From: Armatimonadota bacterium
GTDB lineage: Bacteria; Armatimonadota; HRBIN16
Direction of reading: 5' to 3'
DNA: 64,000 nt
NCBI GenBank assembly: GCA_963677485.1
Contig: OY781964.1
Coordinates: 640,001 to 704,000, forward strand
Position numbers and translations under genes: made by a program. The notes beneath the pieces are model-generated. The model made no database searches. It saw nothing but the letters and a program-made list of their open reading frames with translations, and was not told where the DNA came from. Positions 1-64,000 of the stretch are shown piece by piece (within the stretch, counting starts at the first letter, position 1; each line of letters opens with the position of its first letter).

Positions 1-79
1 ACCCATAGAGACATGGCATAGAGACTCGGTATAGATACAGCGACGGTAGCGGTATAGACGGAAGTAAAGGGGTGGTGAG

Positions 80-529
80 ATGAGTTCGAATAGGGGCAGA
101 AAGCCAGCGGCTAGTGTTGAACTAAGCAGCAACGAGAGCCAACAGAAGCCCGCGGAGAACGCAGCAGGTGGCTCCCCTATCAGCCAGCGTTTACCACCCC
201 CTTCCCATTTAGGGAAGTATGCCAAACAAGAGTGGAGACGCGTTCTGCCAAAACTGGCTGGTGTGGCCACTAATCTTGACTACGCTGCACTCGTTACCTA
301 CTGCTCTGCTTATGACACGATGATCGAAGCAGACATCACTTTGCAGAGGGATGGGATCATTATAAAAACTCTGAATGGTATTGTAGCTCATCCGGCAACA
401 CGCATCAAGGCTTCAGCCGCAGACCAAGTTCGGAGGTATCAGACAGAGTTCGGGCTCACACCGCTCGCGCGTTTGCGTGTGCAGCCCGCCCCACCAGAAG
501 AAGATGACGACCTGGCGAAGATGTGTTGA
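80..529 (+). CDS. terS: Phage terminase small subunit (P27 family)
   Basis: PPSHLG..AKQEW, L..YC.AY, HPA, EFGLTP.AR motifs; overlaps terL start. Confidence 0.92.
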   Translation: MSSNRGRKPAASVELSSNESQQKPAENAAGGSPISQRLPPPSHLGKYAKQEWRRVLPKLAGVATNLDYAALVTYCSAYDTMIEADITLQRDGIIIKTLNGIVAHPATRIKASAADQVRRYQTEFGLTPLARLRVQPAPPEEDDDLAKMC

Positions 530-2271
530 GGCCGTATCTAGAACTCAAGGAAACCAGCCGGTGGAAGTTCGACGAAGCGAAGGCCGACCGGATCTGCCGA
601 TGGATGGAAGGGCTTCGGCTGTGGGAGGGCGAATGGGCAGGTCGAAAGCTGAAGTTGATGGACTGGCAACGGCGGACGGTACGGGACATCTTCGGCTGGG
701 TAGACCGAAATACAGGGATGCGCCGATTCTGGTACGTGATCGTCGTTGTGCCACGCAAGAACGGCAAGACCACATTCAACGCCCCTATCGCCAGCTACAT
801 GCTGATGGCAGATGATGAGCCTGGCGCGCAGGTGTTTTCGGCGGCTGGCGACAAGGAACAAGCGAGTATCGTGTTCAAGTCAACGGTGAATATGCTTGAA
901 GCACAACCATCATTATGGAAAATGATCCGGCCAATTGAGAGTGACCGCACGTTGATCTACCCCAAGAAACACAGCAGCTTCATGGCATTGTCAAAGATTG
1001 CGGAGGCTAAGCTGGGTAAAAACCCGCACTTCGTGGTTTATGATGAACTGCTTGTTGCCAAGAACCGCGAGCTGTATACCGCACTGGAAACAGGCATGGC
1101 CGCCAGGCGTCAGCCCATGATGATGATGCTCACGACAGCAGGGTATGATCGGGCCACGCTGTGCTGGGAGCAGTATGACTATGGAAGGAAGGTACTGACT
1201 GGGGCGATCACGAACGAACGGTGGTATCCCGTGATCTACGAAGCGGAGGAGGATGCAGACTGGACATCTGAAGAGGTTTGGGCGGCGGCCAACCCGAGTT
1301 GGGGGGTGACGATTAACCGCGACTACATGGAACAGGCGTGTCAGAAGGCCATCGATACCCCCAGTAACCAGGCTGATTTCAAGAGATACCACCTCAATAT
1401 CTGGACGAACCAGGTGAACAGATGGCTGGACATGAGCCGTTGGAAGGCGTGCTGCAAAGAACCAATTGAGCCGCTTGATGGCCGGGTATGCTACGGCGGG
1501 CTCGACCTTTCGAGCACGATGGACTTGAGTTCGCTGTGCCTGGTATTTCCGAATACCGATGGTTCGTACGACGTGATCTGGCGGACCTGGACCCCGGAGG
1601 CCACGATGGTCGAACGCTCGCGGAGGGATGATGTGGACTATGCCGAGTGGGCGCGTGCGGGATGGCTTATTCCTACACCGGGCGAGCGTATAGACTACCG
1701 TTATATCCGTGAGGAGATCAAGGATATCGCTGCAAGATACAAGCTTGCGGAACTGGCATATGACCCGTGGGGAGCGCTGCATCTGGCGACGGAGCTTGAG
1801 GAGGAGGACAAGATCACGATGGTTCAGTGCAGGCAGGGATACATCACACTGTCGGCACCATCCAAGGAACTGGAAGCGGCGGTGGTTCTTGGGGCGGCCA
1901 CACCGGAGCAGGTTGAGGAATACCGCATGAAGTTCGAGGAAGATCAGGATCGCCGGGTGCTGGAAGCCCAGTTAGCTCTTGAGCAGATGAAGGAAGACGG
2001 GGTCAATACTAGTGCGATCAAGCCGTATGTGCGGCAGGAATGGAAATACAATGCGCTGCGTCACAACGGCGATCCTGTGGCGGGCTGGTGTGCAAACAAT
2101 GTGGCTGTCATCAAGGATGACGCGGACAACATCAAGCCGACGAAGTCGAAGTCGAACGGCAGGATAGACTGCATCGCCGCGTTGGTGACGGCACTCAGCA
2201 GGGCGATGCTTGGCGGAGGGCAACCGAGACGCAGCGTGTATGAAGACCGCGCGCCGTATGTTCCGGATTGA
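523..2271 (+). CDS. terL: Phage terminase large subunit
   Basis: Walker A VPRKNGKT, Walker B VVYDEL, TTAG coupling motif, GGLDLS nuclease Asp, RID C-terminal motif. Confidence 0.97.
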   Translation: MLRPYLELKETSRWKFDEAKADRICRWMEGLRLWEGEWAGRKLKLMDWQRRTVRDIFGWVDRNTGMRRFWYVIVVVPRKNGKTTFNAPIASYMLMADDEPGAQVFSAAGDKEQASIVFKSTVNMLEAQPSLWKMIRPIESDRTLIYPKKHSSFMALSKIAEAKLGKNPHFVVYDELLVAKNRELYTALETGMAARRQPMMMMLTTAGYDRATLCWEQYDYGRKVLTGAITNERWYPVIYEAEEDADWTSEEVWAAANPSWGVTINRDYMEQACQKAIDTPSNQADFKRYHLNIWTNQVNRWLDMSRWKACCKEPIEPLDGRVCYGGLDLSSTMDLSSLCLVFPNTDGSYDVIWRTWTPEATMVERSRRDDVDYAEWARAGWLIPTPGERIDYRYIREEIKDIAARYKLAELAYDPWGALHLATELEEEDKITMVQCRQGYITLSAPSKELEAAVVLGAATPEQVEEYRMKFEEDQDRRVLEAQLALEQMKEDGVNTSAIKPYVRQEWKYNALRHNGDPVAGWCANNVAVIKDDADNIKPTKSKSNGRIDCIAALVTALSRAMLGGGQPRRSVYEDRAPYVPD

Positions 2272-2351
2272 TCCGATTTGTTAGGAGTAGGTAGTAATAT
2301 TCCCGCATTGACAGATATAGATATTGGAGGTAGATTACTGATGTCACCACT

Positions 2352-3314
2352 ATGATGCTCATGGAGGGCATACTAATGCGGAATAAATTGTGTACCGTTG
2401 TATATGGGCTCTTGTTATGCAGTAGCTTAGCAATCGCAGACGATGTGTCGAAAACAACCATCGTTACCAAGGTGAACGCCAAGGATGGCGCTGAGATGGT
2501 ACTCATTCCAGCTGGTGAATTCCAGATGGGGATGTCCGAGGATGAAGTTGCAGCGTGGTTAAGAGACAATCCAGATTCAAACATCAAACGTACCGCGTTT
2601 GCACCTCAGATGCCAAAGCATAAAGTCAATGTAGATAGTTTTTATATGTATAGAACTGAGGTTACTGTCGCGCAGTATCGGAAGTTTTGTGAAGCCACGA
2701 ATCGGGCTATGCCGAAAGATCCGGATGATTGGAAATGGAAAGATGCCGGTCTGAATGTTCCTATCTCCAATGTTCGATGGGATGACGCGAAAGCCTATGC
2801 GGACTGGGCTGGTGTCATGCTTCCTACAGAGGCGCAATGGGAAAGAGCTGCACGTGGCGGGGATGATCGGCAATATTCATGGGGAAATACATGGCCACCA
2901 CCAGCCAAAGCGGGTAATCTGAGAGACCTTTCTCTACGCCACGTGATACCGAATTTAGAAGGTATTGTCACGGAAAAATATGATGATCGTTATGCGTATT
3001 TAGCACCTGTAGGGTCATTCAACGCGAACCCGTATGGCTTGTATGATATGACAGGCAATGTGTTGGAGTGGTGTGCAGACTGGTATAGTCCGAACTACTA
3101 CAGTAAGTCACCGACACGAAACCCGACTGGTCCCTCAAAACCCGATGACGATCGTAACTGCGTAATACGTGGAGGTAGCTATTACACAGTCCAATTCGGT
3201 ATCCGTGTATATGACAGAGACTTTGTTCCCAAAGATGGTGTAGGGTGGTCTCCAGCAGCACACGAAGATTTAGGATTCCGATGTGTGATGCCGGTGCCCC
3301 CCAAAAAGCTGTAA
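2352..3314 (+). CDS. Secreted formylglycine-generating-enzyme (SUMF1/CLec-fold) domain protein; moron; start probably 2376
   Basis: Signal peptide; MVLIPAGEFQMG, LPTEAQWERAARGG, NPYGLYDMTGNVLEWCADWY, RGGSY, GFRC; the FGE catalytic Cys pair is absent. Confidence 0.9.
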   Translation: MMLMEGILMRNKLCTVVYGLLLCSSLAIADDVSKTTIVTKVNAKDGAEMVLIPAGEFQMGMSEDEVAAWLRDNPDSNIKRTAFAPQMPKHKVNVDSFYMYRTEVTVAQYRKFCEATNRAMPKDPDDWKWKDAGLNVPISNVRWDDAKAYADWAGVMLPTEAQWERAARGGDDRQYSWGNTWPPPAKAGNLRDLSLRHVIPNLEGIVTEKYDDRYAYLAPVGSFNANPYGLYDMTGNVLEWCADWYSPNYYSKSPTRNPTGPSKPDDDRNCVIRGGSYYTVQFGIRVYDRDFVPKDGVGWSPAAHEDLGFRCVMPVPPKKL

Positions 3315-3354
3315 CAGCCCTCGTACTCCGACTGACATCCTCGGTCCACTGGAA

Positions 3355-3392
3355 CTGAACACAGCCTACTCCCTGCGGGTAGGCTGTTCATC
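3355..3392 (+). terminator. Hairpin after the FGE gene, putative terminator
   Basis: acagcctac-N9-gtaggctgt stem; weak U-tract. Confidence 0.45.
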
Positions 3393-3449
3393 ATTGGCTA
3401 GCGTTGAATTTACCAGGCTCATTCAAGTTACCAATCGAACCTTACGTCC

Positions 3450-3605
3450 GACCAGAACGACAACATCATGTATACGAAGGGCAAGAGCAACGGTCGCATC
3501 GACCTGATTTCGTCGCTTGTGATGGCGTTATGGCGGGCGATTGCGCACCGCGAGCCGAAGAAGCGCAGCGTGTATGAGACGCGTGCGCCGTATGTGCCGG
3601 ATTGA
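3450..3605 (+). pseudogene. Orphan diverged copy of the terL 3' end (51 codons + stop)
   Basis: DQNDNIMYTKGKSNGRIDLISSLVMALWRA...RSVYETRAPYVPD* aligns without gaps to terL 2116..2271, 32/51 aa identical by hand count. Confidence 0.93.
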
Positions 3606-3608
3606 GGT

Positions 3609-3833
3609 CTACGGGTCGTAGCCCTTATTTATATGTTTCATGATGAAGGTGTAGAGGCCCTTTCCGGATACCGCAAGAGCTTTCATGAATGCAACATTAC
3701 TCTGCCCTACTGACTCGTTCGTATATGTAAACCGGTGGCCATCGACAAACAAAACCTCGATACAGTCGGGGGTTATACCATACCACTCCACACGCGAAGT
3801 GCCCCGGCGGTTCGCGTATTTTTTCATATCCAT
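3609..3833 (-). CDS. KTSC-like small protein; moron
   Basis: S.V..Y......IEVLF.DG..FTY......M...A.SG.GL..FI pattern. Confidence 0.65.
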   Translation of the reverse strand: MDMKKYANRRGTSRVEWYGITPDCIEVLFVDGHRFTYTNESVGQSNVAFMKALAVSGKGLYTFIMKHINKGYDP

Positions 3834-4003
3834 ATCTATCTCCGAAAAAGGAATATACTCTACTTGACTTATGGTTAATTACCTATGGTTGGGAATCCTT
3901 CTTTTCGCTAGTAATCAAGCGATAGACTATGGTGTGTTGATATCTGTGAGAAAAGAAGGTATAAATAGGACAGTCTGATTACAATTGTATGTAATCGCTC
4001 TAT

Positions 4004-7000
4004 TTGCGACAAGGAATTAGCGATGGTTTCCGAACATCATCTGTATCGGGAACCCGAAGTAGTGACATAGTAGCTGGTGATCGCCATAGGGACAATATAC
4101 CCTACCAATCGCTCGGTCTAAAAGCTGTTATCGCAAGAAACGAGATGTTACTGATGAACGAAAACCCGAGTTCCGGTATACCCTCACAGCAAGCAGCCAC
4201 CTATCAATTAGGCGATCTAGTTCCTGCAGTTTTAAGCATGTTGAAGGAGTTGTTGAAAACATCAGAAATACAGCAACTCTTTGATGCTTTCTACAATCTA
4301 GTTGATATCCCTATTGCAGTCCTCGATATACATGGTGATGTTTTACTCTCATCAAAATGGAACCGCATCTGCACACAGTTCCACCGTACCCATCCTGTCA
4401 CTTGTGCGCATTGCGTAGAAAGTGACACAATGCTCGCTCAGCAGATTGATATTGGGCAGCCATACAAAATCTACCAATGTCTAAACGGTATGACAGAATG
4501 CTCGGCTCCAATCATTCTAGAAGGCCAGCACATCGCAAATCTGTTCGCAGGTCAGTTTTTGGTTAACAAACCAGACGAAATCATGTTCCACGATCAAGCC
4601 CTGCAGTATGGTTTTGATGTTGACGACTATCTCACCGCACTTCGCGAAGTACCGATAGTCGATGAAACCAGGATGCCAAAAATCATCGATTTATTAATCA
4701 AGATGACCCATGTGATTGCCCGTCTCAGTGTTGACCGTATACGTACCATGGAGGACCATAACAGGCAGGCACTTATTCTTGAAACTTTACCACTATCAGT
4801 ATTCTGGAAAGATGCTGATGGCACATATCTTGGTTGTAACACCCGATTTGCTACTGCTGTGGGTTTATCAACGCCCGATGAGATTGCGGGTAAGTCCGAT
4901 TATGATTTTGTTTCTGTATCGAGGGCTGATGGATTTCGGAAAGAAGACCAAGACATCATTGCTTCACATCAGCCAAAGCGTACGGTCCAGTCAGTCACGA
5001 AAAAAGATGGCTCACACATCACGGTCCAGATTGTTAAGACACCCATAGTCGGTGCTTTTGGATCATCAACGGGTGTGCTTGGGATATATGAGGACATCAC
5101 TAAACGTAAGGAAGCTGAAGACGCGTTACGTCAGAGTTATTCGCATTACCAGGCTGTGTTCAATAACGCGATTGAAGGTATATATGAAGCCACTATACAA
5201 GGCCAAGCATTGTCTGCAAACCCAGCGTTCGTACAGATGCTGGGGTATGATTCGGTAGAGGATGCACTCAGCAAGCTAGATGATGTTGCTTTGACGCTGT
5301 GGGCGGACCCTAACGAACGCGCGGTTGTGCTAAAACTGGTAGACATGAATGGATGGGTACGTGGATATGAATGTCAGTATCGGCGTAAGGACGGACGGCT
5401 GATATATATAGCACTCAATGCTACCGTCGTCAGAGTATCAGATGGTGAGGACTATTACCTTGCTTCTATCCAGGACATCACCGAAAGGAAGGAAGCTGAA
5501 GCCAAGTTGCGTCACAGCTATGTTCATTACCGGACGGTGTTCGAAAACGCGATTGAGGGTATCTATGAAGCTACATTACATGGTAAGGCATTATCAGCCA
5601 ACCCGGCATTTGTCGAAATGCTTGGGTATGATTCAGAAGAGGAAGTAGTCAGCATCCTTACAGACATCCCCCATCAGCTATGGGCCGATCCTGACGAACG
5701 CAGCAATGTTCTACACATGATCGATTTAAACGGATGTGTTAGGGGATACGAATGTGAATTCAAGCGTAGAGATGGAAGTATCATCCATGTGATGCTCAAT
5801 GCTACAGTCGTCCGAAGACCCGACCACAATGACTATTATTTAGCCTCTGTCCAAGATATCAGTGAAAAAAAACAAGCCGAGGTTAAGCGGCTTCAACTTG
5901 AAGACCAACTGCGATCGTCTCAGAAGTTGGAAGCCATTGGTAGACTCGCTGGAGGTGTCGCACATGACTTCAACAACCTTCTGTCAGTAATCTTAGGATA
6001 TACAGGCCTTACGATCGCCATGGTGGATGATGACGATCCGCTTAAAGAGAATATACAGGAAATCCAAAACGCCGCACAACACGCTGCGGCACTAACCCGT
6101 CAGCTTCTGGCCTTCGGCCGTAAACAGGTGCTGCAACCGGTGGTATTCGATCTGAATCAAATCATACATGGCATAAAGACTATATTCGATCGAACCATAG
6201 GTGAAACCATCGACCAGAAACTATTGTTATCGCCTCAAATCGGGTTGATCAAAGCTGACCCAAGCCAAATCGAGCAGGTGTTGATGAACTTGGTAGTCAA
6301 TGCTCGTGACGCCATGCCAGATGGTGGACAGATCACCATAGAGACATCGAAAATGGCGGTTACAGGTGACGAGATTGTGGTTGACACGGTACTCAGTCCT
6401 GGTATGTATGTAAAACTAGCCGTCAGTGACACGGGTATGGGCATGGACGCAAATACCAAAGCGAGGATATTCGATCCGTTTTATACAACCAAGGAATTTG
6501 GCAAGGGAACTGGCCTTGGCCTGTCCACAGTCTACGGTATCGTTAAACAAAGTGGAGGTGATATCTGGGTGGATTCCGAACCCGGGTATGGCTCCACTTT
6601 TAACGTCATCTTTCCATGTTTCAATGCAGTGAAGCCCGCAAGCATGAACCAGCCTCAGATATCTTTGATGGATACTACTGGGACTGAGACCATCATGGTG
6701 GTTGACAACGAAGAGTCACTACGTTTAGTCGCTACTAAAGTTTTGACTGATGCAGGATACACCGTGCTTTGTGCTGTAGGTGGTAACGAGGCGATAGATA
6801 TGGCAAGAAAGCATTCTGGCGATATCGATCTGCTTCTAGCCGATGTCATAATGCCTGGAATGGACGGCAGAGCCACCGCCAATGAGCTCATTCGAATTTG
6901 CCCATCAATAAAGGTGGTATTTATGTCAGGCCACACCCGCGATGAGATTGAACACCATGGTGTCATTTATGGAGATACGAACTATTTGGCCAAGCCTTTT

Positions 7001-7060
7001 TCAGCTGATGAACTGAAGGTCAAAATCCGTGAGATACTATCATTCCGACATCCTAGTTAA
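4004..7060 (+). CDS. Hybrid sensor histidine kinase (PocR sensor, 3 PAS, HisKA, HATPase, receiver); start probably ~4145; moron
   Basis: PocR motifs ICTQFHR..C.ESD and Y.C.NG...APII; duplicated PAS; AGGVAHDFNNLL, NARDAM, GKGTGLGL; receiver LLLADVIMPG..KPF. Confidence 0.95.
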   Translation: MRQGISDGFRTSSVSGTRSSDIVAGDRHRDNIPYQSLGLKAVIARNEMLLMNENPSSGIPSQQAATYQLGDLVPAVLSMLKELLKTSEIQQLFDAFYNLVDIPIAVLDIHGDVLLSSKWNRICTQFHRTHPVTCAHCVESDTMLAQQIDIGQPYKIYQCLNGMTECSAPIILEGQHIANLFAGQFLVNKPDEIMFHDQALQYGFDVDDYLTALREVPIVDETRMPKIIDLLIKMTHVIARLSVDRIRTMEDHNRQALILETLPLSVFWKDADGTYLGCNTRFATAVGLSTPDEIAGKSDYDFVSVSRADGFRKEDQDIIASHQPKRTVQSVTKKDGSHITVQIVKTPIVGAFGSSTGVLGIYEDITKRKEAEDALRQSYSHYQAVFNNAIEGIYEATIQGQALSANPAFVQMLGYDSVEDALSKLDDVALTLWADPNERAVVLKLVDMNGWVRGYECQYRRKDGRLIYIALNATVVRVSDGEDYYLASIQDITERKEAEAKLRHSYVHYRTVFENAIEGIYEATLHGKALSANPAFVEMLGYDSEEEVVSILTDIPHQLWADPDERSNVLHMIDLNGCVRGYECEFKRRDGSIIHVMLNATVVRRPDHNDYYLASVQDISEKKQAEVKRLQLEDQLRSSQKLEAIGRLAGGVAHDFNNLLSVILGYTGLTIAMVDDDDPLKENIQEIQNAAQHAAALTRQLLAFGRKQVLQPVVFDLNQIIHGIKTIFDRTIGETIDQKLLLSPQIGLIKADPSQIEQVLMNLVVNARDAMPDGGQITIETSKMAVTGDEIVVDTVLSPGMYVKLAVSDTGMGMDANTKARIFDPFYTTKEFGKGTGLGLSTVYGIVKQSGGDIWVDSEPGYGSTFNVIFPCFNAVKPASMNQPQISLMDTTGTETIMVVDNEESLRLVATKVLTDAGYTVLCAVGGNEAIDMARKHSGDIDLLLADVIMPGMDGRATANELIRICPSIKVVFMSGHTRDEIEHHGVIYGDTNYLAKPFSADELKVKIREILSFRHPS

Positions 7061-7095
7061 CGCATTCTGACCTATATAGCCATCCTCGTTTGACG

Positions 7096-7141
7096 AAATG
7101 GGAAGTGGGGGCTGTCAACTGACAGCTCCCACTTCCCATTT
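7096..7141. terminator. Long near-perfect hairpin between kinase and portal genes
   Basis: aaatgggaagtgggggctgtca-ac-tgacagctcccacttcccattt, 22-nt arms with one G-T pair. Confidence 0.6.
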
Positions 7142-7173
7142 TAGATTGTTTGCCCCCTAGTATATGGAGGGCT

Positions 7174-8373
7174 GTGAATTTGAGATGGCCGTGGCAGCGC
7201 AAGGAAAAGAGAATTGCTGATCCGTGGGTGATCGGCGGGGTCGACAAGTATGGTCGGCCGACGAATGCGGCGATACAGATCGCTGCATTGCATCGGTGCG
7301 TGGCGGTGATCAGCGAGAGCATCGCGACGCTGCCGATCCATGTATACCAGATGACCAAAGATGGCAGAGTGCCGAAGCCAAGCCACCCCCTTCAATCCCT
7401 CCTGTATTCTACGCCGAACCGGCGGATGATCCCGTGCGTATTCTGGCAGTCGGTGGTCGAGAACACCGTGCTGCTGGGCAACGGGTATGTGGAGATCGCA
7501 CGCGATGAGAACACCCGGCCGGTGGAGTTGTGGCCGTTGTGCCCTGCCGAGGTTTACGCCGACGCCGAGTTGGACGGCACCCCGAACTACACCGTGACGC
7601 GGGCGGGCACGGCGCATAAACTGGCAGACAGCGATGTGATGCACATCCCCGGCCAGGGCTATGACGGTCTGCGCGGGAGCTCGCTGCTGGAGAGGTTCCG
7701 GACGGTGTTCGGGATCACCATCTCGGCGGACACACTGGCTGAGAGTTACTTTCGGCAGGGGGCCAAGCCGTCTGGGGTGTTGAGCACTCCCGACGAGATG
7801 AGTGAAGACGCCGAGAAGAACCTGATCGACGCGTGGCGACGGCTGTATGAGGGGGCCTCGAACGCTGGGCGGATCATGCTGCTTCAGCAGGGGGTGAAGT
7901 TCGATGCGCTGTCAATCAGCTTCGCGGACAGCGAGTTTCTGAAGAACCGGGAGTTTCAAGTGGCGGAGGTCTGCCGCGTGTTCGGTGTTCCGATGCATAT
8001 GGTCATGGCACCCGGAGGGACATATGCCAGCGACGAGGCGCGGGCTAGGGAGTTCTACTCGTTGACGTTGCAGCCCTGGATTGTGCGGCTGGAGCAATCG
8101 ATCAGCCGGAGCCTGTTGACGCCATGGGAGCGTGGGCGGATATTCGTGAAGTTTGAAGTCGACGGCCTTTTACGAGGCGACTTGGACAAGCGATATGCAT
8201 CATACGCCATCGCCAAGCAGAACGGCTGGCTATGTGTGAATGAGATACGACGGTATGAGGATTTGCCCCCGATAGAGGGTGGCGATGAATACTACGTGCC
8301 GCTCAATATGGTGCCGATCGGCCAGGCTGCGGATCAGGTGGGCAACGGCGAGCCGGGGAGTGTGAGGAAGTGA
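7174..8373 (+). CDS. Phage portal protein (HK97 family)
   Basis: CVAVISESIATLP, GNGYVEI, EVCRVFGVP, NEIR..EDLPPIEGGD; GTG start after ggagg. Confidence 0.96.
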   Translation: MNLRWPWQRKEKRIADPWVIGGVDKYGRPTNAAIQIAALHRCVAVISESIATLPIHVYQMTKDGRVPKPSHPLQSLLYSTPNRRMIPCVFWQSVVENTVLLGNGYVEIARDENTRPVELWPLCPAEVYADAELDGTPNYTVTRAGTAHKLADSDVMHIPGQGYDGLRGSSLLERFRTVFGITISADTLAESYFRQGAKPSGVLSTPDEMSEDAEKNLIDAWRRLYEGASNAGRIMLLQQGVKFDALSISFADSEFLKNREFQVAEVCRVFGVPMHMVMAPGGTYASDEARAREFYSLTLQPWIVRLEQSISRSLLTPWERGRIFVKFEVDGLLRGDLDKRYASYAIAKQNGWLCVNEIRRYEDLPPIEGGDEYYVPLNMVPIGQAADQVGNGEPGSVRK

Positions 8374-8978
8374 GCGACAACCTACAGTTTCGGTGGATGC
8401 AGCACAACGCGGAGCTGCGAATGTCTGGCGAGGAGAGCCGCACTATCAACGGGTATGCGGCGGTGTTCAACTCGGAGACGATGATTTTCAGAGACACCTA
8501 TGAGGTGATCCGTCCGGAGGCGTTCCGGACCACCAACATGGATAAAGTGGTGTGCCTGTTCAACCACAGCTATGACCAGATGGTGGCGAGTGTGGCGGGC
8601 GGCACGCTGCGGCTGTCGACAGATGACCACGGTCTGCGGTTTGAGGCCGATGTGGCCCGCACGATGATAGGCGACCAGGTGATTGAGCTGGTGCGACGGG
8701 GTGACCTGCAGGGCTGCAGCTTCGCGTTCTGGGTGACGAAGGATGCCTGGACGGACCGCGGGGACGGGGTGATGCTGCGGGAGCTGCTAGATATCCGGGA
8801 GATCGATGACGTTGGTCCGGTGGTGCGACCGGCGTATGTAGCCACAAGTGTGGCTATGAGGAGCTATTACGAAGCTCGGTGCAAGCGACCAGAGGGTAAA
8901 CCTGCTGAGGAAGTGAATGCGCAGCCTACCCTGAACAACGACTGGATGATGCTGAAGAAGCTAATGGAGGGACGATGA
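8370..8978 (+). CDS. Prohead protease (HK97 family)
   Basis: GYAAVFNS, LFNH, D.HGLRFEA, RGDLQGCSFAF, PAY. Confidence 0.95.
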   Translation: MSDNLQFRWMQHNAELRMSGEESRTINGYAAVFNSETMIFRDTYEVIRPEAFRTTNMDKVVCLFNHSYDQMVASVAGGTLRLSTDDHGLRFEADVARTMIGDQVIELVRRGDLQGCSFAFWVTKDAWTDRGDGVMLRELLDIREIDDVGPVVRPAYVATSVAMRSYYEARCKRPEGKPAEEVNAQPTLNNDWMMLKKLMEGR

Positions 8979-10165
8979 ACCGAAAGAGATTGATTGACCA
9001 GCGCAACCAACTGTTGGCGGAGTTGGAGCAGATGCTGAACACCGCCGAGGGTGAGAACCGCGGGTTTACCGAAGAAGAGCGAAGCCGCCGTGACCAGATC
9101 ATGGCGCAGGCTAAGGCACTGGGTGACCAGATCGGGACGATCGACGAGATGAACGAGATGCGCGCCTCGGAGCACGTGAGCATCAGTCGGCTAGCCGTTG
9201 GGGCCGCACCGCCTGAGCATAGGGTGATGGTTCCGACCGAGCTGCACGCAAGCCAGGAGTACCGGGACGCGTTCGCGCAGTTCCTGGTGCGGGGAGATGA
9301 CCGTGAGCTGCGTGTTCTTGGTGCAGTGACCGGCACAGAGGGCGGTTACCTCATCCCGACGGTGACCTACAACGAGATCTGGGACCTAACCAAGTCGCTG
9401 GCCCCGGTGGTTGGCCGAGTGAAGCGAATGCCCTCGACCGACTGGGCGGTGAATGTGCCGACCATGACCAGCAAGGGCGGCTTCCAGTACGTGAAGCAGA
9501 ACGAGACCACGACTCCGAAGGACCCGGCGACTGGTCAGTTGCCGCTGGTCACACAGACCGCGCAGTGGCTTATCGGCGTGGATAAGAACATGAGCAGCTC
9601 TACCGTGAGCGTAGAAGGGTGGCTTCGCGGACTGTTTGCCGAGGGTCTAGCCGAGTTCCTGGAGGGTGAGATCATCAACGGTGCCGGTGGAGCCGATGCG
9701 CTGCAGGGCATTTTGAACGCCGGGGTTCTGAAGAAGACCACCGCCAGTGCGACCGCGATCACCCGCAAGGAGATCGAGGCGTTGTATTGGGGTATGCCGG
9801 AGTTCTACCTCGGCCGGGCTGAGTGGATCATGGGTGGATCGACCGCGCAGATGATTGCCGACGTGAGTAATGCGGTGACCGGTGACACACTGTGGGCGCC
9901 TTCCCTGGTGGACGGCTACCAGTGGCAGCTTATCGGTCGGCCCGTGAACCTGTCGAGTGGAGCGCCGGTGTGGACGGCGAACACGAAGGTGATGGCGTTT
10001 GTGAACCTGCTGAGCTACGTGCTGAAGGACGGCGGTCTGGAGATTGAGTTGAGCGACCACTTCCAGTTTGACAAGCGGCAGCGCACCTTCCGTGCGGTGT
10101 GGAGCGGTGACGGGAAGCTGATGAAGGACTCGCACGCCCAGGTTCTGAAGGTGAAAGCGGCCTAG
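8975..10165 (+). CDS. Major capsid protein (HK97 fold, N-terminal coiled-coil delta domain)
   Basis: GGYLIP, IINGAG....QGIL, LIGRPV motifs; position after protease. Confidence 0.93.
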   Translation: MNRKRLIDQRNQLLAELEQMLNTAEGENRGFTEEERSRRDQIMAQAKALGDQIGTIDEMNEMRASEHVSISRLAVGAAPPEHRVMVPTELHASQEYRDAFAQFLVRGDDRELRVLGAVTGTEGGYLIPTVTYNEIWDLTKSLAPVVGRVKRMPSTDWAVNVPTMTSKGGFQYVKQNETTTPKDPATGQLPLVTQTAQWLIGVDKNMSSSTVSVEGWLRGLFAEGLAEFLEGEIINGAGGADALQGILNAGVLKKTTASATAITRKEIEALYWGMPEFYLGRAEWIMGGSTAQMIADVSNAVTGDTLWAPSLVDGYQWQLIGRPVNLSSGAPVWTANTKVMAFVNLLSYVLKDGGLEIELSDHFQFDKRQRTFRAVWSGDGKLMKDSHAQVLKVKAA

Positions 10166-10203
10166 GAGGAGGCTCAGCCTCATTGAGGCTTAGCCTCGCT
10201 TTC

Positions 10204-10227
10204 GGGGGGCCAAAACGGCCCCCTTTT
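10204..10227 (+). terminator. Intrinsic terminator after the capsid gene (preceded by a second hairpin at 10169-10197)
   Basis: gggggcc-aaaac-ggccccc-tttt. Confidence 0.75.
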
Positions 10228-10249
10228 CGACCGAGACAGATAAGGAGTA

Positions 10250-10684
10250 ATGATGGCAGACAACTATATCGGGCGGGTATCCATTGACAATGTGCCGGAC
10301 AATCCGGTGCTGGTGACGCAGGGCATACGGCTACCGAATGCGCTGTCTGCCATCATAGAAGCCGACACGAGCCAGAGCTCCGCTGTGCATATACCGGACG
10401 GCTGGCGTATCGATGAGCTGGGATTTAGCCTGGGTTGGACTGGTAAAATCTCTTTCCAGGACTCCATAGATGACGGGGTGACCTGGCGCGACATGCTTGA
10501 GAACGGCGAGAGCATCGCCGAGACCCCTGTGGGGCTGTGTGCACTCCCGCTCACCGCCGACATGAGCCTGCGTGTGTCGAAGCACCTGGTGCGGTTTCAG
10601 AGCGGCGTACGGGGCGACCTTGTGGCACAGACCACCGCACAGACCACCGCACAGACCATAGATATCTCGCTGGTAAGCATGTAG
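10250..10684 (+). CDS. Hypothetical virion protein (beta-rich)
   Basis: Good RBS aaggag; F..SIDDGVTW motif; lies in structural operon. Confidence 0.7.
   Translation: MMADNYIGRVSIDNVPDNPVLVTQGIRLPNALSAIIEADTSQSSAVHIPDGWRIDELGFSLGWTGKISFQDSIDDGVTWRDMLENGESIAETPVGLCALPLTADMSLRVSKHLVRFQSGVRGDLVAQTTAQTTAQTIDISLVSM
10625..10658 (+). repeat. 12-bp in-frame tandem repeat gcacagaccacc x~2.8 (AQTT)
   Basis: Read directly from sequence. Confidence 0.9.
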
Positions 10685-10686
10685 CC

Positions 10687-12768
10687 ATGGGCCTCATCAT
10701 ACTGTTCGCTGCGACCGCAAAACGCAGGATACCCGCCCCCAAAGGTCCCATTCACCGTAACGCGGTGGGTGTGGGCCACGCCATCACCGGTATCGACTGG
10801 CCCACACTGGCCCCGCGGCTGGTGGCCAACGAAGCCGGTGTGACGCATGACATCACAGGGCTGGAATGGACAGTATATACCCTTTCGCTGGACACATTCG
10901 ATGAAGCGAACGCGGCGGGCATTGGACACGCTATCACAGCCCTTCAGTGGATTCTGGAGGGCACTCTGGGAGACAATCAATTCATCAATCCTGGCTTCGA
11001 AGATGGCATCAACTGGTATTCCATCCATGATGCCACTAATGGGTTCTATGGACAAGTTACATCGACGGCTGTCGCTGGCGAGTTCCACTCTGGGTCAAAA
11101 GCAGCGAAGTTGGTATCTGGAACAACAGACCCGACCAACATAACCCGGCTATCACAGGACTGTGCGACCACACCCGGGAAGACCTACATGCTTTCGTTCT
11201 GGGCGAAGGGCGATGGTGTCAATACCCCACACTTCTTTATGTACGACCGGACGACAGACGCAAGCATCACTCCGGAGCCTGTGCCAATCACAGGGCTAAC
11301 GACCGATTGGCAGAAGGTGTCATATACCTTCGTTGCCCCTGCTGGAGCTACACTGGCCAGGAGTGTGTTATATGCGCCGTATGTGGTGGGTGGCACCGTG
11401 TGGTATGACGACCTATACTTCGGTGAGGTCACCGTGGCATCGCTTGACGTGACCGAGGAGCCTAACACCGCAGGACTGGCGCACGCGATCACTAACCTGG
11501 ACTGGGCCTTATACGTGGTGCCTGTGGACACCTATGAGCACTACGCAGGTGTGGCCATCGCCCATGTGGTCACTGGTGTTGACTGGGAAGTCATTCCGGT
11601 CAATGAGATGAGCAATGAGGGGTTTGAATCTGACCTGGACTGGTGGACCCCAACCGACAGCCGTAACGGCGCGAACGGCACGGTGGCTGTGGTCACTGCC
11701 GAGGGGCAGATCCATTCGGGAGCCAAAGCCGTCAAGCTCACCTCCGGCACAGTGGATATGACCACTGAGCCCAGGCTACAGCAGGACAATACGCTTGTGG
11801 CTGGCTCGCGTTATGCCCTCAAGTTCTGGTGCCGAGGTGATGGAACGAATGATGGCCGCTTCTTTATGTATGACAAAACAACGGATGTCGACATCACCCC
11901 AGGCGTCATGTCCACGGACAACACCAGCACCACATGGCAGCAGGTGGAGTTCGCCTTCGTTGTTCCCTCTGGTGGCTCGAATGTCAGGTTGCTACTATAC
12001 GGGGCCAGCGTAGGTCTTGGCGAGGTCTGGTTCGATGACTTCAGCATCACGCTAAGGCCGCTCACGCCGGTCTCTGCCAACCCGGTAGACGCATCGGCGG
12101 GCCTGGCTCATGGGGTGTCATCCGTAAACTGGATCGTGCCTGTTCCAACTTATGAGCATGGAGCACAAACCGGAGTTGCTCATCTCATCACCAATGTCGA
12201 TTGGGATGTGGCCTCTACGCCCATCACTACCTATGAGAACACCGGCCAGGTGGGCGTAGCCAGTGCTATCACCAACATTGACTGGGAGGTGGCCGCTCCG
12301 AACCTGTGGGACGGCTATAACCCGGCGTTTGAAAGCGACTTCGCGAACTGGGTCAAGAACGACGCTACCAATGGCAACCACGGTACAGCCTCCATCGCCA
12401 CCGCTGCAGGCGAGTTCTACTCGGGCACTAAAGCTGCACGCCTGGCGGCTGACGGCAGCACGTTCTACGACACAAACCCATGGTTGCACAGGGACACCAT
12501 ACTACAGCCGTCTACGAACTACCGCCTGTCGTTCTGGTGCCGAGGTGACGGCACGAATGCCGGGAAGTTCTTCATACATGACAGGACCACGAACACATAT
12601 ATCACACCGGCTGATGTGTCAACGGGAAACGCAACGACAACATGGCAAAAAGTGACATATGATTTCACGACTCCCGCGGGTGCGTCGAATGTCCGTATAT
12701 TCCTCGAAAACCCCGGCACGATAAACAGCGTGGTATGGTTCGACGAATGCTCGCTGAGCACGCGATAA
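10687..12768 (+). CDS. Modular virion protein with three CBM4/9-like domains separated by a repeated AG.(G/A)H.IT..DW motif
   Basis: Three N.GFE/N.AFE...HSG.KA.KL...Y.LSFW..G...WQ.V...F..P...VW.D domains; 8 linker repeats. Confidence 0.8.
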   Translation: MGLIILFAATAKRRIPAPKGPIHRNAVGVGHAITGIDWPTLAPRLVANEAGVTHDITGLEWTVYTLSLDTFDEANAAGIGHAITALQWILEGTLGDNQFINPGFEDGINWYSIHDATNGFYGQVTSTAVAGEFHSGSKAAKLVSGTTDPTNITRLSQDCATTPGKTYMLSFWAKGDGVNTPHFFMYDRTTDASITPEPVPITGLTTDWQKVSYTFVAPAGATLARSVLYAPYVVGGTVWYDDLYFGEVTVASLDVTEEPNTAGLAHAITNLDWALYVVPVDTYEHYAGVAIAHVVTGVDWEVIPVNEMSNEGFESDLDWWTPTDSRNGANGTVAVVTAEGQIHSGAKAVKLTSGTVDMTTEPRLQQDNTLVAGSRYALKFWCRGDGTNDGRFFMYDKTTDVDITPGVMSTDNTSTTWQQVEFAFVVPSGGSNVRLLLYGASVGLGEVWFDDFSITLRPLTPVSANPVDASAGLAHGVSSVNWIVPVPTYEHGAQTGVAHLITNVDWDVASTPITTYENTGQVGVASAITNIDWEVAAPNLWDGYNPAFESDFANWVKNDATNGNHGTASIATAAGEFYSGTKAARLAADGSTFYDTNPWLHRDTILQPSTNYRLSFWCRGDGTNAGKFFIHDRTTNTYITPADVSTGNATTTWQKVTYDFTTPAGASNVRIFLENPGTINSVVWFDECSLSTR

Positions 12769-12788
12769 CAAGGAGAGAGAGTAAACAC

Positions 12789-13823
12789 ATGGTTGGGCAA
12801 ATCAAAACCGGCATCAAATGCGAGTGGTCGGTTGACCTTATCAACGCCAAGACCGGCATCATCGAGCGGCACATCCCGTTCCATAAAAACACCATACTCG
12901 ACACCGGTATGGACTTCTTCATGAACACCTCATTTACAGATCATGGAGGTCTGTTCAGGTGTGTGAATGGAACGCAGGATGGCTACTATAACGCCATTGC
13001 AGTGGGGAGCGGTACCGCCACTCCCGCGTTTACGGACACGGCTCTGGGCACGTTCGTGGCTGCTAAGGCGTATGACTACACCCTGGGTTCCAAGACCATC
13101 GACTTGACCAGCAACACATCGCCGATCACTTTCACGCTGGTGGCGGCATTTGGTGAAAATGAGGCCAACGGAAACATCTCTGAGATGGGGCTGTTGAATG
13201 GCCTGACAAACACCGCTGGGAAGTTCTTCTGTCGTAACCGGATCGTGGACGTGAACGGCGACCCGACCACCATCGTGAAAGACAGCTCGCACACGATGAA
13301 CATCACGGCGCGCATCACGGTGACCCGCGTCGGTGACCCGTTCGCCGCCACTGCGATCACAGAAGTTGGGGACCTAGGGACAAACAACAGCATCGTCTCG
13401 TTTGTGAACAACCAGTGGCTGGCCGACTGTTTCCTGCATGGGAGCGGTGCGTCCGCTGGAGGGCTGTATACGCAGGCTACCGCGAACATGTATGCCAGTG
13501 CTACCGCCCTGAGTTTCGCAAGCGGGATCGCCAACACCGATTATACGGCTTTAGCATCCCCTTCGAATGGCAGTGGGAATATCACAAAACCCAACACCGG
13601 CAAGAGTGGGGATAACTACTGGCTAGACTTGAAGCTAGAGATACCACAGGCTGTGCTGAACATGAATATCGCCTCACTGGTCACACGAGGATTCGCAAAA
13701 ACAGCCAGTGGGGTGACAGGGATTGGGGAACCGGGTCTTGTGTGCAAATTCGCGACACCACTACCCAAGACGAGTGCCAAGAAGGTCTATCTGACATTCC
13801 GGCACACATGGACGAGGAGCTAA
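12789..13823 (+). CDS. Putative fibre/collar-type structural protein
   Basis: N.ILDTG, IAVGSGTATP..TDTAL, EANGNISEMGL motifs resemble phage collar/baseplate proteins. Confidence 0.6.
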   Translation: MVGQIKTGIKCEWSVDLINAKTGIIERHIPFHKNTILDTGMDFFMNTSFTDHGGLFRCVNGTQDGYYNAIAVGSGTATPAFTDTALGTFVAAKAYDYTLGSKTIDLTSNTSPITFTLVAAFGENEANGNISEMGLLNGLTNTAGKFFCRNRIVDVNGDPTTIVKDSSHTMNITARITVTRVGDPFAATAITEVGDLGTNNSIVSFVNNQWLADCFLHGSGASAGGLYTQATANMYASATALSFASGIANTDYTALASPSNGSGNITKPNTGKSGDNYWLDLKLEIPQAVLNMNIASLVTRGFAKTASGVTGIGEPGLVCKFATPLPKTSAKKVYLTFRHTWTRS

Positions 13824-13835
13824 GGAGAGCGCACT

Positions 13836-14189
13836 ATGTTTAAGAAAATCTGGGTATGGCTGCGGGACCGTGTTTTTCATCTGCCGGAGGATGAGAACAG
13901 CGGCGGCGACGTGATCCGCAAGCACCCGGCGGAAATGGAGATCGCCGTGGCGTATGCCGTGCGAGCCACCTATGGCCAGGTTCGCAATGGCGGACCGGGA
14001 GCAATCGACCGGATGGCCGCCAAGCTGCTGGACAGCGTGCTTGAGCCGCTTCCGGACTGGGAGGAGGCGATACTGCGGGCCGCGGCTGTTACCAAGGTGA
14101 AGGGCTGGGTGCTGCAAGCCACGGCTGGTCTGCCAAGTGAGGCGATCGTTGTGGCGCGGATCATGGTGATACTGGTGGGGCTGCCGTAG
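13836..14189 (+). CDS. Hypothetical phage protein
   Basis: RBS aaggag; coupled to holin. Confidence 0.65.
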   Translation: MFKKIWVWLRDRVFHLPEDENSGGDVIRKHPAEMEIAVAYAVRATYGQVRNGGPGAIDRMAAKLLDSVLEPLPDWEEAILRAAAVTKVKGWVLQATAGLPSEAIVVARIMVILVGLP

Positions 14190-14596
14190 TGGGAAACAAT
14201 GAGCGAGCCTTAACATACGGCTCTCTTGTCGCAGTCATGCTGGCAATCCCGAAGATTTTGTGGCTGCTCATTGCTGCCATCATCATCGATGTCATCACCG
14301 GTGTGGCCGCTGCTGCGATGGCTGGCACTGTAAGTTCATCGGCTAGCCGGGTGGGTATGACCAAGAAGAGCATTGTTCTGCTCATTGTGGGTTTCGGCTA
14401 CGGCATAGAACACGCCACCAATGGTGCGATCCCTGCCGGGGGCACCATCACCAGCTTCTATGTCGTTGCCGAGGGCATATCCATCCTGGAGAACATGGGC
14501 AAACTTGGTATACCTATCGCCCCAGCGTTGAGGCGGAGTCTGGCAGTGCTCAACCAGTCTCAGGAGGTCAGAGATGATAACTCGGATAAGCAGTGA
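14189..14596 (+). CDS. Phage holin (phage_holin_4-like)
   Basis: DVITGV.AA, G..KK, FY...EGISILEN..KLGIPI. Confidence 0.9.
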   Translation: MGNNERALTYGSLVAVMLAIPKILWLLIAAIIIDVITGVAAAAMAGTVSSSASRVGMTKKSIVLLIVGFGYGIEHATNGAIPAGGTITSFYVVAEGISILENMGKLGIPIAPALRRSLAVLNQSQEVRDDNSDKQ

Positions 14597-15134
14597 CACC
14601 CCACTGACCCCAGTGGCCACAGTGGACGAAGCCATTGTGCACATGCGGCTGTTGGAAGCCGACGAGGCAGAACGGGAGTTCATCGCTGGGCTTGTTGAGG
14701 CAGCCACAGACTACATCGAGGGAGCGACCAACCAGACTTTTTGTGTGCGGGTACGCCGGTTCGAGGTCGTCAATGAGGGAAATAACGAGGGTCTGTATAA
14801 CCTGCCCATCTACACCGGCAGCCTCGATGTGGACACACCAACGCTGGTGCGTGTGGCGGATGACGGTACGCAAACCGCGGTCGACCTCAACACGGAGGCC
14901 CTGCGCCGCGGGTATGTGGGAATGAATGACCTTGGTGAGTGTGGCGATCACTCCATCCTCACGGTAACCATGGGCAGAGACAAGATCGAGCCGCTTGCCA
15001 GAGCGGCGATCCTGATGTGTACGGCGCACTGGTATGAGCACAGGGAGGCGGTCGATGATGGCCGCAGCCTGGGAGAGGTGCCGATGAGCGTGAAGTCGAT
15101 CATTGGCTTGTTAAGGAGGCATGTGTATGCCTGA
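14574..15134 (+). CDS. Head-tail connector (gp6-like)
   Basis: T..EA..H.R, AA..YIE..T, AAIL...AHWYEHREAV, P..V..ii. Confidence 0.9.
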   Translation: MITRISSDTPLTPVATVDEAIVHMRLLEADEAEREFIAGLVEAATDYIEGATNQTFCVRVRRFEVVNEGNNEGLYNLPIYTGSLDVDTPTLVRVADDGTQTAVDLNTEALRRGYVGMNDLGECGDHSILTVTMGRDKIEPLARAAILMCTAHWYEHREAVDDGRSLGEVPMSVKSIIGLLRRHVYA

Positions 15135-15585
15135 GCAGACGTGTAATGACAAGATGATATCCCAGCCCGGGGTCAACAAAGTGGCGGCGCGGAAGTTCCG
15201 TGCGGTGTTGGCCGACGTGCGTGGCCATGGGCTGGAGCTCATGGTCACCCAGGTTCTACGGCCCGTGGCGGTGCAAAGGAAGCTGTATTGTGCGGGACGG
15301 TCTGACACTTACCTGCGGGCAGCGGGGTTGAGTTATGAAGAGATCTCCGCGGCCCGGAAGGCTGGATATCTAGCGAAAGATGACGTCCTGACCGGCACAC
15401 TAAACTCGATGCACTGCAAGGGGCTAGCCATGGATGTGGTACCACTGGTGAACGGTGTAGTCACCTGGGACGCAGCGTGCACCACTTGGGTGGTCTACGG
15501 GAGTGCGGTGAAGGCGCACGGCCTGACCTGGGGCGGGGCGTGGAGGTCGCTGCGGGATTTACCGCATTGCGAGTGGAGGGGTTAA
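15121..15585 (+). CDS. Endolysin, M15 family L-Ala-D-Glu peptidase-like
   Basis: R....Q..LY..GR, SMH.KGLAMD, WGG.W...DLPH.E. Confidence 0.9.
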   Translation: MCMPEQTCNDKMISQPGVNKVAARKFRAVLADVRGHGLELMVTQVLRPVAVQRKLYCAGRSDTYLRAAGLSYEEISAARKAGYLAKDDVLTGTLNSMHCKGLAMDVVPLVNGVVTWDAACTTWVVYGSAVKAHGLTWGGAWRSLRDLPHCEWRG

Positions 15586-15911
15586 TGGAAGCCGGGAGGC
15601 TGCGGTATAAAGCCGAGGTTCAGGGGCGTCCTGATGTTCCGGACGGGCGCGGTGGATTCAAGAAGGGCGACTGGACAAAGCTCGCTGTGGTGCCGGTGGC
15701 TATGACCGGACTAACACAAAAGGACCGGTTGGCCAGCGGGGTAAACATCCCGGAGGATGTGGTGAAGATCACCTGCCGGTTCTGCCAGTATATCCGGCAG
15801 CAGCGTCGCCTGGTCATTCTGGGCGAGACCTATGAAGTGCAGAGCACGGACACCGACAGCCGTCGGCTGGTGCTCAACGTAATCGCAAGGAGGGTGCCAT
15901 CCAATGGGTGA
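15585..15911 (+). CDS. Head-tail adaptor / head closure protein
   Basis: MEAGRLR, D..GG....W, ITCRF, G..YEV. Confidence 0.85.
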   Translation: MEAGRLRYKAEVQGRPDVPDGRGGFKKGDWTKLAVVPVAMTGLTQKDRLASGVNIPEDVVKITCRFCQYIRQQRRLVILGETYEVQSTDTDSRRLVLNVIARRVPSNG

Positions 15912-16383
15912 GCTTCGAGGCAACGTGAGTGTAGATATCAGCATGAAGTATACCGCCACCGGGCTCGGATCGCAGACATGGCAGGGCAACTTCAACCATG
16001 CGCGGTCGTTAACGCCTGGCAGCGGTCTTGGCAAGGTCAACCAGGGCTGTGAGTTCAGCGCTTCCGCTGGGCTGCTGCCAACGGTGATCAACCTTAAGAC
16101 GCTGTGTGCATTAGCGGCTGAACCGGATAAGGCGGTGCAGAGTGATGGCGACATCGCCATGCTGAACTTCATCCTTATCAAGAACCTGAGCCCAACTGCC
16201 AACCTGACCATAGGGCCAGCCAATGTCAACGGTGCTGAGGGCATTGCCGGAGCTTTTGGACCAGAAGGGGTGCTGTTCCTTGACTTCGGTAAGGGAGGCC
16301 GCATGCTAGGAACGAATACCGACATCCAACTGACATCGACAGGCGCGGGAACGCCCGTGCTTATCACCGTGGCTGGCTGTTAA
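15904..16383 (+). CDS. Hypothetical structural protein
   Basis: Coupled ORF in the head-tail gene run. Confidence 0.65.
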   Translation: MGELRGNVSVDISMKYTATGLGSQTWQGNFNHARSLTPGSGLGKVNQGCEFSASAGLLPTVINLKTLCALAAEPDKAVQSDGDIAMLNFILIKNLSPTANLTIGPANVNGAEGIAGAFGPEGVLFLDFGKGGRMLGTNTDIQLTSTGAGTPVLITVAGC

Positions 16384-16757
16384 TGATCAACGCAGCAGAC
16401 AGCGCACAACTGGCGGTATACCAGATGCTCACCGTGGCCGGACTAACAGTATATGACGAGGCTCCGGAGGAACCAGAACTACCTTGCGTGGTTCTGCACG
16501 GCGGAGCTCCGAACATGATCAGCGTCTGCCCGCAGACTTGGAAGGTCGATATTGACCTGAACATACTCAGTGATGCACCTGGCTGCGCAGAAGCATCAAC
16601 GGTATACACCAAAATCTGTGAGGCATTGGGTGACGACATTCGGCCGACCAGCCAGCATACTGGCGGGTTCTGCCGGGTTGGTGAGATGGACCAAGACAGG
16701 GATGAGAACCTGCGTAACCCATCTGCGGTGGTTGAGGTATGGCTGGAATGCGGGTAG
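16383..16757 (+). CDS. Tail completion/terminator-like protein
   Basis: Q.AVY..L, VYDEAP...LP.VV. Confidence 0.7.
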   Translation: MINAADSAQLAVYQMLTVAGLTVYDEAPEEPELPCVVLHGGAPNMISVCPQTWKVDIDLNILSDAPGCAEASTVYTKICEALGDDIRPTSQHTGGFCRVGEMDQDRDENLRNPSAVVEVWLECG

Positions 16758-17074
16758 ATATCAACACTCAACGCATCATGGAGGACATGCGCCATGAACT
16801 GAATATAGCCCTGGTGGACGCGGCTCATCAGATTGTGGAAGCAGCCGGGTCATCTGTTCCGAGGCGGACTGGTAGGCTGAGTAGATCAGCCAGGGTCGTG
16901 GAGAGGGGGGCCAACAATGTGGTGATCATCTACGACACCGGATACGCGGGCCGTGTCTACTGGGATAAGAGCTTGAAGCATCGCAGGGGTAAGGCACAGT
17001 GGATACGCGCCATTCTTAAGGGAAAAGGCAAGAAGATAATCAGGCAGTGCCTGATCAAACAATTGGGAGGTTAG
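16739..17074 (+). CDS. HK97 gp10-like / minor capsid protein
   Basis: VPRRTGRL.RS, YDTGYA. Confidence 0.75.
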   Translation: MAGMRVDINTQRIMEDMRHELNIALVDAAHQIVEAAGSSVPRRTGRLSRSARVVERGANNVVIIYDTGYAGRVYWDKSLKHRRGKAQWIRAILKGKGKKIIRQCLIKQLGG

Positions 17075-17077
17075 CGA

Positions 17078-17512
17078 GTGAGTAGTACGCTTATCAAATA
17101 TGGCAAGATGGCCCTGAAGCTTGGTACTTCGCCAGGCTCGCCAGTTCTCGGACTGACATCGGTGACCATGAAAGTGAATGCGTCCCTGATTGAAGTGGCA
17201 GATACGAGCCATGTCAACGCCGAGACAGACATGATAGAACCTGAAAACATCCCGTCGAAGGTCACTCATGAATTGAGCTGGGACGGTAATGCCTACGCAT
17301 CCAGCATGGGCGCGTTCGACATGGCCAAAAAATGCGAGACGGGTACCAGACTCCCCTTCGAGTTCGTGGCAGACAGTGATACCACGGAGAAGATGGTGGG
17401 TGTCATTGCGATCGAGAGCATAGAGATCGGCGCAACGTTGGACAAAACCGGTACCAGTAAGGGTAGTGGAAAGTCCAGCGGGCATGTGACCACCACGTCG
17501 GTGAGTGCTTAA
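17078..17512 (+). CDS. Tail tube (major tail) protein
   Basis: Size, beta-strand pattern and position before the chaperone/tape measure genes. Confidence 0.7.
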   Translation: MSSTLIKYGKMALKLGTSPGSPVLGLTSVTMKVNASLIEVADTSHVNAETDMIEPENIPSKVTHELSWDGNAYASSMGAFDMAKKCETGTRLPFEFVADSDTTEKMVGVIAIESIEIGATLDKTGTSKGSGKSSGHVTTTSVSA

Positions 17513-17814
17513 TGAAGGTCACCATCAACGGCAAGACCTGGAATGAGCCGGTGCGAAACCGGCACCGTCGGACTGCGGAGCAGTTCTCCGGCATCAGTGT
17601 CACCAAGATCAAAGATGCTCCAGACGAAGCGACCTGTGCCTATGTCATCGGCACTGTGGCGGCGATCACCGGGTTATCGACCGACGAGGTCGATGATGCA
17701 CTCGACACCGCCCAGGAGCGTTCACGGCTGCTTATCGAGATCGTAGATGACACGATCGGCGACATCCCAATGGAAAGCACCGACGAGGGAAACGTCCACA
17801 GCGCAACACCCTAA
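17512..17814 (+). CDS. Tail assembly chaperone (gpG-like)
   Basis: Position; ends just after in-frame slippery site G GGA AAC (17787-17793). Confidence 0.8.
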   Translation: MKVTINGKTWNEPVRNRHRRTAEQFSGISVTKIKDAPDEATCAYVIGTVAAITGLSTDEVDDALDTAQERSRLLIEIVDDTIGDIPMESTDEGNVHSATP

Positions 17815-18026
17815 CCGACTGGGGTGAGGCGAAACGCCTCGCCTACGGGTTGTTGCGCTGGACACCCGACACCTTCTGGAATGCGACATGGGCTGACTTT
17901 GTCGATTCGGTTCATGCTGTGTACTGGTATGAGAAGCTCAAATACGGTGTTGTCGACAAGCCAAAACCGAACGAAGATGAAGAGCGTGAGATGAGGATAA
18001 TCATGGAGAGAATGAGTAATGCCTAG
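17787..18026 (+). CDS. gpT-like extension made by programmed -1 frameshift (not in ORF track)
   Basis: -1 frame is open to TAG 18024-26: ..AYGLLRWTPDTFWNATWADF.., typical tail-chaperone motif. Confidence 0.85.
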   Translation, partial: GKRPQRNTLTDWGEAKRLAYGLLRWTPDTFWNATWADFVDSVHAVYWYEKLKYGVVDKPKPNEDEEREMRIIMERMSNA

Positions 18027-19578
18027 TGTAGGTGCCTATGAACTGGCGATCACTGCTAGTCTGCAGAGCTTCCAGAAGTCTATGAACGAGATGAAGAAGC
18101 AAGCTGAAGCCAACGGGCGGCTTGCAGAACGCTTGACGTCTATTCGTCCTGACACAAGAAGCATCAGCGAGGCTACCAGGAAGCTGCAGCAGATGCAGAA
18201 CGAGCAGGTTGAGCTTAAAAAGAAGATAGAACTGGCTCTGCAGTCCGGCGAGAAGGAGACCCTCAACGCACTGCGGAGCCAGTCGGCCAGCCTGCGAAAA
18301 GAGATATCCAATCAGGAGAAGGACCTGGCCATCGCCAAGGCTCAGAAGAACCAGAAGCTCGATAAGCTATCAAGTGTCTCCTCAAGCGTGCAAGCCCCTC
18401 TGGCTGCGGCAGTCGGTGCTGGACTATATGAGGCCAGCAAGATGGCTGACCAGGCTGAGAAGCTGATGAACCTTAAGGCGGCCACCGGGTTGACCACACA
18501 GACCCTCCAGGAGCTGCAGTTCGTGGCCTCTCAGAGTGGGTTGGAGTTCGAGCCCCTCATGAAGTCGGTCGAAAAGCTACAGAAGAACCTCGGCAACGGG
18601 GCTATCCAACAGCAGCTCAAAGGTATCGGCGTTTCGGTGCTAGACAGTAACGGCAAGTTCCGGGATATGAACAGTATATTCTCGGAGACCATCGGAGCGC
18701 TTGGTCAGATGCCGGAGGGTATCGAGCGCAACAACCTGGCCACAAAGCTGTTTGGTAAGTCGTCTGCCGAGATGGCCCCTATCATCGCCATGGGTGCCCA
18801 GGGGTTTACCAACCTGGCAACTGAAGCTCACAAAAGCGGGGCGGTGATGAATGACGAAGTGTTGGTCGCGGCTGCTAAGATGGACGAGAAGTTCGATGCG
18901 ATGAACGCGAAGCTGGCTGGTGTGAAGATGAAGTTCGGTGAGCTCGCTTTGTCGATCGCCGATGCCGTGATGCCTGCCCTTGATATGCTCATCGATATCG
19001 CCAAACCCATCATTGGTGTGCTTAGTTCCATGCCCAAACCGATCGCGGCGGGGGTGATCGGGTTCCTGGGTCTGGTGGCCGTCGCCGGGCCGGTGGCGAA
19101 GGGGATCATGGCCATCCGGAGTGCCTTTGACATGATGAGAAACAGTGCGATCATCGCCTGGGCTGCGGCCAACCCCGCTGCGGCTGGTGTGGCGTTGGCT
19201 GCCGTAGGTATCGCGGCTGCCGGGGTGGCCATATATAACAGCACTCACAAGAAAGAGAACTCGGATGTAGATAAGCAGTTGGCTGGTATAGGTGTTAAAT
19301 CCAACCTCGACAAGGTCAGAAAGTCAGCCGAAGCCACCATGAGTATGCCGGATATCCAACCAACAGCCCTGCCGAACTACAATATGCCGGACACATCAAA
19401 ACTATCTACCGCAGCAGCCAGTATCGCCGGAGCTCCACAGAGCATGAAGGCCCTGCAGGCATCCGGATCTCTACCAGGCAGCACTGAGCTTGTGGCTCAC
19501 GTACGTGACATAAAGGAAGCGGTGCTGCGTATCATGCGGGTGGTAGAGGCGAACCGTCTACCGGTGGTGACTGCCTAG
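18019..19578 (+). CDS. Tape measure protein (short, 519 aa)
   Basis: Coiled coil, TGL.T..LQEL, LFGKS..E.API, Ala/Gly-rich hydrophobic C-half. Confidence 0.9.
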   Translation: MPSVGAYELAITASLQSFQKSMNEMKKQAEANGRLAERLTSIRPDTRSISEATRKLQQMQNEQVELKKKIELALQSGEKETLNALRSQSASLRKEISNQEKDLAIAKAQKNQKLDKLSSVSSSVQAPLAAAVGAGLYEASKMADQAEKLMNLKAATGLTTQTLQELQFVASQSGLEFEPLMKSVEKLQKNLGNGAIQQQLKGIGVSVLDSNGKFRDMNSIFSETIGALGQMPEGIERNNLATKLFGKSSAEMAPIIAMGAQGFTNLATEAHKSGAVMNDEVLVAAAKMDEKFDAMNAKLAGVKMKFGELALSIADAVMPALDMLIDIAKPIIGVLSSMPKPIAAGVIGFLGLVAVAGPVAKGIMAIRSAFDMMRNSAIIAWAAANPAAAGVALAAVGIAAAGVAIYNSTHKKENSDVDKQLAGIGVKSNLDKVRKSAEATMSMPDIQPTALPNYNMPDTSKLSTAAASIAGAPQSMKALQASGSLPGSTELVAHVRDIKEAVLRIMRVVEANRLPVVTA

Positions 19579-20450
19579 TGTTTGCCGAGGATATTGCCAG
19601 CCGTAATGTGGAAGTCAGCGGTGACGGTCTCACCGCGCTGCGCAGTTGGACGGTGCTATGGGATGAGATAGAGCCCGATTATGACCCGTATATGCGCGGC
19701 TTTCCGGTCAAGGGTGACGGGTGGCCGGACATGCCTATCTTGCGGATCGTCAACTTGTCACACAGGCAGATCGCGCAAACCGCCGAGGGCATGATAGCCC
19801 GCATCACTGCCCAGTATAGCACCAGCCAGGACCTTAAAGAGAATGCCGAAGAGTGGGTTGAGGAGAACCTGCGAGGCCGTCTTGAGAGCGGCCAGAAGCT
19901 CATTGGCTGGACGTGGGAGACCGCCAGCACCAAGGTGACGCAGGATGTTTCCATGCCAGAATTTAGCGGTGACCTGCAGTTAACCATGCGTCAGGTAGTG
20001 GACCGGTCTGCGATGCTCATGGCCTGTATCGGCTGTATCAATGACCGTGTATTCCGGGGGGTGAATGTCGGTCGGCTGCTGCTTCAGGACGTCTCGCAGG
20101 ACACCAAGTATGACCCGTTCACAGGCGCATTCGAATACAGCAAAGTGATCTTCACCTTCGGGATGCGAAAACGCAACTGGAATGAGGAGTGGCGTGAACC
20201 ACTGCAAGCCAGAACCGCCGCTGGACGCGAGCGGTTCTGGCAAGACAAGGACGCGGGTAAGGATGACTACACCACCGACCAGACATTGATCGGCACGCCA
20301 GTCTACGTGGCTGGCCCTGCTGGTGAGGGGGCGTGGGACACACCGATCGGTCCGGAGACCGTGAAGAAGTACGCAGCGGTGGACATGGCCACGCTGCTTG
20401 GTATACCGGTCAAGGCGGGAGATGATCCGCCTGGCGAGTTGCCAGAATGA
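19578..20450 (+). CDS. Putative tail tip protein
   Basis: Coupled to tape measure gene; no family recognised. Confidence 0.6.
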   Translation: MFAEDIASRNVEVSGDGLTALRSWTVLWDEIEPDYDPYMRGFPVKGDGWPDMPILRIVNLSHRQIAQTAEGMIARITAQYSTSQDLKENAEEWVEENLRGRLESGQKLIGWTWETASTKVTQDVSMPEFSGDLQLTMRQVVDRSAMLMACIGCINDRVFRGVNVGRLLLQDVSQDTKYDPFTGAFEYSKVIFTFGMRKRNWNEEWREPLQARTAAGRERFWQDKDAGKDDYTTDQTLIGTPVYVAGPAGEGAWDTPIGPETVKKYAAVDMATLLGIPVKAGDDPPGELPE

Positions 20451-20896
20451 TAGCCAGCCGTAAACGCCCAGGGGAGCAAGTGACCTGGGCGGACTATAAT
20501 GCGCTGCTCGACATGCTGGAGAGCCTGCTTGTGGTGCCGGGTAACGGCATTCAGGTGAGCCGCAGCCCTCGCGGTCAGATGGTCAGTGCCACCGCCCCAT
20601 CGAGGGGTGGCTCCGGGGTGAGTGTCCCAGAGGCGGACGGACCGATCGTAGAGCTCGGTCATGTTCAGGGAACCAGGGACACCGACACATGGACCGCCAA
20701 CCAGGGGCACGGCGTGCGAGTATTCCTGGCCACCGACATTCAGTATTCCGAGGAGACTGGTAAGTTCGAGTTCAGACCGCGTCCGGCGGAGATTACCGAA
20801 TCAGGACGTTTCCGGTTTATCGGTGCTGAAGATGACCCGGCAGTGTTGATCACCACCACTGAGGAGTGTAAGTCGCAGCCTGAGACGCCAGCATGA
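20447..20896 (+). CDS. Putative tail protein
   Basis: ATGA-coupled; PGEQVTWADYNAL and GNGI.V motifs seen in phage tail proteins. Confidence 0.55.
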   Translation: MIASRKRPGEQVTWADYNALLDMLESLLVVPGNGIQVSRSPRGQMVSATAPSRGGSGVSVPEADGPIVELGHVQGTRDTDTWTANQGHGVRVFLATDIQYSEETGKFEFRPRPAEITESGRFRFIGAEDDPAVLITTTEECKSQPETPA

Positions 20897-23721
20897 TAAA
20901 GATCGATGAACAGACCGTCACCTGGACCATTCAGTTCTACCACGCGGCGAAGATCGAGGTCTACAGGGATAACTTCATGCCGTTCCTGCACTCCCGCATC
21001 ACCGCCAATGGGTCGCTGTCGGCCACCATTCCGCTTTCTGTGGGTGCTTTTTCGGTTGGTGCTATCACGGCGGGAGCATACCCGGATGTGAGCTGGCCAC
21101 ATACTGACCAGTTGCCATTCGACTACACCCTGACCTACCCGAGCGGACAACCAGCACCGGCGGAGTGGGCCACGATGAGCATCCGGTTCGGGCTCCCGGA
21201 GGGTGTCCATACCCAGCCCCACGCAGGCTCGCTGACGTTCAGGGCGCCCTGTGATGTAATGGCGGACATGCTGACCATGGGCGAGGGTGACGGTGCGGGT
21301 TTTGTGGGCTTCCATCACCGGGGCTTTCAGAGGGACACCCCAGACCGCACCAAGTGCAGGCTGTGGCTTCGTCTGCGGGAACTGGCCACCTGGACGCTTG
21401 TCACCAACATCGGCACCTATACCGGCACCTGCGGATCGGTGGGAGCGGATCTACCCAACGAGCTGCACGCCAGTGCGACGGTGACCGCGATCGCAGGCAC
21501 ACAGACCGCCGAGGGGCGGGTGAATATCATCTGCTCGAACGGCAGTTACCGCTGCGACGGTGCATCACCTACCTGGAGTTATAGCGGCGGAACCTGCAGT
21601 GGGGAGCTGGGTGACGGCCACCTTGTGGGCAGAGCCACACCGACCAGCGGTGGCGCAAGTATGACCACAGCCATGGCGGGCGGGTGGCACCTGAGCCGTG
21701 AGGCGTCCATCACCTGTGCGGTGCTCAACCCGTCCGGAGGCGGGATACCTTCGGAGCTTGCGGTCAGTAGACACGGCAACGACACCGCCCTACCCATCGT
21801 CACAGCCACTGACGGCTACTATGAGGAGGGCATCACGCAGCGGATGTGGTTCTGGAGTTTCAACGCTAGCAGCGGGACGGGTAGTTTTTCGGACGGCGGC
21901 ACCTGGTCGAACTGGGGAGATCTGTCGGTCGGGCTGAACCCGGTATGGAGCCTGGCTAACGAATACCACGATCTACCGGAGGATTGGAGCGACTACCTAC
22001 CTTACCGCACCTGGCAGGATAACCGGATGCTGATGCACCTGTGGGCGGTCGATGGCCCGACGCTTTCGCACGCCGCCATGAGCTCGCTTGGCTTAGGCTG
22101 GGCGGAGGGCGGCTATACTCTGGCATCTGGTGCCTGGGTCTCTGGGGGTGCGCTCACCTGCGGGCGCTGGACGGTCATACATGGCAGCCTTGATCCGGAC
22201 GGGTTGGTGGCTCGCATCACGCCGGACACCGGGACGGTGGCCATGACCTTGCGCCGCACGCTGGAGTGGGACACCGAGCAGCTTGGCGAGAACCCAAGCC
22301 GTCCCCCACGGCCCACATTCGCAGGATACCGCTATCTGCGGATATGCTTAAGGCGTGACCGCACACCCCAGCCGCTCGATACAGTAACGGTGCGGATCAA
22401 GCAGGATAACCTGGCCGCACTCTACCCGGACCCCACCACGATGACATGGGAGAACCCGAGCCTGGCGGTGAAGACATGGACCACGAAGGTGAAGGCGGAT
22501 GGCACGATAGAGATAGACCTGGCCAGGCCGGACATCACCGGGCTTGTGTCAGAAGGAGGGAACCCGCCACCGACCGGCAACCATGGCGAGCTCGCGCGGC
22601 CAAACACCCTGAGCCGGTGGCCACAGCCGGTTTTGGACGGCACGCTCAGCGGTGTAACCCTTCCGGAGTGGTTGGAGGTTGAGGTACCGACCACCGACGG
22701 TGACGACTGGATACTGGGCAGCGTGGAGCTGTTTCGAAAGTCGGAGCCGCTAGTGTGGCTGCTCCCCCCACTCAACCAGTGGATTCGCGAGGAGCGGTAT
22801 GACCTGCTCAACGAAGAGGACACCACCCAGCGTAAGCACTGGCGAAGGCGTCTGCTGCTTGGTGTGTGCGATGGTCTGCCGAACTTGGAGGGGTTTGATA
22901 TAGTCCGCACCTCGTCGCACCTGGTCAGCGAGGAGCTCGGCGAATTTGATATCTTCGCCTGGGAGCTTAAAAGCGTGGCCGGTGTGGCGGTGCAGGTGGT
23001 CGAGGAGCATGAGTTTAACCTCTGGCAGTTTGGTGTTCCGGACGTTCCAGTGGGGGTTCTGCGACGCTGGCCAGGTTGGAGCGTGAGCATCCCGACCCCA
23101 GCGGCGGGCAGCGTATATGAGTGGGTGTTGGCTGGCTCCGGCTGCCGGTGGGGTGGCCACGGCGTGATCTGGACCGCCAGCCCACAGGTGCAGTCATGTT
23201 TGGGCCTTGGCGGTACGAAGGTGCAGTCACTGGTGGACGCGATAGACTGGTTCGCAGGGGTGCATGACCCGTTCAACCTGGGTGATGACGACCTGGTGCT
23301 GCGTGTGGCCACGGTGCTGCATGGCAGTGCTATCGGGGCAGGGCTTGCGAATGACACGGTGGAGTTGAAGGCGGGTGAGACGCTGGTGCAGAGTGTGGCC
23401 ACCGGCACCAACGGCGCCCTGCTGGCCATGAACCCGGGCGGTAAGCACTACCTGGACCACTCGCTGTTACGTGACGGCCAGGAGCTGGTGAGTTGGACCG
23501 GTGAGGGCTGTAGTTGGGATTTCCGGCCGTCGCTTACAGCTTCGCAGGTCTACCCGTGTCTTGAGGCTCCGCTCTGGTGGCACAGCCGCGGGCTGCATGT
23601 GGCGCACTGGGCGAAGTGGTTCGGTCCGCTGGTGCTGCGGCGCAACAAGCAGGGTAAGCTGCTCTGCCAGAAGCGCAGCCTACCCGGCGGGGGTAGGTGC
23701 GTCAGGTGCCGTCAGGGGTAG
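20893..23721 (+). CDS. Large hypothetical tail/virion protein (942 aa)
   Basis: ATGA-coupled last gene of late operon; Gly/Thr/Trp-rich. Confidence 0.6.
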   Translation: MIKIDEQTVTWTIQFYHAAKIEVYRDNFMPFLHSRITANGSLSATIPLSVGAFSVGAITAGAYPDVSWPHTDQLPFDYTLTYPSGQPAPAEWATMSIRFGLPEGVHTQPHAGSLTFRAPCDVMADMLTMGEGDGAGFVGFHHRGFQRDTPDRTKCRLWLRLRELATWTLVTNIGTYTGTCGSVGADLPNELHASATVTAIAGTQTAEGRVNIICSNGSYRCDGASPTWSYSGGTCSGELGDGHLVGRATPTSGGASMTTAMAGGWHLSREASITCAVLNPSGGGIPSELAVSRHGNDTALPIVTATDGYYEEGITQRMWFWSFNASSGTGSFSDGGTWSNWGDLSVGLNPVWSLANEYHDLPEDWSDYLPYRTWQDNRMLMHLWAVDGPTLSHAAMSSLGLGWAEGGYTLASGAWVSGGALTCGRWTVIHGSLDPDGLVARITPDTGTVAMTLRRTLEWDTEQLGENPSRPPRPTFAGYRYLRICLRRDRTPQPLDTVTVRIKQDNLAALYPDPTTMTWENPSLAVKTWTTKVKADGTIEIDLARPDITGLVSEGGNPPPTGNHGELARPNTLSRWPQPVLDGTLSGVTLPEWLEVEVPTTDGDDWILGSVELFRKSEPLVWLLPPLNQWIREERYDLLNEEDTTQRKHWRRRLLLGVCDGLPNLEGFDIVRTSSHLVSEELGEFDIFAWELKSVAGVAVQVVEEHEFNLWQFGVPDVPVGVLRRWPGWSVSIPTPAAGSVYEWVLAGSGCRWGGHGVIWTASPQVQSCLGLGGTKVQSLVDAIDWFAGVHDPFNLGDDDLVLRVATVLHGSAIGAGLANDTVELKAGETLVQSVATGTNGALLAMNPGGKHYLDHSLLRDGQELVSWTGEGCSWDFRPSLTASQVYPCLEAPLWWHSRGLHVAHWAKWFGPLVLRRNKQGKLLCQKRSLPGGGRCVRCRQG

Positions 23722-23750
23722 TTGACAAGTAGAACTATATAGGCTATAGT
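23722..23750 (+). promoter_or_regulatory. Near-consensus sigma70 promoter TTGACA-N17-TATAGT
   Basis: TTGACA 23722-27, TATAGT 23745-50. Confidence 0.7.
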
Positions 23751-23756
23751 TTATTC

Positions 23757-23835
23757 AGTGTGCAAGCGTGATACTCCAATCACACGCGTGCTACAGAGGC
23801 CGGTAACTGATATGTCAGTCACCGGCCTCGAGTTG
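23757..23835 (+). ncRNA. Candidate two-hairpin small RNA
   Basis: Follows the promoter; hairpins at 23766-23787 and 23796-23829; no credible + strand gene follows. Confidence 0.35.
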
Positions 23836-23850
23836 ATTTCAGGGGCGGTG

Positions 23851-24372
23851 CTAGGCGAATGAGCGTGATGCACTATTTCCAGTAAGGTTAGATATCATCT
23901 TAGTCAGGGTGGCTATTTCACTTACTATTATTCGCTGTTTAAGTGTCTGCCTTCTTTCTTCTGATGGGTTTTCAATCTTGAATGAAATCCAGACTTTCAC
24001 AAACTCCGTAATGATGTATATTGACCCAAGCGCAGTGACAAGTAATAATGCCCTGGTCATTAGGTCCCCTTTGAGAATCAACCTAGTCAATCTATCCTTG
24101 CCAAGTTTTTCAGTGATGGTAGTGAGAAGCAAGAATGTAAATTGTTTGCTGTTTTTGCATTTTAACATAACGGAGCTGAACTGTTTCATGGCTAAGTCAA
24201 ACTCGCGTTCATCTTTTCCTGTGCTTGCATGACCAAGACCCAGCATACCGACGAACGCCCATTTTTGTAAAATCAACCATAAAGCCACTACTAATTTGAT
24301 CGCCAAAATAGGGATACCTATGATCAATACGAGAGTAGCAATAACTATCATGAACGTAGTGGTTCCTATCAT
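23851..24372 (-). CDS. Hypothetical membrane protein (moron)
   Basis: Hydrophobic segments; AT-rich; coupled to upstream gene. Confidence 0.65.
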   Translation of the reverse strand: MIGTTTFMIVIATLVLIIGIPILAIKLVVALWLILQKWAFVGMLGLGHASTGKDEREFDLAMKQFSSVMLKCKNSKQFTFLLLTTITEKLGKDRLTRLILKGDLMTRALLLVTALGSIYIITEFVKVWISFKIENPSEERRQTLKQRIIVSEIATLTKMISNLTGNSASRSFA

Positions 24373-24770
24373 TTCTGACCTCCCTTGTTCATGGATACAT
24401 TGTTATCCGCTTTTGTTATGATCGCCTTGTTGACTACTGATGAAGCAATATAGATTGCTCCCAGTAATATTATGACTACTATAGTCGAGTAAATACAAAA
24501 CGCGGCCGCTTGTAACGGGGTTAACCTTTTAGCTATAGAGGTCTCTAGTTCAAAGAATTTATCAACAATATGAATAGGAACCTTCATATCATTGGCTAAT
24601 GCTAATGTAATGATGACTGCAGCAGCAACCACTTTGGAAAGGAAATAGAACCCCTGCTTGTATATTTTGACCGTGTTATCTGATTTTACTTTTTCGAGCT
24701 CTGTTTTCGTTAATGGAGTATTTATCGGATGGTATTTGTTTCGCCACTGATCTTCTGTATGCTTAGCCAA
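24369..24770 (-). CDS. Hypothetical 2-TM membrane protein (moron)
   Basis: Two hydrophobic helices; AT-rich. Confidence 0.65.
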   Translation of the reverse strand: MAKHTEDQWRNKYHPINTPLTKTELEKVKSDNTVKIYKQGFYFLSKVVAAAVIITLALANDMKVPIHIVDKFFELETSIAKRLTPLQAAAFCIYSTIVVIILLGAIYIASSVVNKAIITKADNNVSMNKGGQK

Positions 24771-24870
24771 TGTGTATCACCATAGCGTTAATGGCCATAT
24801 CTGTTATACAATCTCCAATCATGATAGTTAGTTACTTGCTATCTGGGGCATCTAGGCACGGCGCACCTGT

Positions 24871-25451
24871 CTATTGCCCACTTCCCCAGCTGCTAGATGG
24901 TTGAGGTTGGGCCGGTTGCTCTACAGGTGCGGGCTGCGGCTGGGCTTGTTGCTGCTGCGCTTCAAGCAGGCGTTGCGCATTCGCGGCCTCTGCTTCGGCT
25001 TCACGTTGGGCTTGTTCGGCATCGGCCAATCCTTTGTTCGTTTGTTCGTCAATCTGCTTTAACGAGTTGGTGATCTGATCCGTCACCTGCCGTATAACTT
25101 TGGCGTCCTCAGTATCCCATGACACCATCTTCCACTTGTTGGCACCCTCACACTTGATGACCATCTCAAAGCGGGTGCGGACAGGCACTCCCATGCCATT
25201 CATCGAATCAACATAACCCTTTACGTAGTAGGTGGTATCTTTGCGGTTTTCAATTTCGACGCCACGTTCGCCCAGTTGGGATATATAGCTGTGGTAGGGC
25301 TGAGCAGCACATCGTTGACCATTACCTGGGTTTGCTTCCAGATGTCTTTGTTTGACACGTTTTTGGTGTTGAACGCGGTGAGACCATTGTAAGTGACGAC
25401 CATGAATACGACCACGATAACGAGGCCGATGATGGGCATGATGAATCTCAT
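24871..25451 (-). pseudogene. Membrane-anchored protein gene with a 1-nt frameshift near 25272
   Basis: N-part MRFIMP..LLSPTTAIYPNW continues in another frame as GERGVEI..YYVKGYVDSMNGMG..RTRF; one extra G rejoins them. Confidence 0.75.
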
Positions 25452-25521
25452 ATTCTCGCTCCGTTAAAGGTGTAGATCGTATCGCCGTTACCTTCGCCAC
25501 GCTGCAGAGGGAATTCTTCTT

Positions 25522-25587
25522 TTACAACCCGTCATTACCGACGCTAGTCGAAACGCCCACGCCGATCACCGAGTTGCCGTCGGCCAT
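25522..25587 (-). pseudogene. Orphan diverged copy of the cI 3' end
   Basis: ADGNSVIGVGVSTSVGNDGL* versus CI AEGCRVLGVACGLTRGKGGL*; gapless, 8/20 aa and about 35/60 nt identical by hand count. Confidence 0.7.
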
Positions 25588-25593
25588 AGTAGC

Positions 25594-26151
25594 TTATGGT
25601 TCAAGTATCTTCTTTTTTGCTATCTCGAACTCATCACGAGTCAAGAAGCCTTGTTGCACCATGTCTACCAGACGTTGAAGCTCATCACCGATATTTGGTT
25701 GGAGAACCGGCTCGGTATCCTGCTGACCGGACACTATACGGCTGGTATTTATTCGTTCGCGAATCATGCTGGCAACTACTGGCATAACTGCTTTATGTGG
25801 TGTTGAAAATGTCAATGCGTTTTCTGATTGTGCCATCTGAATTGATTCGGTACTACTCAATTCCCTACTACCAGGTACTGTTATCTGGATATGACCACCG
25901 AGTAACGATACCCTCAGGTCAACTGATGTTATGTGTTCGAACTGGAATGATTTCAGGGATGCCCCAAATGCACCTCCAGTGGAACCAAAACCGGACTTAA
26001 TGATGATGACCCGTTTATCTGTGACGACCAATGCTTGGCCTGGTAGAGGTTGTAACATCACATCGATTCTCTCATCACCTGGCACATTATCATTGAATGC
26101 CTGTAAAATCTTTCCTGTTAACTTTTCATGGAGTTTTACTTCATTTGCCAT
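25594..26151 (-). CDS. Bacterial PH-domain protein with C-terminal SHOCT domain
   Basis: LVVTDKRVII, ITSVD, ENALTF; DELQRL..MVQQGFLTRDEFEIAKKKIL. Confidence 0.85.
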   Translation of the reverse strand: MANEVKLHEKLTGKILQAFNDNVPGDERIDVMLQPLPGQALVVTDKRVIIIKSGFGSTGGAFGASLKSFQFEHITSVDLRVSLLGGHIQITVPGSRELSSTESIQMAQSENALTFSTPHKAVMPVVASMIRERINTSRIVSGQQDTEPVLQPNIGDELQRLVDMVQQGFLTRDEFEIAKKKILEP

Positions 26152-26188
26152 GATCCATACATCCTTTCGTATTGCATATATACTACCT

Positions 26189-26449
26189 CTACGGGCTGCA
26201 AATGCTGCACGCACAATACCCGTTCTTGATGGCCGATGCTTTGCTGATGACAATTTGGCTCTGTCTTAAGTAACGACCCCCATCCTTGTGGTGGAACACT
26301 CCTGTGCGAGTGATATACACCGTCACCGTCTGCTTCTTCAGCAAGGCTGTTGGTGTATTCATGCTCGTCTGGGCATTGGGACATGGAGTGAACTGAGCAA
26401 TGCTCAGCACCATCACAAGAACGGCGACTAGACGGGTAACGTGTTTCAT
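26189..26449 (-). CDS. Small exported protein with degenerate Ada-like metal-binding motif
   Basis: Signal peptide; VYITRTG..HH...YL..S..I....A...GY.ACSICSP. Confidence 0.75.
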   Translation of the reverse strand: MKHVTRLVAVLVMVLSIAQFTPCPNAQTSMNTPTALLKKQTVTVYITRTGVFHHKDGGRYLRQSQIVISKASAIKNGYCACSICSP

Positions 26450-26592
26450 GACAGCACTCCTCGGAAAAAGATTGTCGGTGAACTACCCAGTGACTTGGAT
26501 TTCACCATTGGACAAGCGGATTCCTTCTATATAATGAACGAAGCGGAATATCCACAATAAATCAGGTTCACATACAGACTGGCGATGAAAAG

Positions 26593-27108
26593 TCAATGGA
26601 AAGCATCTCTACTGATACGATAAAATACGTCCGTACGTCCGTGAAATTCATGTAAGCCAATGCAAGTCATCCCAATATTCTCAAGGGCTTTCATAGAAGC
26701 CTTGTTATCGGGGTTTGCCATACCGTAGATGCAAGTTATGTCAGTAGCTTCAAAAGCTCCACGGATAGCAGCCCTTCCGACTTCAGTTGCGTAGCCATTT
26801 CCCCAAAAAGGTACGCCGAACTGCCACTCCAACTCTGGTTGCTTGGGTAGATATCGGTTAAGGCCTGTAATGCCAACCAATTGCTTAGTTTCTTTAAGAA
26901 TACAGGCTCCATGAAACCAATCAAGCGTTTGGAAGTTACTGTCCAGCATGAATTGTATATATTTTTCTACATGCTCTAGAGACCAAGGATTGTTTCCTGT
27001 GTATGTATGGACTCTACTGTCAGACATTATGTCTAAAAGTGCTGGAATGTCATCTCGAACCCACTGCCTCACAATCAGTCTATCAGTTTCAAAATATCGA
27101 TGCGGCAT
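26593..27108 (-). CDS. GNAT (RimJ/RimL-type) acetyltransferase
   Basis: ETDRLIVR, FWGNGYATE, N.AS.KALE.IGM. Confidence 0.92.
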   Translation of the reverse strand: MPHRYFETDRLIVRQWVRDDIPALLDIMSDSRVHTYTGNNPWSLEHVEKYIQFMLDSNFQTLDWFHGACILKETKQLVGITGLNRYLPKQPELEWQFGVPFWGNGYATEVGRAAIRGAFEATDITCIYGMANPDNKASMKALENIGMTCIGLHEFHGRTDVFYRISRDAFH

Positions 27109-27209
27109 GGCAGTAACCTTCTCTCTGTCTAAAGACGATCTTCTAAGGTTCGGCTTCAAAACAGGCATTCCTCATGTCCGAAACTACTCAGTACCAGCCC
27201 ACCGCCACC

Positions 27210-27866
27210 CTACAACCCGCCCTTACCGCGGGTAAGCCCGCACGCTACACCTAGCACTCTGCAGCCTTCTGCAGGGAAGTCGGGGTAACCAGATTCTGGG
27301 TTGTCTGGCGCGAAGTAACGGCGACCGCGGTTCATCACCGAGCGTTTGATCATGCGTTCTCCAGTCTCTAATACCTCTATTAGCGCAACTTCGCCCGTAC
27401 CACAAAACGGCTGCCGCTTTATGCCAACATAGTCATCGAAACAAACACGCGGTTCCATACAGTTACCCACTATATGCACAACGAAATCAGCATTCAGTTG
27501 CTTGGGAAACAACACATAGCCATCGGGATCGTCAGAGTCGGCAAAGCGTCCTTTGGATGGATCAGCCGGTACATCCCAGTATGGAAGCTTTACCAGGTGT
27601 GGGTTGCCGAGGGCATATAGCTCATTTCTACTCTCGAAGGCTTCGCATGCCTGCTCGAGAGTAATGTCGCCAGCAAAGTAACCGAGGTCAACCCCTATGG
27701 TTTTGGCAAATATTGCTAATAGGTCAACAGTTGGGATACTTCGACCACTAACCCAATTGTTGATAGTGCCATAGTTGATGCCACTGGCTTGAGATGCTGC
27801 CCTTATCGACCTAAAGCCTCGATACACCGTGGCTTTACGTATTTTATCTGCTAAATTTTCACTCAT
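27210..27866 (-). CDS. cI: CI-like repressor (HTH + S24 domain) with atypical cleavage residues
   Basis: Cro/C1 HTH; V.GNCMEP, IKR, PDNP..YP, RVLGV; divergent from cro. Confidence 0.9.
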   Translation of the reverse strand: MSENLADKIRKATVYRGFRSIRAASQASGINYGTINNWVSGRSIPTVDLLAIFAKTIGVDLGYFAGDITLEQACEAFESRNELYALGNPHLVKLPYWDVPADPSKGRFADSDDPDGYVLFPKQLNADFVVHIVGNCMEPRVCFDDYVGIKRQPFCGTGEVALIEVLETGERMIKRSVMNRGRRYFAPDNPESGYPDFPAEGCRVLGVACGLTRGKGGL

Positions 27867-27961
27867 AATACAAATATACTGGCTTATTGGTAATATTAGT
27901 ATTGAATTTATATACTCAATAGAATAAACTTTATATTAATAGGCTGAATTCCAGAAATGAG
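27867..27961. promoter_or_regulatory. AT-rich cI/cro divergent switch region with palindrome tattga-N10-tcaata
   Basis: Very AT-rich spacer between divergent HTH genes. Confidence 0.65.
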
Positions 27962-28174
27962 GTGAGTATGAGGAATCTCAAGCAGCTTCGTAAACAGAAG
28001 CATCTTAGTCAAATTGACCTTAGTCAACTAGCTGGGTGTAGTCCATCAACCCTGTTACGTATCGAACGGTACGGTCACCGACCACCAGATGAATGCTGCC
28101 AGCGAATCGCAGCGGCACTAGGTGTAACCGAGGCCGAAATATGGCCAACACAAACACAGGAGGCAACACAGTGA
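27962..28174 (+). CDS. cro: Cro-like HTH regulator
   Basis: LKQLRKQKHLSQIDL..LAG.S.STL.RIE...IAAALGV..AEIWP. Confidence 0.9.
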   Translation: MSMRNLKQLRKQKHLSQIDLSQLAGCSPSTLLRIERYGHRPPDECCQRIAAALGVTEAEIWPTQTQEATQ

Positions 28175-28347
28175 TCAGTTACGGATGGTTAGCGTTCCTC
28201 ATGCTGATAGCATGGTTTTTCGGTGTCGCAATGGGGGTCGATTCTAACGAACGGCGTCGTGCGGAAATCCGGGAAGCACTAGAAGGAGTGATCCTTGAGC
28301 TTCGAAATTCACTTACGCAGTTTCAAAATCGGAGGGGAGATCGATGA
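28171..28347 (+). CDS. Small single-pass membrane protein
   Basis: GTGA overlap, RBS aggagg, N-terminal TM segment. Confidence 0.65.
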   Translation: MISYGWLAFLMLIAWFFGVAMGVDSNERRRAEIREALEGVILELRNSLTQFQNRRGDR

Positions 28348-28805
28348 GCGTTTGGGTCTACGACCATAAAGCACAACGTCACACGAAGGTCGAAGCGGAG
28401 AGCGTGGAAGGCTATATCGAGCACCTGCGGACCAAATATGCCGAAGTAGTCAAGATGCCTATCATGTGCGAGCAGTTTGGCCAAAACCAGAGCAACCTGT
28501 GGGTATTTGCCACACGAAGCCATTTGGCATTCAATGCAGCCAGGATGGTTATCTCGGTCTACGAAAAGGCTGAACCAGAGGTGAAAGCCGGTAGCGTGAT
28601 AGAGGTGCTCCCGGACAATGTGATCAACGTTGAACAAATGTATGGAGGACCGTCTGACGATGGTTCCTTCGGTTTGTTCATCAATGATCAGGTGTTCCGG
28701 GTCCAGATGCCAGTGATACTGAGGCTGGCGGCCCACGTAATCGCCCTGGCCCCCATTATGAACTTCATCAATGCCATGAAAAAGGGGGAGACGAAATGCG
28801 CCTGA
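28344..28805 (+). CDS. Hypothetical early phage protein
   Basis: ATGA-coupled with RBS. Confidence 0.65.
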   Translation: MSVWVYDHKAQRHTKVEAESVEGYIEHLRTKYAEVVKMPIMCEQFGQNQSNLWVFATRSHLAFNAARMVISVYEKAEPEVKAGSVIEVLPDNVINVEQMYGGPSDDGSFGLFINDQVFRVQMPVILRLAAHVIALAPIMNFINAMKKGETKCA

Positions 28806-28957
28806 GACAGAAGCAGTATCCAGGCAGGCCGCTGCTAGAACACATACTCGACTGGATGGTGACCGGCATCATCATAATGGTTCCCGTCATCATATGGAAC
28901 ATTGCATATCTGTGTGGGAAGATGTCCGCGACTGCCCAGATAGTGGCCGCACGATGA
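28796..28957 (+). CDS. Small membrane protein (53 aa, not in ORF track)
   Basis: RBS ggag; WMVTGIIIMVPVIIWNIAYL TM; overlaps both neighbours. Confidence 0.6.
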   Translation: MRLRQKQYPGRPLLEHILDWMVTGIIIMVPVIIWNIAYLCGKMSATAQIVAAR

Positions 28958-29271
28958 GCAAGCAAGAACCAATCCCCTCTGCCGACGATGATCTCAAGTA
29001 TCTATCGTGGCACCCGGAAGGTGGGTATATCGTCAGAGCGGGTAGCAACCTGGCCATTGTAGTGGACCGGTATCCGATGCTGCGTGGAGACCAGCAGGAA
29101 CGTTGGGGCGTTTGGTTATACGACACGAAGATCAATGAGCATCTGTTAGCCATTCAGTTGTTCAGCGAGCCGCGGTCGTTCACCAGCCGTGAACTGGCGC
29201 AAAAGGCACTGGATGAATACTCACAGGCAGGCGACCTGCTGCCATATGTATGGAATGAACACAACGCCTGA
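28954..29271 (+). CDS. Hypothetical early phage protein
   Basis: ATGA-coupled. Confidence 0.6.
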   Translation: MSKQEPIPSADDDLKYLSWHPEGGYIVRAGSNLAIVVDRYPMLRGDQQERWGVWLYDTKINEHLLAIQLFSEPRSFTSRELAQKALDEYSQAGDLLPYVWNEHNA

Positions 29272-29340
29272 GAACAGCGATTCTCAGGCGTCATGAGGTG
29301 GACGATTAGGAGCATCCACCTCCATTATACAGGAGGAACC

Positions 29341-29556
29341 ATGGAATCAAGAGTGACCAGAGAAGAGATGCTGCGCTGCTTGAACCGCGAGTTGAAGATG
29401 CGCAACGGCGTATACAGCAAGCGTGTGCAGCGTGGTGAAATGCGCCCGGAGGATGCCCAGCGGGAGCTGGCCATCATGACCGCGGTCCGGGACCACATCG
29501 CCAACTGCCAACACATAGAAGGACAGATGGTGCTTGAGCTGGAGGCGGTCCGATGA
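29341..29556 (+). CDS. Conserved small phage protein
   Basis: RBS aggagg; C..REL.MR..VY...V..G.M....A..EL..M pattern common in phages. Confidence 0.75.
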   Translation: MESRVTREEMLRCLNRELKMRNGVYSKRVQRGEMRPEDAQRELAIMTAVRDHIANCQHIEGQMVLELEAVR

Positions 29557-29765
29557 TATCGAAGGAGACATTGGCCGTGGAGTTGATGGAGATGTGGGCA
29601 CGCAAGAAGGCCGAGATCGCCCGGTTGACCGAGGAGCTGAAGACCGCCAGGCGCGAATATGACGAAATCGTGTCAGAGATGGAGAGCCGGGTGAACCGGC
29701 CTCTACCTGGCACTATTGAACCTGAGCTAGAGACCGCCACGGTGGGTAAGAGGCGATCGCGATGA
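29553..29765 (+). CDS. Small coiled-coil phage protein
   Basis: ATGA-coupled, RBS ggagg. Confidence 0.65.
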   Translation: MISKETLAVELMEMWARKKAEIARLTEELKTARREYDEIVSEMESRVNRPLPGTIEPELETATVGKRRSR

Positions 29766-29860
29766 TCGATAAGCTGATCATGGCCATGGCGGTGGTCGGA
29801 GTGGTCTGCTTCTACATCGGCCTGGGTGTGGGGTATGCGTTGTTTCGTGGTGACCGGTGA
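29762..29860 (+). CDS. 32-aa membrane peptide (not in ORF track)
   Basis: MIDKLIMAMAVVGVVCFYIGLGVGYALFRGDR; overlaps both neighbours by 4 nt. Confidence 0.55.
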   Translation: MIDKLIMAMAVVGVVCFYIGLGVGYALFRGDR

Positions 29861-30066
29861 TGGTTACCCATAACACCAGGTGCGGCCGCTGCGGGCGTGT
29901 GTCGCCCTTCGTGCATCTGATGCCGGACGGGAGCGGTATATGCGGCATGTGCGGCAATGAGTTATCGTGGCGTGCGCTCCAGATGGAGCGGCGAGAAGGT
30001 GGCCCCGTTCAACCCGCCGGTTTGAACACAAGCCGGGGCCACCGGCAAGAACCAAGGAGGAGATAA
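29857..30066 (+). CDS. Small zinc-ribbon protein
   Basis: CGRCG...CGMCG. Confidence 0.6.
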   Translation: MMVTHNTRCGRCGRVSPFVHLMPDGSGICGMCGNELSWRALQMERREGGPVQPAGLNTSRGHRQEPRRR

Positions 30067-30068
30067 GA

Positions 30069-30314
30069 ATGGGTAGAAATCCATATCCAATTGTTGGGCT
30101 GGAGCCAATCGTCGAAAAAGATGATCCCTCTGAGCTTCCTGACCTGCTAACGCTGGCGGAAGCTGCCGAGCAACTACGGTGCAGCGCAAAACACCTGCGT
30201 GATCATGTGGTCATCGGTGATCTCCCCCATTACAAAGTTGGACGCGGCTATAAAGTGGCAAAGTGTGACCTGGTGCGTTGGGCACGCTCACGGCGGGTGG
30301 CAAACCATGCGTAG
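30069..30314 (+). CDS. xis: Excisionase-like HTH_17 protein
   Basis: LLTLAEAAEQLRCS......V..GDLPHYKVGRGYKV...DL..W; overlaps int. Confidence 0.85.
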   Translation: MGRNPYPIVGLEPIVEKDDPSELPDLLTLAEAAEQLRCSAKHLRDHVVIGDLPHYKVGRGYKVAKCDLVRWARSRRVANHA

Positions 30315-31374
30315 AGATAAGCATGATGGTTCTATCAGCCGGATGGCCAATGGACGTCTTCGGATGCGCGTGATGTTCTCAGGACGTATATATAGTCATG
30401 TGGCCGATACCAAAGTAGAACTGAACAAATGGCGGCGTGAGCTGCTGATCCAGATCGAGAGCGGTATCAAGCCAAGTGCCACCAAAATGACGATCACAGA
30501 AGCGTTTAACGAGTGGTTCACGGACTATGCTCACACGGTCCGTCAATCTTCTCAGCATAATATCAAATCTGCAATCAAGATGTGGGATAGATTGTTGCCA
30601 AACTTGAAGATCACCCACACCAACAAGGGAGTGATCCAGTCAGCAGTTGATACTGCCATACAGAGCGGATATGCACCTAAGACCATGTCAGTCAGGGTGA
30701 CCATCCTTGGCATGATGTGTTCCTGGGCTGTGGACAAGGGTTATATTTTACGAAGCCCGACTGACGGGGTTAAGGTGCCGACACATAGGTCAAAAGTCGA
30801 TCGCAACGTAGTGGACTATGCAGAGAGGATCATCGCGTATTTCGATGAGCACGATGATTTGATGGCCGCGCGATGCAGGATGCTCTATTACACTGGACTG
30901 AGAATCGGAGAGGCTTGCGGGTTAAAGTGGTCTGATGTCGATATGGAGGCGCAGAGTATTTCCATCAGCAGACAAAACTACAAAGGCAGCATAGTAGTTC
31001 CGAAGACGAACAGTTCATACCGCACTATTACTCTACCGAACAGTGCAATGGAAGTTCTTGAGTATTTTGCGTCAAGAAGCAAGGGGCCATATCTCATGTC
31101 CATAACGGATCATGCTGCAGGAACGACTAATATTTCGAACGCTATAATGCGGGCTGCTCGATCGTTGGGATTTATCTTTAAGTGCCACTGGTTCCGACAT
31201 GCTCACGCGTCCTACTGTTTGCACCACGGAATGAATATCGCAGCTATCAGTGCCCGTCTTGGACACGCGTCGATATCGACAACACTGAATATCTATTCAC
31301 ACATGCTGCCAGGTGCTGATGAGGCCGTCAGGGAGCTGTGGAATGTTAAAAAAGTGGTCCGCAAAGCTGATTAG
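30307..31374 (+). CDS. int: Tyrosine integrase
   Basis: TGLRIGE, PKT, HWFRH, RLGH, YSH catalytic set intact. Confidence 0.96.
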   Translation: MRRDKHDGSISRMANGRLRMRVMFSGRIYSHVADTKVELNKWRRELLIQIESGIKPSATKMTITEAFNEWFTDYAHTVRQSSQHNIKSAIKMWDRLLPNLKITHTNKGVIQSAVDTAIQSGYAPKTMSVRVTILGMMCSWAVDKGYILRSPTDGVKVPTHRSKVDRNVVDYAERIIAYFDEHDDLMAARCRMLYYTGLRIGEACGLKWSDVDMEAQSISISRQNYKGSIVVPKTNSSYRTITLPNSAMEVLEYFASRSKGPYLMSITDHAAGTTNISNAIMRAARSLGFIFKCHWFRHAHASYCLHHGMNIAAISARLGHASISTTLNIYSHMLPGADEAVRELWNVKKVVRKAD

Positions 31375-31569
31375 ACTCAAATATGGACTCATGGAGACGA
31401 ATCCGATGAAAATCAAGCACATAAGTTCGGCAGGAAATCATATATTACATTATACATAAAGGGCGTAAGGCGCCGTTTGCTATCAGTGGCTATAGGGCTA
31501 ATCTGATGGCATATACACAGAAATCTAGCAGCGCCAAATCAACCTATAGGTATGTTACGATTTCTTGCT

Positions 31570-32220
31570 TTACGCGAATCGACCAAGTGCTTCGAGAGAA
31601 GAAATCCATTGATCGAAATGCGGGCATTCATGCCTGATGCAAGCAAGACCTATCTCTTCCGCGATGATGGGTCCAAACTCATCTTTACTATAGATACCCT
31701 CACCGAATACCTGCATAATGCGTTTTGAAGGGGCAGTATCTTTACTATTGTTTATATCCTCCGGCGAATCGAACCGATCTCGAATGGCCTGAAGCTTGTT
31801 CCTTACAGCCTCATTCCACCCATCAAGAACCCACACAAACTGATTCACATCGGCGAATAACAGGGCTTCGAATTCATACTGCTGAACGTAGGGGATCACT
31901 TTAGTTTTGTCGAAATTCGTGATCTGTCTAGTCAGTGTATCCACGATTCCGAATTCGAGTTGTTGTTTGGAGTTCATTTTAGCTCCTTGAAAACCATACA
32001 GATCGACAAATGTGCTGATATAGTCAAAACAGCCATATACCATCTTTATATGTTGCACTAACCTTGGAAGACTAACACTACCACCACCTCGGTCTCTTTC
32101 ATGTTTCTTAAGTAAGGTCGTTCTGATATCCTGGTTATACAATGCGAGATGTGGTTTGATACAACGTTCGACGAATACCAGTTCGGTATGACCCTCACAG
32201 ATGATACAAACTCGTTTCAT
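31570..32220 (-). CDS. DUF4276-family (TOPRIM-like) protein
   Basis: ICEGHTE..FV, DLYGF, YEFEALLF, PEDIN..TAPSKRI, IR.ECPHF..W. Confidence 0.85.
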   Translation of the reverse strand: MKRVCIICEGHTELVFVERCIKPHLALYNQDIRTTLLKKHERDRGGGSVSLPRLVQHIKMVYGCFDYISTFVDLYGFQGAKMNSKQQLEFGIVDTLTRQITNFDKTKVIPYVQQYEFEALLFADVNQFVWVLDGWNEAVRNKLQAIRDRFDSPEDINNSKDTAPSKRIMQVFGEGIYSKDEFGPIIAEEIGLACIRHECPHFDQWISSLEALGRFA

Positions 32221-32547
32221 ATCTCACTCTCAAACACGTTCTGCAGCCATAAATCTGATATCAAATAGTCATCGTGAAGCCATTGATCATACTGCTTTTG
32301 GGGTAGGCACTGTAAACTGGTAGCACCGTCAACTGTCTTGGCAACTATGATGTTTTCAAGGTCAAAGCAATCAACCATATATGGCGACTGTGTGGCGATG
32401 AAAACCTGCCGTGACTGAGCAACCCGTTTGATCATATCAGACACAAGCATGATTGCTTGAGGATGCAATCCAAGTTCCGGCTCATCGAAAAACAGCACAT
32501 CAGACATCATCTCTGCAGGCATATTTAGCAAAGTCAGTAAACAAAAC
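32217..32547 (-). pseudogene. AAA_21/ABC-type ATPase, 3' fragment (IS-interrupted)
   Basis: Walker B FFDEPELGLHP and H-loop IATQSP. Confidence 0.9.
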
Positions 32548-32687
32548 TGTCGCTAATCGGGTTACACTATACCAGCCCATTCGGCATGTGTGAGCCACCC
32601 ATGTTCGGCATGACTATACCACTCTAGCCGTGTTTCGATGCCCCTGACCGCCTAAATGATAGACACAGTTTTATCAGGAGGGCATAC

Positions 32688-34247
32688 ATGGAAAGGCTAA
32701 GAATGCAGATCATAGAAGAGATCATATTCCGACTGCGGCGTGGGCAGTCCCAACGAGCGATTTCTCGTGACACGGGCTGCGCTCGTAACACCGTCAGCCA
32801 ATACGCACAGTGGGCATCTCGACTTGGATACCTGGCTCCAGATTCAGATATGCCGAGTATGGAGGCATTTCGTGACACCTTACCGCAGCGCAAACGACGC
32901 AGTAATGTGTCTAGTGCTGAACCATACCGCGAAGTCATCGAGACTTATCTCCAGGCTCACATAGAGGCAGTGACCATCCACAACAACCTAAAGCGACTAT
33001 ACGGGTTTACCGGTAGCTACTCTTCGGTTATTCGCTTCATTAGCGGATTGACCCCCAAAGAGCAGTTGGCCATTATACGTCTAGAGACAGATCCAGGAAA
33101 ACAGGCCCAGGTTGACTTCGGATTTGTGGGGCAAATGAAGGACCCCGCAACAGGCAAGATGCGTTCAACGTATGCCTTCTTGATGACGCTATCACACTCT
33201 CGACATCAATACGTGGAGTTTGTATTCAATCAAAGGATACCCACATGGGTGAACTGCCATATCAACGCCTTTGAATTCTTCGGAGGCGTTCCAGAGGAAC
33301 TTGTGATAGACAATCTAAAGTCAGCGGTTCTCAAAGCAGATATATACGACCCTGTCATCTCGGAGCCGTATCGGCAACTGGCCTTGCACTACGACTTCCT
33401 CATTCATCCATGTAGAGTGAGAACCCCGGAGCATAAAGGAAAAGTGGAAAACGGGGTTCATTACGTGCAGCGAAACTTCATTGCAGGCCGGGAGTTCATG
33501 GATATCGACGAAGCGAACCTGCTTGTGAAGACCTGGATCACACAAGAGGCAGGTCTGCGTAACCATGGAACCACACATAAACAGCCATTGGCGCAGTTCA
33601 ATCAGGTAGAGAAGAGCACGCTTAAGTCATTACCAGACACGGAATTTGATCTCATTGAAGTTCGTAGTGCGAAAGTCCATCGGGACTGTCATGTTACAGT
33701 GTATGGTTCTTACTATTCCGTGCCCTACAGCTACATAGGCAGCCAAATGGACGTGCATCTGCACGAACGAGTGGTGCAGATATATGATAACGACCATAAA
33801 CTAGTTGGAACACATCAAAGAGCGACACAACAAGGGCAGCGCATTACCCGCATGACTGATTACCCAACACATAAAGTGGCCTATATGGTTCTTTTAATCG
33901 AGAATTGCCTGGAATTAGGGCATGACATCGGCCCCAGTTGTGTTACGGTGCTTAATGCTTTGCTGGCTGACAGGCCTGTAGACCGAAGACAATCCGTGAA
34001 GAGGATCGTCCGGCTAGTTCAAACGTACAGCAGTAGTCGCCTGGAAGCGGCCTGCGCACGCTCTCTCTATTACCAAGATGGTAGTTACCAACGCATTGCT
34101 AAGATACTGAGGGCCGGTACAGATCACGAGCCAATGGGAATAACATCTTCTCTTCCCCCTAAAAAAGACTACCTCTTCGCTCGTAGTGCCGACGAATTCA
34201 TTTTGGTCAGTAATGCTGACACCAATATGGAGGTAGAAGCGTGTTAA
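32688..34247 (+). CDS. istA: IS21 transposase IstA
   Basis: PGKQAQVDFG, FGGVP..LVIDNLKS, KGKVE, YSVP. Confidence 0.96.
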   Translation: MERLRMQIIEEIIFRLRRGQSQRAISRDTGCARNTVSQYAQWASRLGYLAPDSDMPSMEAFRDTLPQRKRRSNVSSAEPYREVIETYLQAHIEAVTIHNNLKRLYGFTGSYSSVIRFISGLTPKEQLAIIRLETDPGKQAQVDFGFVGQMKDPATGKMRSTYAFLMTLSHSRHQYVEFVFNQRIPTWVNCHINAFEFFGGVPEELVIDNLKSAVLKADIYDPVISEPYRQLALHYDFLIHPCRVRTPEHKGKVENGVHYVQRNFIAGREFMDIDEANLLVKTWITQEAGLRNHGTTHKQPLAQFNQVEKSTLKSLPDTEFDLIEVRSAKVHRDCHVTVYGSYYSVPYSYIGSQMDVHLHERVVQIYDNDHKLVGTHQRATQQGQRITRMTDYPTHKVAYMVLLIENCLELGHDIGPSCVTVLNALLADRPVDRRQSVKRIVRLVQTYSSSRLEAACARSLYYQDGSYQRIAKILRAGTDHEPMGITSSLPPKKDYLFARSADEFILVSNADTNMEVEAC

Positions 34248-35008
34248 CTCACACACTGCTACCCAAGCTCAGGCAACTCAGATGGTCTGGCATGGTTGAT
34301 AGCCTCGAAGAGAGAGCGGAGCTAGCCCGTGAGCAAAAGCTCTCACCAACGGAGTTCCTTGCGTTATTAGTAGATGATGAGCTTGAGCGACGCAGCCAAA
34401 CTAAACAGGTAAAGATGGAGAAGGCGGCCTGTTTCGAGAACACGAAACTGCTGTCCCACTTCGACTTCAACGCTGTACCTACCCTTGATCGTTCGCTGGT
34501 AAGGGAGATGGCGACCTGCCAGTTTATCGCTCAACATGCCAACTGGCTGGTGTGTGGTCCCACTGGTGTGGGCAAGACACATCTAGCCACCGCCATAGGT
34601 TATGAGGCCATTAAGCGAAGCTACAGTGTTTATAACAGTTCTGTCCACAAGTTGCAACAGGAGATGTTTGCGGCCAGGGCAGACGATGCTTATACGCGGT
34701 TGATTAAGAAATTGGTCAACGTTGACCTCCTGATACTCGACGACTTTGGTCTTCGCCCCATCACAATTCAGGGAGCGGAAGACCTCTACGAGATCATCCA
34801 CCAGAGATACGAGAAGGGCAGTATTGTATTGACATCTAATCGGGCTCCCTCCGAATGGCCGGAGATGTTTGGCGACTCTCTTCTCGCTTCAGCTGCTATG
34901 GACAGATTGACTCACCATGCCCGGGTGACTGTTGTCACCGGTGAGAGCTATCGCCAAAGGCAGCGCAGAGGGGAGGTAAGCAAGCCGGATAATGCATCCG
35001 TAGAGTGA
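34241..35008 (+). CDS. istB: IS21 helper ATPase IstB
   Basis: GPTGVGKTHLA, LLILDDFG, RYEKGS..LTSN, AAMDRL.HH. Confidence 0.96.
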   Translation: MLTHTLLPKLRQLRWSGMVDSLEERAELAREQKLSPTEFLALLVDDELERRSQTKQVKMEKAACFENTKLLSHFDFNAVPTLDRSLVREMATCQFIAQHANWLVCGPTGVGKTHLATAIGYEAIKRSYSVYNSSVHKLQQEMFAARADDAYTRLIKKLVNVDLLILDDFGLRPITIQGAEDLYEIIHQRYEKGSIVLTSNRAPSEWPEMFGDSLLASAAMDRLTHHARVTVVTGESYRQRQRRGEVSKPDNASVE

Positions 35009-35110
35009 GATACCGACGCATCCAACACTTACATTGGGCAATGAACACGAACTAGTCAAGTGGTATACATATGCCGAACATGGGTGGTAGTAATAAGGTG
35101 ACTATTGACA

Positions 35111-35927
35111 AACAAAACAATCGTAGTGATCCATCGGAAGTCAAATGAGGTCCGAACGTCTTCCCATTGTGCGAACTTTTCCACCTGATCTGCACTTTAC
35201 CAAACGCAGGCTGTAATTCGAAATCTTCGAAGCCTGGCAGCACGCGTGATACTTGCTTCACAATCAGTTTGTAGCGCCTGATATCGTGATTCTGTAGATA
35301 TAGTAGTACCGGTGCAAGATTGGCACCGTCGCTACGCATCCAGTTGTAGTCATCTACATCCCAGGGTTGCCTGATGTATGCATGTGCTGAAGTGTCATGG
35401 AATTGGTAAGTGACACAACTCTTCAAAAGGCTGGCAACAACCTGCGCCGTCTTGTCCTGCGTGATATATTCGATCAGAGCTGCTTCTTTACTCGGTCCGG
35501 GCAGCTCTTTCCACCCAGCCTCCGATTCGAGTGATAAACTCGAATAACGATAAGCTTCGTGAACAAACAACAGTGAATCATCTGAGCTTATATGGGAAAG
35601 TGCAAACTCATAGTCGTTAACTCCAGTCTGCGTTTCAATGCGGACACGTGCATCCATTCGTGGAGTGGCGCGAGCACCCATGTAGAGTTGATCATCACCG
35701 CCTCCATGCCGCATGACAAACTCCTGCAGTTTCTGGCCGCGCAACATCCATCCCAGCATCTCAAAAAATCGGATGAAGTTTGATTTTCCCGCACCATTTG
35801 CCCCGATGAGGACGGCAAGCTGAGGAATATCCAGGTTATCAACACACTGCAGGCTCCTAAAGCCATGAATGCTGACTTGTTTGATACGACCCACTAACCG
35901 TTGTTGTGGTGCGATGTCATCATGCAT
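35111..35927 (-). pseudogene. AAA_21/ABC-type ATPase, 5' fragment (IS-interrupted)
   Basis: GFRS, Walker A IGANGAGKSN, DGANLA, SDGSLR signature; removing the IS and one duplication restores SLRLFCLLTLLNMP. Confidence 0.92.
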
Positions 35928-36108
35928 TTAGCTACCCCTGTAATGGTTATGTAAAGAAGGTGAGGTCTTGTGGAATTACTATACAGCCATATTGTACCCA
36001 ACATCAACGAGCTGCCATTCATCACAATGGATCCCGCGAAACCTCATTAAGATGTATCCTATAACAAATAGGAAATACCTAAAACCGCATTACTCGAAGG
36101 AGAATAAC

Positions 36109-38535
36109 ATGAAACCTGCGATCATTTTGGGGCTGCTTGTGGGCACTTTCTGCGCCAGCCTCTGCTCCGCTGTGCCTTACGATAAGGCAGACCAGCGGGC
36201 CCTGGAATTACTAAACAAGATGACGCTCGAGGAGAAGCTGTCATACATTGGCGGCGGCAACACAGCCCTGGATATCAAGCCGATCCCACGGCTGGGCATC
36301 CCTCAGATCATCATGTCCGATGGTCCCTCAGGCGTACGCTGCTACGGACCAGCAGCCGCTCTTCCAGGCGGGCTTACACTCGCCGCCAGTTGGGACAAGC
36401 AACTTGCGCACGAATACGGGGTGATCATGGGCAAGGAAGCCCGAGCTCGTGGCGTGCATATTATGCTTGGCCCTGGAGTCAACATCACCCGCTCACCCAT
36501 GGCTGGACGCAGCTTTGAGTATTTCGGCGAGGACCCCTACCTTGCCTCAGAGATCACGGTGCCATGGATCAATGGCCTGCAGTCTCAAGAGGTGCTGGCC
36601 ACGGTCAAGCACTTCGCAGCGAACAACCAGGAGTGGGACCGAAATGGTGTCAGCTCTGAGGTCGACGAACGAACATTGCGTGAGATCTACTTTCCAGCTT
36701 TTGAGGCGGCAGTCATACGAGCCCACACCGGATGCGTGATGGACTCCTATAACCTGGTGAACGGAAAACACGCTTCAGAGAACGACTTCCTGCAGAACCA
36801 GGTGCTTAAAAAGGAATGGGGATTCAATGGAATCCTGATGTCTGACTGGGGCGCTGCCCATAGTGCTATCGGATGCGCACTAGGCGGTCTAGACCTGGAG
36901 ATGCCCAGCGGAGCCTTCATGAACGAGGCCAACCTGAAAGAAGCAGTGCTATCGGGGAAGGTGCCCGAGCGTATCATCAACGACAAGGTTCGCCGGATAC
37001 TCCGAACCTGCATCGCTGCGAACTTTTTCGACCGACCCCAAACACTCAGCAACATTCCGAAAGATAATCCCGCCAGCGATGCGTTTGCGCTTAAAGGCGC
37101 ACGCGAAGGTATCGTTCTGTTGAAAAACAGTAAAAACTTCCTGCCGTTGGACAGGAACAAAGTGAAGCAAATCGCCGTGGTTGGTCCCAATGCTCATCCG
37201 GCGGTATTCAGCGGTGGAGGCAGCGGCTACACCTCACCATTCAGAGCTGTCAGCATTTTTGATGGCATCAAGTCGGTGGTTTCTAACAGCTCCACCGTTT
37301 CGTATGCCAGCGCTTCCCTTCCCATCGGCACGGCGGTGATGGAGGTTTTCGACAACAAGCTGCTTGAGGGTAAGCCGGTCTATACCACCAAGGCTGAGGC
37401 AATCGATTACCACTGGACCAACGGTAATGGGCCAGGACTATCCAAGGGTGATAACTTCTCCGTCCGATGGACATTCACTGCCCATCCTAAAAAGACTGGA
37501 GTGTATGAAGTATCCACCAACTCAGACGATGGCGCCCGCGTGTTCGTCAACGGCAAGAAAGTGATCGACAACTGGACTGACCATGCCACTACCCGGGACA
37601 TCGGATCAGCTCGACTTGAGGCGAAGGACAACTTGATCGTCGTCGAATATTACCAAGGCGCTGGTGAGTCCGTCATGCAGTTTGGCTGGCGACCGTTCGT
37701 CACCGCTGATGAGCAGTTGGCTGGACTGGCCAAGATGGACGCAGTGGTGTATTGCGCAGGCCTCAATGACCAGATGGAAGGCGAAGGGCATGACCACGCC
37801 TACGGGTTACCTGCGGCTCAGCTCATGGAAATCCAGAAGATCGCCACGATCAACCCCAATATTATTGTGGTCATCAACAGCGGCTGCGCGATGTCATGGG
37901 ATGGATGGCTCGATAAGGTGCCGGCCGTTCTGCAGGCATGGTATCCAGGTCAGCAGGTTGGCCGTGCGGTGGCTGATATTCTTTTTGGCGATGTGAACCC
38001 TTCGGGTAAGCTGCCTGTCAGCTTTGAAAAGCGCCAACAAGACAACCCCACTTACCCCTACTATAGCATTACCAACAAGCAGACCACCCCGTATACGGAA
38101 GGCATCTTCGTGGGTTACCGCGGATTTGATAAGAAGAACGTCAAGCCGATGTTCCCCTTCGGATATGGGCTGTCATATACCAGTTTCAAGCTGTCAAATA
38201 TGAAGATCACACAGCAAGGAATTGGTGCGGAACGAAAAGTGCTGGTCTCCTGTAAACTCACCAATACGGGGAAGCGCGCCGGTGCGGAGGTGGTTCAGCT
38301 TTACATTGGTGACGCCAAGTGCTCCGTGCCTCGTCCCATTCGCGAACTGAAGGGCTTCGAAAAGAAGCCGCTTGAGCCTGGTAAGAGCACTCAGGTGAGT
38401 TTCACTCTGAGTAAGAGGGACCTGTCTTTCTACGATGTGAAGTCCCATAGCTGGGTAGCCGAACCAGGCTTGTTCAACGTGTATGTTGGCAACAGCTCCC
38501 GCAACCTGCCGCTGCGCGGCTCGTTCAACTGGTAG
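36109..38535 (+). CDS. Secreted GH3 beta-glucosidase with PA14 and Fn3-like domains
   Basis: SDGPSG, GRSFEYFGEDP, VKHFAAN, MSDW, SDDG, FPFGYGLSYT. Confidence 0.95.
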   Translation: MKPAIILGLLVGTFCASLCSAVPYDKADQRALELLNKMTLEEKLSYIGGGNTALDIKPIPRLGIPQIIMSDGPSGVRCYGPAAALPGGLTLAASWDKQLAHEYGVIMGKEARARGVHIMLGPGVNITRSPMAGRSFEYFGEDPYLASEITVPWINGLQSQEVLATVKHFAANNQEWDRNGVSSEVDERTLREIYFPAFEAAVIRAHTGCVMDSYNLVNGKHASENDFLQNQVLKKEWGFNGILMSDWGAAHSAIGCALGGLDLEMPSGAFMNEANLKEAVLSGKVPERIINDKVRRILRTCIAANFFDRPQTLSNIPKDNPASDAFALKGAREGIVLLKNSKNFLPLDRNKVKQIAVVGPNAHPAVFSGGGSGYTSPFRAVSIFDGIKSVVSNSSTVSYASASLPIGTAVMEVFDNKLLEGKPVYTTKAEAIDYHWTNGNGPGLSKGDNFSVRWTFTAHPKKTGVYEVSTNSDDGARVFVNGKKVIDNWTDHATTRDIGSARLEAKDNLIVVEYYQGAGESVMQFGWRPFVTADEQLAGLAKMDAVVYCAGLNDQMEGEGHDHAYGLPAAQLMEIQKIATINPNIIVVINSGCAMSWDGWLDKVPAVLQAWYPGQQVGRAVADILFGDVNPSGKLPVSFEKRQQDNPTYPYYSITNKQTTPYTEGIFVGYRGFDKKNVKPMFPFGYGLSYTSFKLSNMKITQQGIGAERKVLVSCKLTNTGKRAGAEVVQLYIGDAKCSVPRPIRELKGFEKKPLEPGKSTQVSFTLSKRDLSFYDVKSHSWVAEPGLFNVYVGNSSRNLPLRGSFNW

Positions 38536-38550
38536 CCATCGCAGAAACAC

Positions 38551-38580
38551 AAAAAGGCGGGCCTTGCGGCCCGCCTTTTT
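38551..38580. terminator. Bidirectional intrinsic terminator
   Basis: aaaaaggcgggcc-ttgc-ggcccgccttttt between convergent genes. Confidence 0.9.
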
Positions 38581-38599
38581 CGTATCTATCGGTAGCTGG

Positions 38600-40249
38600 C
38601 TATTTAGCCAGAACCGTGGCGATGTCCTGCTCAGGTGTGGTGATGGGCTTGATATCAAACGCATCCACCAGCACTTGAAGCGCAGCCGGTTTGATGAAGG
38701 CCGGCAGGCTCGGTCCAAGCCGGATATCCTTGATACCCAAATGCAGTAGTGTCAGCAGTATCGCGACCGCCTTCTGCTCATACCAACTGAGTATCATGCT
38801 CAACGGTAGCTCATTCACGCTGCAGCCAAACGCCTCACTGAGCGCGACCGCTACGCGGATCGCGGAATAGGCGTCGTTGCACTGCCCCATGTCCAGCAGA
38901 CGCGGGATACCGCCGATATCGCCAAACTCTAGCTTGTTAAACCGGAACTTACCGCAAGCCAGCGTCAAGATCACGCAATCATCGGGGATTTGCTCAGCAA
39001 GCTTGGTGTAGTAGTTGCGGCCAGCACGAGCACCGTCACATCCACCTACCAGGAAGAAGTGCTTGATAGCCCCAGCCTTCACAGCATCAATCACCACATC
39101 AGCCACTCCAAGCACCGCATTGTGGCCAAAGCCCACGGTGATGAACTGCTCAGGTGCATCGGTCGCGAAGCCATCGGCCTCTTGTGCAGCTTTGATCACC
39201 GCACTGAAGTCACGGCCAGCCACATGCTGGACACCGGGGAAAGCCACCATACCGGTAGTAAAGATGCGTCCTTTGTATACAGGTGAGGGATCCTGGATGC
39301 AGTTAGTGGTCATCAGCACCGCGCCGGGGAACAGGCTGAATTCGCGGACTTGTAGCTGCCAGGCTCCGCCATAGTTGCCCACGAGATGCTTATATTTGTT
39401 CAGCTCAGGATAGCCATGTGCAGGCAGCATCTCACCGTGGGTGTAGATGTTGATGCCCATGCCCTCTGTCTGTTCCAGCAGGTCAGCCAGGTCACGCAGA
39501 TCGTGCCCGGAAACCACAATCGCCTTACCCTTCACTGGGGTCACACGAACCTTGGTGGGCACTGGATGGCCATACACGCCGGTGTTAGCAGAATCCAGCA
39601 GCTCCATCACCTTCAGGTTGAGTGCGCCGACTTCCAGCGCGATACCCAGCAGATCATCAGCCGTGGGGTTCGGTGCCATACTGCGGTCGAGAAGTTCGAA
39701 GAACTTCGCGTTCAGTCCAGCATCCTCAGAACCCAGACGAGCGGCATGGTGAGCGTAAGCCGCGGTGCCCTTCAGGCCATACACGCAGGTCTCAACTAGA
39801 CCTGCCAGCACGTCGCCCAGCTTGGCCACACGAGCCTCGATACCGACTTCGGCAACTTGGCTGACGATCTTCTCGATACTGTCCGCAGGCATTACCTCGC
39901 AGATAGCCGGTGCAGGTAACGGCTTCAGACCGGCGTTGACGGCGGCCTTTTCATACAGTGCCCGTGTCTGGTTCCGCAGTTCGGAAAGATCAGCCACCTG
40001 AATGGCCAGCCTCTCGGGGTCGAAACTCACATTGGTCACAGCGGTGAACAATGCGTCGATCAATCCCGCCTGGGCCTCTTTTGATGGAGCCTGCCCTACT
40101 TCGTAAGCCAGACGACCCCAGTGAGCCAGCCCTTCGGCCACTACCATCAGCATATCCTGCATCGCTGCAGTAGTTTCGTCCTTACCGCACACCCCACGCA
40201 CGGTACAAGCCAGGCCATCCTTAGTCTGTTCGCATTGGTAGCAATACAT
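38600..40249 (-). CDS. hcp: Hybrid cluster protein (hydroxylamine reductase)
   Basis: MYCYQCEQT..C...GVCGK, SGHDL, THGEMLP, GGCDG, LACGK, GQCND, SWYEQKA. Confidence 0.98.
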   Translation of the reverse strand: MYCYQCEQTKDGLACTVRGVCGKDETTAAMQDMLMVVAEGLAHWGRLAYEVGQAPSKEAQAGLIDALFTAVTNVSFDPERLAIQVADLSELRNQTRALYEKAAVNAGLKPLPAPAICEVMPADSIEKIVSQVAEVGIEARVAKLGDVLAGLVETCVYGLKGTAAYAHHAARLGSEDAGLNAKFFELLDRSMAPNPTADDLLGIALEVGALNLKVMELLDSANTGVYGHPVPTKVRVTPVKGKAIVVSGHDLRDLADLLEQTEGMGINIYTHGEMLPAHGYPELNKYKHLVGNYGGAWQLQVREFSLFPGAVLMTTNCIQDPSPVYKGRIFTTGMVAFPGVQHVAGRDFSAVIKAAQEADGFATDAPEQFITVGFGHNAVLGVADVVIDAVKAGAIKHFFLVGGCDGARAGRNYYTKLAEQIPDDCVILTLACGKFRFNKLEFGDIGGIPRLLDMGQCNDAYSAIRVAVALSEAFGCSVNELPLSMILSWYEQKAVAILLTLLHLGIKDIRLGPSLPAFIKPAALQVLVDAFDIKPITTPEQDIATVLAK

Positions 40250-40253
40250 GGTA

Positions 40254-40700
40254 TTATCTCTCCTCGAGTGTGGTTAGTTTGTGATTATTGCCAAGTGCTT
40301 CGGGTGACAAAGACACTTGGTCCAGGGTGGTATTTAGAAAGTAGCTGCTTACCTCGCGGTTCACGCGCTGCAGCACATCGCCCATTACGCATTGAGTATG
40401 GCACATCGGACGGCCTAAAAGGCAATCACATAGCTCCATTTCACCCTCAATCGCCTCGTATATATCTAGTAGTCGGATTTGATTGCTCGGTCTGGCCAAG
40501 GTCAGACCACCTTTGGGCCCGCGCTGTCCGTCCAGTAGGCCGGCTTTAACCAGTCTCTGGCACACCTTTGAGAGGTGCGTCTGGCTGACATCCAGTGTCC
40601 GCGCCACTTGAGACATGGCCATGGCATGTTCCTGACGAGCGAGCACGGTCATAGCATGGAGCCCCAGTGATGCGGCTTCGGAAATTCTTAGCAGTCCCAT
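40254..40700 (-). CDS. Rrf2-family transcriptional regulator
   Basis: HLSKV.QRL.KAGL....GPKGG..LA, LLDIYEAIEG, C-terminal Cys cluster. Confidence 0.93.
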   Translation of the reverse strand: MGLLRISEAASLGLHAMTVLARQEHAMAMSQVARTLDVSQTHLSKVCQRLVKAGLLDGQRGPKGGLTLARPSNQIRLLDIYEAIEGEMELCDCLLGRPMCHTQCVMGDVLQRVNREVSSYFLNTTLDQVSLSPEALGNNHKLTTLEER

Positions 40701-40713
40701 ATACACCCCTTTC

Positions 40714-40749
40714 ATATTGTGGTATTACTACTCCATAATACCACAATAT
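40714..40749. promoter_or_regulatory. Perfect 14-8-14 inverted repeat, likely Rrf2 operator
   Basis: atattgtggtatta-ctactcca-taataccacaatat just upstream of rrf2-hcp. Confidence 0.7.
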
Positions 40750-41034
40750 ACGCAGGCTGCAAGTGTTTGGTTATGTATTTTCTGAGAAAACAGGTCCTAT
40801 TTACTCAAATTGTCCTACTCGTCCTACTGGTCCTACCCGCCTTATCTTTGGGAAACACACGACAATTAGGACAATTAGCACCGAAAGTAAAGGATGACGC
40901 GCAGCCCGCCCAATTCACCTCACACACGCGATTCGATTCAATTATGTACAATACAATGGTTGAGTGTGGGTAACCACACCACTGCCAGAGGTGTCTCACT
41001 GTACGGCGTCAGTGCGATACGTTGAGGTGAAAAA

Positions 41035-43512
41035 GTGCAATATCGGAAATTAGTCTTCCCCATCATGTTCTTGAGTTACCTATTTGGGCTCACTGTTGGA
41101 TCACATGCTCAGACCAAACCTGGTCTTGGTACCTACACACCAAATGGCGGAGCCGCGCAAAGCTGGAGCATAGATGACTCACACCGACTGATATGGCAAG
41201 GCACCCCATACACGCCGTCATGTTTTAGTTTCACTCCAGAAAGCACCGTTAAGGGCGCGGCAACCGTGGCGGTCGAAAACGACACAGCCAAGCTGAAGGC
41301 GCTGATCGATGCGGGAGTGGCCTCCATATGGCTCGTGCCGAAAAGCAGCCTGGCAGCAGAAGACCCCGTCGCCTGGCAAAAAATCATCGACCAACTGGAA
41401 GCCTCTTCGGTCACATATGGAATAAGCCTGGGTTCCGATACCCTGGCATTGGCCAATGGCTATTCTGTGGCACCGGGCATCAACCGCATGAGCAATGTCA
41501 ATGCCAACGGCATCGTGACATTCCGTGCGCCGAAAGCCACACGAGCCGTCGTCACCTTTGTAGATCCGCACGACTCATCCGCCGGCCCCATGACCAGTGT
41601 CAAAGTGGACCGCGGTGTGGGACGCTACCCCTTACAAGACACACGCACACCCAACGGTGTGGTGCTCATCTATCCCTTTGGCCCACTTGTCGATGAGCAA
41701 GGCTTATTACCGGACATCTGGGATGATTTCGATCGCTGGCGCGACGAGACCTTGATGGTGCTTCAAAAGATAAAGTTCGGCCCTGGCTTACGCTACTTCA
41801 GCGACCCAATTGGGCAATTTACCCCACCCCTTGACGGAGCAGGCTTGATACCAAACAGCCCGATGTACGCCATCGGATTTGAAGCGTATCTGCGGGAAAA
41901 ATACCAGACCGTTGAGAACCTCATGTCCTCATGGAGCATGAGCGAGCGGGACTTTAACAAATTCGGTGATGCGGCACAGCATATTCCATTATGGTGGGGC
42001 ACTAAAGGCCTGAAGTCGATTTGGAATGTCCAAACCAACACATCTCGGCGCGTTGAAGTCAATACTTGCACCATTTGGAGCGACATCAACGGCTATCTGC
42101 AGGTGTCCCTGCGTCAAGCTCAGGACCGTATGGCCTCCATGCTGCACACACAGATCGCAGATGTGCCTGTGCTGGCCAACTGGAAAACACCCGCGAACAG
42201 TTATGTCAACTTGCTGCAACCGACCATAGTGGATGGGCTTATCGTGATCAACACCACGGATGACCGCAACGAAACTGCGAAATCCGTAGCCTACGCCACC
42301 GGACAGGCCAGCGAGAACGTTCGCCCTTATATGTTGTTCCTGGCACAGCCTCCTATGAAGTCGCCGCAGGTGGCGCTCAGCGATCAGACCGCGGCGATAC
42401 CTTTGTATGCATCGGCTGGAGCCAGAGGGTTGATTTGGAGCGGATTAAATGCACCTTCATCAACCGACGTGCAGACATTGAAGAACGCGATGACCCAAAA
42501 CGAAGCGATTCTCGGAACCACCCCTCGTCTTCTCTACTACCCTCGTGAGGCGGAACCCTTCATCGTTCGTAACCAGCTTCCAGGAAGCATCTGGTGGGTG
42601 CCGACGGTCCGTGAAGGCAGCATCGTGGATGTAGGGCCCAACTACCGATCTTATACGATGAAGAGTAACCAGGGCGATGCCCAGGTAATGTGGAGCACCA
42701 CAGAACCACGCAAGACCACGTTCAAACTGCAGGAACCGCGACAGATTAGCATCACCGATGCCGCTGGTTCCGCACAGCAATTTAACCAAAAAGGAAAAGA
42801 CTTCACAGTATTAGTAGATACCTCTCCCTCGGTGTTTCGTGGAGCCGGGATCATCGTGCCGCAGGAATCAGTGCAAGATATCATGATGGAACTGGCCAGG
42901 TTATTGAAGGTCGCCCAGGATCGGAAACTCGACCAGCAAAACGCGAAATACCGCTTGAACCAGGCGCAAGACAACCTGAAAAACGGCCAGATTCTCACAG
43001 CCTATCTGATGGCCAGCTCCACTGTAAATGAGCTGATGAATCAGTTATCTAACTACCTGTGGTTTGAAGCTGAAAACGCCAAAGATACCAACTTTGATGA
43101 CGGCCGTGCTGGGGCTTGGGCGTCTGGCGGCAGCACGCTGCGCTTGAACAACCCCAATGACCCGCAAGCGCGCGGCTACTATGTGCGATACGAGCTGCCT
43201 ATTGCGATGGATGGGCAGTATCACATCTGGATATCGCGGCGTATCAACAACAGCTCACCGCTGGAGTGGACAGTTGATGATGCCGCCCCTGTGCCGGTTA
43301 ACAACGTGCAGCCCGTAGGCACCTATGCCAACGGCTTTGGATGGTATCAACTGGGCACGGTCCGTCTGGCACCCGGGAAGCACAGTGTAGAGATACGCGT
43401 CACCAAACGAGTCGGTGCTTCAGATACCAACTACTGTGCTGAGCTAGACTCTATGTTCATCACACCTGACCCAATCATACCAAACGGGCAACACCGCCCC
43501 ACTGTGGAGTAG
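41035..43512 (+). CDS. Large secreted hypothetical protein (glycosidase-like N-part, C-terminal CBM-like domain)
   Basis: Signal peptide; WFEAE...GWYQLGTVRLAPGKH beta-sandwich. Confidence 0.65.
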   Translation: MQYRKLVFPIMFLSYLFGLTVGSHAQTKPGLGTYTPNGGAAQSWSIDDSHRLIWQGTPYTPSCFSFTPESTVKGAATVAVENDTAKLKALIDAGVASIWLVPKSSLAAEDPVAWQKIIDQLEASSVTYGISLGSDTLALANGYSVAPGINRMSNVNANGIVTFRAPKATRAVVTFVDPHDSSAGPMTSVKVDRGVGRYPLQDTRTPNGVVLIYPFGPLVDEQGLLPDIWDDFDRWRDETLMVLQKIKFGPGLRYFSDPIGQFTPPLDGAGLIPNSPMYAIGFEAYLREKYQTVENLMSSWSMSERDFNKFGDAAQHIPLWWGTKGLKSIWNVQTNTSRRVEVNTCTIWSDINGYLQVSLRQAQDRMASMLHTQIADVPVLANWKTPANSYVNLLQPTIVDGLIVINTTDDRNETAKSVAYATGQASENVRPYMLFLAQPPMKSPQVALSDQTAAIPLYASAGARGLIWSGLNAPSSTDVQTLKNAMTQNEAILGTTPRLLYYPREAEPFIVRNQLPGSIWWVPTVREGSIVDVGPNYRSYTMKSNQGDAQVMWSTTEPRKTTFKLQEPRQISITDAAGSAQQFNQKGKDFTVLVDTSPSVFRGAGIIVPQESVQDIMMELARLLKVAQDRKLDQQNAKYRLNQAQDNLKNGQILTAYLMASSTVNELMNQLSNYLWFEAENAKDTNFDDGRAGAWASGGSTLRLNNPNDPQARGYYVRYELPIAMDGQYHIWISRRINNSSPLEWTVDDAAPVPVNNVQPVGTYANGFGWYQLGTVRLAPGKHSVEIRVTKRVGASDTNYCAELDSMFITPDPIIPNGQHRPTVE

Positions 43513-43513
43513 C

Positions 43514-44341
43514 TTGCCTGATATGACATTGCCTAAAAAGGAATCGACGACCGTCCGTTTTTTTCGTTCAATAAGAGCGGCATTTGGCCAACTTTTTGAG
43601 TTTCTGGGATACACAACCCTCAGCAGTTTTGTGTGGTACCTGCTATTTGGCCTTTCAGGGTTACTCCAGATATGGCTCTACCGCAACGAACTGGGCTACC
43701 AGGAGTATGCATTCACAGCCATCGCTTGCGGTCTTGTCTCGGTCGGCTTAATGGGCATCATGTGGGGCTGCAACTGTGCCATCACTCGGGAAATCGCCGA
43801 ACATGATATCCCCAGCTTTGGCCTGTACAAAGAGGTCTTCAAGAAGGCCGCCTGGAACAGCCTTCTGCTGGGCCTGCTGCAGGGGTTTGTGTTCCTGGTT
43901 TCATTCGCAGGAATGATCTTCTACTGGATGATGGCCGCGATGGCATTCAAACTTGTGGCTATTGTCTGCTTTTACATCATGCTGATGTGGGCCGCAGCCT
44001 GCATCTACCAGCACCCGCTGCTGATTGAGCACCTGTATGGGGCTTACCAGGGAGAACCGCGGAAGCGCGGTCTGCTGCCCACCATCGTGCAGCGATCTGT
44101 CTATATGATGATGGCTAACCTGCCCTACAGCTTTGCAGCTCTCACCAGTCTTCTCGTGTGGACTGCCCTTTGCGTGGCCACCATCCTCCCCATGGTGCTG
44201 TTCTACCAGGTGGGAGCCGCCGCTTTCGCTACAATATGGACGCGTAAACTGCTGATGAGGTACGATGTTATCACAGACACAGAACTGACCGCAGAACAAG
44301 AGATATCGTCAAAGCCTAATCAAGATCGGAGAAGCCGTTAA
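43514..44341 (+). CDS. Integral membrane protein
   Basis: 5-6 hydrophobic helices; operonic. Confidence 0.75.
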   Translation: MPDMTLPKKESTTVRFFRSIRAAFGQLFEFLGYTTLSSFVWYLLFGLSGLLQIWLYRNELGYQEYAFTAIACGLVSVGLMGIMWGCNCAITREIAEHDIPSFGLYKEVFKKAAWNSLLLGLLQGFVFLVSFAGMIFYWMMAAMAFKLVAIVCFYIMLMWAAACIYQHPLLIEHLYGAYQGEPRKRGLLPTIVQRSVYMMMANLPYSFAALTSLLVWTALCVATILPMVLFYQVGAAAFATIWTRKLLMRYDVITDTELTAEQEISSKPNQDRRSR

Positions 44342-45283
44342 ATGCCCGACATCACCTGTATAGGAATCCTCGTTGCGGATGTGGTAGGATTGCCCATCGA
44401 CCAAATGCCGGATCGAGGCAAGTTAAGCCTCGTGGACCGCATGGAGCTCCATTCGGGCGGCTGTGCAGCCAATACCGGCATCAGTCTGGCTAAGATTGGC
44501 ATCAACACCGCTGTGATCGGCAGTGTTGGACAGGATGGTTTCGGTGACTTCATGGTCAACACGATGGCGAAGAACGGCATTGATCCGACTGGTATTCACC
44601 GCGACCAGAGCCAGGCCACCAGTGCCACGATGGTGATGGTACACAGCGATGGCGAACGCACCTTTATACACTATCTGGGAGCCAACGCCACCTTCTGCGA
44701 GCACGACATCGATATGAGCATCGTGAATAGCAGTAAGCTGGTGCATATCGCAGGTTCGCTGTTGATGCCCACATTCGACGGGGAGCAGACCGCCACCGTG
44801 TTGAAGAAAGCCAAACAGGCGGGCGTGCTGACAAGCCTGGACACTTGCTGGGACAGCAAGGGCCGCTGGATGGAGCTGATCGCCCCCAGTCTGCCCTACT
44901 TGGATTACATCGTGCCCAGCATCGAAGAGGCTAAAATGCTCACGGGTAAGACTCAACCGGATGATATCGCAAAAGTGCTGATGGACGCCGGCGTGGGATG
45001 TGTAGCCCTGAAGATGGGCAGCGATGGCTGTTATGTTCGCACCGCCACCCAAGAAGTGCGTGTGCCCCGCTTCACCGTCACGGCGATTGACGCCCTGGGA
45101 GCGGGCGACTCCTTTGCTGCCGGCTTCCTTGCCGGTGTCATCAAAGGCTGGGACATGGAACAGACCGCCACCTTCGCCAATGCCGTGGGGGCCTGCTGCG
45201 TAATGGCAGTCGGTGCCACCACCGGCATACGCAACATGGAAGACACACTGCAGTTCATACAAGACTATAAAGCCACGGCTTAA
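44342..45283 (+). CDS. PfkB-family carbohydrate kinase
   Basis: GGCAANT, G.VGQDGFG, DALGAGDSFAAG. Confidence 0.95.
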   Translation: MPDITCIGILVADVVGLPIDQMPDRGKLSLVDRMELHSGGCAANTGISLAKIGINTAVIGSVGQDGFGDFMVNTMAKNGIDPTGIHRDQSQATSATMVMVHSDGERTFIHYLGANATFCEHDIDMSIVNSSKLVHIAGSLLMPTFDGEQTATVLKKAKQAGVLTSLDTCWDSKGRWMELIAPSLPYLDYIVPSIEEAKMLTGKTQPDDIAKVLMDAGVGCVALKMGSDGCYVRTATQEVRVPRFTVTAIDALGAGDSFAAGFLAGVIKGWDMEQTATFANAVGACCVMAVGATTGIRNMEDTLQFIQDYKATA

Positions 45284-45303
45284 CATAAGGACCACCTGAC
45301 TAA

Positions 45304-47940
45304 ATGCTGACCACACATGAGCTTCGATCTAAATATATAGAATTCTTCGTAAGCAAGGCGCACCTGCACCACGCTTCCGATAGCCTGGTGCCAAATGACC
45401 CGTCGCTGCTGTTTACCAGCGCAGGCATGGTGCAGTTTAAGCCTTATTATATGGGCACGGCGATACCGCCTTCCCGCCGACTAACCACCGCGCAGAAATG
45501 CCTCCGGACCACAGACATCGATGAGGTGGGCGACAACTCGCACCTCACCTTCTTCGAGATGATGGGCAACTTCGCCTTCGGTGACTACTTCAAAAAAGAG
45601 GCCATTGAGTGGGCCTGGGAGTTCCTGACTGAGGTCTTGCAGATATCTGTCAGCCGCTTGCGTGTGACGGTGTTCACCACAGATGAGGAAGCATACGGCC
45701 ATTGGGTTCGAGTTGGTATGCCGGAAAACAAGATATTCCGGTTTGGTGAGAAGAGCAACTACTGGCCGGCTAACGCCATCAGCGATGGCCCCAGCGGTCC
45801 TTGTGGCCCTTGCACCGAGATCTTCTTCGACACCCAGCCAGAGCTTGCACCCACGCCAGACGGCGAATGGGACGATGCCCGCTGGATGGAGATATGGAAC
45901 CTGGTCTTCACACAGTTCAACCGTCAGGATGATGGCAGTATGGAGCCGCTTCCCCAATGCAACATCGACACCGGCATGGGGCTGGAGCGCACCGCCACAG
46001 TGCTGGCCGGAGCTTCCAGTGTGTTCGACACTGACGCCTTCCTGCCGATCATCGCACAGATCGAAAAGTATGGTCATATGACCTACACCCGTTCGCAAAG
46101 TGCCGTGGACATCGCAGTGCGGTTAGTGGCGGATCACGTCCGCAGCACCACGCTCTGCATCGCAGACGGAGTGCTGCCATCCAACGAAGGGCGCGGTTAT
46201 GTGCTCCGCAGGTTGATCCGACGGGCCATCTTGAAGGGCGTCAAACTGCTGGGCTTCACTGAACCGGTGATGGTCTCCCTAGCCCCCACCGTCATTGAAT
46301 GCCTGGGCGACATCTATCCGGAGCTAAACGAACGCCGCACGCACATCCTGGGCACTATGAAGGCCGAGGAGGACAGGTTCCGGCACACCATCGACAGCGG
46401 ATCAGACCGCCTGAACGACATTCTTTCGTCTGAAGATGTGGTAAACAGCAAGAAGCTGGATGGCGCCGTCGCCTTCAGTCTGTATGACACCTACGGTTTC
46501 CCGTATGAGCTGACCGAGGAGTTGGCTGCCGACAAAGGCATCAGCGTAGACCGCGAAAGCTACGATCAGGCCATGCAGCAGCAAAAACAGCGCGCCCGCG
46601 GGGCCAGTGCCATCGCTTCTGCCCTCTTTGGCAACCAGACCGACCTCAAGCACCTGCCCGCATTGGCACGCAGCACCGAGTTCGTGGGATATACCGATGA
46701 AGAGGCCGATGCAGAGATCATTATGCTGCTGTCCGGCACCGAGGCTGTGCAACAGGTCGGTGAAGGTGAGCGCGCTGCGGTGATACTTAATGTGACCCCG
46801 CTCTACGCGGAGTCGGGCGGTCAAGTAGGCGACATCGGCACCCTCTCCGTGGTGAACGGCGCCACTCTGCCGGTTCTGGACACGAAGAAGGTGGACGGCT
46901 GTCATCTGCACCTGGTGGATGTCACCTCAGGTGAACTGCACGTGGGCGACAAACTGCATGCGGTGGTCGATTCCCGCCGAAGGGCCGCCATCAAGCGCAA
47001 CCATACCAGCACGCACTTGCTTCAAGCGGCCCTTCGCCGCGTGGTGGGTGAGCATGTGCATCAGGCCGGTTCGCAGGTGGACGAAGAGCGGTTAAGATTT
47101 GACTTCACCCATACCAGTGCGCTTACCCCCGCAGAAATCGAGCAGGTGGAGCTTCTGGTGAACCAGTATATTCTGGACGGCACCAGCTTGAACATCGTTC
47201 AGGATGTGCCCATCGCCGAAGCGCGTGCCATGGGAGCCATGGCGCTGTTCGGCGAGAAATACGGCAACAGCGTTCGTGTGGTCCAGGTGCCTGGCGTCAG
47301 TATTGAGCTCTGCGGCGGCGTCCACCTGAACAACACCGCTCAGGCGGGTATGTTTAAAATCCTCAGTGAAGCATCGGTCGCTGCCGGTATCCGGCGCATC
47401 GAAGCGGTCACCGGCTGGGGTGTCTACAGCCTGATCACACAGCAGCAGCAGCAAGCGGCGGAAGTAGCCGAGGCTTTGAGGTGCCAGCCAAACAAGCTGG
47501 TGGAAGCCGCCTATAAGCTAAATGAAACACGCAAAGAGCTGGAAACTGCTGTGAAAGAGATGAAAGCGCAACTGGCTAGCCAGAATGTCGACAAGCAGAT
47601 CACTGAGTTCCATGGCCTTAAACTGATGGTCGCCACTCAGCAGAACGTAGAAGCAGACACTCTCAGCTCACTGGCTGATCAGGCACTTGCTGAAGGTATC
47701 GACATCGTGGTGCTGGCCTCCGACAACGGCGAGAAGGTGCTATTCGCCATCAAGCTTAGCGACGCCGCCATCAAGGTCAAGCTGCATGCCGGAAACATTG
47801 TGCGCAACCTGGCCAAAATGACCGGTGGAGGCGGAGGCGGGCGGGCCGACTTTGCCCAGGCAGGCGGGAAAGACGCCACCAAGCTGCCCGGTGCCCTGGC
47901 TACCGTACCTACGGCACTGGAAGCGATGTATCAAGCGTAA
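45304..47940 (+). CDS. alaS: Alanine--tRNA ligase
   Basis: LLFTSAGMVQFK, HLTFFEMMGNF, DTGMGLER, NHTSTH, ELCGGVH, GGGGGR..FAQAGG. Confidence 0.99.
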   Translation: MLTTHELRSKYIEFFVSKAHLHHASDSLVPNDPSLLFTSAGMVQFKPYYMGTAIPPSRRLTTAQKCLRTTDIDEVGDNSHLTFFEMMGNFAFGDYFKKEAIEWAWEFLTEVLQISVSRLRVTVFTTDEEAYGHWVRVGMPENKIFRFGEKSNYWPANAISDGPSGPCGPCTEIFFDTQPELAPTPDGEWDDARWMEIWNLVFTQFNRQDDGSMEPLPQCNIDTGMGLERTATVLAGASSVFDTDAFLPIIAQIEKYGHMTYTRSQSAVDIAVRLVADHVRSTTLCIADGVLPSNEGRGYVLRRLIRRAILKGVKLLGFTEPVMVSLAPTVIECLGDIYPELNERRTHILGTMKAEEDRFRHTIDSGSDRLNDILSSEDVVNSKKLDGAVAFSLYDTYGFPYELTEELAADKGISVDRESYDQAMQQQKQRARGASAIASALFGNQTDLKHLPALARSTEFVGYTDEEADAEIIMLLSGTEAVQQVGEGERAAVILNVTPLYAESGGQVGDIGTLSVVNGATLPVLDTKKVDGCHLHLVDVTSGELHVGDKLHAVVDSRRRAAIKRNHTSTHLLQAALRRVVGEHVHQAGSQVDEERLRFDFTHTSALTPAEIEQVELLVNQYILDGTSLNIVQDVPIAEARAMGAMALFGEKYGNSVRVVQVPGVSIELCGGVHLNNTAQAGMFKILSEASVAAGIRRIEAVTGWGVYSLITQQQQQAAEVAEALRCQPNKLVEAAYKLNETRKELETAVKEMKAQLASQNVDKQITEFHGLKLMVATQQNVEADTLSSLADQALAEGIDIVVLASDNGEKVLFAIKLSDAAIKVKLHAGNIVRNLAKMTGGGGGGRADFAQAGGKDATKLPGALATVPTALEAMYQA

Positions 47941-47992
47941 TATAAACAGAGCACATATGGTGTCTCTCTCACTTTAAGGAAGGTTACATACG

Positions 47993-48760
47993 ATGAAACA
48001 TCGATATCTCAATATCACGCTGCTTGGGTTGGCGATCACGCTGCTCAGCAGCAGCAGCTTCGCACAAGATGGTAAACAGCTCATGAAAAAGACTGTGAAC
48101 CTCTATGCAAAGGCGAAATCCATCAAGACGGTCATGATCACAAGATCAAGCATGAAGATGGGCGACAAGTCACGCAATGATGCCATGAAACTCGTCAGCG
48201 CATACCAGCAACCCGACAAGTTCCATTTTGAAATTGGTCCTGTCAGTGGTAAAGCCACAGCAATCATCGTAAGCAACGGAACGTTAATGACCGTGTATGA
48301 CGCCAAAAAGAACACATATTTCCAGATCAAGCCCAGTGGCCAAGCCGGACCGCAAGCACCTGTCGCTGGAAAACCAGAACAGACAGTTCAGTTCCTGGCG
48401 ATGCTGTTTCCAGCGACGCCAAAGGTGAAGTCCGTTGGCAGCAACTACGTGTTGACCAACACCAGCACTCAGTCCAACGATGACACCAAACAGAATTTGA
48501 ACAAGGCGCTGACCGTTGATAAGAGCTCAGGTCAGATCCGATCGATCAATGTTGATATGGTGATGAGTAGCAAGAGCCGCAGTATGGTGACACACCAGAA
48601 CTTCACGGTGGTATCGCAAAGCATTAACTCCTCCATCAACCCATCGGATTTCAGGTTCGTAGTACCAAGTGGAGCCAAGAAGATTGAAGCTCCAAAACCG
48701 CCAGCAGGTGGGCCCGGAGGGCCGGGGAAACCAGGACTTCCAGGCGGACCAGGACGCTAG
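47993..48760 (+). CDS. LolA-like secreted protein
   Basis: Signal peptide; Y..PDKF, VSNG....YD...NTY, F.F.VP.GAK. Confidence 0.7.
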   Translation: MKHRYLNITLLGLAITLLSSSSFAQDGKQLMKKTVNLYAKAKSIKTVMITRSSMKMGDKSRNDAMKLVSAYQQPDKFHFEIGPVSGKATAIIVSNGTLMTVYDAKKNTYFQIKPSGQAGPQAPVAGKPEQTVQFLAMLFPATPKVKSVGSNYVLTNTSTQSNDDTKQNLNKALTVDKSSGQIRSINVDMVMSSKSRSMVTHQNFTVVSQSINSSINPSDFRFVVPSGAKKIEAPKPPAGGPGGPGKPGLPGGPGR

Positions 48761-48774
48761 GGACGCCCTGATTT

Positions 48775-49503
48775 ATGCCGATTGAAGACATCCAAACAGC
48801 CATCGTGACAGGAGCAGGACGCGGCATCGGTCGCGCCTGCTCCGTGGCACTGGCAGCACATGGTGTGAAGAACCTGTTGCTGACAGCCCGCACACAGCAT
48901 GAGCTAGACGAAACAGCTTCCCTCTGCCAGCAATACCAATGTCGCACCATTTGTCTCAGCATGAACATCGCCGACGATGACACACCTGACAAGCTGGTAT
49001 CGACTGCGCTCAGCCAGTTCGGCCAGATCGATCTGCTGGTGAACAACGCAGGCGTAGCCCATTTCGTGCCTCTGGTAGAGACATCAGATGAACTATTCGA
49101 TGACCACTATTTGGTCAATCTGCGCGCACCCTTCAGGCTTAGCCGTGAAGTCATCAAACATATGATGCCTCGCAAGGCGGGTGCCATCATGAATATCGCC
49201 AGCTCTGCCTCCCTCAAACCATACAAGAACCAGGGATCATATGCCGCTAGTAAATACGCATTGTTGGGCATGACCCAAAGCTGGGCGATCGAGCTGCGGC
49301 CGTACCGCATCAAGATGAGCTGCATCTGCCCAGGTGGAGTGAACACCCGCCTTTCAGATGAAAGTCACGCTAACAGAGATAAGACAGGTTGGATTCAGCC
49401 AGAGGACATCGCGGATGGCCTGATCTACTGGCTGCAGCAGCCCGACAACATCACCACCGATGTCATCACCATCAGGCGATTCGATTCGGAGCCGTTATGT
49501 TAG
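48775..49503 (+). CDS. SDR-family oxidoreductase
   Basis: TGAGRGIG, NNAG, YAASK. Confidence 0.95.
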   Translation: MPIEDIQTAIVTGAGRGIGRACSVALAAHGVKNLLLTARTQHELDETASLCQQYQCRTICLSMNIADDDTPDKLVSTALSQFGQIDLLVNNAGVAHFVPLVETSDELFDDHYLVNLRAPFRLSREVIKHMMPRKAGAIMNIASSASLKPYKNQGSYAASKYALLGMTQSWAIELRPYRIKMSCICPGGVNTRLSDESHANRDKTGWIQPEDIADGLIYWLQQPDNITTDVITIRRFDSEPLC

Positions 49504-49525
49504 TGAGTTTTATGAAGGTGCGGCG

Positions 49526-50338
49526 ATGAGCCTCAACCACAACCAAGATCATCTTCCCGATGTCGCGGCTGGCAAAGACACGCGTGAGATACACATTCCA
49601 AGCGTCGGTGTGCGTAAACTGCGGATGCCCTGCCAGGTTATCTGCACAAACAGTGCTGTCATGCCCACAGTGGCGGAATTCGAGCTCACGGTTTCGCTGG
49701 AAGCTTCTGATCGGGGTACTCACATGAGCCGGCTTGTGAGCATTGTTGACGAAACCTGCCAGTCCCCTATTACTCTGGAAGCGTTAAAGCAGACGGTGAC
49801 ACAAGCTGCTGCTGCTCTGGACACTCATTCGGCACAGATCAAGATGTGTTTCCCATATTTCGTGCGTAAAGAGGCACCGGTGACCGGTAGCTCTGGGCTT
49901 CTCGATGTCGACATACAATGGAGCGTCCAATTATCCAGCGAAGACTATTCCCAGCAGTTGATGCTGCTGGTACCGGTGCAGTCGGTCTGTCCTTGTAGCA
50001 AAGAGGTGTCTGAATATGGTGCGCATAACCAAAGGTGCCTGATTCAAGTGACGCTAGATATCTCTTCGGATGCGCCTGCAGTCAATATAGATGAGATCAT
50101 CACCGGAATCGAGGCAAGCGCCAGCATGCCCCTCTTTTCCGCGTTAAAGCGGGAAGACGAACGCTATGTCACCGAGTCGGCGTACGAAAACCCGAAATTC
50201 GTGGAAGACATCCTGCGTGATCTGGTGCTGTTCCTTCGGACACTGACCGGTATCACTGGCTTCCATATCGATGTTGAATCAATAGAATCCATACACAACC
50301 ACAACGTCTGCGCGAGCATTGAGGAGAGTCTGGCTTGA
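49526..50338 (+). CDS. folE2: GTP cyclohydrolase I type B (FolE2)
   Basis: RGTHMSR, CPCSK..S.YGAHNQR, LKREDE, NPKFVED, ESIHNH. Confidence 0.95.
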   Translation: MSLNHNQDHLPDVAAGKDTREIHIPSVGVRKLRMPCQVICTNSAVMPTVAEFELTVSLEASDRGTHMSRLVSIVDETCQSPITLEALKQTVTQAAAALDTHSAQIKMCFPYFVRKEAPVTGSSGLLDVDIQWSVQLSSEDYSQQLMLLVPVQSVCPCSKEVSEYGAHNQRCLIQVTLDISSDAPAVNIDEIITGIEASASMPLFSALKREDERYVTESAYENPKFVEDILRDLVLFLRTLTGITGFHIDVESIESIHNHNVCASIEESLA

Positions 50339-51312
50339 AAAGATGCATTGCCATCGTCACCTGCTTTTTGGTGCACAGCCTGCTGATGGCCTCACCCCAA
50401 CCCAGCGTGCGCAATTCCCAAGCCAGTGATCCCACTTACCGTTGGAATTTCAGCTATGTCGTGCGGATGCGTGATACAGAGACAGGCCAGTTTGACAACA
50501 CCATTCAAGTGCATACCCAATCCACCGCCTCTGTCGAGTTGGCACAGCAGACCCTCACCGCAGCTTCGGGTATGGTTCAACTGCTGAAAGACCACCTCGG
50601 ACGCATGTTCCGCATATCGGAGTCGGGCAGCCTGCATATCTGGCTATGCGAAAATGGTGAAAGCGGCGGGCAGCTCAGCAAGGATAACCTCTACATTTTC
50701 AGCATAGGGAAAGAACGGACTGCTGCTCAAAGGTGCCGTGAGCTGTCTCATGAGTTGGGGCATTCGGCATTACCTGGCATCAGCGGATACACCGAACCTG
50801 AGCCCTGGGCCAACGGATACCTCGGTGAACAGATGCTGCTCAGGTGGTTGGACCAGACCATGAAGGACGGCACCGCGAAACCAGAGCAGTATTTTGGTGC
50901 CGCCCCCAAAGAGATCACCGAGATGGTGACCAGCCGGTACGAAAATCTGTTGGCCGCCTGGCGTAACGGGCAGTTCACTGAAACGGATTTGAACCGCCGT
51001 GACTCCGTGGGCATGAAGGCACTGATTGGATTCGTGGCGTATATTCAGACCACTTACGGCGACGACATACTTTCGGAAAGCTTCCGACGGCTCATGGCAC
51101 CCACTTCGCTTGAACTTCTGTCGGCTTTCAAGCGAAGCGTCAACGACTCGCTTCCAAGCAAGTTGATGATATCGCAACCCACTAGAATCTATTTACCAGT
51201 GTGCCGAGTCAGAATGGGTATAACACCTGAACAGATACTCAAGAAACCGGAATGGCGAAAAGTGAATGCTGCTCCTTCTGCGCCGGTCGAAGTCAGCCTG
51301 CGGCAAAAATGA
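50335..51312 (+). CDS. Secreted hypothetical protein with HExxH motif
   Basis: Signal peptide; RELSHELGH. Confidence 0.65.
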   Translation: MKRCIAIVTCFLVHSLLMASPQPSVRNSQASDPTYRWNFSYVVRMRDTETGQFDNTIQVHTQSTASVELAQQTLTAASGMVQLLKDHLGRMFRISESGSLHIWLCENGESGGQLSKDNLYIFSIGKERTAAQRCRELSHELGHSALPGISGYTEPEPWANGYLGEQMLLRWLDQTMKDGTAKPEQYFGAAPKEITEMVTSRYENLLAAWRNGQFTETDLNRRDSVGMKALIGFVAYIQTTYGDDILSESFRRLMAPTSLELLSAFKRSVNDSLPSKLMISQPTRIYLPVCRVRMGITPEQILKKPEWRKVNAAPSAPVEVSLRQK

Positions 51313-51363
51313 TGCCGTTCGGTACTCACCATCGGCTGAAATGACGCAAACAAGCATACTGGT

Positions 51364-51711
51364 GTGGTACCATCACCTCAGGTGCATACAGAAATACACA
51401 CTACGAACAGGATAAATATGGGCTCAGTAGAGGAACTAATCAAACAGAATCGTCATGACGAACCAAGTTCTGAGCAACTTCGGCTTGATGTGGTGGCACT
51501 TCGGCAGCGAATCAGGGGTCTAATACAGGATAACAGCCAGAATGATGACCGGATGCTTAAGCAGTTGCGCGAAAACCTGCGATTGCTGGAGCAAGAAATG
51601 CTGATTGCAGAGTACATTGAAGACTGCATACGCGTGACATTCAATGAAAACAATATACAAGCTGCGTTGAATGGTGATGATTCATCAGACTACGACAGCC
51701 AGGGGGAATAG
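51364..51711 (+). CDS. Small helical hypothetical protein (start probably 51418)
   Basis: Coupled to ASCH gene. Confidence 0.6.
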   Translation: MVPSPQVHTEIHTTNRINMGSVEELIKQNRHDEPSSEQLRLDVVALRQRIRGLIQDNSQNDDRMLKQLRENLRLLEQEMLIAEYIEDCIRVTFNENNIQAALNGDDSSDYDSQGE

Positions 51712-52062
51712 ATGTTTGCCATTAACTTCTATCCGGAACTATATGAATCTGTTCTAAAAGAGGGTCGTAAGACTGTCACTATCCGCTTGGGTGATAAGGC
51801 CTGCAAGTATCAATCTGGCCAGATAGTATGGCTTACCGTGGGACACAGGTTCTCACGACGCACCAAACTGTTCTCGGCTGTGCTGGATAGGGTTGAAGTC
51901 AAGCCGATCTCAGACCTTAGTCCGCGCGATATATCGCGGGAAAACAGCCAATTCCGGACTCCTGAGGATGTTCGGGATCTTCTAGAACGAATACACGATC
52001 GCCCGATCGCTCTTCAAGAGCTGGTCACAGTGATCTACTTCTCCGCAATTGATGGCGCATAA
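51712..52062 (+). CDS. ASCH-domain protein
   Basis: GRKTVTIR.G, V.VK...L...D...E, VTVIYF. Confidence 0.85.
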   Translation: MFAINFYPELYESVLKEGRKTVTIRLGDKACKYQSGQIVWLTVGHRFSRRTKLFSAVLDRVEVKPISDLSPRDISRENSQFRTPEDVRDLLERIHDRPIALQELVTVIYFSAIDGA

Positions 52063-52097
52063 CAGCATGCAACCAAATCCAGGAGTGCATACATAAA

Positions 52098-53666
52098 ATG
52101 ATGATATTTTTAGCAGCGATGGTCGCTTTCGCAGCACCGGTCAATATTGAACCCGTGCCTGACAGCAGCGTAAGTGATACCGTGGAAGTCCGAGTGACCA
52201 CTGAAACACCGATGAACTCCGTAGAGTTCCTCATCGACGGCAAATCTGTCGGTTTCGACAGCTCTACACCCTATGTATATAAATGGGATACTGTAGCCGG
52301 TGATGAAGGTGCTCATACAGTCACGCTGGTGATGACCGACGAAAAATACCAGGTTGAACGTAAAGAGGTCAACTATGTCGTTGACAATGGGCTTGGGCAA
52401 GGGCTGGACTACTGGATCAAAGAAGCAAAAAGCCAGATGTCGACCACCAACCGTAAGCAGCTAAACGCGGCTGCGAAGCGTGCCTACAAGATCGATCCTA
52501 AGTCAGCAGTAGCCAATGCGTTGATGGGGATCGCGACTTTACGCATGGGCGACGTACCTAAAGCCAAACCTTACATTGCGATGGCTGTGGCACAGCCTAT
52601 GAGCAAAAAACTTCTCTCCGTATTGAACACATATTGGGTGGATTACGCCTTTACTGATGGTATTGATGAAGTGGAACAATACTCCACCCTAAAGACGGCC
52701 ATCACCACCAATAAGGCATTCCTCGAATCTGTGCTGGTTCAAGTGGAAAAAGGCAACAACGCGCTTGATGTCGCCACTGCCAATCTGGCACTCAATCGGT
52801 TTGAAAAAGCCGCCACCGAATACATTCGAGCTGGTAAAAAAGAGAATACTGGCGACCGCAATATGGATGCCGCTTTGTGCTGGCTGCGTGCTGGCCGATG
52901 GCACGACGCCCAGTTACTGGTCAATATGACGAAGAGCATTGACCCCACTAACCCTCGCCTCGTTCTTGTGGAAAGTGCCATCAAGAGCTGCATGGGGAAT
53001 GGTGCCGATGATATCGCATCATTGAATAGCATGACAAATCTGGCAGTGCCCATCGCCAACCTGAAGCGCTACGTGCAGATTGACATCAGCCTGCGCCTCA
53101 GCCGAAACCCCGCCGAGTGCCTGTCACTGCTTGAAGGAGCGGCAAAGGGAGGCGACACCAGTGCCATTCTGCACTACTACACAATGGTCGCCAAAACCGA
53201 GCAGCGGGAGTATCCAGACGCCGAAGAGGCCATCCAAAAAGCACTCCATTCGGACATCATGTTCTTTGATGTTTATGCCCAAAGAGGATTTACCGAGATG
53301 GCGCTCGGTAACAATGAGATCGCCGCTAAGTGGTTTGAGCTGGCGGATTTTGCCCGCCAGGATGACCCGTGGGTGCTGGCAGCAAAAGCCTACCTCTCGC
53401 GTGATAACAAGCAAGCCCTCGATTACGCCAAGCGTGCGGTAGACGGTCTTCCCAGCATTCCCTGGCCGCTGATCGTGCAGGCTTTCGTGACCAACCGAGC
53501 TGGTGCTAATGATCCAAAACTGCAGGATGCAGCCAGTGAGATGATGTCGAAAGCGCGGGCTCTTGACGGCCGCAACTTTGATATGGTGCTTGTGCGCACC
53601 CAGGTGGAAACCAGCCTGATCATGCGCCGCTACGGCCGAAAGCAGCCGCTGCCTACGCAGTATTAG
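52098..53666 (+). CDS. Secreted Ig-like + TPR protein
   Basis: VEFLIDG..DSSTPY.Y.WDT..G.H; TPR-like helical repeats. Confidence 0.75.
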   Translation: MMIFLAAMVAFAAPVNIEPVPDSSVSDTVEVRVTTETPMNSVEFLIDGKSVGFDSSTPYVYKWDTVAGDEGAHTVTLVMTDEKYQVERKEVNYVVDNGLGQGLDYWIKEAKSQMSTTNRKQLNAAAKRAYKIDPKSAVANALMGIATLRMGDVPKAKPYIAMAVAQPMSKKLLSVLNTYWVDYAFTDGIDEVEQYSTLKTAITTNKAFLESVLVQVEKGNNALDVATANLALNRFEKAATEYIRAGKKENTGDRNMDAALCWLRAGRWHDAQLLVNMTKSIDPTNPRLVLVESAIKSCMGNGADDIASLNSMTNLAVPIANLKRYVQIDISLRLSRNPAECLSLLEGAAKGGDTSAILHYYTMVAKTEQREYPDAEEAIQKALHSDIMFFDVYAQRGFTEMALGNNEIAAKWFELADFARQDDPWVLAAKAYLSRDNKQALDYAKRAVDGLPSIPWPLIVQAFVTNRAGANDPKLQDAASEMMSKARALDGRNFDMVLVRTQVETSLIMRRYGRKQPLPTQY

Positions 53667-53687
53667 CACCACCCGAAGGTTAGTATC

Positions 53688-53728
53688 AGCCCAGGCAGAC
53701 CACACGGTCTGCCTGGGCTATTTTTTTG
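53688..53728 (+). terminator. Intrinsic terminator
   Basis: agcccaggcagacc-acac-ggtctgcctgggct-attttttt. Confidence 0.9.
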
Positions 53729-53751
53729 CATCACTACGAGCCAAGCGTTGC

Positions 53752-53911
53752 CTATGTCCGGGGCGGTCTGGGTGTAGGTTAGCGGATGCAGAAGGCTCAA
53801 GACCGCGCCGGTCTGGCGGATAGCCATGAAAAATATGTGTCAGGAACAAGACCGGCGCGGTCTATAGACAGTGGTCTCCACAAGCGTACTGACAGACCGC
53901 CCCGGACATAG
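53752..53911. repeat. Nested inverted-repeat (REP/REPIN-like) element
   Basis: 19-bp perfect outer arms 53752-70 and 53893-911; 15-bp perfect inner arms 53800-14 and 53849-63. Confidence 0.8.
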
Positions 53912-53943
53912 CCAACCAAGCTACTACTAACAAACACCTTACT

Positions 53944-54450
53944 TTACAGCTTGTGTTGGGTGAACATATGGGTTACGGCTTGTATCAGCCGGGGGATACG
54001 GCAACCGAAATAAGACCTTACCATGTGCCAGACCAGGCATATCCTACAGCCGCGCAGCCGAACATCCTTCAGATTCGCTCCAGACAGTATCACTCCGTCT
54101 AGTTTCGCATCACATAGATCCGCACCACTCAGATTGGCCCCCCTCAGGTCGGCCCTCCGCAAGTCAGCACGTTTCAAATCCGCGCAGGTGAGGTTCGCAT
54201 GACGTAGATCAGCTCCGGTAAGTACCGCGTCGAACATGATCGCCTTTTGCAGGTTCGCCTCTTTCATTTTCGCACCGGCCAGAGAAGCATGACACAGATA
54301 CGCACCCGCCATGTCGACTCCATTCAGATCAGCATCACCTAGGGAGGCGGCACGTAAAACATCCTTGTTAGCCTTTACCGCCGATTTCAGGTCGGTATAG
54401 TCACCGTAAACAATGACATCGGACGCTGTATTACGTACTTTAATTACCAC
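53944..54450 (-). CDS. Pentapeptide-repeat protein
   Basis: A(D/N)Lxx repeats; RBS gagg. Confidence 0.9.
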   Translation of the reverse strand: MVIKVRNTASDVIVYGDYTDLKSAVKANKDVLRAASLGDADLNGVDMAGAYLCHASLAGAKMKEANLQKAIMFDAVLTGADLRHANLTCADLKRADLRRADLRGANLSGADLCDAKLDGVILSGANLKDVRLRGCRICLVWHMVRSYFGCRIPRLIQAVTHMFTQHKL

Positions 54451-55296
54451 GACTGGTTACCTCGTTTGCGACAGTTAAGGCGTTGCTGTGACGAAAATAA
54501 TAGATAGGGATCATCTTTAACACTAGGATCGGTCGGAAAGGATGATGTTGTTAGTCGTGAGGTGTTGGTGTGGCTGGCGGAATTTCTGCAGCTAAGGTTG
54601 ATGAGTTCCCGTTTCAACGGGATCATACCAATTGCCCGATGTGAAGCGGCGATCGGCATTCCGTGGGCTTCTATCATTATTGAATTTCCGCGCAAATCTG
54701 ACGCAGATACATCATGCGCTTTATGGCCTATTGCCAGCTTCATGTTCATCTCCCCGGATGTTGGAATGCTAATATCACATGCCGACAGGGGCTATAAAAT
54801 ATGATGCACCAGCAAGGGCACCGTCCACCAGATGGGAACAACATGACCCATCATGCTAACATCATACATAAAAATCGTCGAATATACCAGTGCTCGAAAA
54901 AGGGAGAGATCATGTGGGGAAGGGATTCAAGCGAAAGCACCGCTCTTGAGTTCAAAGCGGTCATCTCAAGCCACCTGGCAGTTTGTTTTCAATGACGTGT
55001 TGAACTACAACAAGAGATATAATATGTTGATTAGGTATCACACTGCCAAACAACGCAACCAAGGCGTTTGGTGATCGCTTCCGTATATTGTCACAGATGC
55101 GGCCATATCTGCGGTTTTTCGATATCTGGAGGCAGCTAAATCCAAACTGCTTAAATCGGTCGGAATATGACTCAATCCTGTCGACCGACCAGCTTACCAG
55201 GCGAAATGGCCAGTATATGACGCGGGGAACAGAGCCATGCCCCAGTGGTCCGAAACCGACAAATGACCCGCAACAATACAACAAAGGAGAATACCC

Positions 55297-56025
55297 ATGA
55301 CACACACAGATTCCGCGCAGCGGATTACCGAAGCTATGAGCCTTTCTGAGGCTCCCATTGCACTCTATTACGCCAACGAACCATTACCGAATAGCTACAT
55401 GTGGAATGGTCAAAAGGGCCATTTCTGCACCATCAGCCGTATGGCGATGGTCAGACAGGGCACACCTTTATTTGTAAATGGTGAGAACCCCGGTTGTCAG
55501 GGAGGGGCGTACTTCTTGGGGTTTAGTCCTGAGGTCAGGCCTGGTTTCGAGTGTTTCTTGTCCCATGCACCTGATGGCAGCGGGGAGCGGTACAAAAAAA
55601 CACCTGAACTGGCGAAGGCCTTCATCAACAACCGCAAGTTCGTAAAAGCAACTGCTCGATATGCGGTATTCCAACGACTGTCCGATGTGCCAGATGAGGT
55701 TGTACCGGAGGTCGTCATTTTCTTCGCTCCGCCTGATGAGCTGAGCGGGCTGTTCTGGCTAGCGAATTATGGCAGTGAAGAGCAGAATGCGGTGATTTCG
55801 CCGTTCTCAGCCGGCTGCGGCAGCATTGTCAGCGAACCCAGGGCACAAGCGTTGTCTGAGCATCCTAAAGGCGTGCTAGGCATGTTCGACCCATCGGCAC
55901 GACCGCACGTCGATAAATCGCTATTGACGATTTCGGTGCCGTATGGCTTGTTCGCAGAGATGGTAGACAATATCCCTGGGAGTTTTGTGGAGATCGCTCC
56001 CTGGACACGTCTTAAAGGCCGCTAG
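55297..56025 (+). CDS. DUF169-like protein
   Basis: C.GG..FLGF, GERYKKTPE, PEVVIFF..PD.LSGL, AGCGS, DPSAR. Confidence 0.75.
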   Translation: MTHTDSAQRITEAMSLSEAPIALYYANEPLPNSYMWNGQKGHFCTISRMAMVRQGTPLFVNGENPGCQGGAYFLGFSPEVRPGFECFLSHAPDGSGERYKKTPELAKAFINNRKFVKATARYAVFQRLSDVPDEVVPEVVIFFAPPDELSGLFWLANYGSEEQNAVISPFSAGCGSIVSEPRAQALSEHPKGVLGMFDPSARPHVDKSLLTISVPYGLFAEMVDNIPGSFVEIAPWTRLKGR

Positions 56026-56034
56026 CGTTTCCAA

Positions 56035-59000
56035 ATGAAAGAGGGTAGTATCTTGCAGAGATGTCATAGACTTGCGTTGTTCCTGTCAGGGATCGGCGTA
56101 TTAATGGTGCTGGGATGCACTCGCCTGGCTGTAGCCACACAGGCTGGTGTGGAGGAGATAGGAAATGCCCGGTTTACGGTGGTAACACCTAACCTGATAC
56201 GCATGGAATACCATCCGAAGGGGCAGTTCGTGGATGATCCGTCGATATTTGCCGTGAACCGCGAGCTGCGGTTCCGGGACTACCGTGCGGAGATATCTGG
56301 CAAGACGCTGACGATTGACACGGGCAAGATGCGCCTGCATTATACAGACGACGGGAAACCGCTGTCTCAAGAGAACCTGAAGGTGAGCATCAATGGGGTG
56401 AAGTGGGTCCCGGGGCTGCCGAACCGCGGCAATCTGGGCGGCACTTCAAGGACCCTTGATGGTCAGTCACGGCCTTTCATGTTGGATGACGGCGTGCTCT
56501 CGACCAATGGCTGGTATCTGTTGAATGACTCCCGCAACCACCTCATGAAAGATGGCTGGGTACAGAGCCGTCCTGATACCGGAGCACAGGACTGGTACCT
56601 GTTTGGATACGGCAAGGACTACAAGGCCGCGCTGCGTTCACTCACGGCGATCAGCGGATCGGTGCCGATGCCTCGCAGATACGCACTCGGTGCCTGGTAT
56701 TCGCGATACTGGCCTTACTCCTCTGCCGACTACCGCAGGATCATCGAGGAATACCGCGTGCATGACTTCCCGATGGACGTCATCGTGATGGACATGGACT
56801 GGCACCGCGATGGCTGGACCGGCTGGAGCTGGAACAGAACGCTGCTGCCCGATGCCGAGGAGCTGCTGAGCTGGTTCCACAAGCAAGGCCTAGCCGTCAC
56901 GTTGAACCTCCATCCCGCCGATGGCGTGGGGCCGCATGAGGACGCATACCCTGCGTTCATGCGTGAGATGGGTGAAGATCCCGCCACGAAAGCTACCCTT
57001 CCGTTTGACGCAGGCGACAAAAAGTATATGGATGCTCTGTTCAAGCACGCCATCGTGCCGCTTGAAAAAGATGGCGTAGATTTTTGGTGGCTTGATTGGC
57101 AGCAATACGCCAAAACCCGATCGATCCCGGATTTGAACAACCTGACATGGTTGAACCACTACTTCTACAACCACACCGCACAGAATGACAAACGGGGTAT
57201 ATCATTCAGCCGATGGGCAGGATGGGGTGATCACCGAAATCCCATCCACTTCTCTGGCGATGCCTTCTCCAATTTCTCGATGCTGGCATTCGAGGTTCCG
57301 TTTACCTCCACCGCTGGCAATATGGGTTGCTTCTTCTGGTCACACGACATTGGCGGTCACATGGGACCTCGTAACGAGGAATCGTATACCCGATGGTGCC
57401 AGTTCGGCGCATTGACCGCCGCGATGCGCTCTCACTCGACCCGAGATGCGACTACCGATCGGCGTCCTTGGAACTACCCCAAGTGGGCCGAGAACTCGAT
57501 GCGGATCAGTTTCCGTCTGCGTTCGGTGCTATTCCCCTACATCTACTCCAGTGTGGCGCAATCGTGTCGACAATCGATACCGCTCAATCGCCCGATGTAT
57601 CTGGAGTATCCTGAAAAAGCACTAGCATACAATAACCCGCAGCAGTATCTTTTCGGCGATGCGCTGCTGGCAGCCCCTGTGGCTAGCGAGGGAGTGGGGC
57701 CCAACCGTGTGGGTCGGCAGGCGGTATGGTTCCCCAGCGGGGACTGGTATAACCTGTTCACCGGTGAACGCTACTCGGGTTCGCAGCAGGCGATGGTCAC
57801 GTCTGATATCAACGAGTTTCCCGTGTATGCCCGTGGCGGCATGCCCATCCCGATGCAGCCCTATCAAGCGCGCATGAGCTCTGCCCCGCTGAGCAGCCTC
57901 ATCGTACGCTGCTATCCTGGCGAGCAAGGCAAGACTGGTCGGTTCACCCTCTATGAGGACGATGGCATCAGTGAAGGATACAAACGCGGTGAGTCGGCTG
58001 AGACAAAACTGAGCTACACACGCAGTGGCGAGATCGCCAGTATGGTCATCTCGGCCACTAAAGGCAACTACAAGGGGCAGCTTGAAGAACGCGAACTTGT
58101 CGTGGAGTTTCCATGCACCACCAGAGCGAGTGAAGCCTCTGTGGATGGCCATCCCGTCCTCAGCAACTACAACATCGTGACGCACACCAACAGCGTCAAA
58201 GTGAGCACACGCTCGATCCGTCGGGGCTGTGTAGTCAAGGTGAAGGCTGATCTAGTAGACTTCAAGCAGCTTCAAGTTCAGCAGATCGTGCGCCGCGCTG
58301 GACTGGACCGCTCATTCAACAGGTTCGCCACAGTAAAGGCGCTGCTAAAGGCTGCTTTGCCAACAGTAACTAGTGAGGTTAACCGCGAACTGTTGCTGGC
58401 CTCCGCTGGTGTGGGCATCATGATACGAAACGACAAGCCCTACATGTACCCGGCCAACAACATGCCCTATCTGTATGTTGGGCAGGGTCTATCGAACTCC
58501 AAGATGATGAACTGGAGTTTGGTTGATGAAGATGATGCTGCCCGCACGAAACTGGCCAATGAAACATGGCCAATGAGCCCAGTCATGGTGGCACCAACAA
58601 TGGTGACCGATAATGAGCCGGTCGCACCATCGGCTTCGTTTGCTTTAACCGCAGAGTTCAAGATATCCGGAATGCCTGTGAGTTTGAGCTGCCCCTATAC
58701 GAGATGGAGCTTGAAACAAAGTAAGGGCGATGTGGCGCAACACGCGGTGGTGACGGTCAGCTCCGTACAACCGGAAACCACTAGCGTGGGAGCAAATGAT
58801 GGGGTGGTCGATGGTTACCCCGCTTCACCTGTGAATGAATGGGCCAGCAACGCAGAAAAATCTGGTGCCTGGGTGCAGCTCAACTGGGAGAAGGAGCAAA
58901 CGGTCAACCGGGTGTGGCTCTACGATCGGCCAAATGACGCTGACCAGGTTTTGTCTGGTGAGTTGAGCTTCAGCGACGGCAGCACCATGACGGTAGGTGA

Positions 59001-59139
59001 GCTACCCAACGATGGCGCAGGCGTGGCCGTCGGCTTCCCGACGAAGACAGTGAAGTGGATGAAGTTCACTATCAAGTCCGTCAGTGCCACCACCCAAAAC
59101 GCCGGACTGGCTGAGATCGCTGCATTTCGTGTAAAATAG
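56035..59139 (+). CDS. GH31 glycosidase with C-terminal discoidin-like domain
   Basis: G.WYSRYWPY, DMDWH, DFWWLDWQQ, FSGD, WSHDIGG, LYEDDG. Confidence 0.93.
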   Translation: MKEGSILQRCHRLALFLSGIGVLMVLGCTRLAVATQAGVEEIGNARFTVVTPNLIRMEYHPKGQFVDDPSIFAVNRELRFRDYRAEISGKTLTIDTGKMRLHYTDDGKPLSQENLKVSINGVKWVPGLPNRGNLGGTSRTLDGQSRPFMLDDGVLSTNGWYLLNDSRNHLMKDGWVQSRPDTGAQDWYLFGYGKDYKAALRSLTAISGSVPMPRRYALGAWYSRYWPYSSADYRRIIEEYRVHDFPMDVIVMDMDWHRDGWTGWSWNRTLLPDAEELLSWFHKQGLAVTLNLHPADGVGPHEDAYPAFMREMGEDPATKATLPFDAGDKKYMDALFKHAIVPLEKDGVDFWWLDWQQYAKTRSIPDLNNLTWLNHYFYNHTAQNDKRGISFSRWAGWGDHRNPIHFSGDAFSNFSMLAFEVPFTSTAGNMGCFFWSHDIGGHMGPRNEESYTRWCQFGALTAAMRSHSTRDATTDRRPWNYPKWAENSMRISFRLRSVLFPYIYSSVAQSCRQSIPLNRPMYLEYPEKALAYNNPQQYLFGDALLAAPVASEGVGPNRVGRQAVWFPSGDWYNLFTGERYSGSQQAMVTSDINEFPVYARGGMPIPMQPYQARMSSAPLSSLIVRCYPGEQGKTGRFTLYEDDGISEGYKRGESAETKLSYTRSGEIASMVISATKGNYKGQLEERELVVEFPCTTRASEASVDGHPVLSNYNIVTHTNSVKVSTRSIRRGCVVKVKADLVDFKQLQVQQIVRRAGLDRSFNRFATVKALLKAALPTVTSEVNRELLLASAGVGIMIRNDKPYMYPANNMPYLYVGQGLSNSKMMNWSLVDEDDAARTKLANETWPMSPVMVAPTMVTDNEPVAPSASFALTAEFKISGMPVSLSCPYTRWSLKQSKGDVAQHAVVTVSSVQPETTSVGANDGVVDGYPASPVNEWASNAEKSGAWVQLNWEKEQTVNRVWLYDRPNDADQVLSGELSFSDGSTMTVGELPNDGAGVAVGFPTKTVKWMKFTIKSVSATTQNAGLAEIAAFRVK

Positions 59140-59244
59140 CTCACTAGGAGACAAAGTTAAGCGATTAACCATATCGGCAGGCTTTGAGTTCCATTAAGAC
59201 AGATGGCATGAGCCACTGCCACAGGCAGCGTTATGGGAGGCAGC

Positions 59245-61848
59245 ATGAATCGGCGTAAATTTCTCAAATCTGGAGCCGCGGTGATCGGGGCTGGCATTCT
59301 GGGAACGGCGGGTTCTGCAGATACAAAGAAGGTGACACCACCAGCAAAATCTGCTGCTGGACCCGCAGTCCCGACAAATAGTATTCGTCCGGCCAACAGG
59401 AGGCTAGATATGGAAGTAGCGTTCAACCGCGAATGGGCTGAGGCTGTGTTCGCTGACCGCAGCTCGATCAAACAGAACCGCATCGGCATCGTGCGTGAAG
59501 AGGTGGCGGGCGACACCAAAATCAACCGCAGCACCACAAATGGTCCAATCAGCCTGCACGGTAAGACATACCAGCATGGCATCGGCGTGAACTCTTATAG
59601 CGTGATGCGGGTGACGCTGGCCCAGCCTGCGGACCGGTTTGTGGCGGATATCGGCCTGGATGATAACACAAAGGCTTTGACGGCTGGCGGAACGGTGGCC
59701 TTCCACGTGAGCGTGGCAGGCAAAGATATCTTTTCGACCCCTGTCATGCGCTGGGCCGATGGTGTGAAGTCAATTGATGTGCCTTTGAATGGTGCTCAAG
59801 AGTTTGACATCACCGTGGACGAAGGCGGAGACGGCCGTGGCTGGGACCAAGCTAACTGGGCTGATGCCAAAGTGATTTTGAAGGACGGCACTCAGTTGTG
59901 GCTTGATGAGATGTTCAAGAAGTGGCAACTCGGCACTGAAATCCCGTTCTCGTTTGTCTATGGCGGCAAGAAGTCTTCGGAACTCATAGGCAGTTGGAAG
60001 CGTGAGATTCAACAAGAGCCCGCGGGAGCTGGCCGGCTTCTTCGGACACTGACACTGACGGACCCGGTGACAGGGCTTGAGGTCAAAGCGCTCTGCACGA
60101 TCTACACCGACTGCGCAGGTGTCGACTGGACGCTGCACTTTACCAACAAGGGTAAAGCCGACACACCGGCTATTGAGCAAGTAAAGGCGGTGGATGTCTC
60201 CATCTGGCCAGACCTTTCGGGCAAGGCACCTGTGCTGCACAGACTGAACGGCGGCGGCGGAGGGGTCGATGACTGGATGCCCTTCGATGAGCCGGTGGCC
60301 ATGGGCAAACGGATCGAGTTTGCACCCCTCGCCGGTCGATCATCCATGGGGGTATGCCCGTTCTTCAACCTGGACTGGGGTGAGGCGGGTGTGATCACCG
60401 CCATCGGCTGGACAGGTCAGTGGGAAGCCTCGGTTGGCTATACCTCCGGCACCCTGCAGTTGTCAGCCGGTATGCGGCATCAGCATCTGTCATTGAAGCC
60501 TGGTGAGAGCATCCGCAGCCCGCGAGTTACCCAACTCTATTGGCAGGGCGGAGACGAGGCGCGGTCGTACAACCTGTTCCGCGAGATGATGCTGAAGCAT
60601 GTAGCACCGACCCACAATGGTGAGCCAGTGACGCCGCCCATCGCCCATTTGACCACGGCGTTCTACGAGTTTGACAACGGCACCGAAGCCGATGTTCTCT
60701 CCCACCTTAACGCCATGAAGGGGCTTGGTTTTGAATTCCTCTGGCTGGACGCCTACTACGGCAAGGATGTGTTTCCAAAGGTCGGCAACTATGTTCTGCC
60801 GATAGAACGCGGGCTGGACCTGAAGCGGTTCCCGAGAGGTATCAAGCCGATTGCCGATGCCACCCACAAAGCAGGAATGAAGTTCCTGATGTGGTTTGAG
60901 TTCGAGCGCATCTGCGGCGGCACGCTGATGGCCACCGAGCATCCCGAGTGGGTGGTGCTGCCCGATCCCAACGGCTGGGGTATGTTGAACCTGGGTCTGC
61001 CCGAAACCAGGGAGTTCATGACGAAGTTCTTCAACACCGTCATTAAAGACTACGGCATCGAGTGTATCCGTATCGATAACGCCGTCGGTTACGAGGGGTT
61101 ATGGGGCTCACTCGATGCGAAAGCCGGAACCGACCGCGTGGGCATGGCCGAAATCCGCTATGTGGAGGGGCTGTATCGTCTCATGGACGACGTGCTGGCG
61201 GCCAATCCTGGTCTGTTTTTCGATAACTGCGCCTCAGGTGGGTGCCGGGTTGACCTGGAGATGTGCCACCGCTCCATCCCGATCTGGCGCACCGACGCCA
61301 CGATCACCCCACTGTTCCAGCGCGATTTCCACCAGGCGGCACTTCAGAACCAGGTGATGACCGCGGGCCTCAGCCGATACATGCCATTCAACGCCAGCGG
61401 GCAGATGGGGGCTGATCCCTACAACTTCCGAAGCGGCTTCAATGGCGGCATCTCCTTCTGCGAAGATATCCGCCCGGCCGCGTATCCACGGGCGTTACTG
61501 AAGCAGGCGATAGCCGAAGGCAAGCGGATTCGCAAATACTTCAGCGGGAACATGTATGTGCTCACCGAGGTGACGGTCAGCCCGAAATTCTGGCAGGTGG
61601 TGCAGTATCACCGCCCAGACAAGCAGGATGGGCTGGTGATGTTGTTCCGACGGCACAAGTCCGCGTATAGCGGGTATACCCTTGATCTCCGTGAGATCGA
61701 ACCCACTGCCAAATACAGCGTGACCGTCTCGCGGAATTACAATCGGCCGGCGCCTCAGGTGATGACCGGCTCGGAGTTGAAGAGCCTCAACTTGCTTGCC
61801 GTGGAATGCCCCGACTCGTTCGTTGTGGAGTATGCAAGGATCAGTTAG
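59245..61848 (+). CDS. Tat-exported NPCBM + GH36 alpha-galactosidase-like protein
   Basis: RRKFLK signal; NPCBM DQANWADA; WLDA, MWFEFE, RID.., DNCASGGCRVD. Confidence 0.9.
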   Translation: MNRRKFLKSGAAVIGAGILGTAGSADTKKVTPPAKSAAGPAVPTNSIRPANRRLDMEVAFNREWAEAVFADRSSIKQNRIGIVREEVAGDTKINRSTTNGPISLHGKTYQHGIGVNSYSVMRVTLAQPADRFVADIGLDDNTKALTAGGTVAFHVSVAGKDIFSTPVMRWADGVKSIDVPLNGAQEFDITVDEGGDGRGWDQANWADAKVILKDGTQLWLDEMFKKWQLGTEIPFSFVYGGKKSSELIGSWKREIQQEPAGAGRLLRTLTLTDPVTGLEVKALCTIYTDCAGVDWTLHFTNKGKADTPAIEQVKAVDVSIWPDLSGKAPVLHRLNGGGGGVDDWMPFDEPVAMGKRIEFAPLAGRSSMGVCPFFNLDWGEAGVITAIGWTGQWEASVGYTSGTLQLSAGMRHQHLSLKPGESIRSPRVTQLYWQGGDEARSYNLFREMMLKHVAPTHNGEPVTPPIAHLTTAFYEFDNGTEADVLSHLNAMKGLGFEFLWLDAYYGKDVFPKVGNYVLPIERGLDLKRFPRGIKPIADATHKAGMKFLMWFEFERICGGTLMATEHPEWVVLPDPNGWGMLNLGLPETREFMTKFFNTVIKDYGIECIRIDNAVGYEGLWGSLDAKAGTDRVGMAEIRYVEGLYRLMDDVLAANPGLFFDNCASGGCRVDLEMCHRSIPIWRTDATITPLFQRDFHQAALQNQVMTAGLSRYMPFNASGQMGADPYNFRSGFNGGISFCEDIRPAAYPRALLKQAIAEGKRIRKYFSGNMYVLTEVTVSPKFWQVVQYHRPDKQDGLVMLFRRHKSAYSGYTLDLREIEPTAKYSVTVSRNYNRPAPQVMTGSELKSLNLLAVECPDSFVVEYARIS

Positions 61849-61870
61849 TCACGATGCGAATGATGGTCCT

Positions 61871-62079
61871 GCACCCACGGAGTGGGTATGATTCTTATAG
61901 CCACGGGTGAGCGTAAGCGATACCCGTGGAGGCAGTCAAACACCATCTACCCACGAACGTGGGTCGGTTGCCGTGACCATCAGGTGCGACCCACTCCGGG
62001 GTAGGATTACTTGCGCCCTACCAGGGGTTACGCTTCGCTTACCCCTGGCTGTAATGAATCTTACCCACTTCGTGGGTGC
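61871..62079. repeat. REP/BIME-like nested palindromic element
   Basis: gcacccacggagtgggta ... tacccacttcgtgggtgc outer arms; inner ccacgggt..gcgtaagc..acccgtgg and ccagggg..gcttcgc..cccctgg. Confidence 0.8.
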
Positions 62080-62153
62080 CGGATCATCTTATGACGTATG
62101 CCATGGTCCATGGTCGGTTTTTGGCACCAACGACGCACTCTCAGGAGGCCGAA

Positions 62154-64000
62154 ATGGATAGACGCCGGTTCCTTATTTCCAGCGCATCGATGATCGGTGC
62201 AGGCATATTTGCCAGTGTAGCCTTGCCCGCGGAAACAAATGACCGGACGAATAGGAGAGCCGCTTTGAACCAACAGCTCAGCACCGTGCAGCTTGACGTA
62301 AAGAATCATGGGGGCGTGATATCCCCTTTGCTGTTTGGACACAACCTGGAGATCACACGCCGAGGTATCTGGAGCGGCCTCAGTGCCGAAATGGTGGCCA
62401 ACCGCAAGTTCGCTGCCGTGGAAAACAACCAGCCTAAACGCTGGACGGTTGTGGGCGGGGAAGGTGCCGCGCGCATCGAAACCTCATTTGGATATGCCGG
62501 CCACCAATGCCTCCGCGTGGAGGTTCCCGCAGATGGCAGCCCCACCGGCATCAAGCAGCAGCACGAAGTGCTGGCAGTTCACACAAGGAAGCCGTATTCG
62601 GTCAGGGTCTGGGTTAGATCCGAAGCCGCCAGGGTTCTTCGAGTCTGCCTGACGGACGGCGCTCATGAAGTATATCTCGAGAAGACAGCGACTTGTAAAT
62701 CTGGCGACTGGCAGTTGGTGAGTGCTGAGTTCACAGCGCATGACACTCAGGAAAACTGTGAGCTCAAGATCACCAGCAGTACACCCGGCAGTTATTGGCT
62801 GGGGGCTGTCTCTTTACAGCCAAAGGACGCATTTCATGGGATGCGGCGCGACGTCGTCGCATTGCTCAAGAAAATGAAGCCGGGCTGTCTGCGCTTCCCT
62901 GGCGGTTGCTATGAAGAGTTCTATAGTTGGGAGGATGGTCTGCTCCCTGTGGACCAGCGTCCACCCATCGGCCCGACAGGTCTGTGGTTCCTGCTGACGG
63001 ACACTGACGACTACGATACCCATGAGATCGGCATCGATGAGTTCATGGCCGTATGCCGCGAGGTGGGAGCAGAACCGGCTATCACGGTGCGCATGAGCGA
63101 AAAGACGCCCGAATCGGCTGCTGCGTGGGTGGAATACTGCAACGGCGATAAATCCACCAAGTGGGGGCAACTCCGGATTGAACGAGGGTATCGGGTGCCA
63201 TACCACGTGCGCTGGTGGTTTGTGGGCAACGAGATGTTTGCGTTTGGTCGTGGCGAGGTATTAAAAGCGGACGGCTATTCCGCACAATGCAGGCTGTTCT
63301 CTGAAGCCATGAAGAATGCCGATGATTCGATCTATCTGGTTCCATGTACGCAGTTCTCAAATGGCGTGGCCTGGCCTGATTGGAATACGCCGGTGATGGA
63401 ATCTGCGAAAGACACCATGCGAGCCGGTTCGGCACACCAGTACATGCTTGACCAGATACCTTTGGTCACTGAAGCTGACTACGCAAAGGTGATCAACACA
63501 CCGAGAGGTAGTGTCGTCGACACTCTGAAGCTGGCCAGAGAGCTGATGGACAAATACCAACCGGAGGACAGACGACTGGGGCTGGTCTACGACGAATGGA
63601 ACCTGATGTGGGGTCGAAAGGGCAGTGTCCCCGCCGCGCTTTATGTCGCGGGCATTCTAAATATGCTCTGTCGGGAAGCACAACCGCTGGGCCTCGAGAT
63701 GGCTTGCTATTTCATGCCCGTGAATGAAGGGGCCATCAAAGTCACGCCTCTTGCAGCCGAATTTGATACCACCGGCCATGTTTTCGAACTCTACAAGATA
63801 CACCAGGGTAACCGACTGTTGGAAGTCGCAGGAACTCCCACGGTTGATCTCTGTGCTTCGCTATCCCCCGATGGCAAGCGGGTGACCGTGACGGCTGTGA
63901 ATGGCATCACCGCAGAACAAATCGTGACCCTCACATTGCCGGCTGAGGCGATGACCAATGCCCGTGTGGTCCATCTGGTGCCGAAGTCTCTTGAGATCAC
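62154..64000 (+). CDS. Tat-exported GH51 alpha-L-arabinofuranosidase-like protein (runs off window; not in ORF track)
   Basis: MDRRRFL signal after aggagg; LFGHNLE, LRFPGGC, WFVGNE, YDEWN. Confidence 0.92.
   Translation, partial: MDRRRFLISSASMIGAGIFASVALPAETNDRTNRRAALNQQLSTVQLDVKNHGGVISPLLFGHNLEITRRGIWSGLSAEMVANRKFAAVENNQPKRWTVVGGEGAARIETSFGYAGHQCLRVEVPADGSPTGIKQQHEVLAVHTRKPYSVRVWVRSEAARVLRVCLTDGAHEVYLEKTATCKSGDWQLVSAEFTAHDTQENCELKITSSTPGSYWLGAVSLQPKDAFHGMRRDVVALLKKMKPGCLRFPGGCYEEFYSWEDGLLPVDQRPPIGPTGLWFLLTDTDDYDTHEIGIDEFMAVCREVGAEPAITVRMSEKTPESAAAWVEYCNGDKSTKWGQLRIERGYRVPYHVRWWFVGNEMFAFGRGEVLKADGYSAQCRLFSEAMKNADDSIYLVPCTQFSNGVAWPDWNTPVMESAKDTMRAGSAHQYMLDQIPLVTEADYAKVINTPRGSVVDTLKLARELMDKYQPEDRRLGLVYDEWNLMWGRKGSVPAALYVAGILNMLCREAQPLGLEMACYFMPVNEGAIKVTPLAAEFDTTGHVFELYKIHQGNRLLEVAGTPTVDLCASLSPDGKRVTVTAVNGITAEQIVTLTLPAEAMTNARVVHLVPKSLEI

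Follow-up and report, generated by a model that had tools for sequence, protein, structure and literature searches.

Accessory cargo at two hotspots of an integrated HK97-like temperate phage is interrupted by orphaned 3' ends of the bordering core genes terL and cI, and scars of the same type recur in a sister prophage (P2). Sequence comparison shows that the two orphans of the phage analysed (P1) are no chance matches but 3' ends displaced from other alleles. P1 lies in the window, the whole 64,000-nucleotide stretch analysed from an Armatimonadota bacterium (contig OY781964.1, positions 640,001 to 704,000), and spans about -3800 to 31400 in window coordinates. The origin that we favour, at a probability of roughly 70%, is that related phages recombined out of register, by an illegitimate or homology-facilitated route, and that deletions then trimmed the product. 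The case illustrates an already known process cleanly and with replication, and its biology is expected rather than surprising.

The 5.2-Mb genome searched contains three related HK97-like prophages (P1, P2 and P3), and both cargo hotspots, one between terL and portal and the other between the last tail gene and cI (Table 1), are common to them. From portal to tail, 16.6 kb of P1 align with P2 at 94.5% identity, with long stretches and flanking core genes at 94-99%, and their cargo is unrelated at both hotspots while being bordered by the same core genes. In P3, terL and portal are separated by 169 nt and no cargo gene. An anchor-gene fragment is present in four of the five cargo-bearing hotspot loci (both sites in P1 and P2, and the cI side of P3), the cI-side cargo of P3 being the locus in which none was found. 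GC content is 0.43-0.49 in cargo versus 0.54-0.63 in the phage core and 0.544 in the genome. The cargo thus resembles that of phage hotspots, or morons, both in location, since syntenic relatives have either nothing or other cargo between the same core genes, and in a composition unlike that of the phage core.

Table 1. Features of prophage P1 at and around the two cargo hotspots, in window coordinates.
Feature	Position	Strand	Remarks
terL, intact anchor	523..2271	+	Pfam TerL_ATPase 2.4e-28, TerL_nuclease 3.4e-45
Proximal cargo, hotspot 1	2272..3449	+	GC 0.48-0.49
Promoter-like site TTGACA-17-TAGATT	2308-2336		before FGE gene
FGE-sulfatase-family gene	2352-3314	+	Pfam PF03781 9.5e-52
Stem-loop	about 3357-3390		after FGE gene
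Orphan terL 3' end	3450..3605	+	about 48-51 codons, in frame, stop at native position
74-aa gene	3609..3833	-	phrog_17428 1.5e-14; convergent with terL; 'KTSC' in the earlier note
Distal cargo, hotspot 1: 1018-aa hybrid sensor kinase	4004..7060	+	PocR, 3 PAS, HisKA, HATPase_c, receiver (Pfam)
Hairpin, 20-22 bp	7095..7142	+	right edge of hotspot 1
Portal gene, right-hand core	7150..8373	+	Pfam Phage_portal 1.8e-94
Last tail gene, 942 aa, bordering core gene	20893..23721	+	
Distal cargo, hotspot 2	23851..25451	-	2 membrane-protein genes and two-frame gene
Membrane-protein genes	23851-24372, 24369-24770	-	
Two-frame gene	24871-25451	-	shift near 25265-25275; distal to cI scar
Orphan cI 3' end	25522..25587	-	22-codon ORF, in frame, stop at same position; P2/P3 allele type
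Proximal cargo, hotspot 2	25594..27168	-	
bPH/SHOCT gene	25594-26253	-	Pfam
86-aa ORF	26189-26449	-	
GNAT acetyltransferase	26593-27168	-	Pfam
cI-type repressor, intact anchor	27210..27866	-	HTH_3 and Peptidase_S24
Tyrosine integrase	30199-31374		prophage end, 3 kb beyond cI

On the terL side, the layout described in an earlier note on this DNA (terL, FGE gene, terL 3' end, small gene, kinase) was recovered, except that the small gene lies on the minus strand and its proposed KTSC identity found no Pfam KTSC match at E<=1. The FGE-bearing proximal cargo has no counterpart in P2 or P3 and is present in a metagenomic relative (X6); promoter-like sites such as the one preceding it are overall no commoner than in shuffled sequence. 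The small gene is 81% identical in amino acids to a P2 gene at the same place after the P2 orphan, orphan and small gene forming a module common to both prophages (79% over 384 nt). The kinase is P1-specific relative to P2 (GC 0.45-0.48), its closest paralogues in the same genome having 40% identity over the C-terminal half, and P1/P2 homology restarts at 7129.

The displaced terL end is real, as the note had held: a tblastn search of the whole 5.2-Mb genome recovers the orphan as TerL residues 532-582, at 62.7% identity over 51 aa (E 3.1e-10). It has no stop or frameshift, keeps TerL-family residues and aligns at E<=0.01 with the C-terminal part of 87 of 150 representative TerL proteins, which marks it as a genuine divergent allele and not the product of random decay. 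Its similarity to the terL of its own phage amounts to 42 nt at 86%, and only 56% over 192 nt. Between positions -144 and -48 it is 57-60% identical in nucleotides to all three intact alleles, and over the last 48 nt it is 94% identical to the intact terL of P2 versus 79% to its own, an affinity that could stem from later gene conversion rather than from origin. Intact genes ending like the orphans, expected by the note, do exist in the form of the P2 cI end and of the last 41-48 nt of terL in P2 and the metagenomic relative, but the divergent middle part of the orphan was found in no intact terL, and no intact terL was found to precede the KTSC-like gene or the kinase.

At the second hotspot, the P1 repressor is 63-65% identical in amino acids to those of P2 and P3 along its whole length; the entire immunity gene is a different allele (63-66% identity) and not, as had been supposed, merely a new 3' end. 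Alignment of the orphan with the window's own cI end is marginal (score 26 against a null of 18.9 +/- 2.1, reached by 2 of 300 dinucleotide shuffles), whereas the match to the intact P2 cI end, at 25523-25569, is decisive (score 57 against a null maximum of 28, 0 of 300 shuffles; 85% over 48 nt, E 2.9e-6 by blastn), and it is through this sister allele that the orphan proves to be a true displaced 3' end. The GNAT gene, the PH-SHOCT gene and the cI 3' end stand as first described; the 'Ada-like' label given to the 86-aa ORF lacks Pfam support. The gene noted as frameshifted, distal to the scar, does read as one gene in two frames.

The same type of scar recurs at both hotspots of P2, which extends to a sister prophage what had been claimed for the window. 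The P2 terL orphan comprises aa 519-582 at 95% aa identity together with an internal piece, aa 294-327, and its 192-nt stump is 93% identical to the terL of P1 versus 91% to its own; this high identity to intact terL alleles could again reflect later gene conversion rather than origin. The two pieces are fused inside GGCGGGCTGG, a 10-mer present at both positions of intact terL genes, and their greatly unequal divergence (50% versus 95% aa) requires that the displaced allele was itself mosaic, that two events followed one another, or that the 3' piece underwent gene conversion. The cI-side scar of P2 is an internal piece, aa 179-201 (87%, E 8e-10), with both ends missing.

These allele affinities bear on the idea that the phage's own terL and cI ends were duplicated in tandem on the spot at cargo insertion and that the copies have since diverged. 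Such copies would lie where the orphans do, 1.3-1.7 kb downstream of similar genes, in the same orientation and with the same stop position. However, the P1 terL orphan combines only 56% identity to its own gene with an open frame and TerL-typical residues, the cI orphan matches the P2 allele far better than its own, and the P2 orphan is slightly closer to the terL of P1; since a self-copy under neutral decay would not come to resemble the alleles of other phages, this origin is highly improbable.

Mis-joining of three similar prophages by the assembler, which would have made false terL and cI fragments, was also considered, as P1 and P2 are 94-99% identical over long stretches, where assemblers err. 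On the terL side, to which this check is confined, the junctions are bridged by exact contigs from three runs of two studies (2125-3595 in X1, 2125-3589 in X3 and 2125-3652 in X4; 3631-7173 in X1 and X3 and 3631-6714 in X4), which may not be fully independent because the best-matching runs may include the source sample. They cross the junctions of terL with the FGE gene, of the FGE gene with the orphan and of the kinase with portal, that of the orphan with the small gene being bridged by X4 only, 47 nt beyond. The orphans are moreover diverged alleles and not copies of another place in the genome, and an artefact, which the note had itself raised as a concern, is scarcely credible.

In integron arrays, cassettes are stacked at a fixed point by means of IntI and attI/attC. 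The cargo described here is likewise stacked beside a fixed point, with the newest possibly nearest the anchor, but IntI, attI/attC-like repeats and a fixed junction are lacking, and each locus holds at most one stump, or two fused. Family searches (Pfam, PHROGs) gave no IntI-type integrase in or beside either cargo block and, in agreement with the note, no recombinase match among the cargo ORFs, three of which had no family match at all. No attC-like imperfect inverted repeats bound the cassettes, and no recurrent direct or inverted flanking repeat or site was found around them, the anchor ends being the sole repeats; the inverted repeats seen amount to a pair of terminator-like hairpins plus short pairs scattered around. 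No two loci have the same breakpoints (terL at -48 and -64 codons plus the internal piece aa 294-327; cI at about -16 to -21 codons in P1 and the internal piece aa 179-201 in P2), so that the recurrence at one position for which the note proposed to look is absent, and the identical breakpoint, core repeat and element-borne recombinase of 3'-end-targeting islands were not found. The hotspots are not an integron-like system, and the ordered integron-like array envisaged earlier reduces to one scar per locus (possibly two fused in P2) without a recurrent site.

A dedicated site-specific cassette system, either integron-like or of the 3'-end-targeting island type, could nevertheless insert units of a new 3' end plus cargo at defined terL and cI sites by means of a recombinase whose gene would lie outside the cargo, at another place in the phage or in the host. 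The same layout at two hotspots of two prophages, the start of new cargo exactly after the anchor stop codon in P1 (and most simply in X6 too) and the phage's own tyrosine integrase would fit such a system. Its probability is nonetheless very low given the variable breakpoints, the lack of recurrent flanking repeats and of a cargo recombinase, the P2 fragments that are internal and cut on both sides, the junction in microhomology internal to terL, and the fact that cI is a different allele throughout and not just at its end.

The order of cargo is likewise only partly as proposed. Both terL orphans join the same downstream module at the stop codon, with different left breakpoints, and the cargo 5' of this module is lineage-specific (the FGE gene in P1, a TIR-like gene in P2). 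P2 also carries a three-gene block of HATPase_c_3, an ORF without family match and a weak Radical_SAM match below the Pfam cutoff. Lineage-specific cargo between intact terL and the shared module fits the addition of new cargo beside the anchor, but such cargo also occurs on the portal side of the module, so that distal is not simply older.

Under out-of-register recombination, the orphans would be trapped 3' ends of terL and cI alleles from an earlier version of the phage or from a recombination partner. Two related phage genomes would recombine slightly out of register, one exchange being an illegitimate or microhomology join of DNA downstream of one phage's cargo to a point inside the other's anchor gene, and the other a normal homologous crossover within core genes common to both. 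The product would be one complete anchor with its attached cargo followed by the anchor stump and cargo of the other phage, so that cargo sets add up, and the stump would be trimmed by later deletions. The homologous side of such a join has a counterpart in terL, whose identity between P1 and P2 switches along the gene (by sliding identity, 60-79% to ~1250, 91-100% from 1254 to 2150 and 85% in the final ~120 nt), indicating that crossovers do occur inside this anchor. For the non-homologous side there is the 10-nt microhomology at the fusion of the P2 TerL pieces; the P1 joins of cargo to stump call for donor sequences, and the donor phage was not found. If out-of-register crossovers fell at random, stumps of the portal 5' end or the tail-gene 3' end would be expected too, whereas none was detected in the five cargo blocks at E<0.1 and every scar seen is a silent 3' remnant of the gene upstream; the scars number only four, too few for this bias to be significant. 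Upstream-gene 3' stumps would be the fragments least likely to harm the phage, and selection would then explain the bias. We infer in which order the events took place, which phages were donors and which enzymes recombined them, and read polarity and event number from three prophages and one fragmentary metagenomic relative.

Hendrix, Juhala and colleagues reportedly described morons and their accretion in lambdoid and HK97-like phages, with illegitimate-recombination mosaic junctions sieved by selection. The cargo shares with morons a foreign composition between core genes that are contiguous in P3 and junctions at or near gene ends, and may share with them a promoter-like site before the FGE gene and hairpins following it. 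Unlike in morons, the junction is not cleanly intergenic, an anchor stump is trapped between two cargo sets, and its recurrence at two hotspots in two siblings makes the events partly orderable. Homology-facilitated illegitimate recombination, said to have been described by de Vries and Wackernagel for natural transformation of bacteria with linear DNA, couples a homologous anchor to an illegitimate end-join and would give exactly this layout, with internal crossovers in terL and one 10-nt microhomology junction as further points of likeness; the partners here, by contrast, were probably phage genomes that were replicating or resident in the same cell. In P2-like phages and P4 satellites, variable hotspots for defence and accessory genes, reportedly the subject of work by Rousset et al. 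in 2022, also occupy fixed sites between conserved genes and turn over cargo rapidly, but belong to another phage lineage and other hotspots. As far as the consulted part of a 2026 Nucleic Acids Research article goes, the mechanism of exchange there is left open, homologous recombination at flanking genes and illegitimate recombination being given as alternatives, and only unrecognisable intergenic remnants are mentioned (PMC13586616), whereas ours can be recognised as ends of anchor genes. De Paepe et al. (2014), in the sections considered, attribute exchange between temperate phages and defective prophages to relaxed homologous recombination by Rad52-like recombinases and argue that illegitimate recombination seldom occurs (PMC3945230). 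Intragenic mosaics and exchange among co-resident prophages that have diverged are common to that system, so described, and ours, but each stump-to-cargo join here needs at least one non-homologous join, and no single-strand-annealing or Rad52-like recombinase was recognised among the 13 early-region ORFs of P1, six of which have no family match.

How phage accessory and defence hotspots swap cargo is, to judge from the same parts of these two papers, still debated (PMC13586616, PMC3945230), and scars of this kind could mark how they turn over. Each anchor-gene stump preserves a physical trace of one exchange event, showing at least one non-homologous join, its position and the allele displaced, and three sibling prophages in one genome yield four such traces. 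Systematic scans of hotspot catalogues for anchor-end fragments could measure the share and polarity of illegitimate versus homologous exchange.

The stumps may instead have been kept for a function, as homology pads for cassette swaps or as translated TerL and CI C-terminal peptides that hinder a competitor's packaging or repressor. Every stump is open to its native stop, and the 192-nt stump of P2, at 91-93% identity to intact terL ends, would suffice for recombination. On the other hand, no Shine-Dalgarno-like sequence precedes the internal ATG at 3468 in the terL orphan or the ATG of the cI stump of P1, the extents differ, the P2 cI piece lacks both ends, and open frames over 16-64 codons are expected of recent relics; retention for function is therefore unlikely. 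As a tentative and rather doubtful extension, the stumps might serve as a second internal homology to the terL and cI of relatives, letting co-resident or incoming relatives gain, lose and swap single cassettes homologously; if so, this would be a recombinase-free, self-propagating cassette array in which each out-of-register event makes the next landing pad. More boldly, the stump peptides might be decoys for the terminase or repressor of a competing phage. The intact terL end of X6 is itself orphan-type, so that the FGE cassette of X6 would sit between near-identical direct repeats of at least 34-41 nt, an arrangement that agrees with stump and gene having undergone exchange or conversion.

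An integrated temperate phage, the HK97-like prophage P1 (see table), occupies the left half of the window; its extent of about -3800 to 31400 in window coordinates was placed by comparison with its sister prophage P2. Just upstream of the window are genes for replication, a DNA methyltransferase and an HNH endonuclease. Two stretches, 2272-7128 (terL to portal, hotspot 1) and 23722-27209 (last tail gene to cI, hotspot 2), have a low G+C content of 0.43-0.49, versus 0.54-0.63 in the phage core and 0.544 in the genome. In the head region, a 743-residue ORF (10537-12768) has three diverged internal repeats at spacings of 627 and 708 nt; the repeats probably correspond to recurring domains in a structural or decoration protein.

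Features of prophage P1 and located cargo of prophage P2 (window coordinates unless a P2 region, L032 or L033, is named)
Feature	Prophage	Position	Strand	Remarks
Small terminase	P1	80-529
terL	P1	523-2271
FGE-sulfatase-family gene	P1	2352-3314		after terL stop at 2271; PF03781, 9.5e-52
terL orphan	P1	3450-3605
74-residue gene	P1	3609-3833	minus	matches a PHROG of unknown function
Hybrid sensor kinase, 1018 residues	P1	4004-7060		after the 74-residue gene; PocR sensory domain, three PAS, HisKA, HATPase_c, receiver
Portal	P1	7150-8373
Head and tail genes	P1	up to 23721
cI orphan (22-codon ORF)	P1	25522-25587
cI-type repressor	P1	27210-27866	minus
Cro-like gene	P1	27962-28174
Excisionase-like gene	P1	29967-30314
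Tyrosine integrase	P1	30199-31374
TIR-like gene, 322 residues	P2	L033:6889-7857	minus	PADLOC PDLC00733, 1.4e-9
Three-gene block	P2	L032:2811-6869	minus	HATPase_c_3; ORF without family match; weak Radical_SAM match below Pfam's cutoff

The displaced terL 3' end proposed in the earlier note was borne out: 3' of the FGE gene lies an in-frame TerL C-terminus with the same stop position as that of terL, 86% identical to terL over 42 nt of DNA and, in a tblastn search of the entire 5.2-Mb genome with TerL, 62.7% over 51 residues (E 3.1e-10). The small gene beyond it had been called KTSC, and has no Pfam KTSC match at E<=1. The kinase, phage cargo between terL and portal, has its nearest host-genome paralogues at just 40% identity over the C-terminal half, and a direct repeat of 183 nt within it (5091-5273 and 5472-5654, 77%) stems from duplicated PAS units. 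On the other side, a GNAT gene comes after cI, then an 86-residue ORF whose former label of "Ada-like" is without Pfam support, a bPH/SHOCT gene and the 22-codon ORF. Aligned to the window's own cI end, this ORF reaches a local score of 26 (shuffles: mean 18.9, sd 2.1; 2 of 300 reach the score), which is marginal, and on this comparison alone the claim of a displaced cI end would fail; it is upheld by the intact cI end of P2, with a score of 57 that none of 300 shuffles reaches (maximum 28) and a blastn match of 85% over 48 nt (E 2.9e-6), in frame and with coinciding stops. Distal to the cI orphan are a gene reading in two frames (shift near 25265-25275) and two membrane-protein genes. As claimed, no cargo ORF matches a recombinase family, three ORFs having no family match at all.

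Two further full-length copies each of TerL and CI in the genome define the sister prophages P2 (amino acid identity to P1 of 90% for terL and 63% for cI) and P3 (79% and 65%). P1 and P2 are 94.5% identical over 16.6 kb from portal to tail and 98.9% over 3.7 kb upstream of the small terminase, and their cargo is unrelated at both hotspots. The terL hotspot of P2 holds, in order, the TIR-like gene, a TerL fragment, a homologue of the 74-residue gene (81% at the amino acid level) and a pentapeptide-repeat ion-channel gene; its cI hotspot holds a 174-residue membrane protein, a CI fragment and the three-gene block on the other strand. The TIR-like gene and the block are candidate defence cargo, the block matching no complete known system. 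A gap of 169 nt without a cargo gene separates terL from portal in P3, which shows the unfilled state of hotspot 1. Downstream of the P3 cI lie a SieB-like gene (PF14163, 2.4e-11) and a zinc-ribbon/DUF4352 gene, without a CI fragment. The terL-portal gap of P3 (P3 3163-3331) contains a core repeat of about 34 nt found at 99 genome places (at least 20 nt). P3 (G000:C1:1470501-1493500) also has many tandem 7-nt arrays of AGGAGNC type and their complements, pairing into long intergenic hairpins; of the arrays in the whole genome, 9 of 41 forward and 4 of 32 reverse ones are in P3, and none in P1 or P2.

A sensitive tblastn search of the six inter-anchor regions with all twelve anchor proteins (the P1-P3 versions of TerL, portal, last tail protein and CI) recovered TerL pieces from both P1 (aa 532-582) and P2 (aa 519-582, 95%, and aa 294-327, 47-50%, E 1e-4). 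CI pieces came from the same two prophages, the last codons in P1 and aa 179-201 in P2 (87%, E 8e-10), and nothing of the portal or tail protein was recovered at E<0.1. A stump is thus present in four of the five cargo-bearing loci, and its extent is different every time, which contradicts the idea of a breakpoint recurring at one position. The count of portal 5' or tail 3' stumps, 0 versus 4, is a suggestive bias that is not significant, and selection against truncated portal products could explain it.

The affinities of the stumps point to other alleles of the anchors. Over the last 192 nt of terL the P1 orphan is 56-61% identical to all other copies, and with the comparison narrowed to the last 48 nt its identity is 94% to the intact terL of P2 versus 79% to its own gene; the P2 orphan is 93% identical to the intact terL of P1 versus 91% to its own. 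The peptide of the P1 orphan aligns (E<=0.01) with 87 of 150 TerL cluster representatives at their C-termini, and the orphan is a genuine divergent TerL end, not a decayed self-copy. The same downstream module (79% over 384 nt) is joined at the stop codon of both terL orphans, with lineage-specific cargo upstream of each, and terL itself is a mosaic between P1 and P2 (60-79% identity to ~1250, 91-100% over 1254-2150, 85% at the end). On the cI side the entire repressor is a different allele, and the incoming unit is the immunity module plus its attached cargo. These affinities may have become less clear if stumps and intact genes underwent gene conversion.

The two TerL pieces of P2 (aa 294-327 and aa 519-582) differ in frame and share, where they overlap, the 10-mer GGCGGGCTGG, which, exactly or with one mismatch, occurs in intact terL genes at exactly those two positions, in the codons for YGGL and VAGW. 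The fusion is a microhomology-mediated join, either by a 0.58-kb deletion within a displaced terL copy or by an out-of-register crossover of two terL alleles. By either route, the join shows the illegitimate process at work at the terL hotspot, and also that the displaced terL copy was once longer.

An assembly chimera is not supported at the terL-side junctions, the side to which the read evidence refers. Window 2000-7400 is present at 0.98-1.00 of sampled words in five runs from two studies—the best-matching runs may include the source sample and are hence not fully independent—and contigs without differences span 2125-3595 (run X1), 2125-3589 (X3), 2125-3652 (X4), 3631-7173 (X1, X3) and 3631-6714 (X4). 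For the same interval no RNA run was listed. The terL-FGE, FGE-orphan and kinase-portal junctions are each bridged by three runs, and the junction of orphan and small gene by the X4 contig alone, 47 nt past the stop. A reading of joints 2225>3560, 3607>2078 and 3834>7129 in the strain runs as cassette-loss variants was discarded; they are best read as P2 aligned on P1 (80% threshold), with depths that fit other P2-type contigs. In the digester metagenome run X6, where 0.18 of the sampled words of window 2000-7400 are present, a relative of ~86-96% identity has a terL body joined to the orphan-type last 41 nt, and a second contig runs from 34 nt of orphan-type end through a 30-nt spacer resembling window 2272-2302 into the FGE gene, other contigs covering the small gene, kinase and portal. 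On the simplest reading, terL in this relative is intact, ends in the orphan-type sequence and precedes FGE; the contig graph leaves the order unproven because the 34-41 nt stretch would be repeated there.

The layout of anchor, cargo, stump of another anchor allele and further cargo most likely originated when two collinear phage genomes exchanged DNA slightly out of register. The left part would come from one parent, up to a point beyond its cargo, and the right part from the other, from a point within its anchor gene; homologous exchange elsewhere in the shared core would complete the product, and subsequent deletions would trim the stump. With one complete anchor and a silent stump, such a recombinant would be viable. 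We take this to be illegitimate recombination as classically described for phage mosaics and morons, equivalently homology-facilitated illegitimate recombination. The earlier note had instead proposed an integron-like, ordered array. Unlike an integron, with its attC-like repeats and fixed site, these hotspots have neither: variable breakpoints exclude a fixed insertion site, and cassette-borne recombinases and attC-like repeats are ruled out as well. Nor is it established that distal cargo is older, since P1 and P2 differ also on the portal side of the shared module. The stumps are a well-replicated instance of a known process rather than an integron-like system. In the literature searched, which excluded supplements and most subscription papers, we found no description of anchor-gene stumps as markers, and claim no absence. 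In the parts consulted, a study of hotspots in P2-like phages and P4 satellites (2026; PMC13586616) leaves the exchange mechanism open and mentions only unrecognisable intergenic remnants, and De Paepe et al. 2014 (PMC3945230) weigh limited-homology against illegitimate recombination and favour the former; a hotspot-annotation preprint (10.1101/2024.10.15.618418) lists non-homologous recombination among the causes of hotspots.

This phage group has hardly been sampled in any collection searched, and all comparative inference comes from one fragmentary metagenomic relative and three prophages of a single genome, lineages that are not independent. TerL had no match in 17 other genomes of the host's family (equal to its order and class in the collection), and related loci numbered one in the genome contigs (31% identity), 18 in IMG/VR (27-31%) and 6 in metagenome contigs (23-43%). 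Window 1-8000 had zero blastn matches in the phage collection, and the FGE and 74-residue proteins no relatives in IMG/VR. The divergent middle part of the orphan was sought on an intact terL without success, the best TerL representative being 54% identical; against 5.8 billion proteins (longer proteins only), none of nine candidates scored with the orphan peptide. Three of 23 distant TerL loci were left out for too little downstream DNA, and none of the 20 with at least 3.7 kb had a second TerL C-terminal fragment; the scars are therefore no general trait of the terminase family. Matches in one IMG/VR locus, L022, were rejected as a second fragment, being the continuation of its own interrupted TerL frame. 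In L022 and a second locus, L024, the frame is interrupted on extending from the tblastn match, which may reflect a frameshift, an intron or intein, or sequencing error.

Just outside the integrase end of P1, an IS21-family element (IstA-like 32688-34247, IstB 34241-35008) splits an AAA_21/AAA_15 ATPase gene into an N-terminal part (35052-35927) and a C-terminal part (32217-32531), which a DUF4276 gene (31570-32220) adjoins; 31570-35927 looks like a disrupted two-gene ATPase and DUF4276 module.
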